Position numbers and translations under genes: made by a program
Assembly (NCBI GenBank): GCA_016721005.1
Contig: JADKJM010000019.1
Location: 323,747-387,746, forward strand
Length of the DNA stretch: 64,000 nt
Direction: 5' to 3'
Origin: Flavobacteriales bacterium
GTDB taxonomy: Bacteria; Bacteroidota; Bacteroidia; Flavobacteriales_F; PHOS-HE28
Notes under the pieces: model-generated
What the model saw: the letters and a program-made list of their open reading frames with translations, nothing else
Database searches by the model: none
What the model was told of the DNA's origin: nothing
Part shown: positions 1-64,000 of the stretch, in pieces
Layout: each line of letters starts with the position of its first letter
How positions within the stretch are numbered: the stretch's first letter is position 1

Positions 1-3000
1 GAGATCATCATCGCATCGCTCGAGACCGCGCACGATCCGTTCGTGATGGTGGTGAGCGTCAACTGCACGCTACCCGAGGTGATGTCCGCACCACTCATCG
101 TGTAGGTCGCGTTTGGATCCGTGTTGTTGCTGAAGAAGCCAGAACCCGTGCTGCTCCACGTGATGCCCTGCGATCCGCCGCTGAAGTTGCCCGCGAGTTG
201 CGCGATCGGTGCATTCGCACAGAGCGCTTGGTCGGCGCCCGCGAACGCGTAGCTCGAGTTGCCGAACGTGATCACCATGGCGTCCTGCGTGCTCGGACAG
301 GTACCGGTGTTCGTCGCAGTGAGCGTGAGCACCACGGATCCGTTCGTCACATCCGCTGCGGAGAAGAAATACTGCGCGTTCAGGACATCAGCGTTCGGGC
401 TGAATGTGCCGGTGCCGGTGGATGTCCATGTACCGGAAGGTGATCCGTTCTGGATGCTACCCTGCAGGTTGGCTTGGCTCGAGAGCACGCACACGTTCTG
501 GTCCGGACCGGCGCTGGTAACAATGCCGTTCGTGAGATAGATGGTCATCGCATCGCTCACCGGATTGCAATTCGCGTTGTTCAGCGAGGTGAGCGTGAAG
601 GCGATCGATCCGTTCGCCACATCCGCGGCGCTGGCCGTGTAGGTCGTGTTCAACGAGCCCGCATTCGCGATCGTACCTGTACCGGTCGTGGTCCATTGGC
701 CCATGTTCGTGATGCCGGAGATCGTTCCGCTCAGGTTGAACTGCGTCACGGCATTGCAGAAGGTCTGATCAGCACCGGCGTTCACATACGGCGCCGGGGT
801 CAGCGTCAACAGCATCGCGTCCGTTGCGTTGTTACAGGTGTTCGGTGCGCTAAGGGTCAGCGTGAGGATGCCGATCGTGGTGTCGATCGCACTCGGCACA
901 TAGGTCGGCGTGAGCACGTTGGCGTTCGGGAAGAAGGAGCCCGTACCAGAGGTGGTCCACTGCACTTGCGTGGCGTCACCGCTCAGTGTTCCGTTGAGTT
1001 GCGTTACGCCGTTGTTCGCGCAAGCCGTCACATCAACGCCAGCGTTCACGGTGCCCGCAGGTTGGATCGCGATGAACATCGTGTCGATCGCCGCCTGGCA
1101 AACACCAGTACTCGTAGCGGTGAGTACCAAGTAGGCACCACCGGCGAGCTGGTCGTTCGCGCTCGCCTGGTACACGTTGCTCAGCGCCGTATTCGGGTTG
1201 GCGAAGGCGCCGCTACCCAAGGTGCTCCAAGTCCCGCTGCTCGACGCACCGTTCACCGACCCATTGATCACAATGTTCAGGTTGTTGTAGCAGGTCACTT
1301 GGTCCGCACCAGCACTGGCCACCGATGCAGGCGTGATCGTCAGCACCATCTGGTCCATCGCGTTGTCGCAACTGTTCACGCTCCAGGTGAAGGTGATCGT
1401 GCCTAGAGCAGGATCACCCGATGCGACCTGATACACCGCGTTGGCGTCCGCAGCATTCGGTAAGAAGCTACCAGTGCCCGTGCTGGTCCACTGGCCTTGG
1501 GTCGCATTGCCGGTGATCGTTCCGTTCATCTGGATCGTGTTCGTGGTGGAGCAGATGACTTGATCCACACCCGCGTCCGCGATCGCGTTCGGCAGAATGG
1601 TCACGGTCAGTACATCGCTCACGGCGTTGCACAGACCGTTGCTCGTCGAGGTCAACGTGAGGTCGACCGTACCGCTCAACGAATCGAGGCTGCTGGCGAT
1701 GTAGGTCGCGTTCAACGTGGATGCGGTCGGACTGAAGAGTCCAGTGCCGGTCGTACTCCATAGGCCTGTGGTCGCACCGCCTTGCACGGTTCCATTCAGC
1801 GGCACTTGCAATTGGTTCGAGCAAGTGATCACATCCGCACCCGCATTCACCACTGGTGAAGGCGTAACTGTGATCGTCACTTGGTCAGTCACAGCCAAGC
1901 AGTTGCCGTTTCCAGTGGTCGTGAGCGTGAGTTGCACGCTACCCGATCCCAGTTCGAAGTTGGATGGCGCGTATTGCGCATTCAGCGTTTGTGCGTTCGG
2001 CGTGTAAGTACCGAGGCCTCCACTCCATTGTGCACCCGTAGCCACAGTGATGGAGCCGTTGAGGTTCACCACCGGGTTGTTCATGCACACGTCCAGATCC
2101 GCTCCGGCATTCACCGTTGGAGCGGGTGTGAAGGTCACGACCATCGTATCGCGTACGGCAATGCAGTTGCCATTGCCCGTGCTCGTCAAGTAGAGGGACA
2201 GCGTGCCTGCCGCGAGTTCACCTGCGCTCGGCGTGTACACCGGGCTCAGCACGTTGCTGCTCGGCGCGAATGTTCCGCTGGCGCCTGTCCAAGTTCCACC
2301 ACTTGCGTTGGTGACGTTACCGGTGAGTTGGACCGCACTGTTGTTCGCGCAGATCTGCAGGTCGCTACCGGCGCTCACGATCGGCGCACCGGTGAAGATG
2401 ATCGTCATCTGGTCGGTCACCGCTGTGCAGTAAACCGTTCCTGTAGAAGACAAGGTCAGCGTGAGCGAACCAGCCGCGATCTCCGCTGCGGTCGGTGCGT
2501 ACTGCGTCGCCAGCATGGTGTTGCTCGGGAAGAAGGTTCCCGCACCACCGCTCCACGCGCCACCCGGCGCATTGCCGACGAAGCCGTTGAGTTGCACGTT
2601 CGAATTGTTCGCGCAGATCTGCTGATCCGGTCCGGCGTTCACCACAGGAACCGGATCCACGATCACCACCAGACTGTCGCGCACCACCGTGCAATTGCCG
2701 TTGCCCGTGGTGCTCAGGATCAGGTTGAATTGGCCCGATGCCATCTCCGCAGCCGTTGGCGCGTAGCTCGCATTCAGTGCCGCATTGCTCGGCGTGAACA
2801 GACCGGCGCCACCGCTCCATGCGCCACCGGTTGCCACGGTCACCGCACCATTCAGGTTCACTTGCGTGGTGTTCGCGCAGATGCGGATGTCCAACCCGGC
2901 ATTGGCCGTCGGCGCCGGAGTGAATTGCAATCGCACGGAGTCTGTTGTTGCGAGACAACCGCCGTTGCCGGTCGATGTGAGGAAGAGCCACGCCTGACCG

Positions 3001-6000
3001 CTCGCGATCTCCGCAGTGCTCGGTGTGTAGGATGCGTTCAATGCGCTCGAGTTCGGGCTGAAAGCGCCGGAGACGCCACTCCATGTTGCACCGGTAGCGT
3101 TCGTCACTTGACCTGCGAGTTGTGCGATCGGATTGTTCGCGCAGAGCACTTGGTTCACACCCGCTTCCACGATCGGCGCAGCCGTAATGGTCAATACCAC
3201 TTGCGAGGACACTGCATTGCACAAGCCATTCCCGGTGCTTGTGAGCGTGATCGTCGCCGCACCGGCAGCGATCTCCGCATTGCTTGGCGTATAGGTCGCG
3301 CTGAGGTTCGTGGCACTTGGCGTGAAGACTCCTGCACCGCTCCACATACCGCCGGTCGCGTTCTGCACCGATCCGGCCAATTGAGCAGAAGAATTGTTCG
3401 CGCAAGAGGTCAGCGGTGTGCCCGCGTTCACTATCGGTGATGGGTTGATGGTGATCATCACTTGGTCGGTGACCGGGTTACAAGTTCCATTGCCGACCGT
3501 TGTCAACGTGAGTGTCACTGTACCCGCGCTGATCTCCGAGGCGCTCGGCACATAGGTCGCGTTGAGCGTGCTGTTGTTCGGTGTGTAGCTGCCGTTGCCG
3601 CCGCTCCAGAGAGCACCAGTCGCAACGGTGATCGCACCATTCAACGTAACCGATGGGTTGTTCGCACAAGTGAAGAGATCCACACCGGCGTTGGCTGTCG
3701 GAGCAGGCGTGAAGGTGTAGCTCACGGCATCGCTCATCGCCGCGCAACCGTTGTTGCCCGTGGTGGTCAGGGTCAAGGTCACTTGTCCTGCGGCGAGTTC
3801 GCCAGCAGAAGGTGTGTACATAGCGTTCAGAGCGTTCGCATTCGGCGTGAATGTTCCACCAGCACCAGACCAGGTGCCGCCGTTTGCAACGGTGACAGTT
3901 CCGTTCAATTGGATGCTCGCATTGTTCGCGCAGCGCACGCCATCGCCACCAGCATTCGCGGTCGGCGATGCGGTGAAAGTGATGAGCACTTGATCGGACA
4001 CCGGAACGCAGTTGCCATTGCCGATCGTGGTCAGCGTCAGGGTCAAGGTGCCAGCGGTGATCTCTACAGCGGTGGGTGTGTAGATCGCGTTCAGCGATGC
4101 GATGCTCGGCGCAAAAGTGCCTGCACCACCGCTCCATTGGCCGCCACCGGCGCCGCTCACGGATCCACCGAGTTGGACTTGTGCGTTGTTCGAGCAGACC
4201 GCGATATCAGCGCCCGCATTCGCGCTCGGCGATGCGATGATGGTGATCACCATCTGGTCGCTCACTGCGTTGCACAAGCCATTACCTGTGGAAGTCAGGG
4301 TCAGCGTCGCAGTACCGAGGGCCACTTCAGCAGGGCTCGGATAGTAGCTCGCGTTGAGGGTGTTCGCGTTCGGCGTGTAGGTCCCGCCGCCGCCGCTCCA
4401 TACGCCACCGCTGGCGATGGTCACGGAACCGTTCAGGATCACCGTCGGATCGTTCGCGCACACCGTGCGATCGAGACCCGCGTTCACCACGGGGCTCTGC
4501 GAGAAGAAGATCACCATCTGATCGCTCACCGACAGGCAGCTACCGTTTCCGGTGCTGCTCAGTGTTAGCGTTACGGAACCGTTCGCGAGCTCCGAAGTGC
4601 TCGGCGTGTACACCGCGTTCAGTGTGTTGATGCTCGGCGAGAAGGTGCCCGTGCCGCCACTCCAGATGCCACCGCCCGCGTTGCTCACGGATCCGGCCAT
4701 TTGCACACTAGCGTTGTTGGCGCAGACCGTGCGGTCCACTCCCGCGTTCACCACCGGTGAAGGAGCAATGAAGATGACCATCTGATCGGAAACACCATTG
4801 CACAAGCCATTGCCGGTGCTGCTCAAGGTGAGCGTCACCATGCCCGCAGCAACTTCACCGAGTGTCGGTGTGTAGGTCGCGTTCAGGTTCGTGTTGCTCG
4901 GGTTGAAGGTGCCTGAACCGCCGCTCCAGATCCCGCCGGTCGCGTTGTTCACTACGCCAGCGAGCTGTGCTGTTGGTTGGTTCGCGCACACGGTGCGGTC
5001 AACTCCGGCGTTCGCGATCGGCGCAGGCGTGATGGTGATCACGATCTGATCGCTCACCGGATTGCTGTTCCCGTTGCCCACCGAGGTGAGTGTCAGCGTC
5101 ACCGTACCGGCCGCGCGTTCAGCAGCGCTTGGTGTATAGATCGCGTTCAGCGTGCTGTTGTTCGGATTGTACGTGCCCGTTCCGCCGCTCCAGATGCCGC
5201 CAGTGGCGATGGTGATCGCACCGTTCAACTGCACTGCAGGGTTGTTCGCGCAAACGGTTTGATCCGGTCCTGCATTCGCGGTCGGTGCTGCGCCAAAGAA
5301 GATCGTGATCTGATCGGTCGCTGGCGAGCAACTTGCGTTACCCGTGGTGATCAAGGTCAGCGTCACACTGCCCGCCGCGATCTCCGCAGGGGTCGGCGTG
5401 TACACTGCATTCATCGTGGTGTTATTCGGGCTGTAGGAACCCGCGCCACCGCTCCAGGTCGCACCGGTGGCGATGGAGAAGCTGCCCGCGAGCGTCGTGT
5501 TCGCGTTGTTCGAACTCACGGTCTGATCCGGACCCGCATTCGCCGTCGGCGCTTGCGTGTAGGTGATCACCATCGCATCGCTCACCGCCGCGCACGTGCC
5601 GTTGCCGGTCGTGGTCGCGGTGAGTGTTACCGATCCGTTCACGACTTCGATGGGCGAAGGTGAGTATGTGATGTTCTGTGCCGTGCTTCCTGGGCTATAC
5701 GAACCCGACCCACCGGACCATTGTACACCCGTAGCAACGGTGATCACCGCGTTCAATGTTGCGGTCGCATTGTTGCCGCAGACCGATTGATCAACACCGG
5801 CGTTCACCGTCGGTGCAGGCGTGATCGTGTAGGTCACGTTGTTCGTTACCGCATTGCACAAGCCATTGCCAGCAGAGGTCAGGGTCAGCGTCACCGTCCC
5901 GGCGGTGATCTCCGCAGCCGTCGGCGTGTAGGTCGCGTTCAGTGTGATGCTGTTCGGGCTGAAGGATCCTGCACCACCGCTCCACACGCCACCCGCAGCA

Positions 6001-9000
6001 CCGGTCACGGTACCGTTCAAGGAGATGGTCGCAGCGTTCGCGCAGACACTTCCATTCGCTCCGGCGTTCACGATCGGCGCAGGCGTATAGGTGATGATCT
6101 TGGTGGCAGTAGCGGGTGCGCAATTGCCGTTGCCCGTGGTGGTCAAGGTCAAGGTCACCTGTCCTGCGGCCAGATCACCGGCGCCGGGGTTGTAAGTCGC
6201 ATTGAGCGTATTCGCGTTCGGCGAGTACGTTCCCGTTCCACCGCTCCACACGCCGCCCGTTGCCACGATCACGCTGCCGCCGAGGGCAACTGCTGCGTTG
6301 TTCGCACAACGCGTCACGTTCGGACCAGCATTCGCAGAAGGCGGATCAGTGAAGGTCAAGAGCACTTGGTCGCTCACCGCATTGCACAAACCGTTGCCGG
6401 TGGTGGTGAGCGTGAGCGTCAAGCTTCCTGCTGCGATCTCCGCCGCCGTCGGCGTGTAGATCGCGCTCATGTTCGTCGTGCTTGGATCGAAGGTGCCCGC
6501 ACCGCCGCTCCAGATACCACCGGTAGCGATCGAGAATGCACCGGACAATCCGGTCGAAGCGTTGTTCGCGCAAAGCACACGGTCCGCACCGGCGTTCGCC
6601 GTCGGAGCAGGTGTGATGCTGTACGTCACCTGGGCGCTCACCGCATTGCAATTGCCGTTGCCCGTGGTGGTCAAGGTCAGTGTCACGGTGCCGGCGGCAC
6701 GTTCAGCCGCGCTTGGCGTGTACACCGCGTTCAGCGTGGCATTGTTCGGATTGTACGTGCCCGTTCCACCGCTCCAAGCAGCACCCGTGGCACCGGTGAT
6801 CGCACCAGCAAGCGCGATGTTCGCGTTGTTCGCGCACACCGTTCCGTTCGGTCCTGCATTCACGGTCGGCGCAGGCGTGAAGGTGATCAACTTGGTGTCC
6901 GATACTGCTGTGCAGTTCCCGTTGCCCGTGGTGGTCAGCGTCAACGTCAGTGTACCCAACGCGAGTTCCGCAGGCGTCGGCGTGTAGGTCGCGTTGAGCG
7001 TGGTGTTGTTCGGCGTGAATGATCCCGCACCACCGCTCCAGATCCCTCCAGTAGCAACTCCGACCGCACCATTCAGCGGAACGTTCGCGTTGTTGCGGCA
7101 CACGGATACATCCACACCGGCATCCACTGTCGGGCTCGGCGTGAAGCTGATCAACATCTGATCGCTCACTGCCACACAGTTGTTGTTGCCAGTTGTGGTC
7201 AACGTCAACGTCACGGAACCGTTCGAGAGCTCCGTCACCGTCGGCGTGTAGGTAGCGTTCATGTTCGTGGTGCCTGGGCTGAAAGTGCCCGCACCACCGC
7301 TCCACACACCACCGGTCGCGATCGTGAAGCCACCGTTCAAGGTGGTCGCCGAATTGTTCGCGCAACGCACTTGATCCACACCCGCGTTCACTGTCGGTGC
7401 AGGGGTGATCGAATAGGTCACGTTCGAGCTCACCGCATTGCAGTTACCGTTGCCGGCCGAGGTCAGCGTGAGCGTTACCGTTCCGGCGTTGCGTTCGGCA
7501 ACGGTCGGTTGGTAGGTCGCGTTGAGCGTGGTGTTGTTCGGCGTGAAGACACCGGCGCCACCGCTCCAGATCGCACCGCTCGCGCCACTCACCGATCCGT
7601 TCAAGGTGATCAATGAAGCGTTCGAGCAAACCGTCCCGTTCGGACCTGCGTTCACCACGGGAGCAGGAGTGAAGGTGATCGTGCGCGTGCTCGTGACGGC
7701 GTTGCAATTACCGTTGCCGGTGGTTGTCAAGGTCAGCGTCAGTGTTCCCGCTGCGAGTTCCGCAGGGGTCGGCGTATACACCGCGTTCAGCGTGGTGTTG
7801 TTCGGTGTGAAGGACCCCAGGCCACCGCTCCAGATACCGCCCGTGGCACCGGAAACCGAACCGGTCATCGTCACCTGCGGATTGTTCACGCAGATCGAGA
7901 TCGGAGCACCCGCGCTCGCAACAGGCGCTGGCGTGAAGCTGATCGTGACCTGATCGATAACAGCGATGCAGTTGTTGTTGCCGGTCGTTGTCAATGTGAG
8001 TGTGACAGAACCGGTCGCGATCTCAGCAGCCGTTGGCGTGTAGGTCGCATTCAGGTTCGTGGTGCTCGGTGCAAAAGTGCCTGCATCTCCGCTCCAAATT
8101 CCGCCCGTCGCAACGGTCACGCTGCCGGCAAGTGTTGCTACTGCATTGTTCGCGCAACGCGATTGGTTCGGACCCGCATTGGCTGTCGGAGCAGGCGTGA
8201 TCGAATAGGTAACGTTGCTCGATACCGCATTGCAATTACCATTGCCCACCGTGGTGAGCGTGAGCGTCACCGTACCCGCCGTACGTTCAGCAATGCTCGG
8301 CGTGTACACTGCGTTCAGCGTGGCGTTGTTCGGATTGTATGTGCCGGTTCCGCCGCTCCACACCGCGCCTGTTGCGCCGCTCTGTGAACCGGCCAAGGTG
8401 ATCGCGGAATTGTTCGCGCAGACGGTTCCATTCGGACCGGCGCTTACTGAAGGTGCAGGTGTGAACGAGATCACACGACTGCTCTGCACGGGGTTGCACA
8501 TGCCGTTGCCGGTGCTCGTCAGCGTCAAGGTCAAGGTGCCACCAGCGATCTCCGCTGCGGTCGGCGTGTAGGTCGCGTTGAGCGTTGTGTTGTTCGGATT
8601 GTAGGTACCCGTGCCACCGCTCCACACGCCACCGATCGCTCCGGAAACGCTGCCGTTCAAACTCACCTGTGCATTGTTCGCGCAGAGCGAAACGGGCGCA
8701 CCGGCGTTCACCACAGGTGCTGCGGTGAAGTTGATCACCATCTGATCGATCACGGCGACGCAGTTGCCGTTGCCGGTCGTCGTCAGCGTAAGCGTCACTG
8801 AACCATTCGCGATCTCAGCAGCGCTTGCTGTGTAGATCGCACTCATGTTCGTGGTGCTCGGATCGAAAGTTCCATTGCCGCCACTCCACACGCCGCCTGT
8901 CGCGACAGTGAAGGCGCCGCTCAGCGAGACCGCCGGATTGTTCGAGCAACGGGTCGCATCGGGACCCGCGTTCACCGTTGGTGTGGGCGTGATCGCATAG

Positions 9001-12000
9001 GTCACGTTCGCGCTCACCGCGTTGCAGTTCCCGTTGCCAACCGTCGTGAGCGTGAGGGTCACCGTGCCCGCCGCGCGTTCGGCAGCGGTCGGCGTGTAGA
9101 CCGCGTTCATGGTAGCGTTGTTCGGGTTGTAGCTGCCCGCGCCTCCGCTCCAGATCGCACCCGTTGCACCGGTGAAGGCACCGGCCAGCGTGATGTTCGA
9201 ATTGTTCGAGCACACGCTGCCGTTCGACCCAGCGCTCACCGTCGGTGCTGGCGTGAACGTGATCACGCGCGCACTGGAAACCGGATTGCAATTGCCGTTG
9301 CCCGTGCTCGTCAGCGTCAGTGTTACTGTGCCTGCGGCGAGATCGGAAGCGCTTGGCGTGTAGGTCGCGTTGAGCGTGGTGTTGTTCGGTGCGAAAGTGC
9401 CGGAACCGCCGGTCCATGCACCGCCCGTTGCGCCGAAGACACTGCCGTTCAAACTCACCTGAGCGTTGTTCGCGCAGAGCGAGATCGGCGCACCAGCGTT
9501 CACTGTGGGTGCATCGGTGATGCTGATCACCATCTGATCGGCTACTGCAGTGCAGGTGCCGTTGCCAGTGGTCGTCAACGTCAAGGTCACGATACCTGCG
9601 GTGATCTCCGCCGCGCTCGGTGTGTAGATCGCACCCATGTTCGTGGTGCTCGGATCGAAGGTGCCTGCACCACCGCTCCAGATACCTCCGGTAGCGATCG
9701 TGAAGGAACCGTTCAATGCAACGGTCGGATTGTTCGCGCACACCGTGCGATCGAGTCCGGCGTTGGCGGTCGGCGCAGGAGTGATCGTGAACGTCACCTG
9801 ATCATTCACCGCATTGCAATTGCCATTGCCTACCGTGGTGAGCGTGAGCGTCACCGTACCCGCTGCGCGTTCAGCAGCGCTCGGTGTGTACACCGCATTG
9901 GTGGTCGTGTTGTTCGGATTGTACGTACCCGTGCCGCCGCTCCAGATCACGCCGGTCGAAACCGTGAAGGCACCCGCCAAAGTGATCGCGGAGTTGTTCG
10001 CGCACACCGTTGCGTTCGGACCCGCATCCACCGTTGGTGCAGGTGTGAAGGTGATCACACGGCTGTCGGAAACAGCGGTGCAATTGCCGTTACCCGTGGT
10101 GGTCAACGTCAAAGTCAACGTGCCCGCAGCGAGTTCCGCGGGGGTCGGCGTGTAGGTCGCGTTAAGGTTCGTGTTGTTCGGCGTGAAGGAACCCGCGCCA
10201 CCGCTCCAGATCCCACCGGTCGCGATCGTCACCGATCCACCCATGGGCACGCTGGCGTTGTTGCGGCACAGCGTCAAGTCAGGACCTGCATTCGCCGTCG
10301 GACTTGCTGTGAAGTTCAACTGCACCTGATCCGTCACGGCGATGCACGTACCGTTACCGGTCGTGGTCAGCGTCAGCGTCACGTTGCCGTTCGCGATCTC
10401 CACGGCCGTCGGGGTGTAGGTCGCGCCCATGTTCGTGGTGCTCGGACTGTAGGAACCATTACCACCGCTCCAGACACCACCGGTCGCAACCGTGGAGGAG
10501 CCACTCAACGTGGCTACCGGGTTGTTGCTGCAAAGCGTTTGGTCCGGACCCGCATTCGTGGTCGGAGCAGGCGTGATCGTATAGGTCACACTCGACGCGA
10601 CCGCATTGCAATTGCCATTGCCCGCAGAAGTCAGGGTCAGCGTCACTGTACCGGCAGTGCGTTCAGCAGCGGTCGGTGTGTAGGTCGCATTCAGCGTGGT
10701 GTTGTTCGGGGTGTAAGTGCCACCGCCGCCGCTCCAGATCGCACCGGTCGCACCCGTAACAGATCCGTTCAAGCTGATCGTCGCGTTGTTCGTGCAAACA
10801 CTTCCATTCGGACCAGCGCTCACGATCGGCGAAGGCGTGAACGTGATCACCTTGTTGCTCATCACCGGATTGCAATTGCCATTGCCCGTGCTGGTCAAAG
10901 TCAACGTCAGTGTGCCACCCGCGATCTCCGCAGCGGTGGGCGCGTAGGTCGCAGTGAGTGTAGTGTTGTTCGGGTTGAAGGTGCCTGTGCCGCCGCTCCA
11001 AATGCCGCCGGTCGCACCGGAAACGGATCCACTCAAACTCACTTGCGCATTGTTCGCGCAGAGCGAGACCGCAACACCCGCATTCACCACGGGTGCATCG
11101 GTGATGAAGATCACCATCTGATCATTCACCGCCGTGCAGCTGCCGTTGCCGGTCGTCGTCAATGTCAACGTCGCGATACCCGCAGTGATCTCCGCCGCGC
11201 TCGGCGTGTAGACCGCCCCCATGTTCGTGGTGCTCGGATCGAAGGTGCCTGCGCCACCGCTCCAGATACCACCGGTAGCGATCGTGAAGGAACCGTTCAG
11301 TGCGACCGCTGCGTTGTTCGCGCACACCGTGCGATCGAGTCCGGCGTTGGCTGTTGGCGCAGGTGTGATCGTGAACGTCACCTGATCATTCACCGCATTG
11401 CAATTGCCATTGCCCACCGTGGTGAGCGCAAGCGTAACCGTACCCGCTGCGCGTTCTGCTGCGCTCGGCGTGTACACCGCGTTCATCGTGGTGTTGTTCG
11501 GGGTATACGTGCCCGCACCGCCGGTCCACTGGGCACCGGTTGAAACAGTGAACGCTCCGGCCAAAGTGATGGCGGAGTTGTTCGCGCACACCGATGCGTT
11601 CGGACCGGCATTCACAGTAGGAGATGGCGTGAACGTGATCAAGCGGCTATCGGCAACCGAATTGCAATTGCCGTTACCCGTGGTGGTCAATGTCAGCGTG
11701 AGCGTACCCGCAGCGAGTTCCGCCGGGGTCGGCGTGTAGGTCGCGTTGAGCGTGGTGTTGTTCGGCGTGAATGAACCGGCACCACCGCTCCAAATGCCGC
11801 CAGTTGCCACGGTCACCGATCCACCGAGTGCAATGCTTGCGTTGTTGCGACAGAGCGACAGGTCAGCACCGGCGTTGGCGGTCGGACTTGGCGCGAAGTT
11901 CAGTTGGACTTGATCGGTAACGGCGAGGCACGTGCCGTTGCCGGTCGTCGTCAAGATCAAGGTCACCGTGCCGCTCGCGATCTCCGCAGCGGTCGGCGTG

Positions 12001-15000
12001 TAGGTCGCGTTCAGGTTGGTGGTGCTCGGCGCGAACGTGCCCGCACCGCCGCTCCAGATGCCGCCCGTGGCGATCGTCACGCTTCCACCAAGTGAAGCCA
12101 CCGGGTTGTTGGTACACAGCGATTGATCCGCTCCTGCATTGGCTGTCGGAGCAGGCGTGATCGTCCAGGTCACGTTCGAGCTCACCGCATTGCAATTGCC
12201 GTTGCCTGCGGAGGTCAATGTCAGCGTTACCGTTCCAGCAGTGCGCTCGGCAGCAGTCGGCGTGTAGGTCGCATTGAGCGTGGTGTTGTTCGGGTTGTAA
12301 GTACCAGCACCACCGCTCCAAATGCCGCCGGTCGCACCGATCACGGATCCATTCAAGTTGATCGTTGCGTTGTTCGTACAAACGCTTCCGTTCGATCCAG
12401 CGCTCACGATCGGCGAAGGCGTGAACGTGATCACCTTGTTGCTCGCGACAGGATTACAGGCGCCATTGCCCGTGCTCGTCAATGTCAGCGTCAACGTGCC
12501 CGCCGCGATCTCCGCTGCGGTTGGCGTGTAGGTCGCGGTAAGTGTGGTGTTGTTCGGGTTGAAAGTGCCCGTGCCACCGCTCCAGATGCCACCGGTCGCA
12601 CCCGTAACAGATCCACTCAAACTCACTTGCGCATTGTTCGCGCAGAGCGAAACAGCAATGCCTGCATTCACAACAGGTGCCGCCGTGAAGGCGATCACCA
12701 TCTGATCAGCAACAGCGATGCAACCACCATTGCCAGTGGTCGTCATGGTCAGCGTCACCGTACCGCTGGAGATCTCACCAGCGGTCGGCGTGTACTGCGC
12801 ACCCATGTTCGTGGTGCTCGGATCGAAGGACCCTGCGCCACCGCTCCAGATGCCGCCTGTCGCTACCGTGAACGAACCGTTCAAAGTGACCACCGCGTTG
12901 TTCGCGCATACCGTGCGATCCACACCGGCGTTCGCTGTCGGTGCAGGCGAAATGGTGAAGGTCACCTGATCGCTCATCGCATTGCAATTGCCGTTGCCCA
13001 CCGTGGTGAGCGTCAGCGTTACCGTACCGGCAGTGCGCTCAGCAGCACTTGGCGTGTACACCGCATTCAGTGTAGTGTTGTTCGGAGCGTAAGTGCCCGT
13101 GCCGCCGCTCCAGGCCGCGCCTGTCGCCACGGTGATCGCGCCCGCAAGCGTGATGGCCGAGTTGTTCGCGCATACCGTCGCGTTCGGACCTGCATCAACC
13201 GTCGGAGCCGGAGTGATCGTGATCACTTTGCTGCTCGATACTGCCGTGCAATTACCGTTGCCGGTGGAAGTCAGTGTCAATGTCACCGTACCCGCCGCGA
13301 TCTCCGCAGCGCTCGGTGTGTAGGTCGCGTTCAACGTAGTCGCGTTCGGGTTGAATGAACCCGTGCCGCCGCTCCATGCGCCGCCCGTTGCACCGGTCAC
13401 ACTACCATTCAAAGCGACCTGAACGTTGTTCGCGCAAACCGGAACAGCAACTCCTGCGCTTACAACAGGCGCAGGCGTGAAGGTCAAGAGAACTTGATCG
13501 GTCACCGCTATGCAGCCACCGTTGCCGGTAGTGGTCAACGTCAGCGTCACTGATCCGCTGGAGATCTCTCCCGGGGTGGGCGTGTACTGCGCGCCCACGT
13601 TCGTGGTGCTCGGATCAAAAGACCCCGCGCCACCGCTCCACACACCACCTGTCGCAACCGTGAACGATCCGTTCAAGGTGGCCACTGCGTTGTTCGCGCA
13701 AAGTGTTTGGTCGAGCCCCGCGTTCGTTGTCGGTGCGGGTGTGATCGCGTAGGTCACGCTCGCGCTGACCGCATTGCAATTGCCATTGCCCACCGTGGTG
13801 AGCGTCAGCGTCACCGTACCTGCCGTGCGTTCCGCAGCGCTCGGCGTGTACACCGCGTTCATCGTGGTGGTGTTCGGGTTGTACGATCCCGTGCCGCCAC
13901 TCCAAACCGCACCTGTCGCGAGTGTGAAAGAACCCGCCAAGGTGATATCCGCGTTGTTCGCGCAAACACTTCCGTTCGCTCCGGCATTCACCGTAGGGGC
14001 TGCCGTGAAGCTGATGACCTTGTTGCTCGTGACGGGCAAGCAGTTGCCATTGCCTGTGCTGCTCAACGTGAGCGTTAACGTGCCCGCCGCGATCTCTGCA
14101 GCAGTTGGTGTGTAGGTCGCATTCAGCGTGGTGTTGTTCGGTGCGTATGAACCAGCACCGCCGCTCCAAGCCCCACCGGTTGCGCCGGTGACCGAACCGC
14201 TCAGCGTGACAACCGCATTATTCGCGCAGAGCGAAACCGCAGCGCCTGCATTCACGACTGGTGCTGCCGTGAAGTTGATGAGCACCTGATCGTTGACCGC
14301 AACGCAATTCCCGTTGCCTGTCGTGGTCATCGTCAAGGTCACCGAGCCGCTGGCGACCTCCGCAGCAGTGGGTGTGTATTGCGCCGACATGTTCGTCGTG
14401 CTGGGGTCGAAGGAGCCCGCACCACCGCTCCACACACCACCTGTGGCCACCGTGAACGATCCGTTCAACTGCACCACCGCGTTGTTCGCACAGCGCGTTT
14501 GGTCAGGACCTGCGTTCGCAGTGGGTGAAGGCGTGAACGTCACCAGCATGCTGTCCGCGACGGCCGCGCACACACCGTTACCGGTGGAGGTCAGCTTGAT
14601 CCACATTTGTCCGGCGGTGAGGTTTGCGGCAGTCGGCGTGTAGGTCGCGTTCAGGTTGCTGTTGCTTGGCAGAAAGGTGCCACCACCGCCAGTCCACACT
14701 CCACCAACTGCGTTCAACATGGTGCCTGCCAACTGCACCACGGAGTTGTTCCGACAAACGTTCTGGTCCGGTCCAGCGTTGGGGATCGGTTTCGGACTGA
14801 AGGTGACCACCATCGCGTCGTTGGCTGGTGTGCACGGACCTGTGGAGGTCAGGGTAAGGGTCACGCTGCCGATAGCGAGATCACCGATGCTCGGGTGGTA
14901 GGTCGCGTTCAGCGCCGTTGCACTTGGCATGAAGGTTCCGCTGCCGGTTGTTGTCCAGATACCCGTAGTGCTTCCTCCGGAAACCGTACCAGCCAAAAGC

Positions 15001-15060
15001 ACGGTGTCACCTGCACAGCGCGTTTGATCAGCGCCTGCATTCACGTTGATCTGCCCGGCG
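1..15060. repeat. Coding tandem repeat array, unit ~264 bp (88 aa), ~57 units, divergent (roughly 40-90% identity between units)
   Basis: Recurring wrong-frame peptide signatures (e.g. QLPLPVVVSVSVTVPAA…SAAVGV) at ~264-bp spacing through the whole interval, and direct minus-strand translation. Confidence 0.75.
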
Positions 15061-16439
15061 AATTCCGAGAAGAAGCCGTAGCGGCATCCGCTCGTTGCGC
15101 CGCCGTTGATGATGGCGAGCGAGAACACATCCGTGGTGTTCGAAACGATGAATGCTTGGTTCACCGGCACCTGCGTGGTGTTGTACTGGATCCGCGCGGC
15201 CATCCAAACCCCACCTGTGCCAGGTACCGTTTGGAACGCCGCACCCGGTATCGTTGCCGTACCGGGTGTTACCACGAAATTGTTCTGTGATCCGTTCCTG
15301 ACCAGGATATTCAGGAAGAAGGATTCGCTTGTACTTCGCGTGAAGCTGAGTTGCGTGCTTCCCGCGCAATTCAGCGGAGGCAGGATCGCCATGCCCTGCT
15401 CGCAACCGAAACCGGTGACATGTATGGCGTACAACGGCTTGGAGCCGGTGACCAACGTGGCGTTGTTCGCCGCGCCAGCCAGATAGTCCATGTCGTGGCG
15501 GTAGTACTGGCCAGCGAAGAGCGTGGCCACAGGAACCGGGTTACCATCGATATAGACCTGCGTGTTGTTCTGCACGGCCATCACGAAGAGAGATTCGTCG
15601 CCGGTGTTGTTCAGCGCACCCTTCACCGCCACGTACTCGGTGCCCAGAATGTTCACCGGAACGATCTGATCGAGCATCAGGTCATAGCAACCGCCCGAGG
15701 GGTTGTGGTTCGAATCGTCCTTGATCGAAACCGCGACCGGCTTGTCTGAAAGCACGACCGCTCCCGAAGGGTGCGTCAAAGGGTCGGTGTGTGTCGCCGG
15801 CACCGTGTTCGCCGTGGAGTAGGTCTGGCCCTGGTTCAGGATGATGGTCCACGGAACGAGCGCGCCATGACCATCCACCGCCACGGGCGAATAGATCATC
15901 ACCGTGGTGTTGTTCTGGGTCGCAACGATATCGAACGAAGCGAACGCGAGGTCGGCATTGTTCGGTGAGAAATTGTGATTCGCGAAAGGCGTGTGCTTGT
16001 GTAGCGGGATGTAGAATTCGGTGCCCAAGCCGTTGGCACCCTTCAGCGCCATGATGTCCGGGTTGTTCGTGTTGCTGCTCTCGTAGTAGCAAGTGATGTT
16101 GGCCGTGGATTGGATCCGAAGACCCGTGTTGCGAATGCTGTTCGTCGGGCGGGTCTCCAACTGGACCTTCAGCGCCGTCATGTTGTAGCGGACGGCCGAG
16201 TTTGCCGCCACATTGATCACGATGGGTGAGCCGCCGTTGAATCCGGCGTTCGCTGGCTGCGAGACCGTTACGGTCGCAGCCGCGTTGCCAGAAGTGACGT
16301 TGAGGTAGATCGGCTCATCCCCCGGCGTATTGTGGTAATACGTCACGTCGGGCGGAGCCATCCAGAACTCGGTTCCGGTCTGTGCGTGCAGGATCCCGGC
16401 CAGGACCACCGCAAGCACCAAGAGGAGTGCCTTTTTCAT
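1..16439 (-). CDS. Giant secreted cell-surface adhesin-like protein, partial (>5,470 codons in window). Signal peptide, ~450-aa N-terminal non-repeat domain, then ~57 tandem ~88-aa Ig-like beta-sandwich repeats (recurring NAG-x-DQ-x-x-C ... L-x-G-S ... GG-x-WSGG-x-G ... Y-T-P-[ST]-A-A-E ... G-N-G-x-C motifs). C-terminus, probably a T9SS/gliding-type sorting domain, lies beyond the window start.
   Basis: ATG at 16439..16437 (minus) followed by MKKALLLVLAVVLAGILHAQ (signal peptide). Hand translation of the minus strand gives protein-like repeats at the N-terminal end and at the window edge (…TLTTITNGSCAVSSDAMMI from 59..3) in the same phase (position mod 3 = 2). No minus-strand ORF in that phase is listed anywhere in 1..16439, which is expected only if the frame is stop-free for ~5,479 codons and runs off the edge. 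All listed ORFs in the interval are R/G/H-rich other-frame products. Confidence 0.8.
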   Translation of the reverse strand, partial: MKKALLLVLAVVLAGILHAQTGTEFWMAPPDVTYYHNTPGDEPIYLNVTSGNAAATVTVSQPANAGFNGGSPIVINVAANSAVRYNMTALKVQLETRPTNSIRNTGLRIQSTANITCYYESSNTNNPDIMALKGANGLGTEFYIPLHKHTPFANHNFSPNNADLAFASFDIVATQNNTTVMIYSPVAVDGHGALVPWTIILNQGQTYSTANTVPATHTDPLTHPSGAVVLSDKPVAVSIKDDSNHNPSGGCYDLMLDQIVPVNILGTEYVAVKGALNNTGDESLFVMAVQNNTQVYIDGNPVPVATLFAGQYYRHDMDYLAGAANNATLVTGSKPLYAIHVTGFGCEQGMAILPPLNCAGSTQLSFTRSTSESFFLNILVRNGSQNNFVVTPGTATIPGAAFQTVPGTGGVWMAARIQYNTTQVPVNQAFIVSNTTDVFSLAIINGGATSGCRYGFFSEFAGQINVNAGADQTRCAGDTVLLAGTVSGGSTTGIWTTTGSGTFMPSATALNATYHPSIGDLAIGSVTLTLTSTGPCTPANDAMVVTFSPKPIPNAGPDQNVCRNNSVVQLAGTMLNAVGGVWTGGGGTFLPSNSNLNATYTPTAANLTAGQMWIKLTSTGNGVCAAVADSMLVTFTPSPTANAGPDQTRCANNAVVQLNGSFTVATGGVWSGGAGSFDPSTTNMSAQYTPTAAEVASGSVTLTMTTTGNGNCVAVNDQVLINFTAAPVVNAGAAVSLCANNAVVTLSGSVTGATGGAWSGGAGSYAPNNTTLNATYTPTAAEIAAGTLTLTLSSTGNGNCLPVTSNKVISFTAAPTVNAGANGSVCANNADITLAGSFTLATGAVWSGGTGSYNPNTTTMNAVYTPSAAERTAGTVTLTLTTVGNGNCNAVSASVTYAITPAPTTNAGLDQTLCANNAVATLNGSFTVATGGVWSGGAGSFDPSTTNVGAQYTPTPGEISSGSVTLTLTTTGNGGCIAVTDQVLLTFTPAPVVSAGVAVPVCANNVQVALNGSVTGATGGAWSGGTGSFNPNATTLNATYTPSAAEIAAGTVTLTLTSTGNGNCTAVSSSKVITITPAPTVDAGPNATVCANNSAITLAGAITVATGAAWSGGTGTYAPNNTTLNAVYTPSAAERTAGTVTLTLTTVGNGNCNAMSDQVTFTISPAPTANAGVDRTVCANNAVVTLNGSFTVATGGIWSGGAGSFDPSTTNMGAQYTPTAGEISSGTVTLTMTTTGNGGCIAVADQMVIAFTAAPVVNAGIAVSLCANNAQVSLSGSVTGATGGIWSGGTGTFNPNNTTLTATYTPTAAEIAAGTLTLTLTSTGNGACNPVASNKVITFTPSPIVSAGSNGSVCTNNATINLNGSVIGATGGIWSGGAGTYNPNNTTLNATYTPTAAERTAGTVTLTLTSAGNGNCNAVSSNVTWTITPAPTANAGADQSLCTNNPVASLGGSVTIATGGIWSGGAGTFAPSTTNLNATYTPTAAEIASGTVTLILTTTGNGTCLAVTDQVQLNFAPSPTANAGADLSLCRNNASIALGGSVTVATGGIWSGGAGSFTPNNTTLNATYTPTPAELAAGTLTLTLTTTGNGNCNSVADSRLITFTPSPTVNAGPNASVCANNSAITLAGAFTVSTGAQWTGGAGTYTPNNTTMNAVYTPSAAERAAGTVTLALTTVGNGNCNAVNDQVTFTITPAPTANAGLDRTVCANNAAVALNGSFTIATGGIWSGGAGTFDPSTTNMGAVYTPSAAEITAGIATLTLTTTGNGSCTAVNDQMVIFITDAPVVNAGVAVSLCANNAQVSLSGSVSGATGGIWSGGTGTFNPNNTTLTATYAPTAAEIAGGTLTLTLTSTGNGNCNPVMSNKVITFTPSPIVSAGPNGSVCTNNATISLNGSVTGATGAIWSGGGGTYTPNNTTLNATYTPTAAERTAGTVTLTLTSAGNGNCNAVASSVTYTITPAPTTNAGPDQTLCSNNPVATLSGSSTVATGGVWSGGNGSYSPSTTNMGATYTPTAVEIANGNVTLTLTTTGNGTCIAVTDQVQLNFTASPTANAGPDLTLCRNNASVPMGGSVTIATGGIWSGGAGSFTPNNTNLNATYTPTPAELAAGTLTLTLTTTGNGNCTAVSDSRVITFTPAPTVDAGPNATVCANNSAITLAGAFTVSTGVIWSGGTGTYNPNNTTTNAVYTPSAAERAAGTVTLTLTTVGNGNCNAVNDQVTFTITPAPTANAGLDRTVCANNPTVALNGSFTIATGGIWSGGAGTFDPSTTNMGAIYTPSAAEITAGIVTLTLTTTGNGTCTAVADQMVISITDAPTVNAGAPISLCANNAQVSLNGSVFGATGGAWTGGSGTFAPNNTTLNATYTPSASDLAAGTVTLTLTSTGNGNCNPVSSARVITFTPAPTVSAGSNGSVCSNNSNITLAGAFTGATGAIWSGGAGSYNPNNATMNAVYTPTAAERAAGTVTLTLTTVGNGNCNAVSANVTYAITPTPTVNAGPDATRCSNNPAVSLSGAFTVATGGVWSGGNGTFDPSTTNMSAIYTASAAEIANGSVTLTLTTTGNGNCVAVIDQMVINFTAAPVVNAGAPVSLCANNAQVSLNGSVSGAIGGVWSGGTGTYNPNNTTLNATYTPTAAEIAGGTLTLTLTSTGNGMCNPVQSSRVISFTPAPSVSAGPNGTVCANNSAITLAGSQSGATGAVWSGGTGTYNPNNATLNAVYTPSIAERTAGTVTLTLTTVGNGNCNAVSSNVTYSITPAPTANAGPNQSRCANNAVATLAGSVTVATGGIWSGDAGTFAPSTTNLNATYTPTAAEIATGSVTLTLTTTGNNNCIAVIDQVTISFTPAPVASAGAPISICVNNPQVTMTGSVSGATGGIWSGGLGSFTPNNTTLNAVYTPTPAELAAGTLTLTLTTTGNGNCNAVTSTRTITFTPAPVVNAGPNGTVCSNASLITLNGSVSGASGAIWSGGAGVFTPNNTTLNATYQPTVAERNAGTVTLTLTSAGNGNCNAVSSNVTYSITPAPTVNAGVDQVRCANNSATTLNGGFTIATGGVWSGGAGTFSPGTTNMNATYTPTVTELSNGSVTLTLTTTGNNNCVAVSDQMLISFTPSPTVDAGVDVSVCRNNANVPLNGAVGVATGGIWSGGAGSFTPNNTTLNATYTPTPAELALGTLTLTLTTTGNGNCTAVSDTKLITFTPAPTVNAGPNGTVCANNANIALAGAITGATGAAWSGGTGTYNPNNATLNAVYTPSAAERAAGTVTLTLTTTGNGNCNAVSAQVTYSITPAPTANAGADRVLCANNASTGLSGAFSIATGGIWSGGAGTFDPSTTNMSAIYTPTAAEIAAGSLTLTLTTTGNGLCNAVSDQVLLTFTDPPSANAGPNVTRCANNAAVALGGSVIVATGGVWSGGTGTYSPNANTLNATYNPGAGDLAAGQVTLTLTTTGNGNCAPATATKIITYTPAPIVNAGANGSVCANAATISLNGTVTGAAGGVWSGGAGSFSPNSITLNATYTPTAAEITAGTVTLTLTSAGNGLCNAVTNNVTYTITPAPTVNAGVDQSVCGNNATATLNAVITVATGVQWSGGSGSYSPGSTAQNITYSPSPIEVVNGSVTLTATTTGNGTCAAVSDAMVITYTQAPTANAGPDQTVSSNNANTTLAGSFSIATGATWSGGAGSYSPNNTTMNAVYTPTPAEIAAGSVTLTLITTGNASCSPATDQITIFFGAAPTANAGPDQTVCANNPAVQLNGAITIATGGIWSGGTGTYNPNNSTLNAIYTPSAAERAAGTVTLTLTSVGNGNSNPVSDQIVITITPAPIANAGVDRTVCANQPTAQLAGVVNNATGGIWSGGSGTFNPSNTNLNATYTPTLGEVAAGMVTLTLSSTGNGLCNGVSDQMVIFIAPSPVVNAGVDRTVCANNASVQMAGSVSNAGGGIWSGGTGTFSPSINTLNAVYTPSTSELANGSVTLTLSSTGNGSCLSVSDQMVIFFSQSPVVNAGLDRTVCANDPTVILNGSVTIASGGVWSGGGGTYTPNANTLNASYYPSPAEVALGTATLTLTSTGNGLCNAVSDQMVITIIASPSANAGADIAVCSNNAQVQLGGSVSGAGGGQWSGGAGTFAPSIASLNAIYTPTAVEITAGTLTLTLTTIGNGNCVPVSDQVLITFTASPTANAGGDGVRCANNASIQLNGTVTVANGGTWSGAGGTFTPNANALNAMYTPSAGELAAGQVTLTLTTTGNNGCAAMSDAVSYTFTPAPTANAGVDLFTCANNPSVTLNGAITVATGALWSGGNGSYTPNNSTLNATYVPSASEISAGTVTLTLTTVGNGTCNPVTDQVMITINPSPIVNAGTPLTSCANNSSAQLAGSVQNATGGMWSGAGVFTPSATNLSATYTPSNAEIAAGAATITLTSTGNGLCNAVSSQVVLTITAAPIVEAGVNQVLCANNPIAQLAGQVTNATGATWSGVSGAFSPNSSALNASYTPSTAEIASGQAWLFLTSTGNGGCLATTDSVRLQFTPAPTANAGLDIRICANTTQVNLNGAVTVATGGAWSGGAGLFTPSNAALNASYAPTAAEMASGQFNLILSTTGNGNCTVVRDSLVVIVDPVPVVNAGPDQQICANNSNVQLNGFVGNAPGGAWSGGAGTFFPSNTMLATQYAPTAAEIAAGSLTLTLSSTGTVYCTAVTDQMTIIFTGAPIVSAGSDLQICANNSAVQLTGNVTNASGGTWTGASGTFAPSSNVLSPVYTPSAGELAAGTLSLYLTSTGNGNCIAVRDTMVVTFTPAPTVNAGADLDVCMNNPVVNLNGSITVATGAQWSGGLGTYTPNAQTLNAQYAPSNFELGSGSVQLTLTTTGNGNCLAVTDQVTITVTPSPVVNAGADVITCSNQLQVPLNGTVQGGATTGLWSTTGTGLFSPTASTLNATYIASSLDSLSGTVDLTLTSTSNGLCNAVSDVLTVTILPNAIADAGVDQVICSTTNTIQMNGTITGNATQGQWTSTGTGSFLPNAADANAVYQVASGDPALGTITFTWSVNSCDNAMDQMVLTITPASVASAGADQVTCYNNLNIVINGSVNGASSSGTWSTLGSGAFANPNTALSNVYQASANDQLAGGAYLVLTATSTGVCQAAIDTMFIAIQPAGTVNAGVDVTACANNGVTQLNGTLSGDATQVQWTTSGTGSFFPNANVLTPTYVPSAIDTTIGILTLTLSAPNTCNNATDAMLLTLTPAPYVNAGADQTFCNAVTQFNLSGTISGITNMGQWTTTGTGTIANAGSLNTTYTASAADVANGSIAFTLTSLNNANCNPVSDAMTIYLTNGIVTSAGPDQNVCVLSSQANLQGSIQNGSPSGTWTSTGTGTFSPNADVLNAQYFFSAADVTNGSVVLTLTATNTGTCPSTQDAMVITFGNSSYAFAGADQALCANAPIAQLAGNFSGGSQGITWSSTGSGFFSNNTDPNATYTMSGADITSGSVQLTLTTITNGSCAVSSDAMMI
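5800..14250. repeat. Higher-order tandem repeat: a 792-bp unit (three consecutive ~88-aa domains, A-B-C) repeated ~10-11 times with high inter-copy identity (about 85-95%)
   Basis: Near-identical translated segments recur at multiples of ~792 bp. Examples: the MQLPLPTVVSVSVTVPAARSAALGVYTA… ORFs at 9814, 11398 and 13774 (spacings 1584 and 2376 bp); DPFKLIVALFVQTLPF at ~10768 and ~12352 (1584 bp apart) with a DPFKVINEAFEQTVPF relative at ~7594; related copies near 6650 and 8230. Boundaries are approximate. Confidence 0.65.
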
Positions 16440-16642
16440 ACCAGTAGGTTCAAGTCGGTCCATGAGTAGTGGACCGGGTCCGTTCTACGCAGAACCGATC
16501 TCGGGGTTCGTTCGTCGAGAAAAGTCGGCCATTGGTCGGGCGTTCCGCCTCGGGGGCGAGTCGTCGCGCCAAGTGCGATACTGGCACACGGTCCGATCGC
16601 CACCCCCGTACTTTGGCGCAGCCCTTGCGACCGACGCGCTCC

Positions 16643-19600
16643 ATGTTCCGTCCCTTACCCCTGCTCCTGCTGGGCGCTCTTTGTGCGGCGGCGGCGTTGT
16701 TCGTGACGGAACCCGATGCAGAGCATGAGCTTGCCAAAGCGGCTGCGGATATCGGCCCCCGGGTCCTGGAAATGGATCGAGGGCTGCAGGAGTTCACCGA
16801 AAACCAGACACGATCCATCGCGAGTTCAGGGTCCGGATCATGGATGGCAGACCATGCCGAGTCCATGGAATTGGTTCAGGCCCGGACCGGAATGGAGTTG
16901 TGCGCGTTCATCGGTGACAGCTTGGTCGCTTGGTCGGGCACCTCTTCCACGGGTTGGTCCAGATCCACGGCGGCTCGCCACGAACCCCGGACTGATGGTT
17001 CGGTGTTCTTACACGCCGAACTGGTCATTGGCTTGCTTCGCGTCCGCGCCTTTCGTCCTGTCTGGGTCAGTCCGCCGGTGCAGAACCGGTATTTGATCGA
17101 AGGTTTCCATCCCGCCGTTCACGCGCCGCCAGGAGCGCGTGCTGTGTCCGGAGAGGGTGTTGGGCCGGTGATATCCAATGATCAAGGCAAGGAACTTTTC
17201 CGACTAGCGTGGAACGAGGGCGCACTGGAGATGGGAACCTGGCTGGTCTGGCGTCTGCTCCTTCTCGCTATGTCCGCGTTCTTCATCCTCGCCGCACTTT
17301 GGAGGAGCTGCTTTCGCCTGGTCGGCGATGGCCGCGTCCTGATCGGGGTCGTGCTGTTCTGTACGACCGTATTGCTCCTTCGCTGGTTGACCTTGGCCTG
17401 GGGTCACACCGCGCCTTTCGACCGATGGCCCTTGTTCGATCCCGCGATCTATGCGACATCCAAATTCTTCCCATCCTTGGGCGATCTGTTGATCAATGCC
17501 CTGCTCTTCGCATTCGTCGCTTCGTTCCTGTGGGCTTGTCGTCACCGGATCGTCAGCAATGGAGACGCGCTTTCGGTATTCCTCTTCGGAGGGGTGATCC
17601 TGGCGCTTTCCGTGTGGATCACCCGGCTTTGCATCGGCCTGATCAACGACAGCAGTATCGATCTCGACCTCTATCATGTGCAGAGCATCGATGCGTACGG
17701 TGTGATCGCCCTGTGCATCATTGCCATCCTGCTTGGCTCATGGTGCTTGGTGGCAGCCTCTCTTGTGCCGAACGCGTTGCCCGAAAAAGCCGATCGGTCG
17801 CAGTGGGTCGCGATCGCCGGTGTCCTCTTGATCTCCATTGTCTTGCATCATTGGTACGGCATCGTGGATACCATCATGTTCCTCTGGCCTGTACCGGTGA
17901 TCGTGTTACTCGCGATCGGTCACCGTCAAACGTTCACCTTCCTCATGGGCGTTGTCCTGATCGCCCTGCTCGCTGCGATCAGCACACACATCCTCACCAA
18001 ATACTCGCACGGTCGCGAACAACGCGAACGCGTGGTATTGGCGGAGCGCCTCGCAGCCAGAGAGGATCCTGTGGTGGAGCAACTCTTTCGTGAGGTGGCC
18101 CCGGAGATCAGGCGTGACCCGGCGGTCTATGCGATGCTCACTGGAACCACCGTTTGCGGTCCGGGGGAATTGGAGGCAGTGGTCCGTCAACCGTACTTCT
18201 CGGGATACTGGGAGCGGTATGATATCAGACTCTTCGGGTCGGGTCCGCAAGGCGACACGCGTTGCGCCACCGATCTCGATCCGCCGCGAAGCACGAACGA
18301 CCCGAAGGATGCATTCCCGGTTGGCGTGAGCGACATGCCTGATCTCTTCATTGATGAGTGGTCCGAAGGCGATGTCTTCTACCACGGTCGTGTGGCCATC
18401 ATGCCCAATGACAGTCTTCCTCCGGCGCAACTGTTGGTGGAACTCCAGCCTCGTTCATCGGCTCCGGGCTTCGGCTTCCCGGAACTCCTGCTCGCGGGCG
18501 ATGATGCACTTGCTCTTCGTGCGGAACGCTACGAGCAGGCACGTTACGTGAACGGATTGTTGATGTACAGCAGCGCGCGTTCCTCCCAGCCGATGCACTG
18601 GTCCGTCGCCTTGGATGAGAACGGAGAACGCTGGTATTCGGTGAACGGGTACGACTACTTGGCGAAGGCGGTCGGAAAGAACACGATCATGGTGTTGGGC
18701 ATTCCAACGCATGGCCTCGTGGACAAAGCGACCACCTTCAGTTACCTCTTCACCTTCTTCGGCCTACTTGCTCTCTTGGTACTTGGCGTCCGCTTGATCC
18801 TCACACGGTCGATCCCCTCGCTCGGCATCGGCACCAAGGTCCGCGTCGCGTTGGTGCTATTCGCCATTACCGGCCTCGTCCTCTTCGGCATCGGTTCGCA
18901 GCAATTGCTCACCCGGCAATTCGCACAGCGCACAGCCTCGGAAAGTCTTGAGAAGGCACATGCGGTTCAGCAAGAACTCGTGCGCCAACTAGGGGATGAA
19001 AAGCTCGATCGTGATACGCACGCCTCCTACCTCCAACACTTGCTCGGTCGCCTTGGTAATTCCTTTTTCACGGACATCACGATCTACACCCCGGACGGCC
19101 GCCTGTTGGCTTCCTCACGTCCACAGATGTTCTCCGTCGGGTTGCTCGGCGATCGCATGGACCCGCTCGCATTCGCACGTCTGGCCATCGAAGGAGCGAG
19201 TTCATTCGTCCATGAGGAGAACATCGGCGGCGCAACATTCCGCACAGCGTACGTTCCTCTGCTGGACCGCCATGGTGCGTTACTCGCACACATCGCACTT
19301 CCGCGCTTCGCCGACCAACACTTGCAGGAGGAGGAACGATCCGAACTGCTGGTGGCGGTGGTGAACCTGTTCGTGCTCTTGTTCGCGATCAGCATCATGC
19401 TTGCCGTCTTCATCAGCAAGTGGACCACGCGCCCGCTCGACATCCTGAAGCGTTCACTCGCGGGTGTCGCGTTGCAAGGCGCGAACGCTCCTATCCGCTA
19501 TCGCGGCAAGGATGAAGTGGGTGAACTCGTCGCGGTGTACAACCGCAAAGTGGATGAGTTGCGCGAGAGCGCGGAGAAACTCGCACGGAGTGAACGCGAA

Positions 19601-20275
19601 CATGCGTGGAAGGAGATGGCGCGCCAAGTCGCACACGAGATCAAGAATCCGCTCACGCCGATGAAGCTCGGCATCCAGCATTTCCAACAGACCTGGGATC
19701 CCGATGCGCCGGATGCGCGTGCGCGATTGGATCGCTTCAACACCAGCATGGTGGAACAGATCGATGCGCTAAGCCGTGTGGCTGGTGATTTCTCGCGCTT
19801 CGCACAATTGAGCGAAGCGAATGCAACCGTGGTGGACATGAACGAAGTCGTGCGCAGCGCGGTGGACCTGTTCGCTGGTGAGCGCGATGCCAACATCCGA
19901 TTCACTCCTGCGATGGACCCGGTCATGGTCATGGCGGACAAGGAGCACTTGCTGCGCGTGTTCAATAACCTGTTGAAGAACGCTCTTCAGTCCATTCCCG
20001 ATGGCCGGAGCGGAAAGGTCGAGGTGGTCATTCGTTCACATGAAAACGCGGCGATCGCGGAGGTGCGCGACAATGGTTCGGGCATTCCTGCGGATGTGCG
20101 AGAGAGCATCTTCGAGCCGAACTTCACCACCAAGAGCAGCGGCATGGGGCTGGGGCTAGCCATGGTGAAACGCATGGTCGAACAAGCGCACGGAACCGTT
20201 CGCTTCGATACGACCGAGGATAGTGGGACAACCTTCTCCGTGGAGCTACCTTTGGTCAAAGAGCCTGCATCATGA
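16643..20275 (+). CDS. Sensor histidine kinase, multi-pass membrane protein (1 N-terminal TM, an 8-TM block, a periplasmic-like domain, further TMs, HAMP-like linker, HisKA and HATPase_c). No receiver domain and no adjacent response regulator.
   Basis: HisKA H-box AHEIKNPLTPM; HATPase_c motifs NLLKNALQS, DNGSGIP, GMGLGLAMVKR. Many hydrophobic segments. The arginine-rich N-terminal extension of the 16469 ORF is rejected; start taken at the ATG at 16643 (MFRPLPLLLLGALCAAAALFV). Stop overlaps the next start (ATGA). Confidence 0.85.
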   Translation: MFRPLPLLLLGALCAAAALFVTEPDAEHELAKAAADIGPRVLEMDRGLQEFTENQTRSIASSGSGSWMADHAESMELVQARTGMELCAFIGDSLVAWSGTSSTGWSRSTAARHEPRTDGSVFLHAELVIGLLRVRAFRPVWVSPPVQNRYLIEGFHPAVHAPPGARAVSGEGVGPVISNDQGKELFRLAWNEGALEMGTWLVWRLLLLAMSAFFILAALWRSCFRLVGDGRVLIGVVLFCTTVLLLRWLTLAWGHTAPFDRWPLFDPAIYATSKFFPSLGDLLINALLFAFVASFLWACRHRIVSNGDALSVFLFGGVILALSVWITRLCIGLINDSSIDLDLYHVQSIDAYGVIALCIIAILLGSWCLVAASLVPNALPEKADRSQWVAIAGVLLISIVLHHWYGIVDTIMFLWPVPVIVLLAIGHRQTFTFLMGVVLIALLAAISTHILTKYSHGREQRERVVLAERLAAREDPVVEQLFREVAPEIRRDPAVYAMLTGTTVCGPGELEAVVRQPYFSGYWERYDIRLFGSGPQGDTRCATDLDPPRSTNDPKDAFPVGVSDMPDLFIDEWSEGDVFYHGRVAIMPNDSLPPAQLLVELQPRSSAPGFGFPELLLAGDDALALRAERYEQARYVNGLLMYSSARSSQPMHWSVALDENGERWYSVNGYDYLAKAVGKNTIMVLGIPTHGLVDKATTFSYLFTFFGLLALLVLGVRLILTRSIPSLGIGTKVRVALVLFAITGLVLFGIGSQQLLTRQFAQRTASESLEKAHAVQQELVRQLGDEKLDRDTHASYLQHLLGRLGNSFFTDITIYTPDGRLLASSRPQMFSVGLLGDRMDPLAFARLAIEGASSFVHEENIGGATFRTAYVPLLDRHGALLAHIALPRFADQHLQEEERSELLVAVVNLFVLLFAISIMLAVFISKWTTRPLDILKRSLAGVALQGANAPIRYRGKDEVGELVAVYNRKVDELRESAEKLARSEREHAWKEMARQVAHEIKNPLTPMKLGIQHFQQTWDPDAPDARARLDRFNTSMVEQIDALSRVAGDFSRFAQLSEANATVVDMNEVVRSAVDLFAGERDANIRFTPAMDPVMVMADKEHLLRVFNNLLKNALQSIPDGRSGKVEVVIRSHENAAIAEVRDNGSGIPADVRESIFEPNFTTKSSGMGLGLAMVKRMVEQAHGTVRFDTTEDSGTTFSVELPLVKEPAS

Positions 20276-20502
20276 CAGCATTGGAGCTGCGTTCTCAACT
20301 GAAGCAACTGATCGACGATACCGACGATCAAGGACTATTGGAATGGGTGAAGACCATCCTGTCCAATTCAAAGGAAAGCCGGGGTCAGGCGCAGGATATG
20401 CTGCGTGTGGCCAGGTTGAGTGATGAGGATATCGCAGCCGGACGGACGCACACCATGGACGAAGTGAGGCGTTGGATGGCGGAGCAGAAGCGCAACGCAT
20501 GA
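20272..20502 (+). CDS. Small antitoxin-like protein (addiction-module component, ~76 aa) paired with the downstream ParE/RelE toxin
   Basis: 76-aa ORF; its ATG overlaps the kinase stop (ATGA) and its stop overlaps the toxin ATG (ATGA). C-terminal …SDEDIAAGRTHTMDEVRRWMAE resembles the G-x-T-x-x-EV tail of antitoxins found upstream of RelE/ParE genes. Confidence 0.55.
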   Translation: MTALELRSQLKQLIDDTDDQGLLEWVKTILSNSKESRGQAQDMLRVARLSDEDIAAGRTHTMDEVRRWMAEQKRNA

Positions 20503-20798
20503 CCTTGGAGGTCACCGCGATCGCGCAACAAAGGCTATTCGCCATTTGGAAGCGCATCCGTGACGAGTCCTCGCAAGAAAGAGCTGACCGGGTGGAAGAG
20601 CGGCTGTTGCGCCGTGCCGAAGAGTTGATCGATCAACCCCTGAAAGGGCCTCCGGAGCCCTTCCTCGCTGAATTGAACGGAAGCCATCGTTACTTGCTGC
20701 TCGGGCGGTACAAGATCATCTATCGCATCGATGGCACAACGATCCACGTCACCGACTTCTTCGACACCAAACAACACCCCTCCCGCATGCGCGGATGA
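20499..20798 (+). CDS. Type II toxin-antitoxin system RelE/ParE family toxin (~99 aa)
   Basis: …LLGRYKIIYRIDGTTIHVTDFFDTKQHP matches the RelE/ParE core (Y-x-I-x-Y-R … I-x-V-x-R-I/F-x-H). Start taken at the internal ATG at 20499, which overlaps the antitoxin stop. Confidence 0.75.
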   Translation: MTLEVTAIAQQRLFAIWKRIRDESSQERADRVEERLLRRAEELIDQPLKGPPEPFLAELNGSHRYLLLGRYKIIYRIDGTTIHVTDFFDTKQHPSRMRG

Positions 20799-20816
20799 GG
20801 CGGATACTTTTGCCCA

Positions 20817-21599
20817 ATGGCTTTCAACAACCTCCTCATCGCTGATACCGATGGCCTCCGCACCATCACCATCAACCGTCCCGATCAACTGAACGCCCTG
20901 AACCGGGAAACCATCGGTGAACTCGACAGCGCTTTGACCGAAGCAGATGCTGACAAGAGCGTGCGCGTACTCATCATCACCGGCAGCGGTATGAAGGCAT
21001 TCGTTGCGGGTGCGGACATCAAGGAGTTCGCGCACTTCAGCATTCCCGAAGGCAAAGCGTTGAGCGCCGATGGCCAGAAGAAACTCTTCGATCATGTGGA
21101 ACGCATGAGCAAGCCGGTGATCGCTGCTGTGAACGGCTTCGCGCTCGGCGGCGGATTGGAACTCGCGATGAGTTGCCACTTCCGCGTGGCCAGCGACAAT
21201 GCGCGCATGGGGCTGCCCGAGGTGTCGCTCGGCGTGATCCCCGGCTACGGTGGGACACAGCGACTCGCGCGCTTGGTGGGCAAGGGCAAGGCGATGGAAA
21301 TGATCATGACCGCAGGAATGATCAAAGCCGAGGAAGCCCTGCAATGGGGGCTTGTGAATCACGTTGTACCGCAGCCGGAGCTGCTTGCCAAGTGCAACGA
21401 AGTCGCCACCGCTATCATGAAGAATTCACCCACCGCACTTGCCGCAGCGATACGCGCCGTGAACGCCGGTTACGAACCCGGCGCCGATGGCATGCAACGC
21501 GAGATAGAGGAGTTCGGCAAGTGTTTCGGTACGGCGGATTTCAAAGAGGGGACGAGCGCGTTCATGGAGAAGCGGAAGGCGGAGTTCAAAGGCGAATAG
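20817..21599 (+). CDS. Enoyl-CoA hydratase/isomerase (crotonase) family protein
   Basis: 260 aa; motifs VRVLIITGSGMKAFVAGADIKE and AAVNGFALGGGLELAMSCHFRVAS are typical crotonase-fold residues. Confidence 0.85.
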   Translation: MAFNNLLIADTDGLRTITINRPDQLNALNRETIGELDSALTEADADKSVRVLIITGSGMKAFVAGADIKEFAHFSIPEGKALSADGQKKLFDHVERMSKPVIAAVNGFALGGGLELAMSCHFRVASDNARMGLPEVSLGVIPGYGGTQRLARLVGKGKAMEMIMTAGMIKAEEALQWGLVNHVVPQPELLAKCNEVATAIMKNSPTALAAAIRAVNAGYEPGADGMQREIEEFGKCFGTADFKEGTSAFMEKRKAEFKGE

Positions 21600-21698
21600 A
21601 ACGCAGATGACGCTGAAAGAGCTGATGAACGCTGATCATGATAGAGGCCTGATGGTTCTATCTACTAGATCCATTCTTTCTGTGTTATCAGCGTTCCA

Positions 21699-23222
21699 TT
21701 GAGCGCCCTCCGCAAACTCGCCGGTCAAACAGCCATCTACGGGCTGAGCAGCATCGTTGCGCGCTTCCTCAACTTCCTGCTGGTTCCGCTGTACACTACC
21801 AAGGGCGTGTTCGATCCCGCGCAGTACGGTGCGATCACATCGCTGCTTTCATGGACCGCTTTCCTGAACGTGGTACTCACCTTCGGTATGGAGACGGGCT
21901 TCTTCCGCTACGCCAATGCACCTCATCCCCCGACCTCCTCTCCCGGGGAGAAGGGGAGCAACACCCCTCTCCTTAGGAGTGGGGTTGGGAATGCGGGTGT
22001 ATACGCCACGACGGCCTATGCATTGCTCTTCGGCAGCTTGGCGTTCATGCTCCTCGGCTCCGTGTTCTCGGGATCCATCGCCAATGGTATCGGCTTCCCG
22101 GACCTCGGCTCATCGGTGTTGATGTTGGTCATCATCATCGGCATGGATGCGATCACCACGATCCCGATGGCGCAGTTGCGTTTGCAAGAACGACCGTGGC
22201 GCTTCGCGGCGATCAACATCGTGAGCGTGTTGGTGAATATCGGCCTGAGCCTCTTCTTCCTGGCGTACTGCATGCCGAAGTACAACGCCGGGGAGAGCAA
22301 TGCACTGATCGATGCCGTGTACGACCCAACACTTGGCGTCGGCTATGTCTTCTTGATCAACTTGGTCAGCAGCGGCATCAAACTGGTGATCCTCCTGCCC
22401 TCCTGGCCGCGACCAGCGTTCTTCGATCGCAAGCTGTTGCGCACCCTCCTGATCTTCGGCGCGCCGCTGATGGTTGCTGGTCTTGCAGGCATGGTGAACG
22501 AGACCGCGGATCGCATCCTGCTCAAGTACCTCTTGCCCGCCGACATCGCCGACTCCGAGATCGGGATCTATGGTGCGTGTTACAAATTGGCGATGCTCAT
22601 CACGCTCTTCATTCAAGCCTTCCGCATGGGCGCCGAGCCTTTCTTCTTCAGCCACGCGAAGGAGAAGAACAGCAAGGAATCGTTCGCGCGGATCATGAAT
22701 GTGTTCGTGGCCGTGTGCATGAGCGCCTTCCTGGTGGTGATGCTCTTCCTCGATCAATTCAAGTGGTTCATCCGCAACCCGGAGTTCCACGCGGGCCTGA
22801 AAGTGGTGCCGATCCTGATGCTCGCCAACGTCTTCCTCGGCATCTACTACAACCAGAGCGTGTGGTACAAGCTCACCGATCGCACGCGCGCAGGAAGTGC
22901 GATCTCGCTCATCGGTGCGGGCATCACCTTGGTGCTGCTCTTCGTGCTGATCCCGCGCATGGGCTACATGGGCGCTGCGTGGACCACCTTGATCTGCTAC
23001 GCGAGCATGGCGGTGATCAGCTACACGTGGGGGCAGAAGCACTACCCGGTGCCGTACAACGTGGGGCGGGTGTTGGGGTATATGGCCATTGCGGTGTTCG
23101 CCTGGTGGGGGTGCGAGCAACTTGACCTTTCAGGCGGACTCAACTATACACTCAGGTTCGCTGTGCTGATGGTGTTCGTGGTGTTAGCTTGGAGGGGCGA
23201 GCGGCACATTGTCGCTCGCTGA
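21699..23222 (+). CDS. Polysaccharide biosynthesis protein / oligosaccharide flippase (Wzx-like, MOP superfamily), ~12 TM
   Basis: N-terminus SALRKLAGQTAIYGLSSIVARFLNFLLVPLYT is characteristic of Polysacc_synt family flippases. Hydrophobic throughout. TTG start at 21699 (no in-frame ATG nearby). Confidence 0.75.
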   Translation: MSALRKLAGQTAIYGLSSIVARFLNFLLVPLYTTKGVFDPAQYGAITSLLSWTAFLNVVLTFGMETGFFRYANAPHPPTSSPGEKGSNTPLLRSGVGNAGVYATTAYALLFGSLAFMLLGSVFSGSIANGIGFPDLGSSVLMLVIIIGMDAITTIPMAQLRLQERPWRFAAINIVSVLVNIGLSLFFLAYCMPKYNAGESNALIDAVYDPTLGVGYVFLINLVSSGIKLVILLPSWPRPAFFDRKLLRTLLIFGAPLMVAGLAGMVNETADRILLKYLLPADIADSEIGIYGACYKLAMLITLFIQAFRMGAEPFFFSHAKEKNSKESFARIMNVFVAVCMSAFLVVMLFLDQFKWFIRNPEFHAGLKVVPILMLANVFLGIYYNQSVWYKLTDRTRAGSAISLIGAGITLVLLFVLIPRMGYMGAAWTTLICYASMAVISYTWGQKHYPVPYNVGRVLGYMAIAVFAWWGCEQLDLSGGLNYTLRFAVLMVFVVLAWRGERHIVAR

Positions 23223-23242
23223 TCCGTTCCTACTTTCACGTC

Positions 23243-23887
23243 ATGCGATATGTATCCTTTGCCACGCTGTTCATCACGTTCAGTGCATTCGGACAGAACG
23301 GGTCGGTCAGCGTCACGGACGACCTTGGCGCCGTAGGGCGCATGGACCGGCCAACCAAAAGCCTGTACGAACTGCTCGGCGCCAGCCACTATTCGGCGAC
23401 GTTCAAATTTCCCGGCGGCAAGACCCATGAGGTCGTCCTGGTGATGAAATCCATTTACAAGGACAGCGTGGCCGCCGTTGATACCCTGATCAACTCAATG
23501 AGGTGGAAAACGATGATCAAGGGAGGCGCGCCCTTCGACCCGAAAGAAGAGGTCTTCTTCGTCGGCCAACGTGTAGACTCCATGCACTTCAAACTGCTCT
23601 TCCGTTTTGGAAACATGAACATGACGCAACGCACAATTGAATTGCCGTGGCCAAATAACGGCTACATGCTCGACGAAGGGATCCGATCCCGTGGCAAAGC
23701 AATGCCTGTAGAGTTCGGCACCCCGCTTCCCATGATGGTGCTCACGCAGCCCTATCCTGATCCACCGCTACCGAAAAAGGCCGTGATCCAGCGCTATTGT
23801 TTTGGGGTCGATACACCTCCAGAACAGTGGCCCGCGACCTATGGGGTGCCACACCTTTTTGTATTCGAATTGACGGTTCTGCCGTGA
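23243..23887 (+). CDS. Hypothetical secreted protein (signal peptide), lower GC than its surroundings
   Basis: ORF 23189..23887; internal ATG at 23243 gives MRYVSFATLFITFSAFGQ (signal peptide). No recognisable domain. Confidence 0.5.
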   Translation: MRYVSFATLFITFSAFGQNGSVSVTDDLGAVGRMDRPTKSLYELLGASHYSATFKFPGGKTHEVVLVMKSIYKDSVAAVDTLINSMRWKTMIKGGAPFDPKEEVFFVGQRVDSMHFKLLFRFGNMNMTQRTIELPWPNNGYMLDEGIRSRGKAMPVEFGTPLPMMVLTQPYPDPPLPKKAVIQRYCFGVDTPPEQWPATYGVPHLFVFELTVLP

Positions 23888-23896
23888 CCCTCGTGG

Positions 23897-24118
23897 TCAT
23901 TCAGTCGCCTCCAGCACCTGCTTGACGATCTTCGGATGAAGACTCTTCCCCGCATGGAATGGAAGGACTATCCGGACATTGCCCTTCATGTAAATGCGAT
24001 GGCCGCCAGCAGTGCGCACCCATGTGAAGCCCGCTTTCCGCAAGAGCTTCTCGGCCTCCTTGGCCGTCAGTACGACTTGCTTAGCCAATCGACACCGGCA
24101 TGGACGTGGTGAAGACAC
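23897..24118 (-). CDS. hicA: Type II toxin-antitoxin system HicA family toxin (start uncertain: GTG at 24118 or TTG at 24090)
   Basis: …LTAKEAEKLLRKAGFTWVRTAGGHRIYMKGNVRIVLPFHAGKSLHPKIVKQVLEA fits the HicA/YcfA consensus (GSH-x-I/F … VP-x-H-x-GK-x-L … L-K-Q-x-G). Confidence 0.7.
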   Translation of the reverse strand: MSSPRPCRCRLAKQVVLTAKEAEKLLRKAGFTWVRTAGGHRIYMKGNVRIVLPFHAGKSLHPKIVKQVLEATE

Positions 24119-24305
24119 GGCGCTTTACGATCCGCTTGATCTCCGCCGGACGAAGCGTGCTCCAATACAAGTCGATCGCTTCCTTGATGTTCTTCATCAC
24201 CTCGTCCAAGCTGTCGCCTTGGGTATGGCAGCCTTTAAGTTCCGGAACGAAGGCGAAGTAGCCGTCCTTGTCGTATTCGATAACGACTTGTAGTGTGTGG
24301 TTCAT
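24081..24305 (-). CDS. hicB: HicB family antitoxin (short UPF0150 form, 74 aa)
   Basis: MNHTLQVVIEYDKDGYFAFVPELKGCHTQGDSLDEVMKNIKEAIDLYWSTL fits the UPF0150/HicB N-domain. ATG at 24305 (residue 84 of the listed 157-aa ORF, whose upstream part is a wrong-frame artefact). 3' end overlaps hicA. Confidence 0.7.
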   Translation of the reverse strand: MNHTLQVVIEYDKDGYFAFVPELKGCHTQGDSLDEVMKNIKEAIDLYWSTLRPAEIKRIVKRRVFTTSMPVSIG

Positions 24306-24359
24306 GGCGCTCACTGTCCCAAATGTAACGGGCGGTACGACCTGATCTACTTTTGAGCC

Positions 24360-24572
24360 ATGGCAGTAAAGGTCACACGCGGCAAGAAGGACGAGGTGGT
24401 GATCACCTTGACCGGGGGCATTGAGGCCAGCGACCTGCAACGCGCACTCGATTACCTCCGGTACCTCGACCTGACCAAAGGCATGAAAGTGCCGCAGGGC
24501 GAAGTGGACAAGCTGGCTCGCGAAGCGACATCGAGCATGGCCCGCAAGCGCCACAAGCGAATGGCATCGTGA
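24360..24572 (+). CDS. Putative antitoxin (70 aa) of the PIN-domain toxin pair
   Basis: Small basic ORF whose stop overlaps the GTG start of the downstream PIN gene (GTGA). Function inferred from position only. Confidence 0.45.
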   Translation: MAVKVTRGKKDEVVITLTGGIEASDLQRALDYLRYLDLTKGMKVPQGEVDKLAREATSSMARKRHKRMAS

Positions 24573-25012
24573 GGCTTGTTGTCGATGCCAACATTGTGTT
24601 CAGCAGCATACTGCGTTCCGATGGCATGGTCGGCGATGTCTTCTTCAATTCGCGCCCCCCACTCGTACTCTTTGCCCCGGAGATGCTCCGCGAAGAAGTC
24701 GCCGAGCACCGCGCCAAGTTGGTCAAGCTTAGTAAGCGGCCATCGGAGGTGGTTCTGGAGTTGGAGCGTTTAACGCTATCGCGGGTCACCTTCCTGAACG
24801 AGGGTTTGATCTCCGCGGTGAGTTGGGCCAAGGCCCGCGAAGTGATGATCGATCTTGATCCGGATGATGTGGTCTATGTGGCGCTGGCGTTCCACTTGGA
24901 CCTACCGCTTTGGACAGGCGACAAGCGTCTTTCGAAAGGGCTCGGTTTCAAAGGATCCAAGCAGACCATTACGACAGCCGAAGTGTTCAAGGCACTGGTG
25001 GAACCGAAATGA
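24569..25012 (+). CDS. PIN domain protein (VapC-like ribonuclease toxin)
   Basis: [15 protein letters not shown]… (N-terminal acidic D), …[22 protein letters not shown] (C-terminal PIN acidic residues). GTG start at 24569. Confidence 0.7.
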
Positions 25013-25464
25013 CCCAGATCGAAAGCATGCAACTCGTCCGCATCGTCAACAAGGGCAAACACCCCCTGCCCCACTACGCCACGGAGCATAGCGCAGGTAT
25101 GGATCTCCGCGCCAACCTCGACGCGTCCATCACCCTCGCTCCCGGCGAACGCCAATTGATCCCCACCGGCCTATTCCTCGAACTCCCCGAAGGCACCGAG
25201 GCCCAAGTGCGTCCGCGCAGTGGGCTGGCCTTCAAGCACGGCGTCACGGTCCTCAACGCGCCGGGCACCATCGATGCCGACTACCGCGGAGAAGTGGGCG
25301 TGCTGCTGATCAACCACGGGCAGGAACCCTTCGAGGTGAAGGATGGCGAACGCATTGCTCAATTGGTCATCGCGCGCTACGTGCGGGTCACCCTTGAGGA
25401 AGTTGTTGACCTCGCCTCGTCGGAACGTGGTGCTGGCGGCTTCGGGCACACTGGAACAAATTGA
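25009..25464 (+). CDS. dut: dUTP diphosphatase (dUTPase)
   Basis: [18 protein letters not shown]…[35 protein letters not shown]…GERIAQLV are dUTPase motifs I-V. The ATG at 25009 overlaps the PIN gene stop (ATGA); an alternative ATG lies at 25027. Confidence 0.85.
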
Positions 25465-25573
25465 AGACCTTCGCGACCGACTCACCGCAGAGGCGCAGGG
25501 GCGCTGAGCAACGCAAAGAGAGAACCCTGCGCCCTCCGCAGCTCTGCGCCTCTGCGGTGAAGACCAGAACCGA

Positions 25574-26581
25574 ATGAAGATCATCGTCCCGATGGCGGGC
25601 ATGGGCAAGCGGATGCGTCCGCACACCCACACCACCGCCAAGCCCTTGTTGCCCATTGCGGGCAAGCCCATCGTGCAACGCCTCGTGGAGGATCTGGCCG
25701 CGGTGGCCGGTGAAGCCGTGGAAGAAGTCGCCTACGTGGTGAATCCGGCCTTCGGCGTGAAGGTGGAGAACGAGTTGCTGGAGATCGCGAAGCGTGTCGG
25801 TGCCAAGGGGTCCATTCACTACCAGGAAGTGGCGCTCGGCACTGCGCACGCCATCCTCTGCGCCGAAAGCGCATTGAGCGGCCGCGTGATCGTGGCCTTT
25901 GCTGACACGCTCTTCCGCGCCGACCTGAAGCTGGACACCGACTGCGATGGTGTGATCTGGGTGAACAAGGTGGAGGATCCGAAGCCCTTCGGCGTGGTGA
26001 AACTGGACGATAAGGGCATCATCACGGAGTTCGTGGAGAAGCCGCAGACCTTCGTGAGCGACCTCGCCATCATCGGCATCTACTACTTCGCCGATGGCGA
26101 GCGGCTGCGCACCGAGATGCAGTTCCTCATCGACAACAAGATCATGGACAAGGGCGAGTACCAGCTCACCAACGCCATGGAGAACATGAAGCAGAAAGGC
26201 GCGCGTTTCAAGGCCGGTGCGGTGGACGTGTGGATGGACTGCGGCAACAAGAACGCGATGGTGGACACCAACACCAAAGTGCTCGGCTTCCTGAAGGATG
26301 ACAAAGGCCTCGTGAGCAGCAAGCTGAAGACCGTGAACAGCGTGATCATCCCACCGTGCTTCATCGGTGATGAGGTGGTGCTCACGAACAGCATCGTTGG
26401 CCCGAACGTTTCCATTGAGAAAGGCGCAACGATCACGGGCAGCGTGGTGCGGAATTCGATCCTGCGCGGTGGCGTGCGTGTACAGGATGCCGTGATCGAC
26501 AATAGCATGGTGGGCGAACGCGCCGTTGTGACCGGCCGTGCCATGGACCTTAGCTTGAGCGACGATAGCACGGCTGGCTGA
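25574..26581 (+). CDS. Sugar-phosphate nucleotidyltransferase (NTP_transferase N-domain plus left-handed beta-helix C-domain)
   Basis: MKIIVPMAGMGKRMRP…KPLLPIAGKPIV matches the G-x-G-x-R nucleotidyltransferase signature. C-terminal hexapeptide-like repeats. Confidence 0.8.
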   Translation: MKIIVPMAGMGKRMRPHTHTTAKPLLPIAGKPIVQRLVEDLAAVAGEAVEEVAYVVNPAFGVKVENELLEIAKRVGAKGSIHYQEVALGTAHAILCAESALSGRVIVAFADTLFRADLKLDTDCDGVIWVNKVEDPKPFGVVKLDDKGIITEFVEKPQTFVSDLAIIGIYYFADGERLRTEMQFLIDNKIMDKGEYQLTNAMENMKQKGARFKAGAVDVWMDCGNKNAMVDTNTKVLGFLKDDKGLVSSKLKTVNSVIIPPCFIGDEVVLTNSIVGPNVSIEKGATITGSVVRNSILRGGVRVQDAVIDNSMVGERAVVTGRAMDLSLSDDSTAG

Positions 26582-26593
26582 ACCAGCGAACCA

Positions 26594-28372
26594 ATGAAGC
26601 GCACGACCCCACTTCTTTCCGCCCTTGCCATCACATTGGCGATGACCGCTTGCTCCGGCGCGAAGCATGGCATGGAGGGAACCGTTCCTGCGGAGCCGGG
26701 ATCACGTCCGGGATCGGAGCAGACCAGTGATCGTCGCGCGGAAATGATGCGCCTCTTCATGGAGGCGACCCAAGCGCGGCTAACGGGCCGGCCGACGGAA
26801 GCGCTCCAGAAATATCAGCGCTGTTTGAAGCTCGAACCCAGCAATGGCGCCGTGCTCTTCGAACTGGCGAAGCTGTACCACGTCGGCCAGAACCCATCCC
26901 AAGCGGTGGAGTACGCCAGACAAGCGGTTGCTTCGGACAAGGCCAACATCTGGTACCGCTTCCTGCTCGCCGACCTCTATCGTGAAAGCAACCGCCCTGG
27001 CGATGCGGTGGATGTGTACAAGGGGGTCCTGCAGCAATGGCCCGACCGCTTTGAGGTCTATCTGGACCTGGCCGCAGCCTACGCCTTCGCCGGAAAGCCG
27101 GATGAATCCGTGAAGGTGTACGGTGATGTGGAGAAGCGCTTCGGGTTGGGTGAAGAGCTCATCGCACACGCGTTCAACACATACATGGGCGCGCGGAATT
27201 GGACGGCCGCTGAACAACTGCTGCAGCGTGCGTTGAAGAACGAACCGGACGATCCGGAATACGCGGGCATGCTCGCAGAGGTCTACGATGATCAAGGCCT
27301 GCAAGAAAAAGCGCTGGAACAATACCAACGCGCGTTGGCCCTCGACCCGAGCAACAGCTTGTTGCGGATCAGCCTCGCTGAACACTACTACACCAATGGT
27401 CGGATGGAGGATGCCTACCGGGAACTCGGCGAGGCCTTCCTGGATCCGGGTCTCGATGTCGATGCCAAGATGCAGGTGTTGATCGGCTTCTTCGAGATGA
27501 CCGAGAACGAGGGGGAGAAACCAGATGATCGACCCGAACTCATCCGGCGGTCCTATGCCTTGATCGATGCGCTGGAACAGGCACATCCCGAAAGTGGAAA
27601 ACCGTTCACCATTCGCGGTGATTTCCTGCTGCGTGATGGCAAGATCGCCGAAGCTCGGGATGCGTTCAAGAAAGCGCTCACCTTGGAGAAGGACCGCTAC
27701 CCGATCCACCAACAGGTCCTTCAACTCGACCTTCAGTTGGGTGATCATGAAGGTCTGGTCCGTGATGCGGATGCTGCGGCCGAACTTTTCCCGACCTCCC
27801 CCGAGCCGTACTTGTTCAAGGGTATCGGCCTATCGCAACTCGAACGGTATGATGAAGCGATCGAGGCGCTGGTGATCGGGCGTGATCTCGTGGTGGATAA
27901 CCCTCCACTGACCGCGCAGTTCTGGAGCAGCCTCGGTGAAGCATACAACTCCGCGAAGCAATTCGACAAGAGCGACAAGGCCTATGACAAGGCGTTGGCC
28001 TTGATCCCGGACGATGCCACCACCCTGAACAATTACGCGTACTACCTGAGCGTGCGCGGAGAGCAATTGGAGAAGGCCGAACGCATGAGCAAGCGTTCGA
28101 ACGAATTGGCGCCGGGCCAACCCAGTTACCAGGACACCTATGCGTGGGTGCTGTTCAGATCCAGGAAGTTCGCCGAAGCGCGCACATGGATGGAAAAGGC
28201 CATTGCCGGTTCGCCGGACCCGGATGGTGAATTGCTGGAGCATCACGCCGATATCCTTTTTGAACTCGGCGAAACAGCTGCTGCTCTTGAGCAATGGAAA
28301 TTGGCGAAAGCGCGTGGCGGTGCAAGTGATCTGATCGACCGGAAGATCAACGAAGCCCGGCGCGTGGAATGA
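26594..28372 (+). CDS. Tetratricopeptide-repeat lipoprotein
   Basis: Lipoprotein signal (…LAMTACSG) then many TPR-like A/Y/L-periodic helices (…AAAYAFAGKPDESVKVYGDV…). Confidence 0.75.
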   Translation: MKRTTPLLSALAITLAMTACSGAKHGMEGTVPAEPGSRPGSEQTSDRRAEMMRLFMEATQARLTGRPTEALQKYQRCLKLEPSNGAVLFELAKLYHVGQNPSQAVEYARQAVASDKANIWYRFLLADLYRESNRPGDAVDVYKGVLQQWPDRFEVYLDLAAAYAFAGKPDESVKVYGDVEKRFGLGEELIAHAFNTYMGARNWTAAEQLLQRALKNEPDDPEYAGMLAEVYDDQGLQEKALEQYQRALALDPSNSLLRISLAEHYYTNGRMEDAYRELGEAFLDPGLDVDAKMQVLIGFFEMTENEGEKPDDRPELIRRSYALIDALEQAHPESGKPFTIRGDFLLRDGKIAEARDAFKKALTLEKDRYPIHQQVLQLDLQLGDHEGLVRDADAAAELFPTSPEPYLFKGIGLSQLERYDEAIEALVIGRDLVVDNPPLTAQFWSSLGEAYNSAKQFDKSDKAYDKALALIPDDATTLNNYAYYLSVRGEQLEKAERMSKRSNELAPGQPSYQDTYAWVLFRSRKFAEARTWMEKAIAGSPDPDGELLEHHADILFELGETAAALEQWKLAKARGGASDLIDRKINEARRVE

Positions 28373-29253
28373 AGGGACCGGCGGCACTGATCATCCTGGT
28401 GCTTCTGTTCGCCTCCTGCAAGAGCGGCCGACGACTCCCCCTGATCCATCGGGACCTGCCCGCACGATCCGGGGATCGGATCATCGAACGCATGCTGGTC
28501 GCGGACACGATCCACCCGCGTTACTACACCGCCAAGGCGAATGTGGACATCGACATGGGCGGATCAAGTAGAGGATTCAAGGCACAGGTGAAAAGCGTTC
28601 GCGACAGCGCCGCCTGGATCAGCATCGTGCCGGCGCTCGGGATCGAAGTAGCGCGTATCGTGGTCACCCCGGACAGCGTGAAAATGCTGGACAAACTACA
28701 CGACCAGTATTTCCTCGGCGACTCCGCCCGAACGAAAAAGAAGTTCGGTCTGCAACCGGACCTGACCTTGCTCCAACAAGCGTTGCTGGGCACGGCGATC
28801 GGTCTTGATCCACAGGAGAGATACCGCAGTGATCGCGAGGACGGACAGTATGTGCTCACCAGCAAAGAGCGTCGAAAATTCATTCGCGCAGCGGAGGACA
28901 TCAGCCCAGGGGATACACTGGCTCATGATCGGGACATGGGCGAACGACGGTTGGAGCGCACGCTGCGCAAGGCCGAGGAGCGCGAAGCGATCGTGTTCCG
29001 GTACTGGGTGGAGCCGGAATCGTTCCGGGTCACGCGTGTGCAAATTGTCGACCTCGTACGCGACCAGACCGCGGATGTGCGTTATGAAGAGCGTGGGGGC
29101 ATCGAACAAGCCTACCTCCCCATCCGTATCCGGATCACCCTGAGCGAACCCGGCCGGTTGGCAAGTGGTCTGCTGGAGATCTCCCGTATCGACCTCGACG
29201 GACCTTTGCAGTTGAACTTCAAGATCCCGGAGAAGTATGAACCGATGCCATAG
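28369..29253 (+). CDS. DUF4292-like (LolB-fold) lipoprotein
   Basis: Lipoprotein signal MKGPAALIILVLLFASCKS. Position between a TPR protein and an M23 peptidase is the conserved Bacteroidota arrangement. ATG overlaps the upstream stop (ATGA). Confidence 0.55.
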   Translation: MKGPAALIILVLLFASCKSGRRLPLIHRDLPARSGDRIIERMLVADTIHPRYYTAKANVDIDMGGSSRGFKAQVKSVRDSAAWISIVPALGIEVARIVVTPDSVKMLDKLHDQYFLGDSARTKKKFGLQPDLTLLQQALLGTAIGLDPQERYRSDREDGQYVLTSKERRKFIRAAEDISPGDTLAHDRDMGERRLERTLRKAEEREAIVFRYWVEPESFRVTRVQIVDLVRDQTADVRYEERGGIEQAYLPIRIRITLSEPGRLASGLLEISRIDLDGPLQLNFKIPEKYEPMP

Positions 29254-30505
29254 AAGCCACGTTGTTCGTGGCTCGTTGTTCGGGCAGCGCTGGTGTAAGC
29301 GGGTCGCGCTGGTCCTATCCCTGCTCCTGTTCCTTATCACCGCGAACGGCCAGAGTCGTTCCAATCTGGAGAAGAAGCGAGAAGCGCTGGACAAGCAGAT
29401 CCGCACCACCACGACCTTGATCGAACAAGCGCGGAAGGAGCAGCGCGTGACGCAGGAGCAACTCCGGTTGCTGGAAAGCCAGATCGAAGCGCGTGCGCAA
29501 TTGATCCGCGCCATGGACAATGAAGTGCGCCAAGTGGATGATCGGATCACGGAGGATGAAGCCGCGATCGCATCGCTGAAGGATGACCTCGCCGAACTGC
29601 GGAAGGAGTATGCGCACATGGTGCAGTTCGCCTATCGCAACCGGAGCGGCTACGACCAACTCAGCTACCTCTTCGCATCGAACGGTTTCCAGCAGGCTTT
29701 CCGGCGTAGCCGCTACTTGAACCAGCTCGGCGCACAACGACTGCGGCAGGTACACCTCATCACCGGAACGCAGACCTCGCTAGCCGCCCGTGTTGAAGAA
29801 TTGCAACAACAGCGTAAGGCGAAGGCAAGCCTGTTGAGCGATCAAGTGCAGGAGAAACGCCGACTGGACACGGATCGCACCGGGCAACAGAAAGCTTTGA
29901 ACAGTTTGCGCAGCGAGGAAGGGCGTTTGAAGGAAACCCAACGCAAGCAGGAGAAACAGCGCCGCGAGCTGGACGCGGCCATTCGCAAAGCGATCGAGGA
30001 TGCGGTGAAGGTCAAGCCCTCGGCATCAGGTGCCGCAAAGCCCGGAAAGCTGGACATCAGCCTCACCCCGGAAGCGCGGGAACTCAACACCGACTTCGAG
30101 AAGAACAAAGGCAAACTGCCTTGGCCCGTGGAGAAGGGGGTGATCACCGGACGCTTCGGCAAGCAACCACACCCGGTGCTGAAGGGGATCATGATCGACA
30201 ACAATGGCATCGACATCACCACCGAGAAAGGCGCGAGCGTGCGCGCCTTGTTCCGGGGCGAGGTGAGCGGCGTGATCGTGCTGCCCGGCGCCGGCAAGGC
30301 GGTGATCGTGAGCCATGGGGTGTACCGTACCGTGTACAGCAACCTGCGCGATGTGAACGTGACCAAGGGGCAGAAACTGGATACCAAGCAGACCATCGGC
30401 ACCGTGAACACCGACGAGAATGGATCGGTGGCGCACATCGAGGTCTGGAAGATCACAAGCGACGGCCTGGTGAACGTGGACCCGTCCGGCTGGATCTTTC
30501 ATTAG
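29237..30505 (+). CDS. Peptidase M23 family murein endopeptidase with long N-terminal coiled coil (EnvC-like)
   Basis: Coiled-coil heptads (…LEKKREALDKQIRTTTTLIEQARKEQRV…) then M23/LytM core (…GIDITTEKGASVRALFRGEVSGVIVLPGAGKAVIVSHGVYRTVYSNL…). Confidence 0.8.
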   Translation: MNRCHRSHVVRGSLFGQRWCKRVALVLSLLLFLITANGQSRSNLEKKREALDKQIRTTTTLIEQARKEQRVTQEQLRLLESQIEARAQLIRAMDNEVRQVDDRITEDEAAIASLKDDLAELRKEYAHMVQFAYRNRSGYDQLSYLFASNGFQQAFRRSRYLNQLGAQRLRQVHLITGTQTSLAARVEELQQQRKAKASLLSDQVQEKRRLDTDRTGQQKALNSLRSEEGRLKETQRKQEKQRRELDAAIRKAIEDAVKVKPSASGAAKPGKLDISLTPEARELNTDFEKNKGKLPWPVEKGVITGRFGKQPHPVLKGIMIDNNGIDITTEKGASVRALFRGEVSGVIVLPGAGKAVIVSHGVYRTVYSNLRDVNVTKGQKLDTKQTIGTVNTDENGSVAHIEVWKITSDGLVNVDPSGWIFH

Positions 30506-30558
30506 TTCCTCGTGCTGTCCGGTTCTCTGCTCCTACCTTTCAACCTGATCAGACGCCC

Positions 30559-30789
30559 GTGAACACATTCCCGCTATCCATCCTGCTTGGGGTTATTGGC
30601 CCGTGGCAATTGGTCCTTTTTGTTGTTTTTCCTCTCGGCTTGGTCGGTCTTTGTGCGCTAGGCTTCGCGAGGTTTTCCAAGACCAAGCAGGCTCGCTGGG
30701 CGGTACTTGGCGCGATTTCCGGCGTACTATTTCTGCTGATGGTCATCGCTGCGTTCATGATCGTCAACGAAATGTCCGGGCGTCAATAG
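30559..30789 (+). CDS. TatA-like small membrane protein paralog (76 aa). N-terminal 20 aa nearly identical to TatA, then two extra hydrophobic segments instead of the amphipathic helix; GTG start.
   Basis: [21 protein letters not shown] versus Tat[21 protein letters not shown] (18/20 identical residues, DNA diverged synonymously). The frame is open from upstream, so the start is uncertain; GTG at 30559 aligns with the TatA initiator. Confidence 0.5.
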
Positions 30790-30917
30790 TCCGCTTGCCT
30801 TCTGTGGTGTCGTGGATCACGCCTCGCGGGTCTTCCGTTGAGCAAGTGACCTTGGTTGATCCGGGCCTTCGGTTAACAAGGCGCTACATTTGGCCCCGGA
30901 ACCAAGTCCATTCCCCA

Positions 30918-31112
30918 ATGAGCACTTTTCCCCTTTCAATCCTTCTCGGCATAGTCGGCCCTTGGCAGATCGTTCTGGTCGTGGTGGTGCTGCTGCTGCT
31001 TTTCGGCGGCAAGAAGATCCCCGAACTCATGCGCGGTCTTGGGCAGGGCCTGAACGAGTTCAAGAAGGCCAAGGACGGCGACCCGAACGAGAAGAAGGAC
31101 GAGAGCAAGTAG
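30918..31112 (+). CDS. tatA: Twin-arginine translocase subunit TatA/E
   Basis: 64 aa: TM helix, then [26 protein letters not shown] (TatA hinge and amphipathic helix consensus F-G-x-K-K-L/I-P … F-K-K-A), then an acidic tail. Confidence 0.85.
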
Positions 31113-31156
31113 CCTCTCTCACCGCGCGGCTCCATTGCGCGGCAGCCCGATAGCCC

Positions 31157-32557
31157 GTGAGCACGACCAGTAGTAGCACCGTCCCGGAAGCTCCGCCTCG
31201 CAGCGGCAGCGTAACGGCAGCGGTCAGTACAGCCCTTGAGAACGCGGAAACGAACAAGGACCTGAACGCCTTCCTTGAAGTATTCACGGAGAGCGCTTTG
31301 GAACACGCAACACGTGTGGATGAGCGCCGCCAAGCCGGTAACGCCGGTCCACTCTCAGGTGTGGTGCTGAGCATCAAGGACAACATCTGTTATAAGGACC
31401 ACCGCGTAGGCGCGGGCTCGAAGATCCTCGAGGGCTTCACTTCGCTGTACAGCGCCACAGTAGTGGAGCGACTCCTCGCGGCAGATGCCGTGATCCTGGG
31501 TCGCACCAATTGCGACGAGTTCGCGATGGGCAGCAGCAACGAGAACAGCGCCTACGGCAACGTCCTGAATCCGGTGGACCGCACGAAGGTCCCCGGCGGA
31601 AGCAGTGGTGGGGCGGCAGCTAGCGTGGCGGCAGGTATCGTGCATGTCGCGCTCGGTTCGGATACCGGTGGAAGTATTCGTCAACCAGCGTCGTTCACGG
31701 GGACCGTCGGGTTCAAGCCCACCTATGGCCGGGTGAGTCGCTATGGTCTCATCGCCTTTGCCAGCAGCTTTGATCAGATCGGTCCGTTCGCGCGCAACGT
31801 GGAGGATGTCGCCGCGACGTACACTGCGATCGCTGGCCACGATCCGAAGGATGGGACCACGAGCAAACGACCAGTTGTACCCATTTCACTGGATCATCCG
31901 GGCAAACTGCGTATCGGCTATTTCCGCGAAGGCCTTGAGCGCGCAGGCATGGACCCGGAGATCGTGGCGCACATGCAGGCGCAGATCGATCGCTTGAAGA
32001 AGGATGGCCACACGGTGGAGCCGATCGATGTGCCTTTGATCGATCACCAAGTGCCGACGTATTACATCCTCGCCACCGCAGAGGCCAGCAGCAACCTCGC
32101 ACGTTTCGATGGCATCCACTTCGGTCACCGCAGTAAAGCCGCGAAGGGGGTGGAAGAGACCTACCGCTTGAGTCGCACGGAAGGCTTCGGCCCCGAAGTG
32201 AAACGCAGGATCCTGCTCGGGACCTTCGTGCTCAGCGCCGGTTACTACGATGCTTACTACGGTCAGGCACAGCGCGTGCGACGCATCATCCGCAACCACA
32301 CGCTGGCCGCTTTTGAGAAGTATGACCTGCTCATGGGACCCACCTGTCCGACCACGGCCTTCGCGCACGGCGCCATCACCGATCCGGTGGCCATGTACCT
32401 ACAGGATATCTTTACGGTGCAAGCGAACCTCGCAGGCGTACCCGCGATCAGTTTGCCCACTGGAACGCATAGCAACGGCTTGCCATTCGGGATGCATGTG
32501 ATGGCGAAGCCTTTCGATGAGGGTCGGTTGCTCGCTGCAGCAAAGACCCTTTTCTAG
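31157..32557 (+). CDS. gatA: Asp-tRNA(Asn)/Glu-tRNA(Gln) amidotransferase subunit A
   Basis: Amidase signature GGSSGGAAASVAAGIVHVALGSDTGGSIRQPA; length 466 aa. Confidence 0.85.
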   Translation: MSTTSSSTVPEAPPRSGSVTAAVSTALENAETNKDLNAFLEVFTESALEHATRVDERRQAGNAGPLSGVVLSIKDNICYKDHRVGAGSKILEGFTSLYSATVVERLLAADAVILGRTNCDEFAMGSSNENSAYGNVLNPVDRTKVPGGSSGGAAASVAAGIVHVALGSDTGGSIRQPASFTGTVGFKPTYGRVSRYGLIAFASSFDQIGPFARNVEDVAATYTAIAGHDPKDGTTSKRPVVPISLDHPGKLRIGYFREGLERAGMDPEIVAHMQAQIDRLKKDGHTVEPIDVPLIDHQVPTYYILATAEASSNLARFDGIHFGHRSKAAKGVEETYRLSRTEGFGPEVKRRILLGTFVLSAGYYDAYYGQAQRVRRIIRNHTLAAFEKYDLLMGPTCPTTAFAHGAITDPVAMYLQDIFTVQANLAGVPAISLPTGTHSNGLPFGMHVMAKPFDEGRLLAAAKTLF

Positions 32558-32634
32558 CGTACACATTCAGGTGTGAACAGCGCGCCCGCATACCACGGGG
32601 CTCCTTCTTGCGTAATACGGGTAACTTCGTCGCC

Positions 32635-34101
32635 ATGCGTTCCGCCGTCCTGTTCCTGTTTCTTGTCGGGCCTTTCCTTCGGGCCAACGCCCAGCCGGAG
32701 AGCGCTCCTGCGACACTTGCTGCGGACGATCCGGTGGTGGTCCGCTTGGATGAACTGGCTTCGCTCGCGTGGATCAAGAATTCCACCTTCACTACGGACA
32801 CCGCGTTCCACAACAAGTACGGGTTCGCTGCGGCCGATGTCCCCTACTGGCCGCCCTCCGAGGTCAGCCACCGGCTCGCTGTGCTGGACGGAGCTACACC
32901 GTTCGACCTGGTGTACAACCCGATCGTACAGTCGTACATCGACCTCTACGTGGTGCGCAAACGCGAAATGAGTTCGCGGATGCTCGGGCTCGCCGAACTC
33001 TACTTCCCCACCTTCGAGGAATACCTCGATCGTTACGGGATCCCGCTGGAGATGAAATACCTGGCCGTGGTGGAGAGCGCGTTGAATCCCGCCGCGCGTT
33101 CACGCGCCGGTGCGGTCGGCTTGTGGCAGTTCATGCTGCCTACCGGCAAGATGTATGGATTGAAGGCGGACAGCTATGTGGACGAGCGGCACGACGTGTA
33201 CAAGAGCACCGAAGCCGCGTGCCGTTACCTGAAGTACCTGCACTCGCTCTATGGCAATTGGGAGTTGGCGCTCGCTGCGTACAACTGTGGACCCGGCAAT
33301 GTGAACAAGGCCATCCGGCGCAGTGGTGGCGTGAAGGACTATTGGAAGATCTACGATCACTTGCCGCGGGAGACGCGAGGTTACGTGCCCGCGTTCATTG
33401 CGGTGAACTACCTCTTCTCGCATCACGCCGACCACAACATCTACCCCGTTGCGCCGGTGTATTGCGCGTACGAAGTGGATACCGTTCGTGTCTGCTATCC
33501 GTTGGACCTCGCGGCCGTGGCCGTGCTTACCGGTGGATCAGCGCAAGAACTGCGCGACCTCAACCCGACATTCAAGCTCGGCGTGGTGCCTGATGTGAAC
33601 GACCCTGTGACCATCTACCTCCCGAAGGATGCGGCCGGGATCTACGTGAACAACGAAGAGACCATGCGGTACAGTTACCAGGCAGCGCAGCCCCAAGCGA
33701 CCACGGAGACGCCGCAGAAGCCGCAAGCGGAGGTCGGGACGGAGGTCACAGAACAGAAGCACATTGTTCGTTCCGGAGAATCATTGGGCAGCATCGCAAG
33801 CAAGTACGGCACATCGGTGAGCGCATTGCGCAGCATGAACGGATTGCGCGGCGATATGATCCGTCCGGGACAGAAGCTCATTGTGAAGCGGCGCACAACA
33901 AAAGCGGTGGAGCACACCGCAACAGCGGAGCCCGACTCGAATAGCAAAGTGCTTTACCACGTGGTACAACCCGGCGATACGCTGTGGAGCATCGCGCAGC
34001 GCTATCAGGGTGTAAGTGTTGAAGACCTCCGTCGGTTGAACACCGACCTTGACGGGTTGAAGCCGGGCACGCGCATCAAGGTGCGCGCGCCGCAGGGATA
34101 G
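32635..34101 (+). CDS. Membrane-bound lytic murein transglycosylase (MltD-like: SLT domain plus two C-terminal LysM domains)
   Basis: SLT catalytic region …EMKYLAVVESALNPAARSRAGAVGLWQFMLPTG…YNCGPGNV. Two LysM repeats (HIVRSGESLGSIASKYGTSVSALRSMNGL…; YHVVQPGDTLWSIAQRYQGVSVEDLRRLN). ATG at 32635 gives a signal peptide. Confidence 0.85.
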   Translation: MRSAVLFLFLVGPFLRANAQPESAPATLAADDPVVVRLDELASLAWIKNSTFTTDTAFHNKYGFAAADVPYWPPSEVSHRLAVLDGATPFDLVYNPIVQSYIDLYVVRKREMSSRMLGLAELYFPTFEEYLDRYGIPLEMKYLAVVESALNPAARSRAGAVGLWQFMLPTGKMYGLKADSYVDERHDVYKSTEAACRYLKYLHSLYGNWELALAAYNCGPGNVNKAIRRSGGVKDYWKIYDHLPRETRGYVPAFIAVNYLFSHHADHNIYPVAPVYCAYEVDTVRVCYPLDLAAVAVLTGGSAQELRDLNPTFKLGVVPDVNDPVTIYLPKDAAGIYVNNEETMRYSYQAAQPQATTETPQKPQAEVGTEVTEQKHIVRSGESLGSIASKYGTSVSALRSMNGLRGDMIRPGQKLIVKRRTTKAVEHTATAEPDSNSKVLYHVVQPGDTLWSIAQRYQGVSVEDLRRLNTDLDGLKPGTRIKVRAPQG

Positions 34102-34254
34102 CTCTCGGTCTTCTCCATCACACAGCCCTCTCCATCCGTTGCGTACTTGTTGCGGTGCGTGCATTCCACCGCGTCCGCTCACATCGCTGATCGTCAAGCA
34201 ATAGCCGGTGCGGTCCTGCCGTTTTATCCACAGGTCGGCGCCGTGTGTTGAAAA

Positions 34255-34554
34255 GTGTCCATCGCATCGTGCAGGACGTTCATCTACTTTTCGGTGCCCC
34301 TACTACACATGGACTTCGCACACATCCGGCAGTATGCCCACCAACATTGCCGCTTCAAGCTGCGCAATGGAAAGGAGATCTATGGCGTGGTATGGGAAGT
34401 GGAGACCACTGATGCGAATGGTGACGGCGCCAACAAGCGACTCTACTTCGCCAGCGTTCGCGACTACGAGCGCTTACAACACAGCGCCACACCCGTGCAT
34501 GTGATGCCCATGCAACCCGAGGAGATCGTGGGCGTGGAGAGTTTGGCGAGTTAG
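34255..34554 (+). CDS. Small hypothetical protein (real start may be the ATG at 34309)
   Basis: 99-aa ORF with protein-like composition, no recognisable domain. Confidence 0.35.
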   Translation: MSIASCRTFIYFSVPLLHMDFAHIRQYAHQHCRFKLRNGKEIYGVVWEVETTDANGDGANKRLYFASVRDYERLQHSATPVHVMPMQPEEIVGVESLAS

Positions 34555-34565
34555 ACCAGAACACC

Positions 34566-35546
34566 ATGCGCCATGCGATCGGCTTTCTGCTCGTGTGTGC
34601 AAGCAGCGCTCTTCTCCCGTTCTTCACTTCAGCGCAGAACCTAGTGCCCAACGGTGGGTTTGAGGAATACACTGTCGATTGCACATTCGGGATCGGATTC
34701 TATGGATTGGCGGATTGGCGCTACTTGAACTGCGGAAATTCTCCAGGGCTTGCGCGCGCGTGCAACAATAACACTGGCAATGGTGGTGGTGTTCCTCAGA
34801 GTGGGTTAGGGTATCAGTATGCACATGAAGGGGATGGGTTCATTATGACAGAACCGTACTTCTCGAATGCGCAAAGCGGCCTCCCGGATGCCAATCCACA
34901 GACATACGCCAACGTGGACCTCGTACAGTCCTTGACCGCCGGGCAACGCTATTGTTTGCGGTTGTGGATGAACATGGCTGACTCATCCTGCTATCGTACT
35001 GACACCTTCCATGCCTATGTCGGTTACGGCATTCCCACCCTGTGCAATTATGCGGATACCGCATGGGACACCTATGCCACGGCCACGTGGGACATCAGCA
35101 TTGTGGATACCGCCGAATGGACCTTGCTTGAAAGCGAGTTCATCGCCAATGGTGGGGAGACCAACCTTACACTCGGTGCTTTCCAGTTCGATGCCGAGAT
35201 CAACAGCGTATTCCTTGCTGATCATAGCAGCTTGTTCGGTGCGCTTGTCGCGGCATACTACATAGATGATGTGGAACTCTGGGCCTGCCAAGTGGGTGTG
35301 GAGGAAGTGAACAGCAACAACGCGCTTGCGCTTTTCCCGGACCCCGCTGACCAATGGGTCACCATGTCCTATTCGGGGGTCGATGTGGTGGGTGCCGCTC
35401 TATCCAACACGGTTGGACAGGATGTGACCCCGAAGAGTTGGGGCGCCACCACCTTATACCATTTGGAACTAAGAGATCGCCCAAAGGTGCCGTGCGATGT
35501 TGAAGTAGTCGAAGTTGCAGATGGACTTTACCTCAGTGGGGCTTAG
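34566..35546 (+). pseudogene. Secreted T9SS cargo protein gene interrupted inside its C-terminal sorting domain by an IS630-like element. Native ORF ends at 35456; the in-window reading continues into IS sequence.
   Basis: Signal peptide MRHAIGFLLVCASSALLPFFTSAQ. C-terminal …LALFPDPADQWVTMSYSG…VGQDVTPKSWGATT is the N-terminal half of a type-A Por_Secre_tail. The matching end of the domain lies at 36599..36715 beyond the IS. Confidence 0.65.
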
Positions 35547-36598
35547 TGAGTGGACCTGCTTGGAGTCGCTGAGTTGAGCGGGGGTTTCGAAGGTCATGTT
35601 GGGAGGCGCGTTGAAGCGCCACCAGCTTGGAGTTGGGGTGCGATGGGGGAGGAACAATGGGCGCCGTTGAGCGGCCAACTGAGGTGCTTGGTTTTGTGGA
35701 AAGCACCGTTGTCCACGGATCTTGAGCTCTTCGGGTCGATGCGTTGCAATGAGGAAGATCGGAAGGTGTAGCCAGAACAACAGGGTAGTTCCAATTGGAA
35801 ATTATCGCCCGATATAGGCGAGTACGCGCCGAAGACATAGGTGTATTGGAAGACCTGTTGGAAAGCACATACCGGCTTGACCCCCTTTGGCCGATCCCTT
35901 ACCAGCACGGGTGAAAAGGCCGAAGCGGCTCTCATCACAATACAGGTTCACACTGGAGCAGCCCGGCGGAGGGCGGGTGGTCAACTCGAACAGAGTTGCT
36001 CGAAGTTTTTTAAAAGCCGTGATGGCCTCCGGGATCCTTCTTCACATGTGACTTGCGGGCGACCTTACACTGGGCTCCATAGTTGCGCTTGACGAACTTG
36101 TTCATCGTGGAGTAGTTGACCTCTTCATTGAACCGCTTGTTGAACCACGCCAACAATTCAGTGAAGCCCCGCAGACCGTTGCCCGGTTCACGCAACTTCA
36201 AACGCAAGGCCTCACGCTGATCAGGTTTGATCACGCTGGGCCGGTTCCCTTTCCAGTTGTGCGAAAGCAACCCGGCCAGCCCTCCTTGGATATATGCGTT
36301 GCGCCATTTCATGGCGCTGCCCGCATCCACGCCCAGCGCCTTGGCAACAGCATGCTTGGAGATACCTTCCTGTTCATGCTCTTTGTAGAGGATCAATACT
36401 CGGACCCGACTACGCATGGTCTCGGTATTGACGCGCCTGAGCTCCCGGCGCAACGTCACCATGTCCTCTTTGATATCGAACCTTTGGGATTGGCCATCTG
36501 CCCTGTGTTTTTCGCCACAGATCGAACCACCGATCAAACGATCAAGAGCTTCAGGAAAATGATATCAACATTGGAGGACAATCATATTCCAAATGGTA
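35457..36598 (-). mobile_element. IS630/Tc1-mariner-family insertion sequence, 1,142 bp, with a degraded transposase gene
   Basis: Perfect 12-bp terminal inverted repeats TACCATTTGGAA (35457..35468) and TTCCAAATGGTA (36587..36598), flanked by direct TTA (35454..35456 and 36599..36601; TA-containing target duplication). Internal minus-strand IS630 orfA-like N-terminus plus frameshifted DDE_3-like fragments. Confidence 0.75.
35594..36537 (-). pseudogene. IS630-family transposase, frameshifted/degraded
   Basis: ORF 36010..36537 (-) carries the HTH/orfA part (…RSRVRVLILYKEHEQEGISKHAVAKALGV…WRNAYIQGGLAGL…SHVKKDP). Downstream DDE_3-like pieces lie in other frames: 35802..35984 (…NLYCDESRFGLFTRAGKG…) and 35594..35938 (…YTYVFGAYSPISGDNFQLELP…VDNGAFHKTKH…). 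Confidence 0.65.
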
Positions 36599-36715
36599 TT
36601 ACTCCCGGACAGGCAAGCCTTGGATGTATCCAGCTTGCCCGCCGGTGCTTATCTCCTGAGCGTTCGCACCAAGGATGGTAACCTGTTGTCGCGCCGCTTG
36701 GTGATCCAGCACTAG
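36599..36715 (+). other. Displaced 3' fragment encoding the last 38 aa of the T9SS C-terminal sorting domain of gene 34566
   Basis: LLPDRQALDVSSLPAGAYLLSVRTKDGNLLSRRLVIQH* is the canonical end of a Por_Secre_tail domain. It is in frame with 34566..35456 once the IS and one TTA copy are removed. Confidence 0.7.
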
Positions 36716-36724
36716 GCCGGAACT

Positions 36725-38923
36725 TCAATTCCTCTTCACCATACCCGCCTGGTCCAGGAAGAACGCGTGGATCAGCGCTACTTCCTTCAACGCTTCGAAA
36801 CGACCGGATGCGCCTCCATGTCCGGCCTCCATGTTCGTGAAGAGCAGGATCGGCGCATCGGCCTTCTGGTGTTCGCGTAAGCGTTGCACCCACTTCGCGG
36901 GTTCCCAGTATTGCACTTGGCTGTCGTGCAGTCCGGTGGTCACGAGCAGCGCCGGATAGTTCGCATCCTTCACATTATCGTACGGTGAATAGGAGAGCAT
37001 GCGGTCGTAGGCCTCCTTCTCCTTGGGGTCGCCCCACTCATCGAATTCGCCGGTGGTGAGCGGGATGCTCTCATCGAGCATGGTCGTCACCACGTCCACA
37101 AAGGGTACTTCGGCGCACGCTGCTTTCCAGCGATCGGGTCGCATGTTCACCACGGCACCTATGAGCAAACCGCCCGCACTTCCGCCCAAGCAGAACATAC
37201 GCTTGGGGTCAGCGTACTTCGCCTTCTCCAAGTGATCCGCGCAATCGATGAAATCGGTGAACGTGTTCACCTTGTGTTCCATCTTCCCGTTCTCGTACCA
37301 TGCGCGACCTAGCTCTTCGCCGCCGCGGATGTGCGCAATGGCGTAGACGAATCCGCGATCAAGCAAACTCAAGCGCGAGCTGCTGAAGGTCGGCTCGATG
37401 CTGTATCCGTAGCTGCCGTATCCATACAACAGGAGCGGAGCCGTGCCGTCGAGCTTGGTGCCCTTCCGGTACACGATGCTCACCGGAACCTTCGCGCCAT
37501 CGCGCGCGGTGACCCAGATGCGCTCGCTCATGTAGTCCTCGCGCTTGAAGGTGCCGATCACTTCCTGTTGCTTCAGCAGGACATCGGTGGCTGTGTTCAG
37601 GTCGTGCTCGAACACACTGCCGGGAGTAGTAAGTGAGGTATATCCGTAACGCAGCTTGTCACTGTCCCACTCCGGATTGATCCCGGTATTGGCCACGTAC
37701 GCCGGGTCGTTGAATTGGATCTCGTGTTCCTTACCATCGCTCAACCGACGGATGCGCAAGTGCGTGAGTCCTTCACGCCGTTCGGTGATCACCAAGTGAT
37801 CCTTGAAGATGTCCACATCCTCCAGTAGGACATCCGCGCGGTGCGGGATCACTTCCTTCCACTTCGATTTGTCGCTCGTGGCATTCTCCGCGCATTCCAT
37901 CAAGCGGAAGTTCTGCGCGTTCCAATTGGTGAGGATGTACCACTTGCCCGGGTTACCCGGCACATGCATGGCGGTGTGTTCGTGTTCTTCTTCCCGTGGA
38001 AGGAAGACCTTGAACTCTCCCATCGGTTGGTCCACGGGCAACGTCAAGTGCTCGCTGCTCAATGTGCTCTCGGTGGTGATCATCACGAAGCGATCCGAAC
38101 GACTGCGGAATACTTCGCAGCTGTACGTCGCGTCCTTCTCCTCGAAGACCACCACATCGGCATCGGCGTTCGTTCCGAGCACGTGCCGATAGATGCGGTA
38201 GCTGCGGAGGGTGTCGTCCTTGCGTGTGTAGAAGACGGTCTTGTTATCCGCCCACGCGCAACCACCGCCGGTGTTGGTGATCACATCCGGAAGGTCGTTG
38301 CCGGTTGCCAGATCGCGGAAGCGCAGCTCGTACTGCCGACGGCTGACCTCATCCACGCTGTATCCCACCAGCCCGTTGTTCGGACTGATCTCGAAATCGC
38401 CGAGGTCGAAGTAGCTGTGCCCCTCGGCCATCTTGTTCTCGTTCAATAGCTCCACCCAAGCGGCATCGTCCTCCGCCGGCGCCGCCGACGATGTGGACTT
38501 CGCGCGCATGTGTACCGCGTACTCCTTGCCCTCTTCGAATCGCTGTTGGTACCAGTAGCCGTTCTCGCGGTACGGTACACTGAGGTCGGTCTCCTTGATC
38601 CGCGCCTTCATCTCCGCGAAGAGGTCCTCACGCAGTTGCTTGATCGGTGCGAGCACAGCATCGGTGTATGCGTTCTCGGCATTCAAGTGCGCCACCACTT
38701 CGGCGGTGTTTGCGTCGGGCGGGTCGGCATTGCGTTGCTCTTCCGTCAACCGCATCCAGTAATACTCGTCCACGCGGGTGTGCCCGTGTGTGGTGATCTC
38801 GTGTGGTCTTTTCACCGCTACAGGAGGGGCGATCAGGTCGGTGGTGTTCATGTGCTGGGTGGTGTCCGTGCAAGCCGGCAACAGTATAGCTGGTAGGACG
38901 AGCAAGCTGATGGTGCGGCGCAT
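36725..38923 (-). CDS. S9A family serine peptidase (oligopeptidase B / prolyl oligopeptidase-like)
   Basis: 732 aa; N-terminal beta-propeller region then alpha/beta hydrolase domain with GGSAGGLL (nucleophile-elbow GxSxG). Signal/lipoprotein-like N-terminus. Confidence 0.8.
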   Translation of the reverse strand: MRRTISLLVLPAILLPACTDTTQHMNTTDLIAPPVAVKRPHEITTHGHTRVDEYYWMRLTEEQRNADPPDANTAEVVAHLNAENAYTDAVLAPIKQLREDLFAEMKARIKETDLSVPYRENGYWYQQRFEEGKEYAVHMRAKSTSSAAPAEDDAAWVELLNENKMAEGHSYFDLGDFEISPNNGLVGYSVDEVSRRQYELRFRDLATGNDLPDVITNTGGGCAWADNKTVFYTRKDDTLRSYRIYRHVLGTNADADVVVFEEKDATYSCEVFRSRSDRFVMITTESTLSSEHLTLPVDQPMGEFKVFLPREEEHEHTAMHVPGNPGKWYILTNWNAQNFRLMECAENATSDKSKWKEVIPHRADVLLEDVDIFKDHLVITERREGLTHLRIRRLSDGKEHEIQFNDPAYVANTGINPEWDSDKLRYGYTSLTTPGSVFEHDLNTATDVLLKQQEVIGTFKREDYMSERIWVTARDGAKVPVSIVYRKGTKLDGTAPLLLYGYGSYGYSIEPTFSSSRLSLLDRGFVYAIAHIRGGEELGRAWYENGKMEHKVNTFTDFIDCADHLEKAKYADPKRMFCLGGSAGGLLIGAVVNMRPDRWKAACAEVPFVDVVTTMLDESIPLTTGEFDEWGDPKEKEAYDRMLSYSPYDNVKDANYPALLVTTGLHDSQVQYWEPAKWVQRLREHQKADAPILLFTNMEAGHGGASGRFEALKEVALIHAFFLDQAGMVKRN

Positions 38924-38968
38924 GGAGGTGGAAAGGTGGCCGAAAGTACAGTGCGCGACCGCTGCCTT

Positions 38969-39682
38969 TCAGGACAAGGTGGCGTGCAGAACGGCCGGTG
39001 ACCGTAGCTCGCCAAGACCATCCACGTGGAGCCTGAAATAGAGCAAGAGATGATCGAGCAGGTCCCGGCGCTGGGCGGCAGGAAGAACCACTTCCTCCAG
39101 TGCGCCCAGTTCGATATCAAGCAATCGGATCAGCACGTTGCTGAGTGGTGGAGCAAGGGTGTGTCCGTGTGGAACACCTGCCGGAACGAAACATCCGGCC
39201 ATCAGGTCGAAATGATCCGCGCCGGGTGAAGGATGCTCCGGAAAGAAGCCCAGATGCCCGGAGAGCTGCAAGAGGAAGATCAGCGGATATCCCTGCAACA
39301 CATCACTGGCATCAATGGTCTCCAGCGCTTCGCGGACGAAGGCATCGAGCGACGGGTCCGCCGCCTCCGCCCGGAGAACGCGGTACAACACTTCCTGTGT
39401 GAAGAGGATCAGCGAGCCACGGATCGGGTCGCGATGCACATTCAAGTAGGGCTTCTCCACGCGGACCTCGCGCGCGGTATGCATGTCCGCGTCGGGTCGT
39501 TCATCCGCGACCAGTTCGATCCGGTTCAGTGGTTGAAGCGCCGCCATGGATCCGCCGTTCTTCGCACCGGTCCGCACCATGTAGGATCGCGCCCCCGCGT
39601 GTGTGGTCCAGGTCTTCACCACCACGCTGCGATCGCCGTAGCGAATGGTCTTCAGGACAATGGCGTGTGCGGTCTGCAACAT
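38969..39682 (-). CDS. recO: DNA repair protein RecO
   Basis: 237 aa; N-terminal OB-fold region MLQTAHAIVLKTIRYGDRSVVVKTWT… and overall RecO-like organisation. Confidence 0.7.
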   Translation of the reverse strand: MLQTAHAIVLKTIRYGDRSVVVKTWTTHAGARSYMVRTGAKNGGSMAALQPLNRIELVADERPDADMHTAREVRVEKPYLNVHRDPIRGSLILFTQEVLYRVLRAEAADPSLDAFVREALETIDASDVLQGYPLIFLLQLSGHLGFFPEHPSPGADHFDLMAGCFVPAGVPHGHTLAPPLSNVLIRLLDIELGALEEVVLPAAQRRDLLDHLLLYFRLHVDGLGELRSPAVLHATLS

Positions 39683-39711
39683 CTCGATCGCGTTCTACGC
39701 TCGAAGCCCGA

Positions 39712-42066
39712 TCAACGAACCACGAGCAGCTTCGTGTTGCACTTGTACAAGCCTTCGCGGTCACTGGAGAACACCATGTACACGCCCGTGGCCACGCGGT
39801 TGCCGCTCATGTCGTTCCCGTTCCAGATGGCTTGGCCACCCAACGAGGTGGTGCGATAGACCAGGTTTCCGCTCACGTCGGTGATCTTCACTTCGGAGTC
39901 GCGCACAAGACCCGTGATCGAAATGGGGCCGGTGTATGTTTCGCGAACCGGATTCGGGAAGATGGATGCGCAATTCGCATCATCCGCGCTTTCCACCGCA
40001 TCCGATCGGTAGCCGATGATCCCACGGTCCGTGCCGAAGAAGACCTCGCCGGTGATATCGTTGATCGCGATCGAGGTGATCGTGTTGCTGGGCAATGGAC
40101 TGTTCGTCTCGGTGAAGTGGTGGATCTGCGTGCGTCCATCGGCACTCACCAGGAAGGCGCCTCCGGTCTGGGTGCCGATCCATTTCCGGTTCGCTCCATC
40201 CACGGTGATCGCACTGACGAATTCGGTCTCGAGCAGGATCTGCACGTTGCCGCTCTGTTCGATAAGGATCTGTTGCGCGTCGTAGTTGCCTTCATTACTG
40301 AAGATGGCTGCCGGGTCGTAGAAAACAGCGATGCCCTTGCTCGTTCCCACCCAGATCTGGCCGTCCTTGTCCTCGGCGATGCTCAGGACATCCGGTGATG
40401 GAAGTCCACCTGTTCCGGGTGTGTTGTTGACCGCTTTGTACTGGTCGTCGCCAGTGTCGGAGATCGTGCCATTATCATTGAAGACCAACAGCGCATTGCC
40501 TCGCGGACGGATGATCCATTTGTACCCGTTGCTCGCCGCAAGGATCTCCGCGAGGAGAAGGTTACCGTTGAGCACCGAGCCGGGTGTGAAACTGTACCAT
40601 GTGCCGTTCCGCGTGCGAACGGAAATGGGCGCAGCGGCCCAAGCATTGGTCATCCATAGGTTCCCTCCTTGGTCATAGCTCAAGCCGCCCACGTTCACCT
40701 TGCCCGATCCATCATTGGTGACCACTCCGAGCGAACTGTTCCCTACTGTGTAGTTGGCAACGGGTACACGATCGCGGAACTCCAACAATGCATCATCCCA
40801 GCTTCCAGCAAAGGCGTGGTTCGGGTCGTCCGGATCCACGGCCACGCAGATGAAATCGTTCATGGCACCTGCAAAAGCATTCCCGCCGGCCATGGTCGGA
40901 TCATTGTCCGGTTTCGTGGTCCGCCATTCCTCGTCGACGAAATGATGCACGCCGTCCTTGAGAAAGGTATTGCCCCAATTCCCGGAAGGGCTTCCAGCAG
41001 CAACATACACAGCGCCTCCGCGTGAATCCATGCGGTATACACTTGCGTTCAGCGGTCCATTGGGTCTCACGGTCGTGCCCAGTTCTCCCCCATCGGCGCG
41101 CGCAAGCCCAGCGAACCGGTCAGCGACCCATAGGTAGCCATTGGAAGAGCGGATCGAACGCGCAGGAATGGCCGGGACCGATCCATATGCCGTGGTCTGG
41201 CTGATGAATTGTTCGTTCGGGCCGAAGGTCCCGATGTCGTATTCGTGGGAGAAGACAATGAACTGTCCATCCGCCGAAACACGCATGTCGTGGTTCCTTC
41301 GCCCTTGGATCTGCGAGAACCGTTGCCACGTGTTATCGGGTCGAAGGACAAGCACGGTGTCGGTGTCATCACTGGTCTTCCGGAAGTTGATGAAGGGGTG
41401 CCCTTGGAAGGTCTGGGCCAGATCGAACGGACCATTGGCCATGCCATCGCCCATGTCCGTCCGCTTACGCCAGCTGGTGAAGGCGGTCAGGTTGGGGGAA
41501 TTCCGTCCTGCGGTGTAGAGCCCGGTGCTCGTGGCCGCATAGATGGAGTCCGCACTGAAGGTGATCGCATTCACTTGCAACTGTCCACCATTGGGGCCGA
41601 TGAACCAGGTCTCCTTCACCTCGCGGCGCGCCAGATCCACCACCACAATACCAAAGCCACAGCCGAGGTAGGCCGTGGTTCCTTCCTGGTGCACCGAATA
41701 GATGGCCTTGTCGCCAAGGATCGAGCTGCGCTTGATGTCGCCCATGTTGAAACTACGCTCGCCTTCCACGAGATCCAAGTTCCCATTGCCGTAATACACG
41801 ATCAGCGTATGCAGTTCCTGGTTCCACGCCAACCCGCGGATGTCCACATCGTTCAGCGCATTCGTCTTGTTGATCCGGTCGATCTCGCCGGTTGATGGAT
41901 CGAAGCGGAACAGGCCGTTGGCCGTGGCACAATAAGCCTTTCCATCACCTTCCACCACGTCGATCATCCGCAGGTACGGGAAGTGATCCCGCCAGGCGCC
42001 GATGGGTGTCTGGCTAAAACCGGCCAGGGAGAGCGTCACGAAAAGGACGGAGAGATAACGATGCAT
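39712..42066 (-). CDS. PorZ-like T9SS protein: two-component-regulator-propeller (Reg_prop) repeats plus a type-A T9SS C-terminal sorting domain
   Basis: Signal peptide (…LSVLFVTLSLAGFSQ); many Reg_prop-like repeats (…AYCATANGLFRFDPSTGE…, …SIYAATSTGLYTAG…, …IWVGTSKGIAVFYDP…). C-terminal …SIFPNPVRETYTGPISITGL…TGVYMVFSSDREGLYKCNTKLLVVR is a Por_Secre_tail. ATG at 42066 (the ORF-track start is an upstream GTG). Confidence 0.6.
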   Translation of the reverse strand: MHRYLSVLFVTLSLAGFSQTPIGAWRDHFPYLRMIDVVEGDGKAYCATANGLFRFDPSTGEIDRINKTNALNDVDIRGLAWNQELHTLIVYYGNGNLDLVEGERSFNMGDIKRSSILGDKAIYSVHQEGTTAYLGCGFGIVVVDLARREVKETWFIGPNGGQLQVNAITFSADSIYAATSTGLYTAGRNSPNLTAFTSWRKRTDMGDGMANGPFDLAQTFQGHPFINFRKTSDDTDTVLVLRPDNTWQRFSQIQGRRNHDMRVSADGQFIVFSHEYDIGTFGPNEQFISQTTAYGSVPAIPARSIRSSNGYLWVADRFAGLARADGGELGTTVRPNGPLNASVYRMDSRGGAVYVAAGSPSGNWGNTFLKDGVHHFVDEEWRTTKPDNDPTMAGGNAFAGAMNDFICVAVDPDDPNHAFAGSWDDALLEFRDRVPVANYTVGNSSLGVVTNDGSGKVNVGGLSYDQGGNLWMTNAWAAAPISVRTRNGTWYSFTPGSVLNGNLLLAEILAASNGYKWIIRPRGNALLVFNDNGTISDTGDDQYKAVNNTPGTGGLPSPDVLSIAEDKDGQIWVGTSKGIAVFYDPAAIFSNEGNYDAQQILIEQSGNVQILLETEFVSAITVDGANRKWIGTQTGGAFLVSADGRTQIHHFTETNSPLPSNTITSIAINDITGEVFFGTDRGIIGYRSDAVESADDANCASIFPNPVRETYTGPISITGLVRDSEVKITDVSGNLVYRTTSLGGQAIWNGNDMSGNRVATGVYMVFSSDREGLYKCNTKLLVVR

Positions 42067-42146
42067 CACGTTCGGTTCAAGGGTTCGGGCACGCGTTCAA
42101 CGCCAAATCGGGCCGATCCGTATGGGCCAAGGTAGATCCGGGAAGG

Positions 42147-42171
42147 AAAAAGCCCCTGCATATGCAGAGGC
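42147..42171 (-). terminator. Intrinsic terminator downstream of tRNA-Cys
   Basis: Minus-strand RNA AAAGCCUCUGCAUAUGCAGGGGCUUUUUCC: 9-bp stem including one G-U pair, short loop, U5 tract. Confidence 0.6.
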
Positions 42172-42177
42172 TTTCCG

Positions 42178-42248
42178 AGGTCGCGTGCGGATTCGAACCG
42201 CAGTAGCAGCTTTTGCAGAGCTGTGCCTAGCCACTCGGCCACGCGACC
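42178..42248 (-). tRNA. tRNA-Cys (anticodon GCA), 71 nt, CCA not encoded
   Basis: Reverse complement GGTCGCGTGGCCGAGTGGCTAGGCACAGCTCTGCAAAAGCTGCTACTGCGGTTCGAATCCGCACGCGACCT folds by hand into a cloverleaf: 7-bp acceptor stem, anticodon stem CAGCT/AGCTG with loop CTGCAAA, T-arm TGCGG-TTCGAAT-CCGCA, discriminator U. Confidence 0.85.
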
Positions 42249-42312
42249 TTGTAAGAACGGCGGCGAAGATAGGTGGCCGGGTCCGTCCGCCTGCCTTGCT
42301 TGGTCCTGATCG

Positions 42313-42663
42313 TCATCCCTCCACGGTGTAGGTCACTTCGGCCACATCACCCTGTACCGGTGGGCGCTCCTTCACCACGCGCACCCGCCAGTTCAACGGT
42401 TGCGACCATTGCTCCTTCAGGGCTGTATGGATCCTTCGGGCCACATGTTCGATCAGCTTGCTGCGGATGGCCATCTGCTCCTTCACGATGGAGGTGATGC
42501 GTCCGTAGTCCACGGTATCGGTGAGGTCGTCCGAGTTCTCCGCACGGACCAGATCGCCGGAGACGGTGATGTCGATACGATAGTGCCCCCCGATCCGCGC
42601 TTCCTCCTCCAAGCATCCGTGATAGGCGAACACCCGGATGTCCTTCACCTCGATCAAGCCCAT
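42313..42663 (-). CDS. folB: Dihydroneopterin aldolase
   Basis: MGLIEVKDIRVFAYHGCLEEEARIGGHYRIDITV…DYGRITSIV fits FolB (K-x-x-x-F-x-x-x-H-G … E-x-x-x-G-Q motifs). Alternative ATG at 42672. Overlaps the gltX 3' end. Confidence 0.8.
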   Translation of the reverse strand: MGLIEVKDIRVFAYHGCLEEEARIGGHYRIDITVSGDLVRAENSDDLTDTVDYGRITSIVKEQMAIRSKLIEHVARRIHTALKEQWSQPLNWRVRVVKERPPVQGDVAEVTYTVEG

Positions 42664-44189
42664 GTGCGGCATAGTTCAAGTCCTGCTTTCAGGCGGGCAA
42701 TGACTTCTTCCTTGCCCAACAATGCGCTGACATCGAACATGCCCGGACCCTGCATCCTCCCGGCTACGAAGAGGCGATACAAAGGCATCAGCTGCCCGAC
42801 CTTCATTCCGTGCGCTTGCAGGACTTCCCGGAACGCGGCCTCGATCGATGCTGCTGTGATAGCCGGAAGCCCTTCGAGCTTGGTGATGAAATCCTCCAAG
42901 CCATCCGCAGCTTCAGGTTTCCACCGCTTCTTCAATTCCTCATTTGCTTCCGCGTTCCCGTTCAGCGGGGAACCTGAGGTAAAGAGATAGGCGCCTTCGA
43001 GCATGTCCTCCACGAAGGTGGCCCGTTCCTTCAACAAGTTCGCTGCGGTGGTCGCGCGGTCGGTTGTCGTATCGATCCCTTTGCTCTTCAACGCGGCCTG
43101 AAGTTGTTGCCCTAGTTCCGCATCCGGGCGGGCGCGCAGGTATTGCTGGTTGAACCAGTTGGTCTTTTCCGGATCGAACCGCGCACCGCCTTTGTGTACC
43201 CGCTGTAGGTCGAAGAGTTCCGTCATGCGCTCCATGCTCATCAACTCCTCATCGCCACCGGGATTCCATCCGAGCAACGCAAGCATGTTGATGAAGGCTT
43301 CCGGGTAATAGCCCTTCTCCCGATAACCACTGCTCTTCTCCCCGGAGGTCGGGTCGATCCAATCCAACGGGAACACCGGAAAACCCAGTCGATCGCCATC
43401 GCGCTTGCTCAATTTCCCGTTCCCGTCCGGCTTCAGGATCAATGGCAGGTGTGCGAAAGCCGGGCGCTCCCAGCCAAAGGCTTCGTAGATCAGTACATGC
43501 AGTGGGGCGCTCGGCAACCACTCTTCTCCGCGTATCACATGCGTGATGTGCATGAGGTGATCATCCACGATGTTCGCCAAGTGGTAGGTCGGCATGCCAT
43601 CGCTCTTGAACAACACCTTGTCATCAATGTTCGCGCTGTGAACAACCACCCATCCGCGGATCAGGTCCTCGAAGCGGATCTCCTGTTGGCGAGGCACCTT
43701 CAGTCGGATCACGTGTTCATCACCCCGCGCCAACCGTTCCTTCACTTCGTCCGCGCTAAGTGTGAGCGAGTTCTTCATGTGCTCACGCGTAACTGCTGTG
43801 TACGCCGCCGCAGCTACTCCTGCGGCTTTCAACCGCTCGCGCATGGCGTCGAGTTCCTCCGGGGTGTCGAATGCGTAGTAGGCCTTGTCTGCTGCGATCA
43901 ATTGATCCGCGTACTGCCTGTAGAGTTCCTTGCGGTCGCTTTGCCGATACGGTCCGTCCGGTCCGCTCTTCCACGGACTTTCATCCGGATCAAGGCCGCA
44001 CCACTCCAGCGCAGCCTTGATGTACTCCTCCGCGCCCGGCACGAAGCGCGTACGATCGGTGTCCTCGATCCGAAGCAGGAAGGTTCCTCGGTGTTTGCGC
44101 GCGAACAGGTAGTTGTACAGGGCTGTGCGCACGCCACCCATGTGCAGGGGTCCTGTGGGACTTGGCGCGAAACGGACTCTTACCGACAT
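42654..44189 (-). CDS. gltX: Glutamate--tRNA ligase
   Basis: HIGH motif region RFAPSPTGPLHMGGVRTALYNYLFA; class-I GluRS organisation; 511 aa. Confidence 0.9.
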   Translation of the reverse strand: MSVRVRFAPSPTGPLHMGGVRTALYNYLFARKHRGTFLLRIEDTDRTRFVPGAEEYIKAALEWCGLDPDESPWKSGPDGPYRQSDRKELYRQYADQLIAADKAYYAFDTPEELDAMRERLKAAGVAAAAYTAVTREHMKNSLTLSADEVKERLARGDEHVIRLKVPRQQEIRFEDLIRGWVVVHSANIDDKVLFKSDGMPTYHLANIVDDHLMHITHVIRGEEWLPSAPLHVLIYEAFGWERPAFAHLPLILKPDGNGKLSKRDGDRLGFPVFPLDWIDPTSGEKSSGYREKGYYPEAFINMLALLGWNPGGDEELMSMERMTELFDLQRVHKGGARFDPEKTNWFNQQYLRARPDAELGQQLQAALKSKGIDTTTDRATTAANLLKERATFVEDMLEGAYLFTSGSPLNGNAEANEELKKRWKPEAADGLEDFITKLEGLPAITAASIEAAFREVLQAHGMKVGQLMPLYRLFVAGRMQGPGMFDVSALLGKEEVIARLKAGLELCRTWA

Positions 44190-44272
44190 GGTCGAACGTG
44201 TGCTGGGTAGACAGCGGACAACGGTCTGCTGGTTGAATGGAATGCGAAGTTATCCGGCGATATGCGCGGGAT

Positions 44273-44599
44273 TCACACCTGTACCCCCTTCAGCAGGAGT
44301 CGCTGCCAAGCGGTGTGTTTGCGGAGATAGCCCTTGATCGTTGGGTGCGTCGGGATCAGCTTCAGGCTGTTCTCCTCCACCCAATTCAAGGTCTTCTCCA
44401 TCATCACATCGGCTACGCCCAAGGATTGGATGGGCCGCGGTACATCAAGGGTGCCTAGGAATATCCGATCGCCATCGCGGTCGTATTCGAGACGCGCCCG
44501 GTGCCCATTGACACGCAGAACGAACTGGCGTGAATCAGGTTCGTCCTCCAAGTGGATGGTCGAAAAGTCGAGGGTCTCGGTCGGGATCGTCTTTGCCAT
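44273..44599 (-). CDS. Small GNAT-family N-acetyltransferase (YjdJ-like)
   Basis: 108 aa; …FVLRVNGHRARLEYDRDGDRIFLGTLDVPRPIQSLGVADVMMEKTLNWVEENSLKLIPTHPTI matches short Acetyltransf_CG-type GNAT proteins. Confidence 0.6.
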   Translation of the reverse strand: MAKTIPTETLDFSTIHLEDEPDSRQFVLRVNGHRARLEYDRDGDRIFLGTLDVPRPIQSLGVADVMMEKTLNWVEENSLKLIPTHPTIKGYLRKHTAWQRLLLKGVQV

Positions 44600-44702
44600 G
44601 TCGGCACAAAATTAACATCCCCTACCCGGTATGGCGCATTCCTGCTCAGGATGGGCTTTAGGCGGGGTGAGAAATGGGCTGTGCCGATAGTACTTTGGAC
44701 GC

Positions 44703-46262
44703 ATGTACAGAACACTACTTCTGCCACTGGCTTTGGTGTTTCATGTCGTTCTACGCGCTCAATGCGGCGCCTGTGCCATCGGCGACACCTGCACGGTCGA
44801 TCCACCCTTACCGACTGTTTGCCCGGCGATCACACCGGAGGGAACCGTAGGTGTACCCTATGAAGTGGATGTGACCTTCTGGATCCCCCCATCCTTTCCG
44901 GAGCCGACCACGAATTTGAATGTGGTCGTCAGCCAGATCGTGCTCAACAGCTTGGAGAATGTGCCTCTCGGGCTGACCTATCAAGCCAGCAGCCCCGACC
45001 TGACGTACTACCCCCAGATCAACCCCTTTGGTTGTGTGCGCGTTTGTGGAACCCCGATGGTCGCCGGTTCGGATACGATCTTCATCCATGCCACAGCGAC
45101 TGCGACGGTTGGTGGAGTAGGCACTACCCAGGATTATGATCTACCGATCCCGATCCTCATCCACCCAGCGGCACTGGACACCGCTCCGGACTTCAGCATT
45201 TCCGCGACCACTGGTTGTCCACCGCTCACGGTGTCCTTCGACCCTTTGATCAACGCGCCAGGGTTGACGAGCAGTTACAATTGGAACTTCGGCAACGGCA
45301 ACACCTTCGTCGGAGCAACGCCACCCGACCAGACCTATACCGGCGTCGGCGACCACATCGTCAGCCTTCAGACCACGGTAACTGTTCCGGTGCTTACACA
45401 ACTCACTGTTTCCAACATCAACAATAACTGGTGCGGCGACCTCGACGAGCCGAATATTCCGATCGTGGGATGTGTTGGACAACCCGATCTGTACTTCACG
45501 ATCACCGACGCTCAATATGGACTGAGCAGAAGTGTCACCGTGAACAATACGCAAAGCCACACCTGGAACAACCTGTCCATCCCGCTCACGTTCCCTCCAT
45601 TCACCCTGCGCGTGTATGACCAGGACGCCGTGAGCGCTGATGATCTGCTGGGCACGTTCCAATTCACAAACTCCGGGAACTTCTCCTTCAACCAAGGCGG
45701 TACCGCTGGTCAGGGTGTTGTTCAAATACAGACCGTACAGGTCTTCAACTACTCGGATACCATCACCGTGCTCCCCGCGCCGAACACCACGATCACCTTC
45801 AACGGAAGCGTACTGTGTGCTTTTGACCAGGGTCTTGTCGGGTACGAGTGGTCCCTTAACAGTGTGGTGCTGCCTGACGAACAAGGACCCTGCGTGCTTG
45901 CGTCCAACGGCCAATGGTCGGTCACGGGAACGAATTCCTTCGGGTGTACATCCACCTCGAATTACCAGGTCATCGGGATGGGATTGAGCGAATACGGAGC
46001 AGGATCAGGACTCGATCTGTTCCCGGTTCCGAACAGCGGACGATTCACCGTGCGTTTGCGTGATCGAACATCGAATGCACGCATCCTGTTGCGGGTCTTC
46101 GACGCCGTTGGCGCGTTGGTATATGAAGAGCGCGTGAATGGCGCTATTCCGGAAGGTGGGTCGGTTGTCGATCTCTCTGGTGTCGCCGCCGGATCCTACA
46201 CGCTGCGCGTGGATGACGGAACTCGTGCGCTGACCAAAGCGTTCGTGGTCCGCCCGCACTAG
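44703..46262 (+). CDS. T9SS type-A cargo protein: signal peptide, Cys-rich N-terminal module, PKD domain, C2-like beta-sandwich motif, Por_Secre_tail CTD (paralog of 47364..49136)
   Basis: PKD signature …SATTGCPPLTVSFDP…YNWNFGNGNT…PPDQTYTGVGDHIVSLQTTV. CTD …LDLFPVPNSGRFTVRL…LLRVFDAVGALVYEERV…VDLSGVAAGSYTLRVDDGTRALTKAFVV. Confidence 0.75.
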   Translation: MYRTLLLPLALVFHVVLRAQCGACAIGDTCTVDPPLPTVCPAITPEGTVGVPYEVDVTFWIPPSFPEPTTNLNVVVSQIVLNSLENVPLGLTYQASSPDLTYYPQINPFGCVRVCGTPMVAGSDTIFIHATATATVGGVGTTQDYDLPIPILIHPAALDTAPDFSISATTGCPPLTVSFDPLINAPGLTSSYNWNFGNGNTFVGATPPDQTYTGVGDHIVSLQTTVTVPVLTQLTVSNINNNWCGDLDEPNIPIVGCVGQPDLYFTITDAQYGLSRSVTVNNTQSHTWNNLSIPLTFPPFTLRVYDQDAVSADDLLGTFQFTNSGNFSFNQGGTAGQGVVQIQTVQVFNYSDTITVLPAPNTTITFNGSVLCAFDQGLVGYEWSLNSVVLPDEQGPCVLASNGQWSVTGTNSFGCTSTSNYQVIGMGLSEYGAGSGLDLFPVPNSGRFTVRLRDRTSNARILLRVFDAVGALVYEERVNGAIPEGGSVVDLSGVAAGSYTLRVDDGTRALTKAFVVRPH

Positions 46263-46321
46263 AAAACCCGCTGCGGTCCACTCGGCTAATTTCGCCGACC
46301 TCACGGCTGACCCGTGGTTCG

Positions 46322-47329
46322 ATGTCCTCCCCGCGCGTAACCGTCCTGACCACCTTGTACAACAAGGGGCCCTTCGTGGAGCAGGCGGTGCGCAGCATCC
46401 TGGACGGATCATTCGGCGACTTCGAGCTTCTCATCGTGGATGATGCGAGTACCGATGATGGGCTCGAGCGGACTCGTCGTTTCACGGACCCGCGCATACG
46501 GATACTGACGAGTGCCGAGAATACCGGACGTGCAGCGGCGGCCAACCGCGGATATGATGCGGCACGCGGGGAATACGTCGCAGTGCTCGACGCCGACGAC
46601 GTCGCGCATCCCGAACGCTTGGCGGAACAGATCACCTTTCTCGAAGCGCATCCGGACGTCGGTGTTTGCGGGAGCTATGCACAAACTTTCGGGGTTCGTG
46701 ATCATGTGGCCACATGGCCGACCACGGATGAAGAGGCGCGCGGACTGTTGCTCTTTCAGGACCCGCTGCTGTACGGCTCCTCCATGATCCGCAGGAGTGT
46801 TCTGGAGGAGAACGGGATCAGGTGCCTCTCCGATTGGCGCACGCCCGGCATGGATTATCTCTTTCTGATCGCCATCGCCAAACACACGCGCACCGCGACC
46901 ATACCGGAACCCTTGATGAGCTATCGGTTGGGTGATCAGAATTTTCGTCATGGCCACGACCTCATTGAAGTCCGCGCAAAGATCTACCGGGAGGTTTTCC
47001 GTTTCTATAACATCCCGGCGAGCGAGGAGGAGATCGCGCTTCAGTTGCTCTTCCACCGCCTCTACCGCGAACTTCCGGACGCACGGACGATCCGATCACT
47101 CTTCCGCTGGGCGGCGAAGCTCAAGACCTTCAACAAGGAGCACCGGCTTTTCACAAGCGCTGTGTTCGAAGCACGCCTGCAACAAGAGTTGGGGCGCTGG
47201 TACTATGTGCTCGCAGACCATGTACTATGGCCTTCACTCACGCACCTTTGGCTGATGGGTGGATGGCCCGGTGGTCGTTTGGCCTACTTGGTGAGATCAC
47301 GCCTGAGCCGTCTGTTCCGTAAGCCGTAG
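46322..47329 (+). CDS. Glycosyltransferase family 2
   Basis: VTVLTTLYNKGPFVEQAVRSILDGSFGDFELLIVDDASTDDG…VAVLDADDVAHPERL are GT2 (GT-A fold) DxD-type motifs. Confidence 0.85.
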   Translation: MSSPRVTVLTTLYNKGPFVEQAVRSILDGSFGDFELLIVDDASTDDGLERTRRFTDPRIRILTSAENTGRAAAANRGYDAARGEYVAVLDADDVAHPERLAEQITFLEAHPDVGVCGSYAQTFGVRDHVATWPTTDEEARGLLLFQDPLLYGSSMIRRSVLEENGIRCLSDWRTPGMDYLFLIAIAKHTRTATIPEPLMSYRLGDQNFRHGHDLIEVRAKIYREVFRFYNIPASEEEIALQLLFHRLYRELPDARTIRSLFRWAAKLKTFNKEHRLFTSAVFEARLQQELGRWYYVLADHVLWPSLTHLWLMGGWPGGRLAYLVRSRLSRLFRKP

Positions 47330-47363
47330 TCGACCTACCTTGCCTTCCAACCCAAGCTCGCCC

Positions 47364-49136
47364 ATGACACCATTCCTACGCGCACTCGTGCTCGCCCTTA
47401 CGGCTGCCCTTCTCGCTGATCCCTCCATGGCACAATGTGATGGCTGTGTGCCCGATCTGAGTTGCACATCAAGTCCGGCCTTCCCTACGCTGTGTCCTGC
47501 AACTGCGCCGGACGCAATAGCGGGCGAATACTACCAGGTGGACTTCACCTTCTGGATGCCCGCGACGTTCGCGGATCCCGGGTCAGGCTTTACCGTGGAC
47601 CTGTTGCAACTCACGATCACCGGTGTCTCGGGTCTTCCGTTCGGGCTGGCTTTCACCGCTAGTGAACCGAGCGGCGTGTATTATCCACCGGACAATGAGT
47701 ACGGCTGTGCACGGGTGTGCGGGACCCCGATCGGCCCCGGCATCTACACGGTGGACATCGCGGTCCTTGCGCACGTGAGTGCCAGCGGGATCGAGCTCGA
47801 TGTGCCGCAGACGCTTTCTACTGTGATCACTGTGTTGCCCGGAAGCGGCGGCAATACCAGCTTTTCCTACACGCCGACGGCTGGTTGCGGAAGTGTGACC
47901 ACTTCTTTTCAAGCCTTGATCGACGCCAGCCCTGCTCCGATGAGCTACGCTTGGGATCTCGGCAACGGCGTCACCAGTACATCGCCCAACCCACCTGCGC
48001 AGACCTACAATGGAGCGGGTAGCTATGAGGTGTTCCTCCAGACCACGATCGGTGGTTATGTATTGAACGCTGTGAATGTCACCGGCACCAATACCAACTG
48101 GTGCGGTGATGTCGAAGAGCCCAGCTTGCCCATCATCGGGTGTACGGGGTCGCCGGATCTGTATTTCGTTCTTACAAATAGTGGCGGCGGCGCATACACA
48201 TCGAGCACGGTGGATAACACCACCACGGCTAGCTGGTCGGAACTGGGTATCCTGTTGAACAGCCCTCCGTACTCGCTCTCGATCTACGACGAGGATGTGG
48301 TCAGTGGCGATGACCTGCTCGGCACCTACAACATCCCCGCGAATGGCGCGGGGACCTACTTCATCAATGTGGCTGGCGGCACCACCGGCAGCCTTGTGAT
48401 CACCAACGAACCGCAGCAGGTATTCCTGGACAGCGCGTTGGTCACGGTGTTCTCCGTGCCGGATGTGTCGTTGATCGAGAACGCGACGACCGGGGAACTG
48501 TGTGCCCAGGGCGAAGGCCTCGTAGGTTACGCGTGGCTGTTCAATGGGGTGGTGGTTCCCGATGTCACCTCCGAGTGTTACATGCCGACCGGACCCGGTT
48601 TGTGGCAGGTCGTCGGTACGAACGGGTTCGGTTGCACCGACTCCAGCAATGTCGTCGTGGTCTGCCCGGTATTCGAGATCGTTCGGAACGGGAACGTGCT
48701 CTTCGTTCCAAGCAGTTACCTCGCGTATGCCTGGACCTTTAATGGCTCGCCCCTCAGCGGCAATGATCCGTTCATCTTCCTACAGGGTGATGGCACATAC
48801 ACCGTTACGGTTGATGCCGGCAATGGCTGCATCATTGTTTCCTCCTTCGTGTGGAGCACCGTTGGAATTGAAGAGGCGGACTCCGCTGTTCCTCGTATGG
48901 AACTCTTTCCGAATCCGAACGATGGTGCCTTCACGATCGTGGCAGAGGGTGTCGGTTCATCAGGCGCTTACATCGAACTGATGGATATGACCGGCCGCGT
49001 GATCTGGCAAACGCGATCGAATTCGAACGGGGGTCTGGTCCGTGTGAATGCGACCGTGCATGCTGTGGCCGGAGCCTATACGGTCAGGCTCCATGATGGT
49101 GATCATATTCGTACCACACGGTGTATCATCCGATGA
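47364..49136 (+). CDS. T9SS type-A cargo protein, paralog of 44703..46262 with the same architecture (Cys-rich N-module, PKD, C2-like motif, extra beta-domains, CTD)
   Basis: Shared blocks AQCxxC…CPAxxP…YxVDxTFWxP…GCxRVCGTP and NWCGD[LV][DE]EP[NS][IL]PI[VI]GCxGxPDLYF…[VI]YD[QE]D[AV]VS[AG]DDLLGT. CTD …MELFPNPNDGAFTIVAEG…IELMDMTGRVIWQT…VAGAYTVRLHDGDHIRTTRCII. Start at the ATG at 47364 (the ORF-track start is an upstream TTG). Confidence 0.75.
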   Translation: MTPFLRALVLALTAALLADPSMAQCDGCVPDLSCTSSPAFPTLCPATAPDAIAGEYYQVDFTFWMPATFADPGSGFTVDLLQLTITGVSGLPFGLAFTASEPSGVYYPPDNEYGCARVCGTPIGPGIYTVDIAVLAHVSASGIELDVPQTLSTVITVLPGSGGNTSFSYTPTAGCGSVTTSFQALIDASPAPMSYAWDLGNGVTSTSPNPPAQTYNGAGSYEVFLQTTIGGYVLNAVNVTGTNTNWCGDVEEPSLPIIGCTGSPDLYFVLTNSGGGAYTSSTVDNTTTASWSELGILLNSPPYSLSIYDEDVVSGDDLLGTYNIPANGAGTYFINVAGGTTGSLVITNEPQQVFLDSALVTVFSVPDVSLIENATTGELCAQGEGLVGYAWLFNGVVVPDVTSECYMPTGPGLWQVVGTNGFGCTDSSNVVVVCPVFEIVRNGNVLFVPSSYLAYAWTFNGSPLSGNDPFIFLQGDGTYTVTVDAGNGCIIVSSFVWSTVGIEEADSAVPRMELFPNPNDGAFTIVAEGVGSSGAYIELMDMTGRVIWQTRSNSNGGLVRVNATVHAVAGAYTVRLHDGDHIRTTRCIIR

Positions 49137-49242
49137 TCTGAACCGCGCGAGAGCCCGCGTGTACCGGCTGTCGCCCCTACCCCCTTCCGTAGCTTTGTTC
49201 CGCAACAAGGCTCCGGCGTGAGCGTTGTAACGCAGGCGCATC

Positions 49243-52200
49243 ATGCATAGCGATTACGATTACCTGCTGGCCAAGCTCGACACCTTCATCCGGAAGTACT
49301 ACAAGGACAGATTGATCCGGGGTGCGCTCTACAGCGTGGGTTTGGTGGTGGTGGTTTTCCTGCTCGCCGCGTCCTTGGAAGCCGTTGGGCATTTCGGGGT
49401 TTCAGCGCGCACCGCGCTCTTCTGGGTCTCCGTCGCCGCTATGGGAGTCATCATCGGTCGCTTCGTGATCCTTCCGGTGATCAAGCTCATGCGCTTGGGC
49501 GCGATCATTTCGCACACAGAAGCGGCCCGCATCGTTGGTGAACATTTCGGCGACGTGCGCGACAAGCTCTTGAACACGCTTCAACTGCGCTCCCAAGGTG
49601 TTGCTCAAGGCGGCAGTCGTGCGTTGATCGAGGCTGCGGTGGCCCAGCGCAGCAAGGAGCTTGGGCCGGTCCCGTTCACCAATGCCATCGATCTTCGGAG
49701 GAATACCAAGTACCTGCGTTACGCACTGCCTCCGCTAGCGGTTCTCGCAATCCTATTGTTCGCCGCCCCGTCATTCATTACCGGCTCCGCCAAGCGCCTG
49801 ATCGAACATGGAAAGGAGTTCATCCCAGAGGCGCCGTTCCGCTTCGTGATCCTCAATGACACGCTTGAGGTGGCCGAGGACCAGGACTTCGAATTGGTGG
49901 TTGAACTCACTGGTGACGCCATTCCGCAGCAGGTCGATCTGGAGGTCGATGGTCAGCATATACCACTCGTGAAGCAGAGCACTGTTCGATTCCTGCACCG
50001 CTTCCGCAATGTTCGGAAGGATGTTGATTTCCGTGTTTCGGCGGAAGGATTCCATTCTGTGGGATACACGTTGAAGGCCGTTCCACATCCGCTATTGCTC
50101 GGCGTTGACCTCACTCTATCCTATCCGCCCTACCTCGGCATGCCGGAGGAGAGTGTCAGGAACTCAGGAGATCTGACCATTCCTGCTGGGACCAGGATCA
50201 CGTGGAATATCGGAGCCCGTAGTGCGGACCGGATGCAGCTGGCTTTCGACGACACCTCTTACTCCACCCCACCTTCCGCAGGCTCCGACGATGCACCTGT
50301 TTTCCGATTCTCCAGACGCCTGTTACAAAGTCGGACATACCAACTCACTCCTTCCTTCGGTGGTCGAACCGCGGCCGAGGCTGTGCGCCACCGACTGGAG
50401 GTCATACCGGATCTTTATCCGAGCATACAGGTTGCCTCGCGTACCGACAGCTCCGCACTCAAGCGCCTCTTCTTCAATGGGGAGGTCAGTGATGACCATG
50501 GGGTTCGTCGGCTGTTGTTCCATTACCGCTTCGTCCAAGGCGGGGATAGTGTTCCCGTTGATCGGCGCAGTGGAGTGATGGAACTCCGCATTGACCCGCG
50601 CAGCACGCGACAGGAGTTCTTTCATGGCTGGGACCTGTATGACCTCACCATCATGCCCGGGGATCGGATCGAGCATTGGTTCGAGGTGTGGGATAACGAC
50701 GGCGTGAATGGCAGCAAGAGCACCCGCACCGCTGCGCAAGTCTTTGCGGCACCCACGACCAGGGAACTGATGGAGAAGCGCGATGCCAGCAGCGAAGCCA
50801 TTCAAGGGACACTTCGAGAGAATATCCGGGAGGCCCAGGACCTTCAGCGCGAATTGGACAAGCTCCGGCGTGAACTCCTCGAGAAGAAGGAGTCCGACTG
50901 GAAGGACAAACAGAAATTGCAGGAGGTCCTGGAACGGCAAAAGCAATTGCAGGAGCGGATCGAGCACAATTCCGAACAGCTACGCCAAAGCCAGCAGGAA
51001 CAGCGGGAGTTCAGTCCGATGGATGAGCGACTAATGGAGAAACAACAGCGGATCCAAGAGCTCTTCGAGAACGTTCTGAGCGAGGAGATGAAGGAGTTGT
51101 ACCGCAAGGTCGAGGAGATGCTTCAGCAGGTCGACAAGGAGAAACTTCAGGACCAGCTCCGGGAGATGAAGCTCGGCCAGGAGGACATGGAGAAGGAGAT
51201 GGATCGTGCCTTGGAACTCTTCAAACGGATGGAGGTGGAGCAGAAGGCCGAGGATCTTGCCGAACAATTGCGCGAGATGGCGGGGCGGCAGGAGGAATTA
51301 TCCGAGAAGAGCAAAGAGGGAAGGGAGGAAAGCGAAGCTCTCAAGCAACAACAAGATGAGCTGAACAAGGAATTCGAGGCCTTGCGTGAGCAGATGGATG
51401 AGTTGCAGAAGAAGAACGAGGCCTTGGAGGAACCCATGAACATTCCGGATACCGACGTCCAGGAGCAGGGGATCCAGGAGGACCAGAAGCAGAGTAGTGA
51501 TCAGTTAGGCAAGGGCCAGAAGCAGAAGGCGGGTGGTGCACAGAAAAGCGCCGCCGAGAAAATGGAACAGCTCGCCTTTCAGATGGAAAGCGCTATGGGT
51601 GGCGGGGAGCAGGAGCAACAAGAAGAGGACATGGACGCATTGCGCCAGCTCTTGGAGAACATCGTACAGCTCAGCTTCGATCAAGAGGCCCTGATGAATG
51701 ACCTCGCTGGTACAAGTGTTCGCGATCCGCGATTCACGGAGCACAGCCGTACGCAGCGCGAGCTTCGCGATGATGCGAAAGTGATCGAGGATTCCCTGTT
51801 CGCCTTGAGCAAGCGCGTTCCTCAACTGCAGAGCATCGTGAACCGGGAGATGAACGCGGTGAACGACAACATGGACGAGGCGCGTAGAATGCTTGGTGAA
51901 GCCCGTGCCAATGAGCGATTCAAGCCCATGGCGACGGATAAGCAACAACACGCCATGACCTCACTGAACAATCTGGCGCTGCTGCTGGATGAGGCCCTAC
52001 AGCAAATGATGCAACAGATGATGGCCCAGAGCAAGCCCGGCAGTGGGAGTTGCAAAAAGCCCGGGGGCACGGGCAGTGGCCAGGGGAAGAAGCCCAGTAT
52101 GTCGAAAATGAAAGCCCAACAAGAAGCGCTGCAGAAACAATTGGAGCAGATGCGCAAAGCCATGCAGGAGGGAAAGGCGAAGGGCGAGAAGCCGGGTCAG

Positions 52201-52659
52201 CAGAACCCGGGTAGTATGGGAATGCCGGGCATGAGCCAGCAATTGGTACAGCTCGCTGCTCAGCAAGCCGCGATCAGGAAGGAGATGCAGCGCATGGGAC
52301 AGGAGATGAACAAGGATGGAAGCGGCGCTGGCAATGAGTTGAATCGGCTTGCGCAACAGATGGAACAGCAGGAGCGCGACATCGTCAACCGCAACATCAC
52401 TCCGGAGACCATGCATCGCCAACAGGACATCATGACAAGGCTCCTGGAGCATGAGAAGGCCGAGCGGGAGCGCGAGCTCGATCAAAAGCGGACGAGCAAC
52501 GAGGGCCGCGAACAACCACCTACCGATCCGGCAAGAGTATTCGAGCAACAACGACGCAAAGCCCGCGAAGCAGAATTGCTTCGCACCCTTCCTCCGGGGC
52601 TGAAGCCGTACTACCGGGATCGCGTGAACGCCTATTTCGGTACTTTTGACCGACCCTGA
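49243..52659 (+). CDS. Large membrane-anchored coiled-coil protein (1138 aa) resembling Bacteroidota DUF4175-type proteins: N-terminal TM hairpin, beta-rich middle region, ~500-aa Glu/Gln/Lys-rich coiled coil, conserved C-terminal region
   Basis: Two N-terminal TM helices (…GALYSVGLVVVVFLLAASL… and …ALFWVSVAAMGVIIGRFVIL…). Long low-complexity E/Q/K/R/L heptad region 50780..52500. The DUF4175 family assignment is from memory of similar ~1100-aa Bacteroidota proteins next to an RsbW-like gene. Confidence 0.6.
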   Translation: MHSDYDYLLAKLDTFIRKYYKDRLIRGALYSVGLVVVVFLLAASLEAVGHFGVSARTALFWVSVAAMGVIIGRFVILPVIKLMRLGAIISHTEAARIVGEHFGDVRDKLLNTLQLRSQGVAQGGSRALIEAAVAQRSKELGPVPFTNAIDLRRNTKYLRYALPPLAVLAILLFAAPSFITGSAKRLIEHGKEFIPEAPFRFVILNDTLEVAEDQDFELVVELTGDAIPQQVDLEVDGQHIPLVKQSTVRFLHRFRNVRKDVDFRVSAEGFHSVGYTLKAVPHPLLLGVDLTLSYPPYLGMPEESVRNSGDLTIPAGTRITWNIGARSADRMQLAFDDTSYSTPPSAGSDDAPVFRFSRRLLQSRTYQLTPSFGGRTAAEAVRHRLEVIPDLYPSIQVASRTDSSALKRLFFNGEVSDDHGVRRLLFHYRFVQGGDSVPVDRRSGVMELRIDPRSTRQEFFHGWDLYDLTIMPGDRIEHWFEVWDNDGVNGSKSTRTAAQVFAAPTTRELMEKRDASSEAIQGTLRENIREAQDLQRELDKLRRELLEKKESDWKDKQKLQEVLERQKQLQERIEHNSEQLRQSQQEQREFSPMDERLMEKQQRIQELFENVLSEEMKELYRKVEEMLQQVDKEKLQDQLREMKLGQEDMEKEMDRALELFKRMEVEQKAEDLAEQLREMAGRQEELSEKSKEGREESEALKQQQDELNKEFEALREQMDELQKKNEALEEPMNIPDTDVQEQGIQEDQKQSSDQLGKGQKQKAGGAQKSAAEKMEQLAFQMESAMGGGEQEQQEEDMDALRQLLENIVQLSFDQEALMNDLAGTSVRDPRFTEHSRTQRELRDDAKVIEDSLFALSKRVPQLQSIVNREMNAVNDNMDEARRMLGEARANERFKPMATDKQQHAMTSLNNLALLLDEALQQMMQQMMAQSKPGSGSCKKPGGTGSGQGKKPSMSKMKAQQEALQKQLEQMRKAMQEGKAKGEKPGQQNPGSMGMPGMSQQLVQLAAQQAAIRKEMQRMGQEMNKDGSGAGNELNRLAQQMEQQERDIVNRNITPETMHRQQDIMTRLLEHEKAERERELDQKRTSNEGREQPPTDPARVFEQQRRKAREAELLRTLPPGLKPYYRDRVNAYFGTFDRP

Positions 52660-52664
52660 AGATC

Positions 52665-53099
52665 ATGGCTGCTATTGAAGAGCTGGCGTTCACCGAGCGG
52701 ATCGACTTCCCCGCGAAAGCAGAGAACATCGCATTGGCGGAAAAGCTGATCGATGAAGCCTGTTCGCGTTATGGCGTTCACGAGAGCCTCTATGGCAACA
52801 TTCTTATCGCCCTCACCGAGGCAGTGAATAACGCGATCCACCATGGCAACGCGCTTGATCCAACAAAAACAGTCACCCTTGGTTATGAGGTGAAGGATGA
52901 TCGGATCGTGTTCATGGTCCAGGACCAAGGCGCTGGATTTGACTTCAACCACCTCCCCGACCCTACGGACCCGCAGAACCTGGAAAAGCCGCATGGTCGT
53001 GGGGTTTTCCTGATGCGGGCGCTGGCGGACTCCATTGAGTTCCGCGACAATGGCGCAACGGTGGCCCTTGCTTTTAGCAGGCAGCCCGTCACGGATTGA
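52665..53099 (+). CDS. Anti-sigma regulatory factor-like ATP-binding protein (RsbW/SpoIIAB-type HATPase serine-protein kinase)
   Basis: 144 aa; …NILIALTEAVNNAIHHGN (N-box), …VQDQGAGFDF (G1-box), …HGRGVFLMRALADSIEF (G2-box region). Confidence 0.7.
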   Translation: MAAIEELAFTERIDFPAKAENIALAEKLIDEACSRYGVHESLYGNILIALTEAVNNAIHHGNALDPTKTVTLGYEVKDDRIVFMVQDQGAGFDFNHLPDPTDPQNLEKPHGRGVFLMRALADSIEFRDNGATVALAFSRQPVTD

Positions 53100-53101
53100 C
53101 C

Positions 53102-53521
53102 ATGTCCGTCATATCGTTCAGCGCTCACCGTGTGCCGAACATATTTCGGGATCGGGAACGGCTGCGCAAATGGATCCACTGTATCGCAAAGGACCACGGC
53201 ATCGGTGTCGGTGAACTGAATTTCGTCCTCCTCGGAGAGAGCGAAATGCTTGAGTACAATCGCCGTTACCTTCAACACGACGACCATACGGATGTGATCG
53301 CATTCGACGGACAAACCGGAACCGGGGTAAGTGGGGATGTGCTGATCAGCTCACCTCGTATTCGCGAGAATGCAGCCACTTTCGGCACTCCTGTCCAACA
53401 AGAACTACGACGTGTGATGGTCCACGCGCTCCTTCATCTTCTAGGGCACAGCGACAAGAGCCGAGCAAAGAAGCTCGCGATGCAGATCTTGGAGGATAAA
53501 TACTTGGAACGGTACCGCTAG
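53102..53521 (+). CDS. ybeY: rRNA maturation RNase YbeY
   Basis: Metal-binding motif HALLHLLGHSD (H-x-x-x-H-x-x-x-x-x-H). ~140 aa. Start at the ATG at 53102 (the ORF-track start is an upstream TTG). Confidence 0.85.
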   Translation: MSVISFSAHRVPNIFRDRERLRKWIHCIAKDHGIGVGELNFVLLGESEMLEYNRRYLQHDDHTDVIAFDGQTGTGVSGDVLISSPRIRENAATFGTPVQQELRRVMVHALLHLLGHSDKSRAKKLAMQILEDKYLERYR

Positions 53522-53560
53522 GATATTGGCACGCCCTAGTGAGCGACGACCAATACCTGA

Positions 53561-53944
53561 TCACTTACCGCCCGTACGCTCCTTGACCAAGCTAAGCGCA
53601 CCCGTGCGAACGGTTTCCGCCTTTGCCTTGATCTCAGCCCACTGCTCTTCATTCGCCGTATTGACCGTGGTCAACATGCCTTCAAGTTGGCTCAGGCTTT
53701 TTTGCATCCGGGCGCGCATGGCGTCTTGTTCCGGTGTTGCCTTGGTCGCATCCGGTCCGATCTCACGGTTCAAATGAGCGATGTCCTGGCTCAGGATGCC
53801 GTAGGCCTCCTTCAACTGAGCACTAGTTGCCCGAATTTCATCTTGGACGGAAACCTGCTCGGCAGCGGAACTTGCGTCCTGGGCAGAGGCGGAAGTCGAG
53901 ATGGCCATCAGGCCAATGCAGGAAGCGAGAAAAAGGTTCTTCAT
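53561..53944 (-). CDS. Hypothetical secreted protein (signal peptide, helical/coiled-coil)
   Basis: MKNLFLASCIGLMAISTSASAQ signal peptide. Normal composition, unlike the overlapping R-rich plus-strand ORFs. Confidence 0.55.
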   Translation of the reverse strand: MKNLFLASCIGLMAISTSASAQDASSAAEQVSVQDEIRATSAQLKEAYGILSQDIAHLNREIGPDATKATPEQDAMRARMQKSLSQLEGMLTTVNTANEEQWAEIKAKAETVRTGALSLVKERTGGK

Positions 53945-54131
53945 GGGTTGGGGATTCTTCGGTCTGTTTCTATGATCGGAGCAATAAAGATGAGGCTTTG
54001 GTCCTTATCGGCCAAACCAAGAGCCTCTTCTTCGACGGCCCGGCCAAGCGTTTGGTTGCTTCGGAAATCGTTGTGAAAATTGCCTCGCGACCTGCGTACC
54101 AATACCTTTCCCCCATCAAACCCATCAAACC

Positions 54132-54623
54132 ATGCGTACAATGAAACTCCTGCTTGGGCTCATCTTAGCTCTCACAGTTGCCAATACCGGTTTCGCTCAG
54201 GACAAGAAGACAAGCAAGGAGAAGGCTGCTCTTCAGAAAATGTACACGGACTTTCTCGCCGAGGAGGGCTACAAGCCGGAGATCGATAGCGACGGGGATG
54301 TCCAGTTCAAGAGCGAGGGAAAAACCTACTTCATCAATGTGGTCGAGGATGACCCCACGTACTTCCGAGTGGTTCTAGCGAACATCTGGCCGATCGAAAG
54401 CGAAGAGGAGCGCGCCCAGTGCCTGGTCGCAGTGGACTATTCCAATGCTAAGGCGAAGGTGACCAAGAGTTACCTCGTTAAGGACAACATCTGGGTTGGC
54501 ATAGAATTGTTCCTTCCAAAGGCCGAGGATTTCGACGATGTATTTCGCAGGAGCATGAGTGCACTTAGCAATGGCGTTACTCACTTCGTCACCAAGATGC
54601 GGGAACTTCAGGGTAAGGATTGA
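54132..54623 (+). CDS. Hypothetical secreted protein, possibly YbjN-like
   Basis: Signal peptide MRTMKLLLGLILALTVANTGFAQ. 163 aa. The YbjN-like assignment is tentative and from memory. Confidence 0.5.
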   Translation: MRTMKLLLGLILALTVANTGFAQDKKTSKEKAALQKMYTDFLAEEGYKPEIDSDGDVQFKSEGKTYFINVVEDDPTYFRVVLANIWPIESEEERAQCLVAVDYSNAKAKVTKSYLVKDNIWVGIELFLPKAEDFDDVFRRSMSALSNGVTHFVTKMRELQGKD

Positions 54624-54640
54624 TCCCTTGATCGGATCAC

Positions 54641-54683
54641 GAAAGACAAGACCCTTGGCCGATCGCCAGGGGTCTTGTCTTTC
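54641..54683 (+). terminator. Perfect 14-bp-stem hairpin 18 nt after the stop of gene 54132..54623, without a U-tract (possible terminator or regulatory stem-loop upstream of mnmG)
   Basis: GAAAGACAAGACCC (54641..54654), 15-nt loop, GGGTCTTGTCTTTC (54670..54683). Confidence 0.35.
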
Positions 54684-54797
54684 GCAGGTATACAACCGCC
54701 AAGGGGCTCCACCTTCCCTTTGCTATCTTTCGCCCTTGGTTCATGATTCGCATCTCGTTGGCCCTCAGCCAGATGCGTAAATATCCACCCCCATTCC

Positions 54798-56762
54798 TTG
54801 AGTCAGCCGGATATCTACGACGTTGTTGTTGTCGGTGGAGGACATGCGGGCTGTGAAGCTGCCGCTGCTGCCGCGAATCTCGGCAGTCGTGTTCTACTTG
54901 TGACCATGAACATGGGCGCTATCGGTCAAATGAGTTGTAACCCCGCAATGGGCGGTATCGCGAAGGGCCAGATCGTGCGGGAGATCGATGCACTGGGCGG
55001 GCATAGTGGTGTGGTGAGCGACCGGAGCATGATCCAGTTTCGTATGCTCAACCGTAGCAAGGGTCCGGCCATGTGGAGTCCTCGGACCCAGAATGACCGT
55101 GCTCGATTCGCGGAGGAATGGCGACTCACGCTGGAGCGCACGCCAAATGTCCACTTCTGGCAGGACAGCGTCGTTGAGTTGGTCACGGAGTCCTCTTCCA
55201 GCGGCGCCTCTTCTGGCGAAACCGCACACCCGAGGGTCGTGGGTGTGCGTACCGCCTTGGGGTCCACTATCCGGTGTCGCTCTGTGGTTCTAACGAGCGG
55301 GACATTCATGAATGGGGTCATGCATATCGGCGACCGCAAGATGGGCGGTGGACGAGCGGGGGAGAAGGCCAGTCACGGGATCACGGAGCAATTGGTTCGG
55401 CTAGGATTCGAGTCTGGCCGGATGAAGACCGGCACCCCTCCCCGCGTTGATGGCAGAAGCATTGATTACTCTGTTCTCGAGGAACAACCTGGCGACAGCG
55501 CTCCTGGAAAATTCAGTTTCCTGCCTAGCTCTGTTCCACCAGCAACCCAATTGAGTTGTTGGATCACGTACACGAACACCGCGGTTCACGACGTGCTCCG
55601 TTCCGGCTTCGATCGGAGCCCGATGTACAACGGGGCCATTGCTGGAACGGGTCCTCGTTATTGTCCCAGCATCGAAGACAAGATCACCCGATTCGAAGAT
55701 CGTGATCATCATCAGATCTTCGTAGAGCCAGAGGGTTGGCAAACTGTTGAGACCTATATAAACGGATTCAGCACAAGCCTTCCCGAGGATGTACAGGTCA
55801 AGGCACTTCGGTTGATCCCGGGCTTCGGGGATGTAAGGATCTTTCGTCCGGGATACGCCGTTGAGTACGACTACTTCCCCCCTACCCAGCTCAAACACTC
55901 TTTAGAGACCAAGTTGGTTGACGGGCTCTTCTTTGCCGGACAGATTAACGGAACGACCGGATATGAGGAAGCGGCATGTCAGGGCTTGATGGCTGGCATC
56001 AACGCACACCAGGTGATTGGAGGTAAAGAACCATTTGTTCTTGGTCGGGACGAGGCCTATATAGGGGTTTTGATCGACGACCTTATTACGAAAGGTACCG
56101 AAGAGCCCTATCGCATGTTCACTAGTCGGGCTGAGTTCCGCTTGATGCTTCGACAGGACAACGCCGACCTCCGGTTGACTCCAAAAGGCTTTCAGTTAGG
56201 GTTGGCCGACGAACACCGCATGAGGCGGGTAGAGTCAAAGCAGCGATGGCTCGGTAATCTCACAACGCATATGCGATCCACCAGTGTCTCTTCCGAGGCC
56301 GCGAACGAGATCCTTGTTCCGCGTGGAACAACGGCAGTGAATCAAAAGGTGCGGTTGTACGACCTATTACTACGACCACAGATCTCATTCTCGGACCTAG
56401 TGGTGTTTGCTCATACTGACGACCCTGATATTTCAAATCCTGCGCTGCCGCAGCTCGGAGGTCACGCAATTCATGGCATGAATGTCGACCCCTTCCTTCG
56501 GCAAGAAACGATTGAGCAACTCGAGATCGGCGCTAAGTACGGCGGGTATTTGGAAAAGGAAAGGGAGGCTGCTGAAAGGGTCGTGCGCCTCGAAAACCTA
56601 CTGATCGACCCTGACCTCGAGTACAGGAAATTAGGAGCATTGTCGATGGAGGCGCGCCAAAAATTGGATGTGGTCAGACCAACAACGCTAGGTCAAGCGT
56701 CTCGAATTAGCGGCGTTTCCCCGTCCGATATCAGTGTTCTGCTTGTCTATTTGAGTCGCTGA
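54798..56762 (+). CDS. mnmG: tRNA uridine-5-carboxymethylaminomethyl(34) synthesis enzyme MnmG (GidA)
   Basis: FAD-binding N-terminus DIYDVVVVGGGHAGCEAAAAAANLG…; conserved …CNPAMGGIAKGQIVREIDALGG…; 654 aa. TTG start at 54798 (no in-frame ATG). Confidence 0.9.
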   Translation: MSQPDIYDVVVVGGGHAGCEAAAAAANLGSRVLLVTMNMGAIGQMSCNPAMGGIAKGQIVREIDALGGHSGVVSDRSMIQFRMLNRSKGPAMWSPRTQNDRARFAEEWRLTLERTPNVHFWQDSVVELVTESSSSGASSGETAHPRVVGVRTALGSTIRCRSVVLTSGTFMNGVMHIGDRKMGGGRAGEKASHGITEQLVRLGFESGRMKTGTPPRVDGRSIDYSVLEEQPGDSAPGKFSFLPSSVPPATQLSCWITYTNTAVHDVLRSGFDRSPMYNGAIAGTGPRYCPSIEDKITRFEDRDHHQIFVEPEGWQTVETYINGFSTSLPEDVQVKALRLIPGFGDVRIFRPGYAVEYDYFPPTQLKHSLETKLVDGLFFAGQINGTTGYEEAACQGLMAGINAHQVIGGKEPFVLGRDEAYIGVLIDDLITKGTEEPYRMFTSRAEFRLMLRQDNADLRLTPKGFQLGLADEHRMRRVESKQRWLGNLTTHMRSTSVSSEAANEILVPRGTTAVNQKVRLYDLLLRPQISFSDLVVFAHTDDPDISNPALPQLGGHAIHGMNVDPFLRQETIEQLEIGAKYGGYLEKEREAAERVVRLENLLIDPDLEYRKLGALSMEARQKLDVVRPTTLGQASRISGVSPSDISVLLVYLSR

Positions 56763-56815
56763 GGCGGTCTCGGTATTGTTGCCTTCTTTTCCTCTTAACA
56801 ATCAATCTTTACGAA

Positions 56816-57736
56816 ATGCTCCACGTGGAACACCGCGATTTCGAGTCGCTCACTTCGTGTCCGATCTGCAAAGCCGAAGACTTGGTGCAAGTCTCAAGTA
56901 TTCGGGATTTCAGCCATAGCCTTGAGACGTTTTTACTTGCTGATTGCGCAACTTGCGGTTGCCGTCTGACAAATCCTCGTCCCAAACAGAGCTTCATCCA
57001 TCGCTATTACTCCGGCCCGTCCTATATTAGCCATACAAATTCCCGTGCCTCCATTGCAGACCGCGTGTATCAGGTCGCTCGCCTGTGGACCCTTCGACGC
57101 AAATACCGTCTCATTCAACGCTTTCACAAAGGGGGGCATGTTCTGGATCTGGGGTGTGGAACTGGTGAGTTCTTAGGCTACTTGAAGAAGCGCGGATACC
57201 TAGTCGATGGGATTGAGATCAATTCGCGTGCTCGGGAATCTGCGCTCACCAACTATGGCGTTCGACCTCACTCGAACCTGGATGAATTGAACGCTGGTGT
57301 CGAGTTCCAAGTAATCACCCTGTGGCACGTTCTGGAACACCTGCCTGATCCGGGGTTGGTCCTGAAGCGCATCTTCGCTTTACTCAAAAGGGATGGGGTC
57401 GTGATCATCGCGGTACCCGACCGCGAAAGTTGGGATGCGCATCATTACGGTGAACATTGGGCTGCGTGGGACGTTCCCAGACACCTATATCACTTCCGAA
57501 GACAAGACATGGTTCGGCTCTTGGAGGAACACGGCTTCGTCCTACTAAGGACCAAGCCGATGTGGTTGGACGCTTTCTACGTGGCCATGCTTAGTGAAGG
57601 CTACGCGGGTGGGCGGCAACCGTGGATATGGGCACTGGGCTTCTTCAATGGATTTCGATCCAATCTGGCAGCCCTCATGTGCAAGGCGCCGACATCAAGC
57701 ATGCTATACATCGCGCAAAAGGGGAAGTCCTCATAG
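56816..57736 (+). CDS. Class I SAM-dependent methyltransferase with N-terminal Cys4 zinc-ribbon
   Basis: CPICKA…CATCGC zinc ribbon; …VLDLGCGTGEFLGYL (motif I); …GVVIIAVPD (post-I/II). Confidence 0.75.
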   Translation: MLHVEHRDFESLTSCPICKAEDLVQVSSIRDFSHSLETFLLADCATCGCRLTNPRPKQSFIHRYYSGPSYISHTNSRASIADRVYQVARLWTLRRKYRLIQRFHKGGHVLDLGCGTGEFLGYLKKRGYLVDGIEINSRARESALTNYGVRPHSNLDELNAGVEFQVITLWHVLEHLPDPGLVLKRIFALLKRDGVVIIAVPDRESWDAHHYGEHWAAWDVPRHLYHFRRQDMVRLLEEHGFVLLRTKPMWLDAFYVAMLSEGYAGGRQPWIWALGFFNGFRSNLAALMCKAPTSSMLYIAQKGKSS

Positions 57737-58004
57737 CGCCCATTTTTGGACCCATCCGCGCCTTTACCCTCATTGCGGAACCCGCTGCTCTCTCGAATGA
57801 GTTCGGCGCTCCCGGGACGATTCTGTGACGCTTCTTTAGCTTTGTTATACTAGGCTCACTTTCAACGTGTTATAAACTGACTTGCCGCCCAAACTGGCTC
57901 AATGCCTCATAATTCTTGATATAACCATTGGTGTGATCCCCTGCGCACAGCCCGCCGATGGCTCAGATTACCTTCGGCGTCTAAACCCGCCTTAACCTAA
58001 GAAA

Positions 58005-59567
58005 ATGTCCAGCATTGCCACACGTCCTACCACTCTCCAAGGTGCCATGTTGAAGCCACTCCGCATCGAACCCAACTCCAGCGGCGTTTCGACCGGGTCG
58101 GTGAGCCTTCGCGGAGAGGGTGTTCCGCTGGAAAGCATAAGCCCCGTGAATGGCATGCCGATCGGCAGCGTTCGAAGCGCGACAAGAGCTGAGTACGATG
58201 CCGCTGTGACAACTGCCGTTAATGCCTTCCAAGTTTGGCGCTCTTGGCCCGCCCCTAAACGCGGTGATGTGGTGAGACAATTCGGAGAAGAACTCCGAAT
58301 ACATAAAGTCCATCTGGGGCGGCTGGTTAGCTATGAGATGGGCAAAAGCCTACAGGAGGGTTTAGGAGAGGTTCAAGAAATGATCGACATCTGCGATTTC
58401 GCGGTTGGTCTATCACGACAACTCCACGGCCTGACCATGCACAGCGAGCGGCCGGACCACCGCATGTACGAGCAGTGGCACCCCTTGGGGGTCGTTGGTA
58501 TCATCACCGCCTTCAATTTTCCCGTCGCCGTTTGGGCTTGGAACACAGCATTGGCCTGGGTCTGCGGGAACACTTGCGTTTGGAAACCGAGTGAGAAGAC
58601 GCCCCTATGCAGCATCGCCTGCCAGAAGATCATCGCCGAGGTGTTCGCTCGGAACGGTGTCCCGGAGGGTGTTAGTGTGGTCATCAATGGAGGTCGCGAA
58701 GTAGGCGAGTGGTTGAGCAGCGATGAGCGTATTCCGCTGATTAGTGCAACGGGCAGCACGCGCATGGGTAAAGCAGTAGGAGCTGTTGTTGGTCAGCGCT
58801 TGGGTCGTTCACTCTTGGAGCTAGGGGGGAATAATGCGATCATCATCAGTGATAAGGCGGACCTGGATATGGCCTTGATCGGATGCGTCTTCGGCGCGGT
58901 AGGCACCGCCGGGCAGCGCTGCACATCGACCCGACGTTTGATCATACACAAGTCGGTGTATGACGACTTCAAGGCAAAGCTTGTTTCCGCCTACGGCCAA
59001 TTGCGCATCGGCGACCCCTTGGATCCAAAAAATCACGTGGGTCCACTTATCGATCACACAGCGGTAAAGGCCTTCCAGCATGCGCTCGAGGCGGGCAAGG
59101 AACAAGGGGGGCGATTACTTGTCGGCGGTGATGTTCTGACCGGCAAAAACTTCGAGAGCGGATGTTACGTGTCCCCGGCCATCGTGGAGGCTACCCCGGG
59201 AATGGCCATCGTCAAGGAGGAGACTTTCGCCCCGATCCTTTATCTTCTTCGATACAACGGAGATATCGCGGAGGCGATCGCCATTCAGAATAATGTGAGG
59301 CAAGGCCTTAGCAGTTCCATCATGACCAATGATCTCCGTGAAGCCGAACGCTTCTTGGGTCCTACGGGAAGTGATTGCGGTATCGCGAATGTGAACATCG
59401 GCACCAGCGGTGCGGAGATCGGAGGTGCATTCGGCGGCGAAAAGGAAACCGGGGGTGGCCGGGAGAGCGGGAGTGACGCATGGAAGGCCTACATGCGGAG
59501 ACAAACAACCACGATCAACCACGGAACAAATCTTCCGCTGGCCCAAGGGATCAAATTCGACCTATAG
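58005..59567 (+). CDS. Aldehyde dehydrogenase family protein (ALDH7/antiquitin-like, possibly piperideine-6-carboxylate dehydrogenase)
   Basis: 520 aa; …VWKPSEKTPL…, catalytic-Cys region …GTAGQRCTSTRRLIIHKSVYD…, …ELGGNNAII… (E-L-G-G-x motif). Confidence 0.8.
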   Translation: MSSIATRPTTLQGAMLKPLRIEPNSSGVSTGSVSLRGEGVPLESISPVNGMPIGSVRSATRAEYDAAVTTAVNAFQVWRSWPAPKRGDVVRQFGEELRIHKVHLGRLVSYEMGKSLQEGLGEVQEMIDICDFAVGLSRQLHGLTMHSERPDHRMYEQWHPLGVVGIITAFNFPVAVWAWNTALAWVCGNTCVWKPSEKTPLCSIACQKIIAEVFARNGVPEGVSVVINGGREVGEWLSSDERIPLISATGSTRMGKAVGAVVGQRLGRSLLELGGNNAIIISDKADLDMALIGCVFGAVGTAGQRCTSTRRLIIHKSVYDDFKAKLVSAYGQLRIGDPLDPKNHVGPLIDHTAVKAFQHALEAGKEQGGRLLVGGDVLTGKNFESGCYVSPAIVEATPGMAIVKEETFAPILYLLRYNGDIAEAIAIQNNVRQGLSSSIMTNDLREAERFLGPTGSDCGIANVNIGTSGAEIGGAFGGEKETGGGRESGSDAWKAYMRRQTTTINHGTNLPLAQGIKFDL

Positions 59568-59713
59568 ACACCGGGACTTCCTGTTGCTGGGTTCGCCCTG
59601 TGTAGAGGAGTCTGGTTCCGCGCTGGCCTCACAAGAGTCCGCGATGTGACCTATTCTGTCTGGTGCTGTGGCGTTGTCGCTTAAGTGGTCCGGCTATATT
59701 CGCCCGCCCTCGA

Positions 59714-60964
59714 ATGCGATCCTACATTCTGCCTGTATTGGTCCTACTTGCTTCTGTCACAGGTTGCAGCACTACCGATCGACCAACACCGCGTATTGGT
59801 GAGTGGCGAATGGAGCTCGACCTTGGGGGCAAAGTCCTTCCCTTCTCGTTCTCGCTGGATCGGGCGTCGGACTCGTTGTGGGTCGTGATCATTCATAACG
59901 GTGCGGAGCAGATCGCCGTGAGCGATGTGGTCATCGTTGACGACTCCATCTCGATCCGTATGCCCCTTTTCGATTCCGAGTTCATCGGGAAGTTCGCCAA
60001 TGACTCACTTATCAATGGGCGATGGTACAATCACCTGAAGGGACCCGACTACAGCCTTCCTTTCCGTGCCCTTGCCGGAGCTGCCCCTAGGTTTCCAATA
60101 GGGTCGTCAACGGGGTTTGTCAGCGGATCGTGGGAAACGCACTTCAGCCATGGAACTCCGGACGCGTACAATGCCATTGGCGTGTTCAATGCGGATACAA
60201 AGGGAGGGCTGACCGGGACGTTCCTGACCGAAACAGGAGACTATAGATACTTGGAGGGTGGCCTGCACAATGATTCGTTGCGCCTTTCATGTTTTGACGG
60301 TTCACACGCGTTCCTTTTCGAGGCAGCGTTGAATGGTGACTCGCTCATCGGTCGGTTCTGGAGCGGGTCACATTGGCAAGAACCATGGGTTGCGACCCGC
60401 AACGAAGAATACAAACTGCGGGATCCCGATTCACTGACCACGTTGCGCGAGGGATATGACATGATCGACTTCCGCTTTCCGGACACGGAGGGGAAGCTGG
60501 TATCCCGTAGGGACGAGCAATTTCGTGGACGCGTGTTGATGGTCCAGGTCATGGGAAGCTGGTGCCCCAATTGCGTGGACGAGACCCGACTTTTGCAAGA
60601 GGTCTACACCAAGTATCACGACCGCGGGCTGGAGATCATTTCGATCGCATTCGAAAAGCAGACTGACCAGGAGCGTGCGATCGAGGGTTTACAGCGATTC
60701 AAGACCGCACTTGATGTTCATTACCCGGTTCTGTACGGGGGGCTTGCTTCCAAGGAGGTGGCCAGTGCTAAACTGCCGTTCCTCGAACACCTTATGAGCT
60801 ATCCCACGTGCGTCTTCATTGATCGCGCCGGTAGGGTGCGGCGCATACGAACGGGCTTCTATGGACCCGGAACAGGGCAACACTACGAACACTACAAGCG
60901 CAATCTGATCGCCTTCCTGGAAGAGATGCTCAATGAGCATCCGGGGGCTGTGGCTCAGAAGTGA
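59714..60964 (+). CDS. TlpA-family thiol-disulfide oxidoreductase (thioredoxin-fold redoxin) lipoprotein with N-terminal beta domain
   Basis: Lipoprotein-like signal MRSYILPVLVLLASVTGCS; thioredoxin CxxC motif …MGSWCPNCVDE…. Confidence 0.75.
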   Translation: MRSYILPVLVLLASVTGCSTTDRPTPRIGEWRMELDLGGKVLPFSFSLDRASDSLWVVIIHNGAEQIAVSDVVIVDDSISIRMPLFDSEFIGKFANDSLINGRWYNHLKGPDYSLPFRALAGAAPRFPIGSSTGFVSGSWETHFSHGTPDAYNAIGVFNADTKGGLTGTFLTETGDYRYLEGGLHNDSLRLSCFDGSHAFLFEAALNGDSLIGRFWSGSHWQEPWVATRNEEYKLRDPDSLTTLREGYDMIDFRFPDTEGKLVSRRDEQFRGRVLMVQVMGSWCPNCVDETRLLQEVYTKYHDRGLEIISIAFEKQTDQERAIEGLQRFKTALDVHYPVLYGGLASKEVASAKLPFLEHLMSYPTCVFIDRAGRVRRIRTGFYGPGTGQHYEHYKRNLIAFLEEMLNEHPGAVAQK

Positions 60965-60969
60965 CCCGC

Positions 60970-62475
60970 CTATTTGATCGACTTGTCCACCACGATCCGC
61001 GACTCACGATTGGCGAGCCTCCATGCCGTGTGGAACACAAGGAGCGCGCGCTGGCGCAATAGGTCGAATCGGATCTTGTCCACATCGTCACCTGGCTGGT
61101 GGTAATCCTCGTGTACACCACTGAAGTAGAAGATGCACGGCACCCCTTTTCGCGCAAAGTTGTAGTGGTCACTGCGGTAGTAGAACCGGTTGGGGTCATC
61201 CTCCGCGTTGAACGTATAGTCCAACTGGAGGCCAACACTCCGGTTCGCGGTCTCATTCACTTCGTGCAATTCGCTGCTGAGCCGATCACTGCCAATGATG
61301 TACACATACGGCGCGCCTGTGCTATGTGCGCTGTCCACCCGCCCGATCATATCGATATTCAAGTCCGCTACCGTACTGGACAGCGGAAACACGGGGTGAT
61401 CGCTGTAATAGCGGGAGCCCAGCAGTCCTTTCTCCTCACCACTGACTGGCATGATGAGCACGCTTCGGCGCGGTCCTTGGCCGGCGGCCTTGGCCTTCGC
61501 AAACGCTTCCGCGATCTCCAATAGTGCGACCGTTCCGCTGCCATCATCATCCGCTCCGTTGTACACCACTCCATTCTCCACACCAATGTGATCGTAGTGC
61601 GCGGTGATGACCACCAACTCGTCCTTCTTGTCCGAACCCTCGATATAGGCCAATACATTCTCCGCGACAACGCGCTCTTCCTGCGGTCGCGAGCGCATCT
61701 CGAACGTCACCTTCATGATGTATCCCGGCTTCTTCTTCGCGATCCTTCTAACCCCCTTGCTTCCGATCAAGGAGTTCATCACCTGATCACTCACAAGGAC
61801 CAATTGTCCTGCGGGACCCGACTTCTTTGTAGTGTTCTGATCCGCCAATCGCATTCGTGAGCCGCCATGCACGAAGGCCTCGAAGTCGGCGAGTTCAGGA
61901 GTGCTGACCAGGATCAGGTTCGCGCCCCTCTTCCGAAGCTCCTCAACCCGGGTCCTGAGCTTACTGATCGCCTCTTCACCACGACCGATCGATCCGCCAT
62001 CCATCAGGATCGTTCGCCCCGTGATCGCGACTTTCCCAGATACCACCGACCCATCTCCCACATAGGTCATCTCGCTCACATTCAGATCCGAAGTGAGCGT
62101 GGTGTTGAAGTACACCAGGCCTTTCAACAAGCCATACACGTCATTGCCTGAGGCCAGCTCCAGCCCGCCGGCTTTCTCCTCGATCACCTCGTAGGGTTGG
62201 AAATAACCTTCTGTGATCCCCTTCGCTTCGCCATCCGGAACCGGTGGTATCCCCATTTCCTTGAATTGTTCTTTCAGGTAGGCGGCCGCCATTTTCTGGC
62301 CCTCCTTTCCAGTTTCCCTTCCAAGGAAAGTGTCACTGGCAAGCACTTTCAGGTGGGCCTCCAGTTCACTGGTTGTAATGGTGTTCGCGTACTGCACCGC
62401 GATCGTATCCACTTGCCCGGATACACCTGCCACGCTCAGTAGGAGCACAGCGAGGAATGAACCTCGTTCTAACAT
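60970..62475 (-). CDS. M28 family metallopeptidase (aminopeptidase with PA domain)
   Basis: Signal peptide. Zn-ligand motifs …ITAHYDHIG…, …GADDDGSGTVALLEIA…, …MPVSGEEKGLLGSRYY…, …DHYNF…HQPGDD. Confidence 0.8.
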   Translation of the reverse strand: MLERGSFLAVLLLSVAGVSGQVDTIAVQYANTITTSELEAHLKVLASDTFLGRETGKEGQKMAAAYLKEQFKEMGIPPVPDGEAKGITEGYFQPYEVIEEKAGGLELASGNDVYGLLKGLVYFNTTLTSDLNVSEMTYVGDGSVVSGKVAITGRTILMDGGSIGRGEEAISKLRTRVEELRKRGANLILVSTPELADFEAFVHGGSRMRLADQNTTKKSGPAGQLVLVSDQVMNSLIGSKGVRRIAKKKPGYIMKVTFEMRSRPQEERVVAENVLAYIEGSDKKDELVVITAHYDHIGVENGVVYNGADDDGSGTVALLEIAEAFAKAKAAGQGPRRSVLIMPVSGEEKGLLGSRYYSDHPVFPLSSTVADLNIDMIGRVDSAHSTGAPYVYIIGSDRLSSELHEVNETANRSVGLQLDYTFNAEDDPNRFYYRSDHYNFARKGVPCIFYFSGVHEDYHQPGDDVDKIRFDLLRQRALLVFHTAWRLANRESRIVVDKSIK

Positions 62476-62479
62476 GATA

Positions 62480-62920
62480 TCAGTTGGTGGTTTCGATCTT
62501 CTCTACCCGGCGCTGGTGTCGCCCACCCTCAAAGGTGGCAGCAAGGAATGCATCAAGGATCTTCCTAGCCTCGTCTTCCTTGATGAACCGCGCCGGCAAT
62601 GCCAACACGTTCGCGTTATTGTGCTCCCTTGCCAAGGAAGCGATATCCGGTCGCCATGCAAGCGCGGACCGAATGCCCACGTGCTTGTTGGCCGCCATAT
62701 TCACACCATTACCGCTACCACAAACCACCACTCCCAAGGTCGCCTCTCCACCAAGCACGGCCTGGGCCACTGCGTGCGCATGGTCCGGGTAGTCTACACT
62801 GGTCGGGTCATTGGTTCCTTCATCCAGGACCTTGAACCCCTTGTCTACCAAGTGCTTCTTCAGCACCTCCTTCAATTCAAATCCCGCGTGGTCGCTACCG
62901 ATCGCAATGGTCTCCGCCAT
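62480..62920 (-). CDS. rpiB: Ribose-5-phosphate isomerase B
   Basis: MAETIAIGSDHAGFELKE…GVVVCGSGNGV… (RpiB/LacAB family). Start at the ATG at 62920 (the ORF-track start is an upstream GTG). Confidence 0.85.
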   Translation of the reverse strand: MAETIAIGSDHAGFELKEVLKKHLVDKGFKVLDEGTNDPTSVDYPDHAHAVAQAVLGGEATLGVVVCGSGNGVNMAANKHVGIRSALAWRPDIASLAREHNNANVLALPARFIKEDEARKILDAFLAATFEGGRHQRRVEKIETTN

Positions 62921-62939
62921 GAGGCGAAGATACCTCACC

Positions 62940-63348
62940 GCTTGGGCACGATCCTATCAACGATCCACCTGTTCGATCCCTTCTTTCTCTGTGGATAATG
63001 AAGCACAACATTCCACCGCTGTTGATAACCCCATCCGCCATGATCGATCCGTCCGGAAAAACAAATCTTGTTATGTCCTTGATGTCGACAAGGATCCAAC
63101 CATCCAGGTCTTCGATCCATTGCTTGTATTATCAACATCCATCAGCCGACCCACTATTCAACGATCGTTCATTTCCCGGACGAAGTCCCGCCTCCCTAAG
63201 TAGGATCACTGCCTCGTTCCTGGATCGATCGTTGCTTGGGTGTGGACTAACTTTGATAACCCGATCGTGCAAGTCGATCCGCAACCGATCATGAACGGTT
63301 TCAACCGACCATTGTATTACTACATCAATATCTATTAAGGTTTAAGTA
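62940..63348. promoter_or_regulatory. AT-rich divergent intergenic region with clustered DnaA-box-like 9-mers and 14 GATC sites; candidate oriC or a dense regulatory region
   Basis: Perfect DnaA box TTATCCACA (complement, 62990..62998). One-mismatch boxes TTATCAACA at 63020..63028 (complement) and 63129..63137. 14 GATC occurrences in ~345 bp, mostly as (A/T)CGATCC. AT-rich tract 63311..63348. Confidence 0.4.
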
Positions 63349-64000
63349 ATGAAGAGGTTGGTGATGATCTGTGTGGTGCTGTTGTGTGTGGTTCGGCTTA
63401 CTGTTGCACAAGGGCAAGAGGACGGCTACACGAAGTACTACCACGCCAACGGTCTGGTGAGCAGTGAAGGAACACTGGTGGACGGAAAGCCGGAGGGTTG
63501 GTGGAAGACCTACTACGAGTCCGGGATCCTGAGATCGGAAGGCGGTCGGAAGCAGTTCCAATTGGACAGTCTCTGGAGGTTCTATTCCGCGAACGGAAAG
63601 CTACAGAGCGAGACCTACTACCGAGCGGATAGGAAGGAGGGAATGGCCAGAAGATTCGACACGACCGGAACCGTGCTGAGTGAAGAGAATTACGTGGCCG
63701 ATCTGCGCGAAGGTGTCGCGCACTATTTCCAGGAGAATGGTTCGCTGTACCAGGAGATCCCCTTCAAAGCGGGCAAGGAGGAGGGCTTGGGATACGAGTA
63801 TTCGCCGGATGGCCGGATCGTCTCGATCCTTCACTACGGCGCAGGGATGCTGCGCAAGCGGGAGGATATCAACCGGACCGATGTGATGGGTTTGAGACAA
63901 GGCACATGGAAGGAATTCCACCCCAACGGCAAGGTGCGGCTTGAGGGGAATTACGTGGATGACCGGAAGCAAGGGATCTTCAAGGAGTACGATGCGCTCG
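63349..64000 (+). CDS. MORN-repeat variant protein (YwqK-family-like), partial, continues past window end
   Basis: Signal peptide MKRLVMICVVLLCVVRLTVAQG, then repeated G-x-x-x-G-x-W-K/E-x-Y-Y/F-x-N-G-x-L motifs (DGKPEGWWKTYYESGILRSEG; REGVAHYFQENGSLYQE…). Not in the ORF track because it runs off the edge. Confidence 0.7.
   Translation, partial: MKRLVMICVVLLCVVRLTVAQGQEDGYTKYYHANGLVSSEGTLVDGKPEGWWKTYYESGILRSEGGRKQFQLDSLWRFYSANGKLQSETYYRADRKEGMARRFDTTGTVLSEENYVADLREGVAHYFQENGSLYQEIPFKAGKEEGLGYEYSPDGRIVSILHYGAGMLRKREDINRTDVMGLRQGTWKEFHPNGKVRLEGNYVDDRKQGIFKEYDAL

Follow-up and report, generated by a model that had tools for sequence, protein, structure and literature searches.

A single minus-strand reading frame fills the first quarter of the window (the whole 64,000-nt stretch of DNA analyzed here, from an uncultured Flavobacteriales bacterium), which raises the question of whether so long and repetitive a gene is genuine and, if it is, what its product does at the cell surface and how it is expressed. 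We consider it likely, with good confidence, that the gene encodes a type IX-secreted cell-surface fiber protein of roughly 6,200 residues. [quoted passage not shown]

Gene model, authenticity, and selection

No stop interrupts the frame between window position 1 and the in-frame stop at 16485–16487, giving 5,494 codons without a stop and upholding the stop-free frame that the initial annotation had proposed for the first 16.4 kb; from base composition, the chance of such a length is ~1e-74. The preferred start is the ATG at 16439, from which the protein opens with MKKALLLVLAVVLAGILHAQ followed by TGTEFW, and ~50 homologues open likewise. The coding sequence defined by the open frame and this start codon (1..16439, minus strand; 5,479 codons) is partial, its C-terminus being lost at position 1, and its in-window product has 5,479 residues, a mass of 539 kDa, and a pI of 4.05. 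The full-length protein is predicted to have ~6,180 residues, of which the window would hold the N-terminal 89%.

Misassembly is frequent in repetitive genes, and frameshifts break several nanopore-only relatives of the gene (L001, L002/L004, L007, and L032), both of which would fit a repeat array wrongly expanded during assembly, or a decaying, unexpressed pseudogene. This explanation is already contradicted by the data, and we regard it as extremely improbable. Collapse or expansion of the array is unlikely because neighboring units share just ~63% DNA identity, the best pair in the array reaching 89%. Apart from the unbroken frame itself, an independent genome (L008) carries an equal-length, collinear match of 15,206 bp at 89% DNA identity, with the same order unit for unit, and at least 38 in-frame units are seen in >20 independent assemblies. 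Purifying selection on the gene is strong, with a dN/dS of 0.088 in the comparison with L008 over 3,611 codons and a range of 0.05–0.09. Across lineages, the number of units varies from 10 to ~71.

Signal peptide and N-terminal head

A Sec signal peptide (MKKALLLVLAVVLAGILHAQ; 16380..16439, minus strand) can be read from the sequence at the start of the protein, and its cleavage site is predicted to lie ahead of a conserved Gln. The junction, A-Q followed by T/S-G-T-E/D-F-W, is kept in almost all homologues of the giant protein. Under the Bacteroidota ‘Q-rule’, pyroglutamate arises after cleavage by signal peptidase I. The non-repeat domain of ~450 residues that the initial annotation had placed after the signal peptide corresponds to residues 21–465 (15045..16379, minus strand), a 445-residue, all-beta head that contains an IgGFc_binding domain (Pfam PF17517; residues 136–421; 118 bits vs. 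a cutoff of 25.6).

Conservation within the protein is highest in the head (dN/dS 0.05; 72–98% identity across the clade), and the head is also found on short proteins that carry only a sorting domain. Structure modeling predicts its fold with confidence; comparison of the model with known structures gave no informative relative, no solved relative, and no recognizable ligand-binding fold. A literature search on the bacterial IgGFc_binding domain returned nothing relevant, neither a ligand nor a binding activity.

A proposed stalk of tandem PKD-like units

After the head, a unit-profile search finds exactly 57 tandem units, mostly of 88 residues (residues 465–5479; 3..15047, minus strand; the last unit is cut by the window edge), in agreement with the ~57 repeats of ~88 residues originally counted. 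The motifs quoted with that count recur in the unit consensus as NAGxDxxxCANN, GGxWSGG, YTPxAAE, and GNGNC, and two Cys are conserved in 55 of the 57 units. The charge of the repeat region is very low (K 0.2%, R 0.8%, and E 0.9%), and Thr, Ala, Gly, and Asn are abundant.

The central array (units 3–35; residues 639–3542; 5814..14525, minus strand) is organized in 3-unit and 6-unit super-repeats. Identity between units is 59% at a lag of one, 70% at a lag of three, and 75% at a lag of six, and the AGxDQ motif recurs there only at every third unit. Length variation among species sits in this same part of the protein, in the form of 6-unit block differences or far shorter arrays. Stalk length would evolve as blocks of three and six units are added to or lost from the central array. 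Units 51–57 (3..1856, minus strand) form a diverged, membrane-proximal set of the ‘GxWTTTGTGxF’ type, with lower profile scores (46–74 bits). They are orthologous one-to-one across the clade, with 77–83% identity to P0121, P0122, and P0164.

The initial annotation had found the repeat family hard to place, and profile searches against Pfam and NCBIfam, which gave no match above threshold for the repeat units, bear this out. Summed-score matches to RNase_PH_C and DUF6791 contained no significant individual stretch and were rejected as repeat artefacts. The best PKD match of the unit consensus is to the K319L-like PKD model (PF22352; KIAA0319L/AAVR and ColH PKD) at 21.4 bits, below the Pfam threshold of 27, and on real array segments the PKD models PF00801, PF18911, and PF22352 gave no match. 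Foldseek comparison of the unit with the PDB returned only weak cadherin-type matches (TM ~0.5), which say merely ‘Ig-like.’ On the strength of the modeled fold and the sub-threshold profile match, we place the units as putative divergent PKD-like Ig domains; relative to the PKD signature, they add the two conserved Cys and the GGxWSGG motif. More than 8,000 protein clusters contain the repeat, for which no curated database offers a model. P0233 (6,625 aa) was considered as a full-length orthologue and rejected; its head differs, and it represents a separate family that shares the repeat.

C-terminus and proposed secretion and surface display

A 49-mer taken at the window edge had no exact match in the public genome and metagenome contig collections. 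The final 349 residues in the window form a gap-free alignment with P0122, a 1,050-aa orthologue fragment, at 77% identity, the window end corresponding to residue 349 of the fragment. In orthologues, ~700 residues follow this point, comprising about five further units, then two PKD domains, and finally a type-B T9SS sorting domain. In P0122, the sorting domain matches TIGR04131 (42.8 bits vs. a cutoff of 35), and the gene that follows encodes a PorP/SprF protein (TIGR03519; 152.5 bits vs. a cutoff of 90.55). CHU_C (PF13585) is present at the gene end in L001, L004, L005, and L007. The gene end is visible in 17 related loci; in 14 of them PorP/SprF is encoded directly downstream, the other three being two distant loci (L064 and L066) and one at a contig end (L057). 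Judging from relatives at 77–83% identity, the window copy is expected to have a type-B sorting domain and a PorP/SprF gene beyond the window edge, which is where the initial annotation had located both.

The view of this gene as encoding a giant T9SS surface protein of the Bacteroidota is borne out by the orthologue sorting domain and PorP/SprF partner, and by PorZ in the window (39712..42069, minus strand; NF052228 T9SS_PorZ, 605 bits vs. a cutoff of 260; PF21544). This component establishes that the host encodes a T9SS; profile search also identifies two Por_Secre_tail proteins, i.e., type-A cargo (44703–46262 and 47340–49136).

In published work, the PorP/SprF protein whose gene comes directly after a type-B cargo gene is both required for secretion of that cargo and the means of its anchoring (PMC9143113; PMC12618676). 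By such a route, Sec would export the giant protein, with the signal peptide cut before the conserved Gln, and the protein would then cross the outer membrane via the T9SS using its type-B C-terminal sorting domain. The sorting domain would hand the protein to its cognate PorP/SprF-type outer-membrane partner, the product of the next gene, which would hold the C-terminus at the surface. The stalk would contain about 62 PKD-like Ig domains, each probably stabilized by a single predicted disulfide; it would be long, acidic, and nearly uncharged, extending roughly 0.25 μm (assuming ~4 nm per domain) and carrying the 445-residue all-beta head at its distal end as the putative binding tip. Architecture and analogy are the sole grounds on which a role of the protein in adhesion is proposed.

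Relationship to SprB and alternative functions

The initial description of the protein as ‘SprB-like’ stands by analogy but not by family. SprB, the gliding adhesin of Flavobacterium johnsoniae (partner SprF), is, like the window protein, a giant repetitive rod (~6,500 aa), and orthologues of the window gene resemble it in having a type-B C-terminal domain, a PorP/SprF gene immediately downstream, and no PorE-like neighbor. Profile search, the check that had been suggested for the repeats, gave no match to the SprB repeat (PF13573), either along the full 5,479 residues or with the consensus of the units, when E-values up to 10 were admitted. The SprB operon is composed of sprC-sprD-sprB-sprF, whereas no sprC or sprD is found upstream of the giant gene, where the neighbor is a divergent kinase gene and there are no co-directional genes. 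In contrast to SprB, the stalk consists of PKD-like 88-residue units and carries an IgGFc_binding head that SprB is missing. On these grounds, the giant protein is not a member of the SprB family. It belongs to a Flavobacteriales family annotated as ‘IgGFc-binding protein’ or ‘gliding motility-associated C-terminal domain-containing protein’ (P0064, 1,137 aa; P0081), with which it shares the head, the repeat type, PKD, and CHU_C. Members of the P0064/P0081 type have ~5–10 units, compared with ~40–71 in the window protein and its clade; a literature search found no experimental characterization of this family.

Within the surface-fiber reading, the protein might more specifically be a mobile adhesin for gliding that is functionally analogous to SprB: PorP/SprF would load it onto the gliding track, and its travel over the cell surface would propel the cell. 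We advance this refinement only tentatively. In F. johnsoniae, type-B cargo proteins without a PorE-like gene in the operon (SprB, Fjoh_4750, Fjoh_1123) are mobile, and those with a PorE-like neighbor are static (PMC12618676; PMC9143113); a PorE-like gene is absent after PorP/SprF in L001, L003, L004, and L007, and none of similar size occurs in the other loci. Size and rod architecture likewise recall SprB, but the missing SprB repeats and sprC/sprD genes weigh against gliding, and the PorE rule is drawn from a handful of proteins in one species. We find it improbable that the fibers are instead a non-adhesive coat or spacer, in which dense, long, uncharged fibers would fend off phages, predators, or other cells, or would shape flocs, with no specific ligand for the head. 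Such a function is consistent with the scarcity of charged residues and the Thr/Ala/Gly/Asn-rich composition of the repeats, with a stalk length that depends on lineage, and with a head in which no ligand-binding fold was recognized. It is less readily reconciled with the head being the most conserved part of the protein, which fits a specific interaction, or with the occurrence of the head on short proteins with just a sorting domain.

Candidate promoter and hairpin in the leader

Two elements just 5′ of the start codon of the giant gene are new in this analysis: a candidate ECF-sigma-type promoter, which is conserved, and a hairpin whose pairs covary. The candidate promoter (16486..16509, minus strand) comprises GAACC, a 15-nt spacer, and CGTA, with the −10-like box ending 46 nt 5′ of the ATG; AAC/CGT is the signature of ECF promoters. 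Among 53 distinct leaders from related genes, 45 contain the pattern [GAT]AAC-N16-18-CGTA, which turns up in 0.5% of control 90-mers and is kept even in distant, low-GC family members. Because the pattern in the window by itself is not significant (2 matches vs. 0.86 expected), the evidence for this promoter comes solely from conservation across loci. A literature search found no published SigP promoter consensus for comparison with the leader.

The conserved hairpin (16456..16476, minus strand; stem CGGTCC/GGACCG, loop ACTACTCAT) lies 17–37 nt 5′ of the ATG. In the leader alignment, 87.8% of cells are paired, five of the six pairs have changed on both sides, and the observed score is attained by 0 of 500 shuffles. 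A covariance model of the hairpin finds a single copy per locus at a constant position and none elsewhere in 1.16 Mb, and within the giant-gene clade the loop ACYACTCAT is invariant. Rfam gave no match at the gathering threshold in the window, and none at E ≤ 1 in 16380–16660. Transcription of the gene appears to start at the ECF-sigma-type promoter; a transcript of ~19 kb would then carry the hairpin at its 5′ end.

The divergent histidine kinase

As the initial annotation had noted, a kinase gene is transcribed divergently ~200 bp away: its ATG is at 16643, leaving a gap of 203 bp to the giant gene. Its translation is a multi-pass sensor histidine kinase of 1,210 aa (HAMP, HisKA, and HATPase_c; 16643..20275, plus strand), in which HATPase_c scores 85 bits and the HisKA, HAMP, and Cache matches are weak; in NCBIfam there are only AtoS/ZraS-like matches, below cutoff. 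A TACTTTGG box (16609..16616, plus strand), 27 nt 5′ of the kinase ATG, is a candidate −7 promoter element of the kinase gene; across 27 aligned intergenic regions, at least 80% share it. The Bacteroidota −7 element has the consensus TAnnTTTG.

A conclusion drawn from L001, L005, L006, and L007, that the kinase pairing is not conserved, was overturned by a scan of 61 species-representative loci, in ~36 of which the kinase gene lies at most 10 kb upstream on the opposite strand, the adjacency being conserved within one clade. The pairing of kinase and adhesin is suggestive but unproven, and it is suggestive because two of four distant kinase homologues also adjoin other type-B cargo genes: in L069, a kinase of 30% identity overlaps with the beginning of an unrelated CHU_C protein of 1,435 aa that is followed by PorP_SprF, and in L070, a kinase of 28% identity and a >2,108-aa CHU_C protein lie 1.8 kb apart.

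The kinase may sense an envelope or surface signal and control the giant gene, possibly via an ECF sigma factor, although we consider this doubtful. In its favor, the kinase has drifted to 40–58% identity across these loci while the head stays at 72–98%, and the giant gene has an ECF-type promoter. A precedent would be the PorY-PorX-SigP system of Porphyromonas gingivalis, in which an orphan kinase is described as acting via an ECF sigma factor on T9SS genes (PMC4800418); here, too, an orphan kinase adjoins a gene with an ECF-type promoter, but the window kinase has 1,210 aa and many membrane spans, and its likeness to the PorY system derives from gene position and promoter type. Against such control, a housekeeping enoyl-CoA hydratase gene past the kinase is conserved at the same loci, which means that the adjacency of the kinase may be mere inherited gene order. 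About seven loci have one to three genes inserted between the kinase and the giant gene, and a subclade (L005, L026, and L031) together with L052 keeps the giant gene with no kinase in the 5.7–10 kb of upstream sequence covered. Conversely, L071 retains the kinase (43% identity) and the hydratase without the giant gene, and the kinases of L072 and L073 have no adjacent cargo. The two genes have separate candidate promoters of different types, ~100 bp apart, and the scanned window ORFs yielded no response regulator, no ECF sigma factor, and no homologue of PorX or SigP.

Less likely still, in our estimation, is that a dedicated and undescribed control module drives the giant adhesin family, one that would combine the ECF-type promoter, the gene-specific 5′-terminal hairpin, and, as upstream sensor, the kinase, whose family recurs beside type-B T9SS cargo genes. 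In such a module, the hairpin might be a recruitment or stabilizing element required for both completing and protecting the ~19-kb transcript.

Significance

Giant type-B T9SS adhesins govern attachment, gliding, and floc building in Bacteroidota, and to our knowledge SprB is essentially the only one that has been studied. The giant-gene family described here is large, conserved in Flavobacteriales, and known solely from metagenome-assembled genomes. Because the stalk repeat has no curated model, proteins that carry it are labeled ‘hypothetical’ or by their head alone, and a model of the repeat domain would better annotate thousands of proteins. The promoter, the hairpin, and the recurrent kinase neighbor provide testable handles on the regulation of very long genes.

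Open Reading Frame and Sequence Constraint

The giant gene is real and functional. It occupies a single open frame of 5,494 codons (window 1-16487, minus strand), where local base composition predicts a stop every ~33 codons and a frame this long would arise by chance with a probability of ~1e-74; the remaining frames are interrupted every few dozen codons. The stop-free stretch over 1-16439 reported in the initial annotation is thus upheld, with the start at the ATG at 16439 (minus strand). The in-window protein comprises 5,479 residues (539 kDa, pI 4.05), its C-terminus being cut off at position 1. Its N-terminus, MKKALLLVLAVVLAGILHAQ followed by TGTEFW, begins with a typical predicted Sec signal peptide (MKKALLLVLAVVLAGILHAQ), as previously proposed; ~50 homologous genes share this N-terminal start and retain the A-Q-T/S-G junction.

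A Flavobacteriales MAG (JADJKO010000008.1) is the nearest genome found, with a head that is 98% identical at the protein level. The two loci are collinear over exactly 15,206 bases each, unit for unit, with 89% DNA identity, and a comparison of 3,611 aligned codons gives a dN/dS of 0.088 overall (head, 0.05; repeats, 0.09). In >20 independent assemblies the array reaches at least 38 in-frame units, a lower bound given that units occupy all of the sequence retrieved for those assemblies. Neighboring units share only ~63% DNA identity and the closest pair 89%, which makes assembly collapse unlikely.

Head Domain and Stalk Repeats

The N-terminal non-repeat domain, originally estimated at ~450 residues, corresponds to residues 21-465, a conserved module of which all 445 residues are alignable across homologues. 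Residues 136-421 match IgGFc_binding (PF17517; 118 bits, Pfam), and AlphaFold modeling from 60 sequences yields a confident, all-beta structure (pLDDT 94, pTM 0.93). The head is the most constrained part of the protein, consistent with a specific binding role. Two ~700-aa proteins labeled Dokdonella and Tahibacter (Gammaproteobacteria; P0079 and P0084) bear this domain at 51-54% identity; if their binning is right, the head is present outside Bacteroidota.

A unit-derived profile delimits exactly 57 tandem units from residue 465 onward, nearly all of 88 residues, matching the initial count of ~57 repeats of ~88 aa. Among the positions that vary little or not at all are AG at the start of the unit, one Trp, one Tyr, and two Cys; 55 of the 57 units have both Cys. 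Thr, Ala, Gly, and Asn abound in the repeat region, and charge is nearly absent. Units 37 and 38 (residues 3631-3806; window 5268-5828, minus strand) are the sole units with a single Cys, the N-terminal one missing from unit 37 and the C-terminal one from unit 38; if units normally form an internal disulfide, two unpaired Cys lie in these adjacent domains.

The array has three zones: units 1-2, directly after the head; units 3 to ~35, a super-repeat with periods of 3 and 6 units (units at lags of 1, 3, and 6 are 59%, 70%, and 75% identical in protein sequence); and units 36-57, each distinct, with the last seven of a diverged type. Close relatives differ from the window in the central zone by 6-unit blocks, while units 34-57 are orthologous one-to-one, so that stalk length evolves by gain and loss of central blocks. 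Unit number across the family ranges from 10 to ~71.

No Pfam or NCBIfam model reaches threshold in any part of the array, in line with the earlier inability to place the repeat family. The unit consensus aligns over its full length with PF22352 (K319L-like PKD) at 21.4 bits (cutoff 27), and we regard the repeat as PKD-like and uncurated. Against 1.84 billion cluster representatives, the unit profile matches 8,172 proteins at E <= 1e-3 and 1,996 at E <= 1e-30, many of them 3,000-7,000 residues long. One such protein (P0233; 6,625 aa) carries 67 copies of the 88-residue unit behind an unrelated, Cys-rich N-terminal region; because its head differs, the unit serves as a general stalk module of several giant-protein families. 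By eye, the P0233 tail resembles a type-B sorting domain.

Proposed Secretion and Surface Anchoring

An ungapped alignment at 77% identity pairs the final 349 residues in the window with residues 1-349 of a 1,050-aa orthologue fragment (P0122). The remaining 701 residues of P0122 comprise ~5 units, a pair of PKD domains, and a T9SS sorting domain of type B (TIGR04131, 42.8 bits vs. cutoff 35). The full-length giant protein is therefore predicted at ~6,180 residues. The next gene on the P0122 contig encodes a PorP/SprF-family protein (TIGR03519, 152.5 bits vs. 90.55), followed by an ATP synthase operon on the opposite strand. The gene end and neighbors are identical in kind on an 89%-related contig (L002/L004); CHU_C followed by PorP_SprF is annotated in loci L001 and L007, and tblastn places PorP/SprF after the gene end in most other loci with a visible end. 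These orthologues support the earlier expectation that a sorting domain and a PorP/SprF partner lie outside the window.

Genes for PorZ and two type-A cargo proteins lie inside the window. The two PKD-containing type-A cargo genes (Por_Secre_tail; 44703-49136) lie either side of a family-2 glycosyltransferase gene, a few kb from porZ and beyond a glutamyl-tRNA synthetase gene.

Orthologues support the identification of the protein as a giant type-B T9SS surface adhesin, in line with the initial reading as a T9SS-secreted giant adhesin. The accompanying "SprB-like" comparison does not extend to membership of the SprB family: SprB repeats are absent, and upstream lies a divergent kinase gene, in contrast to the sprC/sprD of that family. 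The protein instead falls in the uncharacterized database family [quoted passage not shown] whose short members combine the same head with 5-10 copies of the unit, PKD domains, and CHU_C.

The giant protein would be exported by Sec, translocated by the T9SS via its type-B domain, and captured and anchored by its cognate PorP/SprF protein. At ~4 nm per Ig-like domain (our own estimate), ~62 such domains would form a stalk of ~0.25 micrometres with the conserved head at its distal end. In published experiments, secretion of type-B cargo requires the PorP/SprF encoded immediately downstream, to which the cargo remains bound at the surface; a PorE-like neighbor gene is associated with static anchoring, and its absence with movement on the gliding track (PMC9143113; PMC12618676). 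In the loci examined, PorP/SprF is not followed by a PorE-like gene, which leans toward a fibre that may be mobile like SprB.

Promoter Candidate and Leader Hairpin

The 70 bases upstream of the giant-gene ATG (16440-16509, minus strand) are conserved. Of 53 distinct leaders, 45 carry the pattern [GAT]AAC-N16-18-CGTA at 23-65 nt before the start, versus 0.5% of control 90-mers, and the pattern is retained even in distant low-GC members, with differing spacers; in the window, the promoter candidate is GAACC-N15-CGTA (16486-16509, minus strand). We take its AAC and CGT elements to be the signature of ECF-sigma promoters. A one-mismatch copy of the -10-region box, CGTAGAACGC, lies in the recO-porZ interval at 39690-39699 (minus strand), 8 nt upstream of the recO start; chance is expected to produce matches of this stringency (5 observed vs. 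3.6 expected).

Downstream of the promoter pattern, the giant-gene clade has a hairpin (16456-16476, minus strand) with a conserved loop (ACYACTCAT) and a covarying stem (87.8% of cells paired; five of six pairs altered on both sides). None of 500 shuffles reaches the observed score, a control that overstates significance because the leader sequences share kinship. A covariance model finds one hairpin per locus, always at the same position, and none elsewhere in 1.16 Mb; no Rfam family matches. If transcription starts just past CGTA, the hairpin lies at the 5' end of a ~19 kb transcript, where, speculatively, it would suit mRNA protection or factor recruitment.

The Divergent Kinase

The gene 203 bp away (16643-20275, plus strand) encodes a 1,210-aa sensor histidine kinase with many membrane spans, consistent with its first description, a clear HATPase_c domain, and weak Cache, HAMP, and HisKA matches. 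A conserved TACTTTGG box of its own lies 27 nt upstream of its ATG, indicating that each gene has its own promoter and that the two promoters differ in type. The window ORFs scanned yielded no response regulator.

Functional pairing of the kinase with the giant gene is suggestive, although we consider it rather unlikely. Of 61 species-representative loci, ~36 have a kinase homologue on the opposite strand <=10 kb upstream, and these make up one head-sequence clade; the kinase has diverged to 40-58% identity, whereas the head remains at 72-98%. However, conservation in these loci extends to an enoyl-CoA hydratase gene on the far side of the kinase, so the adjacency may reflect inherited gene order; ~7 loci have other genes intervening between kinase and giant gene, one subclade keeps the giant gene with no kinase nearby, and a 43% kinase homologue is retained with the hydratase gene where the giant gene is absent. 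The four distant kinase homologues (26-30% identity) are divided: two have no adjacent cargo, and two (28-30% identity) adjoin unrelated large type-B (CHU_C) cargo genes. In L069 (7001-16011), the kinase overlaps the start of the gene for a 1,435-aa CHU_C protein, and PorP_SprF follows; in L070 (7001-17747), a CHU_C protein of >2,108 aa is encoded 1.8 kb away, with a PolX-like gene in between.

In one relative, L040 (6243-9877), the genes directly upstream of the giant gene and co-oriented with it encode a LuxR-type response regulator and a sensor of 1,001 aa that by eye resembles the regulator-propeller type; the usual kinase homologue is displaced ~7 kb. One subclade has a secreted-protein gene pair (~230 and ~420 aa) just upstream of the giant gene (L028 6319-8347; L033 7751-9761; L005 5704-7684); L005 has no Pfam hits recorded for the pair and no kinase within 8 kb. 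Elsewhere in the window, a 144-aa HATPase_c_2 protein resembling anti-sigma-factor serine kinases (52665-53099) is encoded between a 1,138-aa DUF4175 protein and ybeY, with no partner sigma factor or antagonist gene seen nearby.

Three features of this family merit recording: a PKD-like stalk repeat that occurs in thousands of proteins without a curated model, a confidently modeled head with no solved structural relative, and a conserved promoter-plus-hairpin leader with a recurrent kinase neighbor.

Follow-up and report, generated by a model that had tools for sequence, protein, structure and literature searches.

Two giant proteins are among the closest described systems to the adhesin considered here. 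[quoted passage not shown] GhpA, the grappling-hook protein of Aureispira sp. CCB-QB1, contains 5,898 aa (PDB 9fly, 9flv, 9flx, 9fls, 9g8b, 9flw); in its stems, nearby Ig-like domains are joined by disulfide bonds and the multimer has a defined register (bioRxiv 10.1101/2024.01.29.577165). [quoted passage not shown] Our search of the literature on higher-order repeats in adhesins returned nothing relevant.

The window, a stretch of 64,000 nucleotides from an uncultured Flavobacteriales bacterium, contains the 5' part of a giant adhesin gene on the minus strand (3..16439), which was delimited by a six-frame stop-free scan and translation. The gene starts with an ATG at 16439 and continues up to the window edge with no stop codon, its reading frame intact across 16.4 kb. 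At least 5,479 codons lie in the window and the C-terminus is located beyond the window start; the total length is roughly 6,200 aa. Inspection of the translation revealed a Sec-type signal peptide, MKKALLLVLAVVLAGILHAQ, at the N-terminus (16380..16439, minus strand). An N-terminal IgGFc_binding domain (PF17517) was found at 15177..16034 on the same strand (Pfam E = 5.4e-34, residues 136-421); this domain is 72-98% identical in orthologues and presumably serves as distal tip or binding module. HMM segmentation revealed 57 units of ~88 aa in a row (D1-D57), a long run of Ig-like repeats of the kind that is a trait of T9SS type-B cargo.

Because the adhesin's own C-terminus and downstream gene are outside the window, T9SS targeting was assessed via its orthologues. 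An orthologous fragment (P0122) matched the final 349 aa encoded by the window at 77% identity and extended ~700 aa beyond the window edge into PKD and CHU_C domains, with PKD_4 plus CHU_C at its C-terminus (E = 1.7e-15). Two complete orthologues, L044 and L050, also carried a CHU_C (PF13585 / type-B) C-terminal domain, and in both a PorP_SprF gene was situated directly downstream (E = 6.7e-41 and 8.3e-36, respectively). These features suggest that the window protein is probably a type-B T9SS giant adhesin. It resembles SprB in its Bacteroidota origin, giant size class, signal peptide and long Ig-like run, as well as in the type-B CTD and the directly downstream PorP/SprF-family gene of its orthologues. 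In contrast, the SprB repeat PF13573 was not matched at E <= 0.1 or 0.01 in the segments searched (D14-D22, partial at both ends, D9-D11 and D50-D57), being present only in some distant N-terminal homologues, and the N-terminus of the window adhesin is instead an IgGFc_binding domain. We claim neither orthology to SprB nor a gliding role for the window adhesin.

The AF2 model, which covered a single 88-aa unit, was a beta-sandwich with a pLDDT of 90.9, and each 264-bp unit is predicted to encode one 88-aa Ig-like domain. The fold of the unit matched the Ig-like repeats of GhpA best among solved structures (E = 8e-4, TM 0.65-0.70, 21-28% identity), and cadherin EC domains were also matched. The similarity to GhpA is at the level of the fold only; a 56-unit profile retrieved no chain from the PDB sequences at E <= 0.01. 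No Pfam or NCBIfam model recognised the 88-aa unit, and the sub-threshold hits of RNase_PH_C, DUF7507 and choice_anch_D on the repeat were discarded as noise. The two proteins share a common plan, namely a Sec signal, a distal N-terminal module and a stem with at least ~50 Ig-like repeats, to which the orthologues of the window adhesin add a T9SS CTD and a downstream PorP-like gene as in GhpA, but their N-terminal modules are different. Nothing indicates the heptamer, hooks or predation of GhpA for the window adhesin, and the consulted passages on GhpA mention no three-domain higher-order repeat.

Nucleotide autocorrelation over positions 1..16500 revealed peaks at lags of 792 (57.3%), 1584 (56.7%) and 264 (55.1%) against a background of ~33%. 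HMM segmentation placed units D3-D44 in tandem and in register, at a spacing of exactly 264 bp with zero indels. In the unit-by-unit identity matrix, a period of three was evident from D3 through D35, which defines an array of 33 units of 264 bp, or 11 A-B-C triplets of 792 bp, at 5805..14516 on the minus strand. Across these 11 periods, the mean nucleotide identity was 71.5% between units of the same type and 62.8% between units of other types, a gap that was ~18 SD above the null and was reached by 0 of 2000 label permutations. The type-HMM string of the array read ABC eleven times, and an independent repeat search recovered a strict register of 264 bp in which identity was 70-78% for each third copy and 60-66% for the rest. 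Copies three units apart are thus more alike than neighbours, and the array is a higher-order (multi-unit) tandem repeat. TRF returned two rows with a 264-bp period only, because its longest period is 500, and the autocorrelation and unit matrices were used for the 792-bp period. These results bear out the 792-bp periodicity and the three-domain unit of ~10-11 copies within the adhesin gene that the first-pass annotation had proposed. Its span of 5800-14250 was correct in location but not at the upper boundary, which is 14516 because D3 belongs to the array. The high identity that it had ascribed to the 792-bp copies was overstated, although the copies do recur: same-type units were 66-88% identical in nucleotides with an amino acid mean of 72%, and all 33 array units were distinct, no pair being more than 88% identical.

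The units on both sides of the array lack this order. Units D36-D44 (3429..5804, minus strand) remained in the 264-bp register but without a period of three (0.619 vs 0.610), and are older single units that are collinear across genomes. Units D45-D57 (3..3428, minus strand), which contain small indels (87-90 aa) and are 77% identical to P0122, and units D1-D2 (14517..15041, minus strand), which are collinear among orthologues and are not part of the higher-order array, were far more divergent than the array. The earlier view that the flanking repeats are more divergent and the array younger than its flanks was therefore supported.

The youngest event in the array is a duplication of six units (1,584 bp), in which D10-D15 (11085..12668) and D16-D21 (9501..11084), both on the minus strand, are the two copies. 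Pairwise nucleotide identities between them were 87, 82, 73, 81, 86 and 88%, with Ks values of 0.37-1.10 (0.37-0.5 for the youngest pairs), and the longest exact matches in the gene (50, 48 and 41 bp) were all found at lag 1584. In three orthologues (L003, L005 and L021), six units are absent at this site. The segments on which the earlier annotation had relied, namely the ORFs at 9814, 11398 and 13774 and the blocks at ~10768 and ~12352, do recur, but they are on the plus strand and are antisense translations because the adhesin gene is on the minus strand. The plus-strand peptide DPFKLIVALFVQTLPF had exact matches at 10762 and 12346, and the quoted segments were mostly separated by lag 1584, with the ORF pair 11398/13774 at lag 2376; they mainly report the younger D10-15 vs D16-21 duplication.

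Adhesins with near-identical tandem repeats, such as staphylococcal SasG/Aap, streptococcal Rib/alpha C and Marinomonas MpIBP, typically carry repeats that are over 90-100% identical in DNA and variable among strains. The window array is similar to these in being an in-frame Ig-like stalk array whose copy number would set how far a distal binding module reaches, but its same-type units are only ~72% identical and distant relatives have kept the array. Same-type units showed a median Ks of 0.95-1.17 with Ka/Ks of ~0.2, and the near-identical copies expected of a recent amplification were not found in the gene, where the longest exact direct repeat is 50 bp. Orthologous Ks values were 0.34-0.59 to L001 and 0.7-0.9 to L003, L005, L007 and L018. 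The divergence among same-type units thus equals or exceeds that to relatives in which a neighbouring gene is 51-59% identical, and the recent amplification previously proposed is not supported. The neighbour, a syntenic histidine kinase, was 42-61% identical in L003, L005, L007 and L018 (L001 excepted); in L007, L018 and L019, whose units are still one-to-one collinear with those of the window, it was 51-52% identical. Identities of the N-terminal region and of the array were discordant among relatives; therefore the gene may be exchanged between lineages, which may weaken dating by the divergence of a neighbouring gene.

Genome loci were compared because protein-database matches were fragments of ~1,100 aa or less. 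The array units were one-to-one collinear with those of L001, L007, L018 and L019; L001 and L019, which are nanopore contigs, contained the 11 triplets in identical order. L001 is the only close relative in the data (97-98% aa) and its D1-D35 order is identical to that of the window; an apparent stop in L001 was rejected as a truncation, being a frameshift after which the repeat runs on in frame +1. Among orthologues, with arrays compared over up to 10 kb each so that L018 and L001 are lower bounds, the number of triplets ranged from ~1 to at least 12 and every change was a multiple of three units. This agrees with the expected copy-number variation among related genomes, which occurs in whole triplets only. 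The A>B>C order was broken at 0 of 558 typed junctions in 24 genomes, and types A, B and C were identifiable even in distant genomes with arrays not collinear to the window. Changes in the array fall in its middle, since D1-2 and D33-D57 are collinear among orthologues; change in the middle is general for domain repeats (PMC1553488), but the cases described there are mostly eukaryotic with few bacterial ones, whereas the present family can be followed in ~25 bacterial genomes at ~1 to at least 12 copies. Some distant orthologues of 1,600-3,000 aa contained no ABC block. In addition, L048 contained a perfect extra block of 2,376 bp (nine units), together with 1,601 bp repeated exactly at lag 2376; the near-identical sister array L052 has neither, and the two are assemblies from one study. 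The multiplication of triplets therefore still operates within the family, and the difference hints at copy-number variation between close strains in another lineage.

Taken together, the array is probably an ancient super-repeat of in-frame three-domain blocks that forms the mid-stalk of a ~6,200-aa surface filament protein, which the T9SS would secrete and anchor. The rival view, built on the first-pass annotation, is that of a recently amplified, highly recombinogenic array of the contingency type, with length varying between cells or strains and an unreliable assembled copy number. The greater likeness of triplet units than of flank units, the differing copy number among genomes and the perfect 1,601-bp repeat of L048 that is missing from L052 are in its favour, as is the position of contig ends within 2.5 kb of the N-terminal domain, of which 12 were downstream and 6 upstream. 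However, same-type Ks is ~1 and even the youngest duplication has a Ks of 0.37-1.1; with a longest exact repeat of 50 bp and same-type identity of ~72%, the recombinogenic behaviour previously envisaged is not supported for the window. The one-to-one collinearity of L007, L018 and L019, despite a neighbouring gene of 51-52% identity, and the identical 33-unit order in the L001 nanopore contig argue in the same direction. Ks and collinearity largely refute this view for the window, and we regard it as very improbable. The doubt about the true copy number is likewise not supported, as independent assemblies, including both nanopore contigs, agree on 11 triplets and on their order. Contig ends as a whole were similar on both sides (25 of 51 downstream vs 22 upstream) with no clear enrichment inside the array. 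An assembler error that made or mis-sized the array, or its duplication of 1,584 bp, is extremely unlikely. Repeats are notorious for being mis-assembled, and an exact nine-unit block does differ between L048 and L052 from the same study; against this, the 33 units of the window are all distinct, at most 88% identical in any pair, exact matches do not exceed 50 bp, the frame is intact through 16.4 kb, and the unit order was recovered in independent assemblies of other genomes. General caution about repeat arrays is justified elsewhere in the family, as for L048 and L052.

A different reading is that the triplet is a selected functional or structural super-repeat corresponding to one filament period, for example a helical or oligomer-register period, so that only whole triplets are tolerated and stalk length is quantised. 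The A>B>C order is intact at all 558 junctions, even though indels of one or two units would preserve the reading frame and even though, among exact seeds of at least 20 bp in present-day arrays, 20-29% are out of the triplet register. The type identity kept in distant, non-collinear genomes, the Ka/Ks of ~0.2 and the inter-domain disulfides and multimeric register of the GhpA stem (bioRxiv 10.1101/2024.01.29.577165) are also consistent with it. However, homology-biased unequal recombination would by itself produce such an in-register pattern, since same-type duplicates are, while fresh and recombining, far more alike than other pairs; moreover, independent events are few (~9-15), so that the seed-only null gives P of only ~0.01-0.08, and distant orthologues of 1,600-3,000 aa function with no ABC block. 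We consider this reading quite unlikely as an account of the array. That the triplet is more than a historical duplication unit and constitutes a selected filament period, in which each turn or each inter-strand register of a bundled GhpA-like stem would take up three Ig-like domains, is unlikely on the present evidence. If true, the stalk could lengthen or shorten only by multiples of ~12 nm, an A>B>C order that stays unbroken in 24 genomes despite abundant out-of-register seeds would be the signature of a structural period, and the array would be a bacterial counterpart of the titin and nebulin super-repeats, built from a family of 88-aa Ig-like domains unmodelled by Pfam and NCBIfam.

For the ancient mid-stalk super-repeat, we infer that the array grew from an ancestral A-B-C triplet through slipped misalignment or unequal homologous recombination in which units of the same type paired. 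Because such events join same-type units, later gains and losses would each have involved 3, 6 or 9 units; most would have fallen mid-array. After duplication, the copies would have drifted at synonymous sites while the protein was kept by purifying selection, and the array of the window genome would by now be old and stable, with well-differentiated units. Across species, the array may act as a length module in the stalk that shifts the putative binding tip, the IgGFc_binding domain, nearer to or farther from the cell.

The block is old and diverged, and the array is for this reason an ordinary, if neat, example of length change in a giant adhesin. It offers a clean, datable case in which whole three-domain blocks come and go in the middle of a stalk whose ends stay fixed, and it shows that a visible repeat period is not a sufficient sign of recent amplification, of instability or of an unreliable assembly. 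Current Pfam and NCBIfam models miss the 88-aa unit, an Ig-like domain that is widespread in Bacteroidota, and the gene family is represented in databases mostly by fragments. The family belongs to Flavobacteriales that are common in activated-sludge metagenomes, where the predicted surface filaments could matter for floc formation.

In a six-frame scan, a single minus-strand frame was free of stops from 16484 to base 3; it holds the 5′ part of a giant adhesin gene (ATG at 16439 to the window start). The product begins with MKKALLLVLAVVLAGILHAQ (translation), spans at least 5,479 codons within the window and continues beyond its start. The plus-strand ORFs at 9814, 11398 and 13774 and the peptide DPFKLIVALFVQTLPF (10762 and 12346, plus strand), which the first-pass annotation had quoted as examples of the repeat, do exist, but they are antisense translations of the adhesin gene.

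Autocorrelation over 1..16500 showed maxima at lags of 792 (57.3%), 1584 (56.7%) and 264 bp (55.1%), where the background was about 33%. With an HMM made from in-register copies, we found 57 consecutive units (3..15041, minus strand), numbered D1-D57 from the N-terminus, whose spacing within D3-D44 was exactly 264 bp (88 codons). A unit-by-unit nucleotide matrix revealed that D3-D35 (5805..14516, minus strand) comprised three interleaved types, A, B and C, in 11 A-B-C triplets. The mean nucleotide identity was 71.5% between same-type units (range 66-88%) and 62.8% between other-type units, a gap about 18 SD beyond 2000 permutations; at the protein level, the values were 72% and 59%. A separate repeat search agreed on the strict register and the likeness of every third copy, and TRF showed the 264-bp period only because its maximum period is 500. 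Since autocorrelation, units, matrix and permutations concur, we consider the 792-bp periodicity of a three-domain unit confirmed: the first-pass annotation was right to see a higher-order repeat here. Its proposed span of 5800-14250 needed correction at the upper boundary (14516), and the "high identity" ascribed to the copies was overstated. The flanking units D1-2 and D45-57 were more divergent, as had been described, but D36-D44 (3429..5804, minus strand) kept the 264-bp register and had no period of three.

A younger event is superimposed on the triplet array: D10-D15 (11085..12668, minus strand) and D16-D21 (9501..11084, minus strand) were 73-88% identical unit for unit in the nucleotide matrix, with Ks values of 0.37-1.10. 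The 1,584-bp lag of this duplication accounts for most of the repeat examples cited earlier; the ORF pair 11398/13774 is separated by a lag of 2376 rather than 1584.

The array had been described as recently amplified, a view that its divergence contradicts. Median same-type Ks values (Nei-Gojobori) were 1.07 for A, 1.17 for B and 0.95 for C, with Ka/Ks of about 0.2, and the longest exact direct repeat anywhere in the gene was 50 bp. By comparison, Ks between the window and L001, the adhesin locus of the only close relative (N-terminus 98% and neighbouring kinase 97% identical in amino acids), was 0.59 in orthologous units and 0.34 in the N-terminal domain, and Ks against four further loci (L003, L005, L007 and L018) was 0.7-0.9. 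The syntenic kinase was 42-61% identical (amino acids) in every locus but L001. Paralogous divergence in the array thus equals or exceeds that between distantly related genomes, and the array is therefore not recent. We read it as ancient and, in the window genome, as stable rather than newly formed and unstable.

The concern that the assembled copy number was unreliable was likewise not borne out. All units in the window were distinct, the frame was intact, and the unit order was recovered in independent assemblies of other genomes. Among 51 loci, contigs ended within 10 kb of the N-terminal domain downstream in 25 and upstream in 22, and within 2.5 kb in 12 and 6; breaks were not clearly over-represented in the array. 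In L001 (JADJKO010000008.1, gene offset ~10,840), the frame seems to stop after 3,614 aa, but the repeat resumes in frame +1, which makes this a frameshift of the kind that nanopore consensus errors typically cause. Several long-read contigs similarly split the gene into short ORFs; a 656-kb contig, for instance, includes the database proteins P0128 and P0173.

The scan of species-representative genomes yielded 70 loci; each orthologue unit was assigned to the window unit that it matched best. The arrays of L001 and L007 agreed with the window one-to-one in unit order, six units were absent from L003, L005 and L021 where the window has the six-unit duplication, and L018 had an additional six. 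More distant arrays stayed collinear in the flanks (D1-2/3 and D33 onward), and the block between them was shorter by 3, 6, 9, 15, 18, 21 or 24 units. Type-specific HMMs yielded clean A/B/C strings: 11 triplets in the window, L007 and L019; at least 11 in L001, where the flank stops after the 11th; at least 12 in L018; 10 in L036 and L022; nine in L003, L005, L025, L029 and L015; eight in L004, L016, L023, L031, L039 and L043; at least eight in L021, where the retrieved gene sequence stops after the eighth; six in L048; five in L032; four in L014 and L041; three in L052; and about one in L012. The ABC block was absent from distant orthologues of 1,600-3,000 aa. As several of these assemblies are long-read or hybrid contigs, short-read artefacts alone do not explain the differences. 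Copy-number variation, suggested earlier between cells or strains, is real in triplet steps, but it was observed between species.

Nearly all of the most alike unit pairs within a genome were separated by 3, 6, 9 or 12 units, and its longest exact repeat was usually 30-90 bp. The exception, L048 (JACJZI010000002.1), carried a repeat of 1,601 bp without a mismatch (lag 2376). When L048 was compared with L052 (JACJZJ010000002.1) over gene offsets 0-11,400, the arrays of these two MAGs from the same study were 100% identical from offset ~2000, apart from one extra perfect 2,376-bp (9-unit) block in L048, whereas the N-terminal domains were only ~81% identical in nucleotides (differing by ~18%). 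Either a triplet block was recently gained and the array exchanged among lineages living together, or the hybrid assembly is chimeric or expanded. Close homologues also occurred in bins named Synechococcus sp., Dokdonella sp. and Tahibacter sp. (L059, CALRTD020000246.1; P0055; P0059), and several loci were labelled 'uncultured Chryseobacterium sp.'; these odd labels are probably due to bin contamination or mislabelling, not transfer.

The best-supported origin of these differences is misalignment among the same-type units of an ancestral triplet, through unequal recombination or slippage: whole triplets would be gained or lost in frame in mid-array, and synonymous sites would afterwards diverge under purifying selection. 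Domain repeats generally change by several domains at once, in mid-array and with stable ends (PMC1553488); the adhesin array matches this behavior in its multi-domain steps, middle location and fixed ends. The triplet itself might instead be a selected structural period, given that the A>B>C order was broken in none of 558 typed junctions (24 genomes) although single-unit changes stay in frame, and that 20-29% of the present exact seeds of at least 20 bp are out of register. However, an identical in-register pattern would result from a bias towards homologous partners when each event took place, and independent events are few; we regard such selection as unlikely. Parts of the gene also differed in their apparent history. 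When the N-terminal domain (15042..16439, minus strand) and the kinase (16469..20275, plus strand) were compared with the matching parts of L001-L052, all relatives except L001 showed 72-90% amino acid identity in the former versus 42-61% in the latter. L018 and L019 had N-termini at 81% but units at ~90%, while L004 had 90% but ~78%. The greater conservation of the N-terminus relative to the kinase and the disagreement between N-terminal and array identities suggest that the gene's history is mosaic or that parts of it were exchanged laterally.

In the 56-unit alignment, A2, G3, W29, G34, Y47 and G57 were invariant and C9 and C71 nearly so. AlphaFold2 predicted from it a confident small β-sandwich (pLDDT 90.9, pTM 0.80). 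Among solved structures, this model was most similar to the Ig-like repeats of GhpA, the grappling-hook protein of Aureispira (9fly, 9flv and others; E = 8e-4 to 1e-2, TM 0.65-0.70, 21-28% identity), with cadherin EC domains next. The unit sequence profile matched no PDB chain, and Pfam(-A) and NCBIfam scans of the 88-aa unit gave no model at threshold. Many Bacteroidota proteins nonetheless contain repeats related to it, under the annotations 'beta strand repeat-containing', 'CHU large protein' or 'gliding motility-associated C-terminal domain-containing'.

The N-terminal 480 aa bear a Pfam IgGFc_binding domain (E = 5e-34), and their homologues, from MAGs, are labelled 'IgGFc-binding protein [Flavobacteriales bacterium]'. 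The final 349 aa encoded within the window were 77% identical to the start of the database protein P0122; as P0122 runs ~700 aa further, through PKD_4 and then CHU_C (a type-B T9SS sorting domain), the full adhesin would reach ~6,200 aa. The complete, shorter orthologues L044 and L050 have C-terminal PKD and CHU_C domains and a PorP_SprF gene directly downstream, and PorP-like proteins pair with type-B CTD cargo for surface anchorage (PMC9143113). On these sequence features, the host gene of the array is a predicted T9SS type-B giant adhesin. With its C-terminal end taken from orthologues, adhesin plus PorP_SprF would share a common plan with SprB/SprF and GhpA/GhpB (bioRxiv 10.1101/2024.01.29.577165). 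The upstream, divergent neighbor is the 1,268-aa histidine kinase, whose ~1,000 N-terminal residues (16469..19500, plus strand) had no Pfam match; as kinase-adhesin synteny is retained in nearly all relatives, the kinase might regulate the adhesin. A short related or paralogous family without the repeat stalk (P0011, P0014, P0017 and others; 637-640 aa) has IgGFc_binding fused directly to the type-A CTD Por_Secre_tail (PF18962), so the IgGFc_binding tip occurs in long-stalked and stalkless forms and in combination with both CTD types. From this architecture and by analogy with GhpA and SprB, we infer that the array would serve as a stalk whose length may set the reach of the IgGFc_binding module.

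Follow-up and report, generated by a model that had tools for sequence, protein, structure and literature searches.

The 64,000-nt stretch of DNA analysed here, referred to as the window, contains a canonical tatA gene preceded on the same strand by a short open reading frame, X, whose product begins like TatA and continues as something else. This arrangement raises the questions of whether X is a gene at all, how it came to share its beginning with tatA, and whether its product acts on the Tat pathway. In NCBI, X (MBL0129313.1) is named only 'hypothetical protein IPP83_18115'.

The genes around X follow one another on the plus strand in the order TPR protein, DUF4292, M23 peptidase, X, tatA, gatA and SLT/LysM protein (Table 1). 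Peptidase_M23 (Pfam) is recorded on the identical gene in three of the loci compared (L001, L044 and L045; L numbers denote loci, and P numbers proteins of the X family). The tatA gene starts after a spacing of 128 nt and was rightly called canonical by the first-pass annotation (Pfam TatA_B_E 2.6e-17; TIGR01411 8.9e-17; 62 bits), whose translation of X from a GTG as 76 codons plus stop is likewise recovered. The order M23-tatA-gatA is kept in most of those among the 35 related loci whose sequence extends far enough, and with an EnvC-like M23 gene it is unchanged down to 40% M23 identity (window positions 29237-32557 and loci L002-L033). In E. coli, the amidases activated by EnvC are themselves Tat substrates, and the linkage of M23, tatA and gatA may be functional. 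A heuristic hydropathy screen of the window for a tatC candidate, taken as a six-helix protein of about 250 aa, returned none, and Rfam gave no match at E≤1 across positions 29500-32000. Other indels distinguish the window from L002: the latter has about 1.17 kb more between gatA and the SLT/LysM gene (window 32542-32570), and the window has about 2.1 kb (34565-36714) where L002 has about 0.4 kb.

Table 1. Features at the junction between the M23 peptidase gene and gatA (positions in the window)
Feature	Position	Strand	Basis or remark
M23 peptidase, EnvC-like, with long N-terminal coiled coil	29237..30505	+	ORF; stop 53 nt upstream of X
Candidate degenerate copy of the tatA -7 box, TACCTTTC	30534..30541	+	17 nt upstream of the X start codon; consensus TAnnTTTG
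ORF X, 76-aa small membrane protein	30559..30789	+	GTG start; homologues P0122, P0123, P0125, P0126
Module of X homologous to TatA, codons 1-28	30559..30642	+	N-tail and transmembrane helix with G14-P15-W16-Q17; hhalign
X-specific part, codons 29-76	30643..30786	+	helix 1 extension LVGL, S40-K41-T42-K43 loop, W47, helix 2 with G51xxxG55, tail
Non-coding relic, last ~38 nt of the M23 gene including TGA	30805..30842	+	local alignments to M23 3' ends of relatives
tatA -7 promoter box, TACATTTG	30885..30892	+	25 nt upstream of ATG; matches consensus TAnnTTTG
tatA, canonical, 64 aa, clade-typical 9-residue N-terminal extension	30918..31112	+	Pfam and TIGR01411
gatA, amidase family, conserved downstream neighbour	31157..32557	+	ORF and context in related loci

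Extent of the homology between X and TatA

Alignment of the first 20 residues of X and TatA gives 16 identities, not the 18 counted in the first-pass annotation, and the four differences (N2S, V12I, I13V and L18I) are all conservative. The resemblance itself is far above chance (tblastn E 3e-9). Over the same 20 codons, 45 of the 60 nucleotides are identical, and over codons 2-20 pS reaches 0.90 (14 of about 15.5 synonymous sites differ) with a pN of 0.12, so that both N-termini must have been held for long by selection at the protein level since their separation. The divergence of the DNA is thus synonymous, as had been proposed. Comparison of the X-family profile with a profile of 27 TatA proteins of the clade by hhalign aligned residues 1-28 of X with residues 1-28 of TatA (probability 97.6%, E 3.8e-12). 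The homology is therefore longer than the 20 residues originally noticed: it covers the N-tail and the entire transmembrane helix, and stops exactly at the FGGKK hinge.

At the hinge position X reads L28-V-G-L-C-A-L-G-F where TatA reads L28-F-G-G-K-K, and the later F39-S-K-T-K of X has no profile match to the TatA hinge. Residues 21-76 of X gave no hhalign signal against TatA. The amphipathic helix is absent as well, the second helix being uniformly hydrophobic by Kyte-Doolittle analysis and in the AlphaFold2 model, with no hhalign match. In Pfam and NCBIfam, X has no Tat match (TatA_B_E, TIGR01410, TIGR01411) even at E≤10; its specific half has no match in Pfam, NCBIfam or PADLOC, and blastn and tblastn found no DNA source for it in 45 loci or elsewhere in the window. 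Descent of this half from frame-shifted or diverged TatA was considered and rejected on the same hhalign, blastn and tblastn results; it could be captured sequence or a TatA remainder diverged beyond recognition. Judged by these profile comparisons, X is derived from TatA yet lies outside the TatA/B/E family, as it has neither hinge nor amphipathic helix and does not reach the family cut-off.

Two short internal similarities were seen. An in-phase match of 17/21 nt links codons 25-31 of X (30633-30653, PLGLVGL) to codons 9-16 of tatA (30944-30964, LLGIVGPW), and X has the tripeptide FPL twice, at residues 4-6 and 24-26. The 17/21-nt match, which lacks profile support, may be the trace of a second copy of the N-tail inside helix 1, or chance.

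The Kyte-Doolittle profile of X shows two hydrophobic blocks, roughly at residues 4-34 and 51-68. AlphaFold2, run on the five-sequence alignment of the family, modelled a helical hairpin with helices at residues 4-39 and 43-75 and moderate confidence (mean pLDDT 68.7). X is thus predicted to be a two-helix hairpin: the TatA-type helix extends as far as about residue 36-39, and then come the short S-K-T-K loop and a new helix from about residue 43/47 to 70. From Q17 to the loop, helix 1 counts about 20 residues, compared with about 12 in TatA. The first-pass annotation was right about the missing hinge and amphipathic helix, but its two additional hydrophobic segments reduce to one new helix of two in total. 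The loop carries the basic residues R38, K41, K43 and R46, from which the positive-inside rule predicts that the N-terminus lies outside, the loop inside and the C-terminus outside; the model would then have an N-out/C-out topology.

That X is a TatA-derived membrane protein, as originally suggested, agrees with these results. A functional translocase subunit of the TatB/TatE type, the variant first offered, is by far harder to accept. X does share the N-tail, the helix and the polar residue of TatA and stands in tandem with tatA, but it lacks the F-G-x-K-K hinge, the amphipathic helix and all three family matches, its profile similarity ends at residue 28, and a true tandem TatA paralogue, present in L011, looks quite different. 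We regard this reading as very improbable.

Family, distribution and selection

An exhaustive HMMER search of 1.84 billion representatives returned three homologues of X at E values of 1e-10 to 1e-13, namely P0122 (76 aa, 55% identity), P0123 (67 aa, 62%) and P0125 (104 aa, 41%), along with one spurious repeat protein. P0126 came from an additional profile search; it probably starts at an internal Met, which would give a protein of 78 aa. A word-indexed protein search with X alone found X itself only, and a metagenome contig scan with the X-family motif found only the same JGI contig. The family (P0001/P0127, P0122, P0126, P0123 and P0125) amounts to 5 clusters among 5.8 billion proteins, predicted hairpins of about 67-80 aa that have P25 and L-V-G-L and are encoded beside the 3' end of an EnvC-like M23 gene.

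Residues L28, V29, L31, F36, S40-K41-T42-K43, W47, G51 and A65 are invariant in the five members, and four of the five have the GxxxG motif in helix 2. Pairwise dN/dS among the five lineages ranges from 0.13 to 0.36, and dS is saturated in most pairs. With synonymous sites saturated both between X and TatA and among the X orthologues, X is an old paralogue and not a fresh duplication, in line with the first-pass annotation. The GTG at 30559 is the first in-frame start after the M23 stop at 30505, and the homologues have an ATG at the aligned position. The protein is identical in four assemblies of the window species (99.1-99.8% nucleotide identity). The GC3 of the X gene is 0.64, compared with 0.70-0.82 for the neighbouring genes.

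In 35/35 related GTDB species representatives, retrieved through the M23 protein, tblastn found no X. These are Flavobacteriales MAGs, many of them from activated sludge. In most of the X-less loci that reach that far, tatA follows M23 after about 25-120 nt. The nearest X-less relative, L002 (93.5% DNA identity), carries 35 nt in place of the 367 nt found in the window (30510-30876). Since X is missing from all 35 genomes including L002, whatever it does is dispensable. The first-pass annotation had counted absence from all relatives, combined with a lack of expression, against its proposal; these representatives lack X, yet four other metagenomic lineages have it.

The order M23-X-tatA recurs in L037, in L040-L042 and in L038 as well as in the window. 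In L037 the 3' end of M23 is followed by X and then by tatA, and L038 shows full synteny (TPR, DUF4292, M23, X, a 63-aa ORF Y, tatA, gatA, SLT/LysM). On the 763-nt contig L039, X adjoins the M23 3' end in inverted orientation and no tatA is visible; the N-terminus of the divergent neighbour is unlike gatA. The X-bearing lineages fall into at least three sub-clades whose nearest sampled relatives lack X, the window beside L002, L037 and L040 beside L004, and L038 and L039 beside L010-L018.

ORF Y of L038 (L038:4382-4573) deserves separate mention. It begins with the N-tail and helix of the resident TatA (MGKLGVFELIMILIV...) and goes on, with neither hinge nor amphipathic helix, into a tail that is charged and rich in proline; a weak similarity (33-35%, E 0.002-0.007) links it to the full-length type 2 TatA of L027-L029. 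This locus thus holds three modules with a TatA N-terminus in tandem (X, Y and tatA).

A decaying duplicate, as X was first suspected to be, or an untranslated chance ORF would account for its absence from the 35 related genomes, the GTG start, the sub-consensus promoter box and the missing known domain. Such an ORF is, however, hardly expected to stay intact at similar length in five lineages that are 41-62% identical, with dN/dS of 0.13-0.36 at saturated dS, to keep invariant motifs, or to be identical in four assemblies of one species, and we consider this explanation highly unlikely. It is very probable that X is both derived from TatA and coding. X is a selectively maintained small inner-membrane protein, rare and dispensable.

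Origin at the junction of M23 and tatA

Between X and tatA lies a relic of the M23 gene (Table 1). It aligns to the M23 3' ends of L002, L004, L005, L021, L023, L030 and L037 with z values of 5-7 relative to shuffled sequences, and in every case the alignment keeps the register of the stop codon. The spacers separating X from tatA in L037, L040 and L038 have no detectable relic (z<1.5). From the relic it follows that the duplicated unit began inside M23.

The -7 box consensus of the Bacteroidota sigma-A factor is TAnnTTTG (PMC9723704). Such a box lies within 60 nt upstream of tatA in 23/29 loci, against 0.6% of random 60-nt segments. The candidate box in front of X, TACCTTTC, lacks the final G of the consensus; X is preceded by the same variant in L037 and L040, and by TACCTTGT in L038. 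We infer from these boxes that X would be expressed from a weakened promoter of its own. Together, the relic and the promoter copy indicate a duplicated unit that ran from inside M23 through the promoter into tatA.

Most probably, a tandem duplication took in the last ~38 nt of M23, the promoter of tatA and no fewer than 28 codons from the start of that gene. In the upstream copy the N-tail and helix of TatA were kept, and an elongated helix 1, the S-K-T-K loop and a second helix take the place of the hinge and amphipathic helix. Direct repeats on either side make X easy to lose by recombination, and such loss would explain its patchy presence.

In other genomes, too, this junction is prone to recombination. 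L013 carries a 213-nt direct repeat of the M23 3' end (L013:6970-7182 and L013:8381-8593, 95% identity) flanking a low-GC insert of about 1.2 kb. This insertion is independent of X, but it occupies the same site and is likewise accompanied by a duplicated M23 end; it holds a reverse-strand gene of 262 aa that to us looks PhzF-like. In L014 and L016, an additional 3-6 kb separate M23 from tatA. L044, from the same species as the window (99.6%), shows no differences in X or its spacers; in the 3' half of tatA (L044:3360-3554, corresponding to window 30990-31087) it has nine clustered differences that are L002-like by eye. These alleles suggest inter-species recombination inside tatA.

Alternatively, X may have come into the window species recently, as a cassette transferred by homologous recombination from another member of the clade, an origin that fits either of the functional readings discussed below. 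The absence of X from L002 at 93.5% identity, with a clean replacement of 35 nt by 367 nt, would be expected from such a transfer, as would the lower GC3 of X; the tatA alleles of L044 indicate that recombination across species occurs here, the comparison of L037 with L040 reveals a mosaic (see below), and L013 has received an independent insertion at the same spot with its 213-nt M23 duplication. However, relative to L002 the flanks of the insertion show no clear excess of divergence over the 93.5% background, the X orthologues have diverged about as much as the host genes, and the M23 relic and promoter copy fit duplication in situ, followed by repeat-mediated loss, equally well. A recent transfer is possible but on the unlikely side.

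X is a clean, datable case of gene birth, through a partial duplication that brought with it a promoter and a module for membrane insertion; the flanking repeats explain the patchiness.

Possible roles of X and comparison with known systems

TatA owes its function to the coupling of an unusually short transmembrane helix with an amphipathic one, and its recruitment to TatC is still under debate. The Pfam TatA_B_E model starts at residue 13 of the window TatA, which implies that TatA of this clade has an N-terminal extension of about 9 residues relative to TatA of the E. coli type. In the extension ahead of G-P-W-Q, encoded in the window at 30918-30953, residues P5, L6, S7, I8 and L9 are nearly invariant and L10 and G11 invariant. 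Two types of N-tail occur in the clade, type 1 (MSxxPLSILLGxxGPWQ, with an H variant) and the short type 2 (MGKLGVxE). L011 has two complete tandem tatA paralogues between M23 and gatA (L011:7235-7396 and L011:7472-7666), the first of short type 2 (MGKMGVME..., 53 aa) and the second of extended type 1 (64 aa); each of the other genomes of the clade has one TatA type only.

In the window, the N-tails of X and TatA are both of type 1 (16/20). In L038 both are of the short type 2 (MGAKLGIME in X and MFGGKFGIME in TatA) and 19/21 nt are identical by eye, which suggests recent gene conversion. In L037 and L040, X has an N-tail of the Q type and the resident TatA one of the H type, with 9-11/20 identities. 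Strict co-evolution of the two N-tails was rejected, as it fails in L037 and L040 and as the H-type TatA N-tail is also found in the X-less loci L004 and L016.

L037:1-738 and L040:40-800 differ in a mosaic fashion: identity is 96% over the 3' end of M23, 92% over the 172-nt spacer that separates X from tatA, and about 100% over the 3' end of tatA and the sequence downstream of it. X and the TatA helix module are the two strongly diverged patches: pN is about 0.23 over codons 1-64 of X, and 0.31 over codons 2-28 of TatA against 0.01 over the rest of TatA. Synonymous divergence is raised in both patches too, so that recombination, not selection, may be the cause. In the same comparison the non-coding spacer has changed less than the synonymous sites in the genes on either side of it, which points to recombination or to a constrained non-coding element.

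Position 8 of E. coli TatA (Q8) and TatB (E8) contacts the polar cluster of TatC, and H, K and S variants of this position occur in other species (PMC5201420). Its equivalent in X, Q17, aligns with the invariant Q17 of the clade TatA; the five X members have Q, Q, Q, E and N here. Helix 1 of X hence would keep the features, Q17 included, that TatA-family helices use for docking on TatC and on one another, and would contact TatC or TatA. Our preferred reading, to which we assign a probability of roughly 0.35-0.4, is that X is a TatA-derived accessory or decoy membrane protein acting on Tat. X would enter the TM5/6 polar-cluster site of TatC or the oligomers of TatA; it could not do the job of TatA, as it lacks the unit of short helix, hinge and amphipathic helix, and would act as an accessory, placeholder or decoy that tunes assembly of the Tat translocon.

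Several observations speak for this action on Tat. The homology is restricted to TatA residues 1-28 with the polar residue retained, selection and invariant motifs mark the family, the M23-X-tatA order recurs, and the N-tail of X coarsely follows the type of the resident TatA in the window and in L038. X and the TatA helix patch have co-diverged between L037 and L040 in a background that is 92-100% identical. The duplicated promoter box, the M23 relic and the hairpin seen by both AlphaFold2 and hydropathy are consistent with it. On the other side, the family is extremely rare and missing from the 35 related species genomes, matching N-tails can be explained by neutral gene conversion between tandem repeats, and in L037 and L040 the N-tail of X resembles that of TatA at only 9-11 of 20 positions. 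The inverted homologue of L039 has no visible tatA, the heuristic scan of the window found no tatC, and the start codon is GTG, the box lacks its final G and the pLDDT is only 68.7. As far as sequence patterns go, the clues from the N-tail, the polar residue and co-divergence favour a functional link to Tat, and the regulator of Tat assembly suggested in the first-pass annotation would be a reasonable form of it.

The main competing explanation is that the 5' module of tatA was captured merely for its promoter, its start site and a helix acting as an N-out signal anchor, and that the role of X is unrelated to Tat; X could then work for the neighbouring EnvC-like M23 peptidase or for the cell envelope, or be a small membrane protein of a generic kind. 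No relative of the X-specific half turned up in any search, and the sole association shared by all five lineages is that with the 3' end of M23, including the inverted L039 with no visible tatA. Helix 1 is of normal length (about 20 residues after Q17), so the short-helix property of TatA is lost, and the N-tail does not track TatA in L037 and L040. Yet the N-tail and polar residue are under strong purifying selection (pN 0.12 against pS 0.90), where a mere anchor would tolerate more change, the N-tail of X in L038 is of the resident TatA type, and X and the TatA helix module have co-diverged between L037 and L040. Capture for a role outside Tat is a serious possibility, although short of probable.

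Returning to action on Tat, a more specific form is that X is a 'TatA helix-only' decoy or placeholder, whose helix 1 would control translocon assembly by sitting where TatA and TatB dock on TatC, or by capping the oligomers of TatA, the N-tail being kept compatible with the resident TatA/TatC by selection or gene conversion. In this detail the proposal is doubtful; if it were true, a Tat subunit would have given rise to a small protein dedicated to regulating the Tat pathway, the first of its kind. X is in any case a natural protein that keeps only the docking helix and polar residue of TatA, with the working part swapped for an ordinary second helix. This makes it a ready-made probe or competitor for TatA and TatB binding sites, and it would be a candidate for a type of Tat regulator that has not yet been described.

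Among known systems, the small hydrophobic proteins AcrZ and MgrB modulate larger membrane complexes, AcrZ with AcrB and MgrB with PhoQ. By analogy, X may resemble them in size, membrane location and the proposed binding to a larger machine within the membrane; they have no homology to X and, to our knowledge, neither is derived from a subunit of its target. In Providencia stuartii, an N-terminal extension of 8 residues blocks binding of pro-TatA to TatC until it is removed by the rhomboid AarA (PMC3712462). X and the clade TatA likewise have a TatA-type helix behind an N-terminal extension (about 9 residues here). Unlike X, pro-TatA is a full TatA, and the likeness of the extensions is one of position and length.

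Tandem TatA paralogues, such as those of L011 and TatA1/TatA2 of Campylobacter jejuni (PMC4148689), are like X products of tatA duplication. Such paralogues keep the complete TatA architecture, whereas X retains the first helix only. TatB (TIGR01410) is comparable to X in being derived from the TatA family, encoded by tatA and equipped with a polar equivalent of position 8, and the X of L038 has E there as TatB does; TatB, however, keeps the hinge, the amphipathic helix and a long cytoplasmic tail, all of which X lacks. TatA and TatE (PF02416, TIGR01411; specifically the type 1 TatA of the clade) have in common with X the homologous residues 1-28, the promoter box, the strand and the locus. 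X differs from them in lacking the FGGKK hinge, the amphipathic helix and the charged tail, and in having instead a helix 1 of full membrane-spanning length followed by a second helix.

Follow-up and report, generated by a model that had tools for sequence, protein, structure and literature searches.

Introduction

Insertion sequences of the IS630 family, part of the IS630/Tc1/mariner superfamily, are mobile elements of about 1.0-1.4 kb that end in short inverted repeats (IRs). The family is among those that use frameshifting, and transcriptional realignment is cited for an IS630 element of Roseiflexus (PMC5009743). The second system that bears on the locus described here is the T9SS of the Bacteroidota, whose type A cargo proteins carry a C-terminal sorting domain (CTD) with five motifs, named A to E; the final 13 residues of the domain are needed for secretion, and the final 22, which comprise motifs D and E, can suffice (PMC10202324).

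In the window, by which we mean the whole stretch of 64,000 nucleotides of Flavobacteriales DNA that was analysed, an element with 13-bp IRs and 1142 bp long interrupts a gene of 334 codons for a putative type A cargo protein at position 35456/35457. A preliminary description had read the element as the immobile remains of an old event. Here we compare the locus with its relatives, and we consider it likely that it represents a recent insertion of a normal two-ORF IS630 element whose sequence was poorly polished.

Results

The interrupted gene and its empty site

The preliminary description had proposed that removal of positions 35457..36601 restores the reading frame of a secreted-protein gene, and comparison with relatives bears this out. 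When the segments 34566..35456 and 36602..36715 are joined by script, they form an ORF of 1005 nt and 334 aa with the C-terminus ...SWGATTLLPDRQALDVSSLPAGAYLLSVRTKDGNLLSRRLVIQH*; as assembled, the host ORF reads through to position 35546 and encodes 326 aa, of which the last 29 residues are IS-encoded (the features are collected in Table 1). A database search returned an uninterrupted orthologue (P0035) of exactly 334 aa and 95% identity, together with about 30 further members of the family, and the host DNA differs from that of the orthologue by 370 mismatches and 4 gap openings. Synteny with the window was found in four contigs carrying P0035, the order being a LysM/SLT protein, an 81-aa ORF and the host gene, followed by an S9 peptidase, RecO and a PorZ-like protein on the opposite strand. 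The gene annotated PorZ_N_b_propeller, two genes downstream of the host gene in the syntenic loci L001 and L002, corresponds to positions 39712..42069 of the window.

Table 1. Features of the interrupted gene and of the inserted element (positions in the window)
Feature	Position	Strand	Remarks
Host gene, 5' part	34566..35456	+	297 codons: putative signal peptide, beta-jelly-roll cargo module, proximal half of type A CTD
Left flanking repeat TTA	35454..35456		Canonical parse: TA copy 35455-35456, one base missing at the junction
Terminal inverted repeat, transposase-distal end (ATACCATTTGGAA)	35456..35468		Repeat finder
IS630-family insertion sequence	35457..36598	-	1142 bp as assembled; 1189-bp core in intact relatives, same parse
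orfB (DDE_3 catalytic domain) remnants	35469..35984	-	Spread over three frames
orfA/orfB recoding site (putative)	36005..36015	-	T4A6 in the window; T4A7 in all intact close copies; A7-A8 in distant ones
orfA (HTH DNA-binding part)	36010..36537	-	Open for 175 codons from TTG; HTH_23/29/32
Terminal inverted repeat, orfA-proximal end (TTCCAAATGGTAT)	36587..36599		Repeat finder
Right flanking repeat TTA	36599..36601		Canonical parse: TA copy 36600-36601
Host gene, orphaned 3' end	36602..36715	+	37 codons and stop (LPDRQALDVSSLPAGAYLLSVRTKDGNLLSRRLVIQH*), distal half of CTD

In the orthologue the empty site reads ACC TTG CTC CCG, and the two flanks of the window abut there with an overlap of two bases; the element-free sequence would read ACCTTACTCCC. 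The TTG of the orthologue and the TTA of the window are a synonymous difference that creates a TA target. An alignment to orthologues had been suggested as a check of the reconstruction; the two halves of the CTD are contiguous in P0035 and in an alignment of 18 sequences, in which the junction ...SWGATTL|LPDRQ... is seamless and the insertion site falls within a variable loop directly upstream of the conserved LDVSxLPxGxY core.

The rebuilt domain is, as had been claimed, a complete type A CTD. The reconstructed ORF covers the whole of TIGR04183 (1-72/72; 24.5 bits against a cut-off of 23), and this match is absent from the interrupted 326-aa ORF in the same profile search. With PF18962 the reconstructed ORF gives a full-length alignment of 19.2 bits, which is under the Pfam gathering threshold of 27; its orthologues are annotated with PF18962. 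The AlphaFold (AF2) model of P0035 (pLDDT 77.6) consists of an N-terminal helix (residues 2-21), a cargo domain rich in beta-structure and a CTD with beta-strands at 254-257, 264-269, 274-281, 300-305, 312-320 and 325-332, where pLDDT is about 64-86; the CTD has the Ig-like beta-sandwich fold of type A T9SS cargo, and the insertion point (residue 297/298) corresponds to the loop that precedes strand 300-305. A candidate signal peptide, MRHAIGFLLVCASSALLPFFTSAQ|NLVPN, was judged by eye. When the cargo part was searched with Foldseek against the PDB, it matched CBM4, CBM22 and CBM16 modules, the K1-K3 adhesin domains of gingipain, and MAM domains. Based on the AlphaFold model and these matches, the product of the host gene is predicted to be a secreted jelly-roll protein of a carbohydrate-binding or adhesin-like kind.

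Termini and target site

The ends of the element had been described as perfect 12-bp IRs. Reading of the sequence and a script located TACCATTTGGAA at 35457-35468 and its reverse complement at 36587-36598, in agreement with that description, but the perfect repeat detected by the repeat finder is one base longer at each end and measures 13 bp. The terminus ATACCATTTGGAA is also present in the related copies L008, L012, L014, L016 and L018. Allowing at most one mismatch, the 12-mer occurs three times in the window against 0.09 expected; the third of these, a near-match at 15225, was considered as a further copy or MITE and rejected as a chance occurrence, being located inside a giant minus-strand ORF.

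The direct TTA repeats that had been reported on both sides of the element are indeed there, but the duplication of three bases appears to be just one possible parse, which arises because the left junction of the window is one base short. The short-read relatives L012 and L016 read TA|ATACC...GGTAT|TA, with a duplicated TA, and L014 and L018 have GGTAT|TA at the 3' end, while the window reads TT|ATACC...GGTAT|TA, equivalent to TTA|TACC...GGTA|TTA. The junctions of L008 are TG|...|GA, apparently a non-TA (TG) site. As the sequences stand, the window would fit the canonical parse, and L008 a TG duplication, only on the assumption that a T has been lost from GGTAT[T]. A 3-bp target duplication of the form T-N-A, which would be TAA in the window and TGA in L008, was also considered as a rule for the family and was rejected because in L012 and L016 one flank is TAA and the other TTA, a combination that agrees with TA and 13-bp IRs alone. 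The restoration of the host frame is unaffected by the choice of parse, since every parse yields the same empty site.

Family of the element and its coding content

The product of orfA matches NCBIfam NF033545 (IS630) over positions 4-124 of 299 (E 3.5e-15), and its canonical ATG (36495-36497) is out of frame as a result of a 1-nt deletion after 36483; an extra C lies at about 36033. The peptides that the preliminary description had quoted as traces of the transposase, including its DDE_3-like fragments, are present in the minus-strand ORFs 36010..36537, 35802..35984 and 35594..35938. Of the catalytic residues, D1 lies in LYCDES (35928-35945) and D2 in VDNGA (35702-35716); the PELNPAEKVW stretch, where the catalytic E is expected, is absent from the window copy owing to a 15-nt deletion near 35626 and is present in L008 and L012. 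In Pfam scans none of the raw DDE fragments of the window, single or stitched, reached the Pfam threshold, such that their identity is argued from DNA-level homology to intact copies.

We therefore turn to a repaired consensus of the window copy and L008, in which the private deletions of each copy were filled from the other and one shared 1-nt repair was made. The resulting intact OrfAB of 357 aa scores 168.8 bits against NF033545 (cut-off 100; 4-297/299) and 73.4 bits against DDE_3 (PF13358; 2-145/146), and is collinear with OrfAB of L005. By these profile matches the element belongs to the IS630 family, as had been proposed.

A native recoding site between orfA and orfB

Almost all relatives of orfA returned by the database search are separate ORFs of 172 aa. 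The layout is intact in L005 and L006, where orfA has 172 aa and the DDE_3 ORF comes next, shifted to the -1 frame, and a scan of metagenomes added copies L012-L021. Four copies from short-read contigs (L012, L016, L013 and L005) have a 1189-nt core and 194 open -1 codons each, with an orfA of 172 aa in L012, L013 and L005 and of 183 aa in L016; in all four, orfA and orfB overlap at GGCTTTTAAAAAAACTTCG, which contains a T4A7 run. Among the intact copies found, L012 is the closest, with 96% identity to the consensus of the window and L008.

Runs of A7-A8 also occur in L009-L011 and L018. Since the run and the CTTCG that follows it are kept in relatives only 60-75% identical, this conservation argues that the A-run is a functional recoding site. 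Moreover, because the intact short-read copies share the two-ORF, -1 layout at T4A7, one of the "frameshifts" of the window copy is, by this comparison, native programmed -1 recoding.

Sister copies and their provenance

A genome scan returned a single close copy, L008, which occupies a different site and belongs to a Flavobacteriales MAG. It is a sister of the window copy: the two have 40 substitutions in common with respect to L012, and about 450 nt of their orfA agree at 100% identity. MBL0129318.1 (hypothetical protein IPP83_18140) matches the truncated 326-aa ORF at 100% identity, IS-encoded tail included, and is encoded on an 800-kb contig of a Flavobacteriales MAG. This IPP83 MAG has at least two further copies of the element with orfA annotated in pieces, one on a 443-kb contig (P0030 and P0032) and one on a 21-kb contig (P0026), which show at least three and at least five frame switches against the consensus, respectively, at positions that are intact in the window copy; the switches were read by eye, tblastn against the consensus being too coarse for short ones. 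No intact copy of the element was found in the IPP83 MAG, and its broken copies all differ. Copies other than that of the window are located near IPP83_02185, on the P0026 contig and at positions 1034-2215 of JADJKO010000018.1.

The name of the MAG that holds L008 (EsbE_18-Q3-R3-47_BATAC.451) and its contig label ('tig...') match the naming scheme of a project in which CANU assemblies of Nanopore reads were polished by Racon, medaka and a single Illumina round of Racon (PMC8012365). In the consensus sequences of ONT base-callers of that time, errors fell mainly at methylation motifs and homopolymers (PMC6591954). From its contig sizes and the sister MAG we infer that the IPP83 MAG is a Nanopore assembly. 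Each of the four long-read copies is broken in its own manner, and every short-read copy with the T4A7 run is intact.

The pattern of lesions

The window copy has 14 private indels, 13 of them deletions (net -47 nt), and L008 has seven (six deletions) along with two clean private substitutions. The apparent substitutions of the window copy lie mostly in shifted blocks adjoining its indels, and several of its lesions are multi-base (5, 5, 6 and 15 nt) and accompanied by clustered mismatches. The reverse proportion is seen when the pair is compared with L012, where 40 substitutions stand against at most three indel columns, and likewise in the host DNA, whose 370 mismatches to the orthologue come with 4 gap openings. 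Ten of the 21 private indels lie no more than 2 nt from a GATC site, against 3.4 expected (P about 5e-4), and several others are in short homopolymers, the A-run included; methylation of GATC in the host organism is putative. The sole lesion common to both copies is a 1-nt deletion, CACTT[C]GCAAC, located 5 nt from a GATC, which could be a real inherited mutation.

The unique DNA of the window is clean. It shows one compensating -1/+1 pair of gaps in 5.5 kb, and the giant minus-strand ORF runs without interruption over the 3.2 kb examined; general assembly damage was looked for in this unique DNA and none was found.

Discussion

Age and state of the element

The preliminary description had deduced the age of the insertion from its degraded transposase. 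Three observations point instead to a young event, even if the lesions are real: the IRs are perfect, a second copy has an identical orfA, and a sister lineage of 95% identity lacks the insertion. An accumulation of private indels with almost no substitutions also speaks against great age. Incomplete polishing of a multi-copy repeat probably accounts best for most of the damage, given the pattern of the indels and given that the damage differs from one long-read copy to the next and is absent from the short-read copies with T4A7. The case is circumstantial, because some lesions (5-15 nt) exceed classic miscalls and because it is built on assembled sequence. We infer that most indels would be artefacts, in which case the real element is probably intact and mobile.

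The strongest competitor of this explanation, which we regard as unlikely, is that the copy is the decayed relic of an old insertion, dead in its transposase and unable to move. As assembled, the copy does look like one: its start is displaced, the A-run has six residues and not seven, about 13 indels disturb its frames, the segment with the catalytic E is missing, its DDE fragments have no Pfam match, and the largest lesions are above the size of typical base-calling slips. Such a relic is, however, hard to reconcile with IRs that have stayed perfect and an orfA 100% identical to that of the second copy, nor would decay be expected to yield abundant indels with hardly any private substitution, the opposite of what genuine divergence looks like in these data, or to concentrate at GATC. 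One of the frameshifts is native to the family, and all four long-read copies are damaged, in different ways, whereas those short-read copies that have the T4A7 run are whole. Immobility, as formerly asserted, does not follow in any case, as intact IRs would permit mobilisation in trans.

A less probable variant holds that the lesions are real but recent, the element being a non-autonomous derivative that arrived defective and was moved in trans by intact copies acting on its perfect IRs. The coexistence of such IRs with a broken transposase would be explained in this manner, and the 1-nt deletion common to the window and L008 is what would be expected if a defective progenitor had been copied. 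Nevertheless, this is the only shared lesion, close to a GATC as noted above, and the other 21 are private to single copies; in addition, the same MAG yielded broken copies that differ from each other and no intact one. More improbable still, the lesions could be biological in another sense, through a repeat-targeted, Dam-site-linked deletional inactivation of multi-copy IS DNA in this Flavobacteriales lineage; if true, this would be a prokaryotic analogue of repeat-induced mutation, which leaves IS copies riddled with small deletions and single-copy genes intact. Finally, a misassembly, in which a copy of the repeat was put by the assembler into a gene that the cell carries uninterrupted, can practically be set aside: the element is multi-copy and the contig probably comes from a metagenomic long-read assembly, but both junctions are base-precise at the termini of the element, the flanks join precisely at the empty site of the orthologue, where T(T)A is duplicated, and long reads easily span a repeat of 1.1 kb.

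A proposed course of events

Returning to the recent insertion of a poorly polished element, we propose that a two-ORF IS630 element used a TA as its target, within the part of the host gene that encodes the variable loop of the type A CTD. When intact, this element would encode an orfA of 172 aa and, by -1 recoding at T4A7, join it to an orfB with the DDE_3 domain to produce the 357-aa OrfAB. The insertion separates the cargo and the proximal CTD from the last 37 residues, and it postdates the split from the 95%-identical sister lineage, being young on the substitution clock. The apparent decay would have two sources: the native programmed frameshift and, as the main one, Nanopore consensus errors left uncorrected in a multi-copy repeat, in the form of small deletions, many of them at putatively methylated GATC sites and short homopolymers.

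As for the host protein, the insertion removes from the translated cargo the last 37 residues, which include the distal CTD motifs D and E. Considering this loss and the motif requirements established in other species (PMC10202324), T9SS targeting of the truncated product would be lost, which we regard as a sound conclusion; the product would presumably still be exported to the periplasm by Sec and no longer be recognised by the T9SS.

Comparison with known systems

The pattern of the lesions agrees in several respects with the residual consensus errors of Nanopore assemblies (Wick et al. 2019, PMC6591954): small indels biased to deletion, in excess at a short palindrome, GATC, and within short runs, confined to a repeat beyond the reach of short-read polishing, and different in each copy. 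It differs in that the motif documented in that work is Dcm (CCWGG) and not GATC, and in that the window's lesions of 5-15 nt and its clustered mismatches exceed the classic profile. A caution is in place for long-read MAGs polished in a hybrid manner, in which multi-copy IS elements can appear as pseudogenes ridden with frameshifts despite clean unique genes; to call an element 'old', 'immobile' or 'degraded' from such repeat sequence is unsafe.

Like members of the IS630 family, the element is about 1.2 kb long, ends in short IRs, encodes an N-terminal HTH followed by DDE_3, and has a TA duplication in its well-sequenced relatives L012 and L016; as in other two-ORF members, such as the Roseiflexus element (PMC5009743), its orfA and orfB would be fused at an A-run. 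It departs from the family in that the window copy as assembled has an A6 run and many indels and that L008 occupies an apparent TG site. For two-ORF members of the family, one programmed frameshift is to be anticipated and should not be scored as decay.

The insertion itself is routine: an IS630-family element knocked out one of the many T9SS cargo genes of an uncultured Flavobacteriales bacterium from wastewater. Like type A cargo of the Bacteroidota (TIGR04183/PF18962), the reconstructed protein has a putative Sec signal peptide, a cargo domain and a beta-stranded CTD of about 80 aa, and a PorZ-like gene lies two genes away. Unlike such cargo, its module is an uncharacterised CBM- or adhesin-like jelly-roll, and its gene is split by the IS, which leaves motifs D and E out of the translated product that contains the cargo; the locus thereby offers a clean natural example of a CTD divided just upstream of motifs D and E, with an intact orthologue at hand for comparison.

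The interrupted cargo gene and its neighbours

A database search showed that in the family of the host gene, the type A T9SS cargo gene split by the IS630-family element, one jelly-roll cargo module of about 230 aa carries three alternative C-terminal ends among relatives: the type A CTD (PF18962), the type B or gliding-motility CTD (PF13585) and an OmpA-like domain (PF00691). The occurrence of three different ends on the same cargo module suggests that the mode of anchoring has been swapped around it. Two genes away from the interrupted gene lies a PorZ-like gene, which carries a faint Por_Secre_tail match of its own.

When 5.5 kb of flanking DNA were compared with the orthologous loci, the sole indel difference was a compensating -1/+1 pair, spaced 19 nt apart at the boundary between RecO and the PorZ-like gene, whose first gap adjoins a GATC. 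The density of this tetranucleotide across the whole window is 11.4 per kb, an excess of approximately threefold over the roughly estimated 3.7 per kb predicted from base composition.

Separately, the start of the window holds a giant secreted repeat protein that starts near 16.42 kb with MKKALLLVLAVVLAGILHAQ... and continues in modules of about 95 aa (…NAG.DQ..CAN..V.L.GS.T.ATGG.WSGG.GSF.P…YTPT..E…G.V.LTLT…). Its frame is uninterrupted to at least 13.3 kb, and the ORF probably extends past the window start. The ORF listing of this region is without a long minus-strand ORF; the plus-strand ORFs from 474 to 15749 all have TTG starts, as antisense artefacts should show.

Features of the window and of related IS copies
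Feature	Sequence	Position	Strand	Remark
Giant repeat protein	window	~1..16,420	minus	
-1/+1 indel pair	window	39682-39701		
PorZ-like gene	window	39712-42069	minus	PF21544 PorZ_N_b_propeller in syntenic loci
IS copy, mini-insertions	L007	2918-4030		short, palindromic
IS copy, mini-insertions	L017	1697-2809		short, palindromic
IS copy, mini-insertions	L014	3-1188		short, palindromic
Sister copy of the window element	L008 (JADJKO010000018.1)	1033-2218		flanks TG...GA (or TGA...TGA)
5' terminus of distant relative	L009	2354-2374		

Related IS copies

In three related copies (contigs L007, L017 and L014), the A-run recoding site is replaced by GATCCGC(C/A)GTACGGCGGAC, through which orfA has grown to 191-192 aa; orfB of the L007 copy additionally holds CCCGGATGTAACTCCGGGG and CCGCCGTGCGGCGGAC. 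With these mini-insertions, the IS appears to have been the target of small hairpin elements, or else of repair that left its footprints. The distant relative in L009 has its 5' terminus partly duplicated in tandem (TACCATTTA-TACCATTTGGAC). By its flanks, the sister copy in L008 apparently went into a site other than TA. Provided that its sequence holds true, this is unusual for elements of the IS630/Tc1 type.
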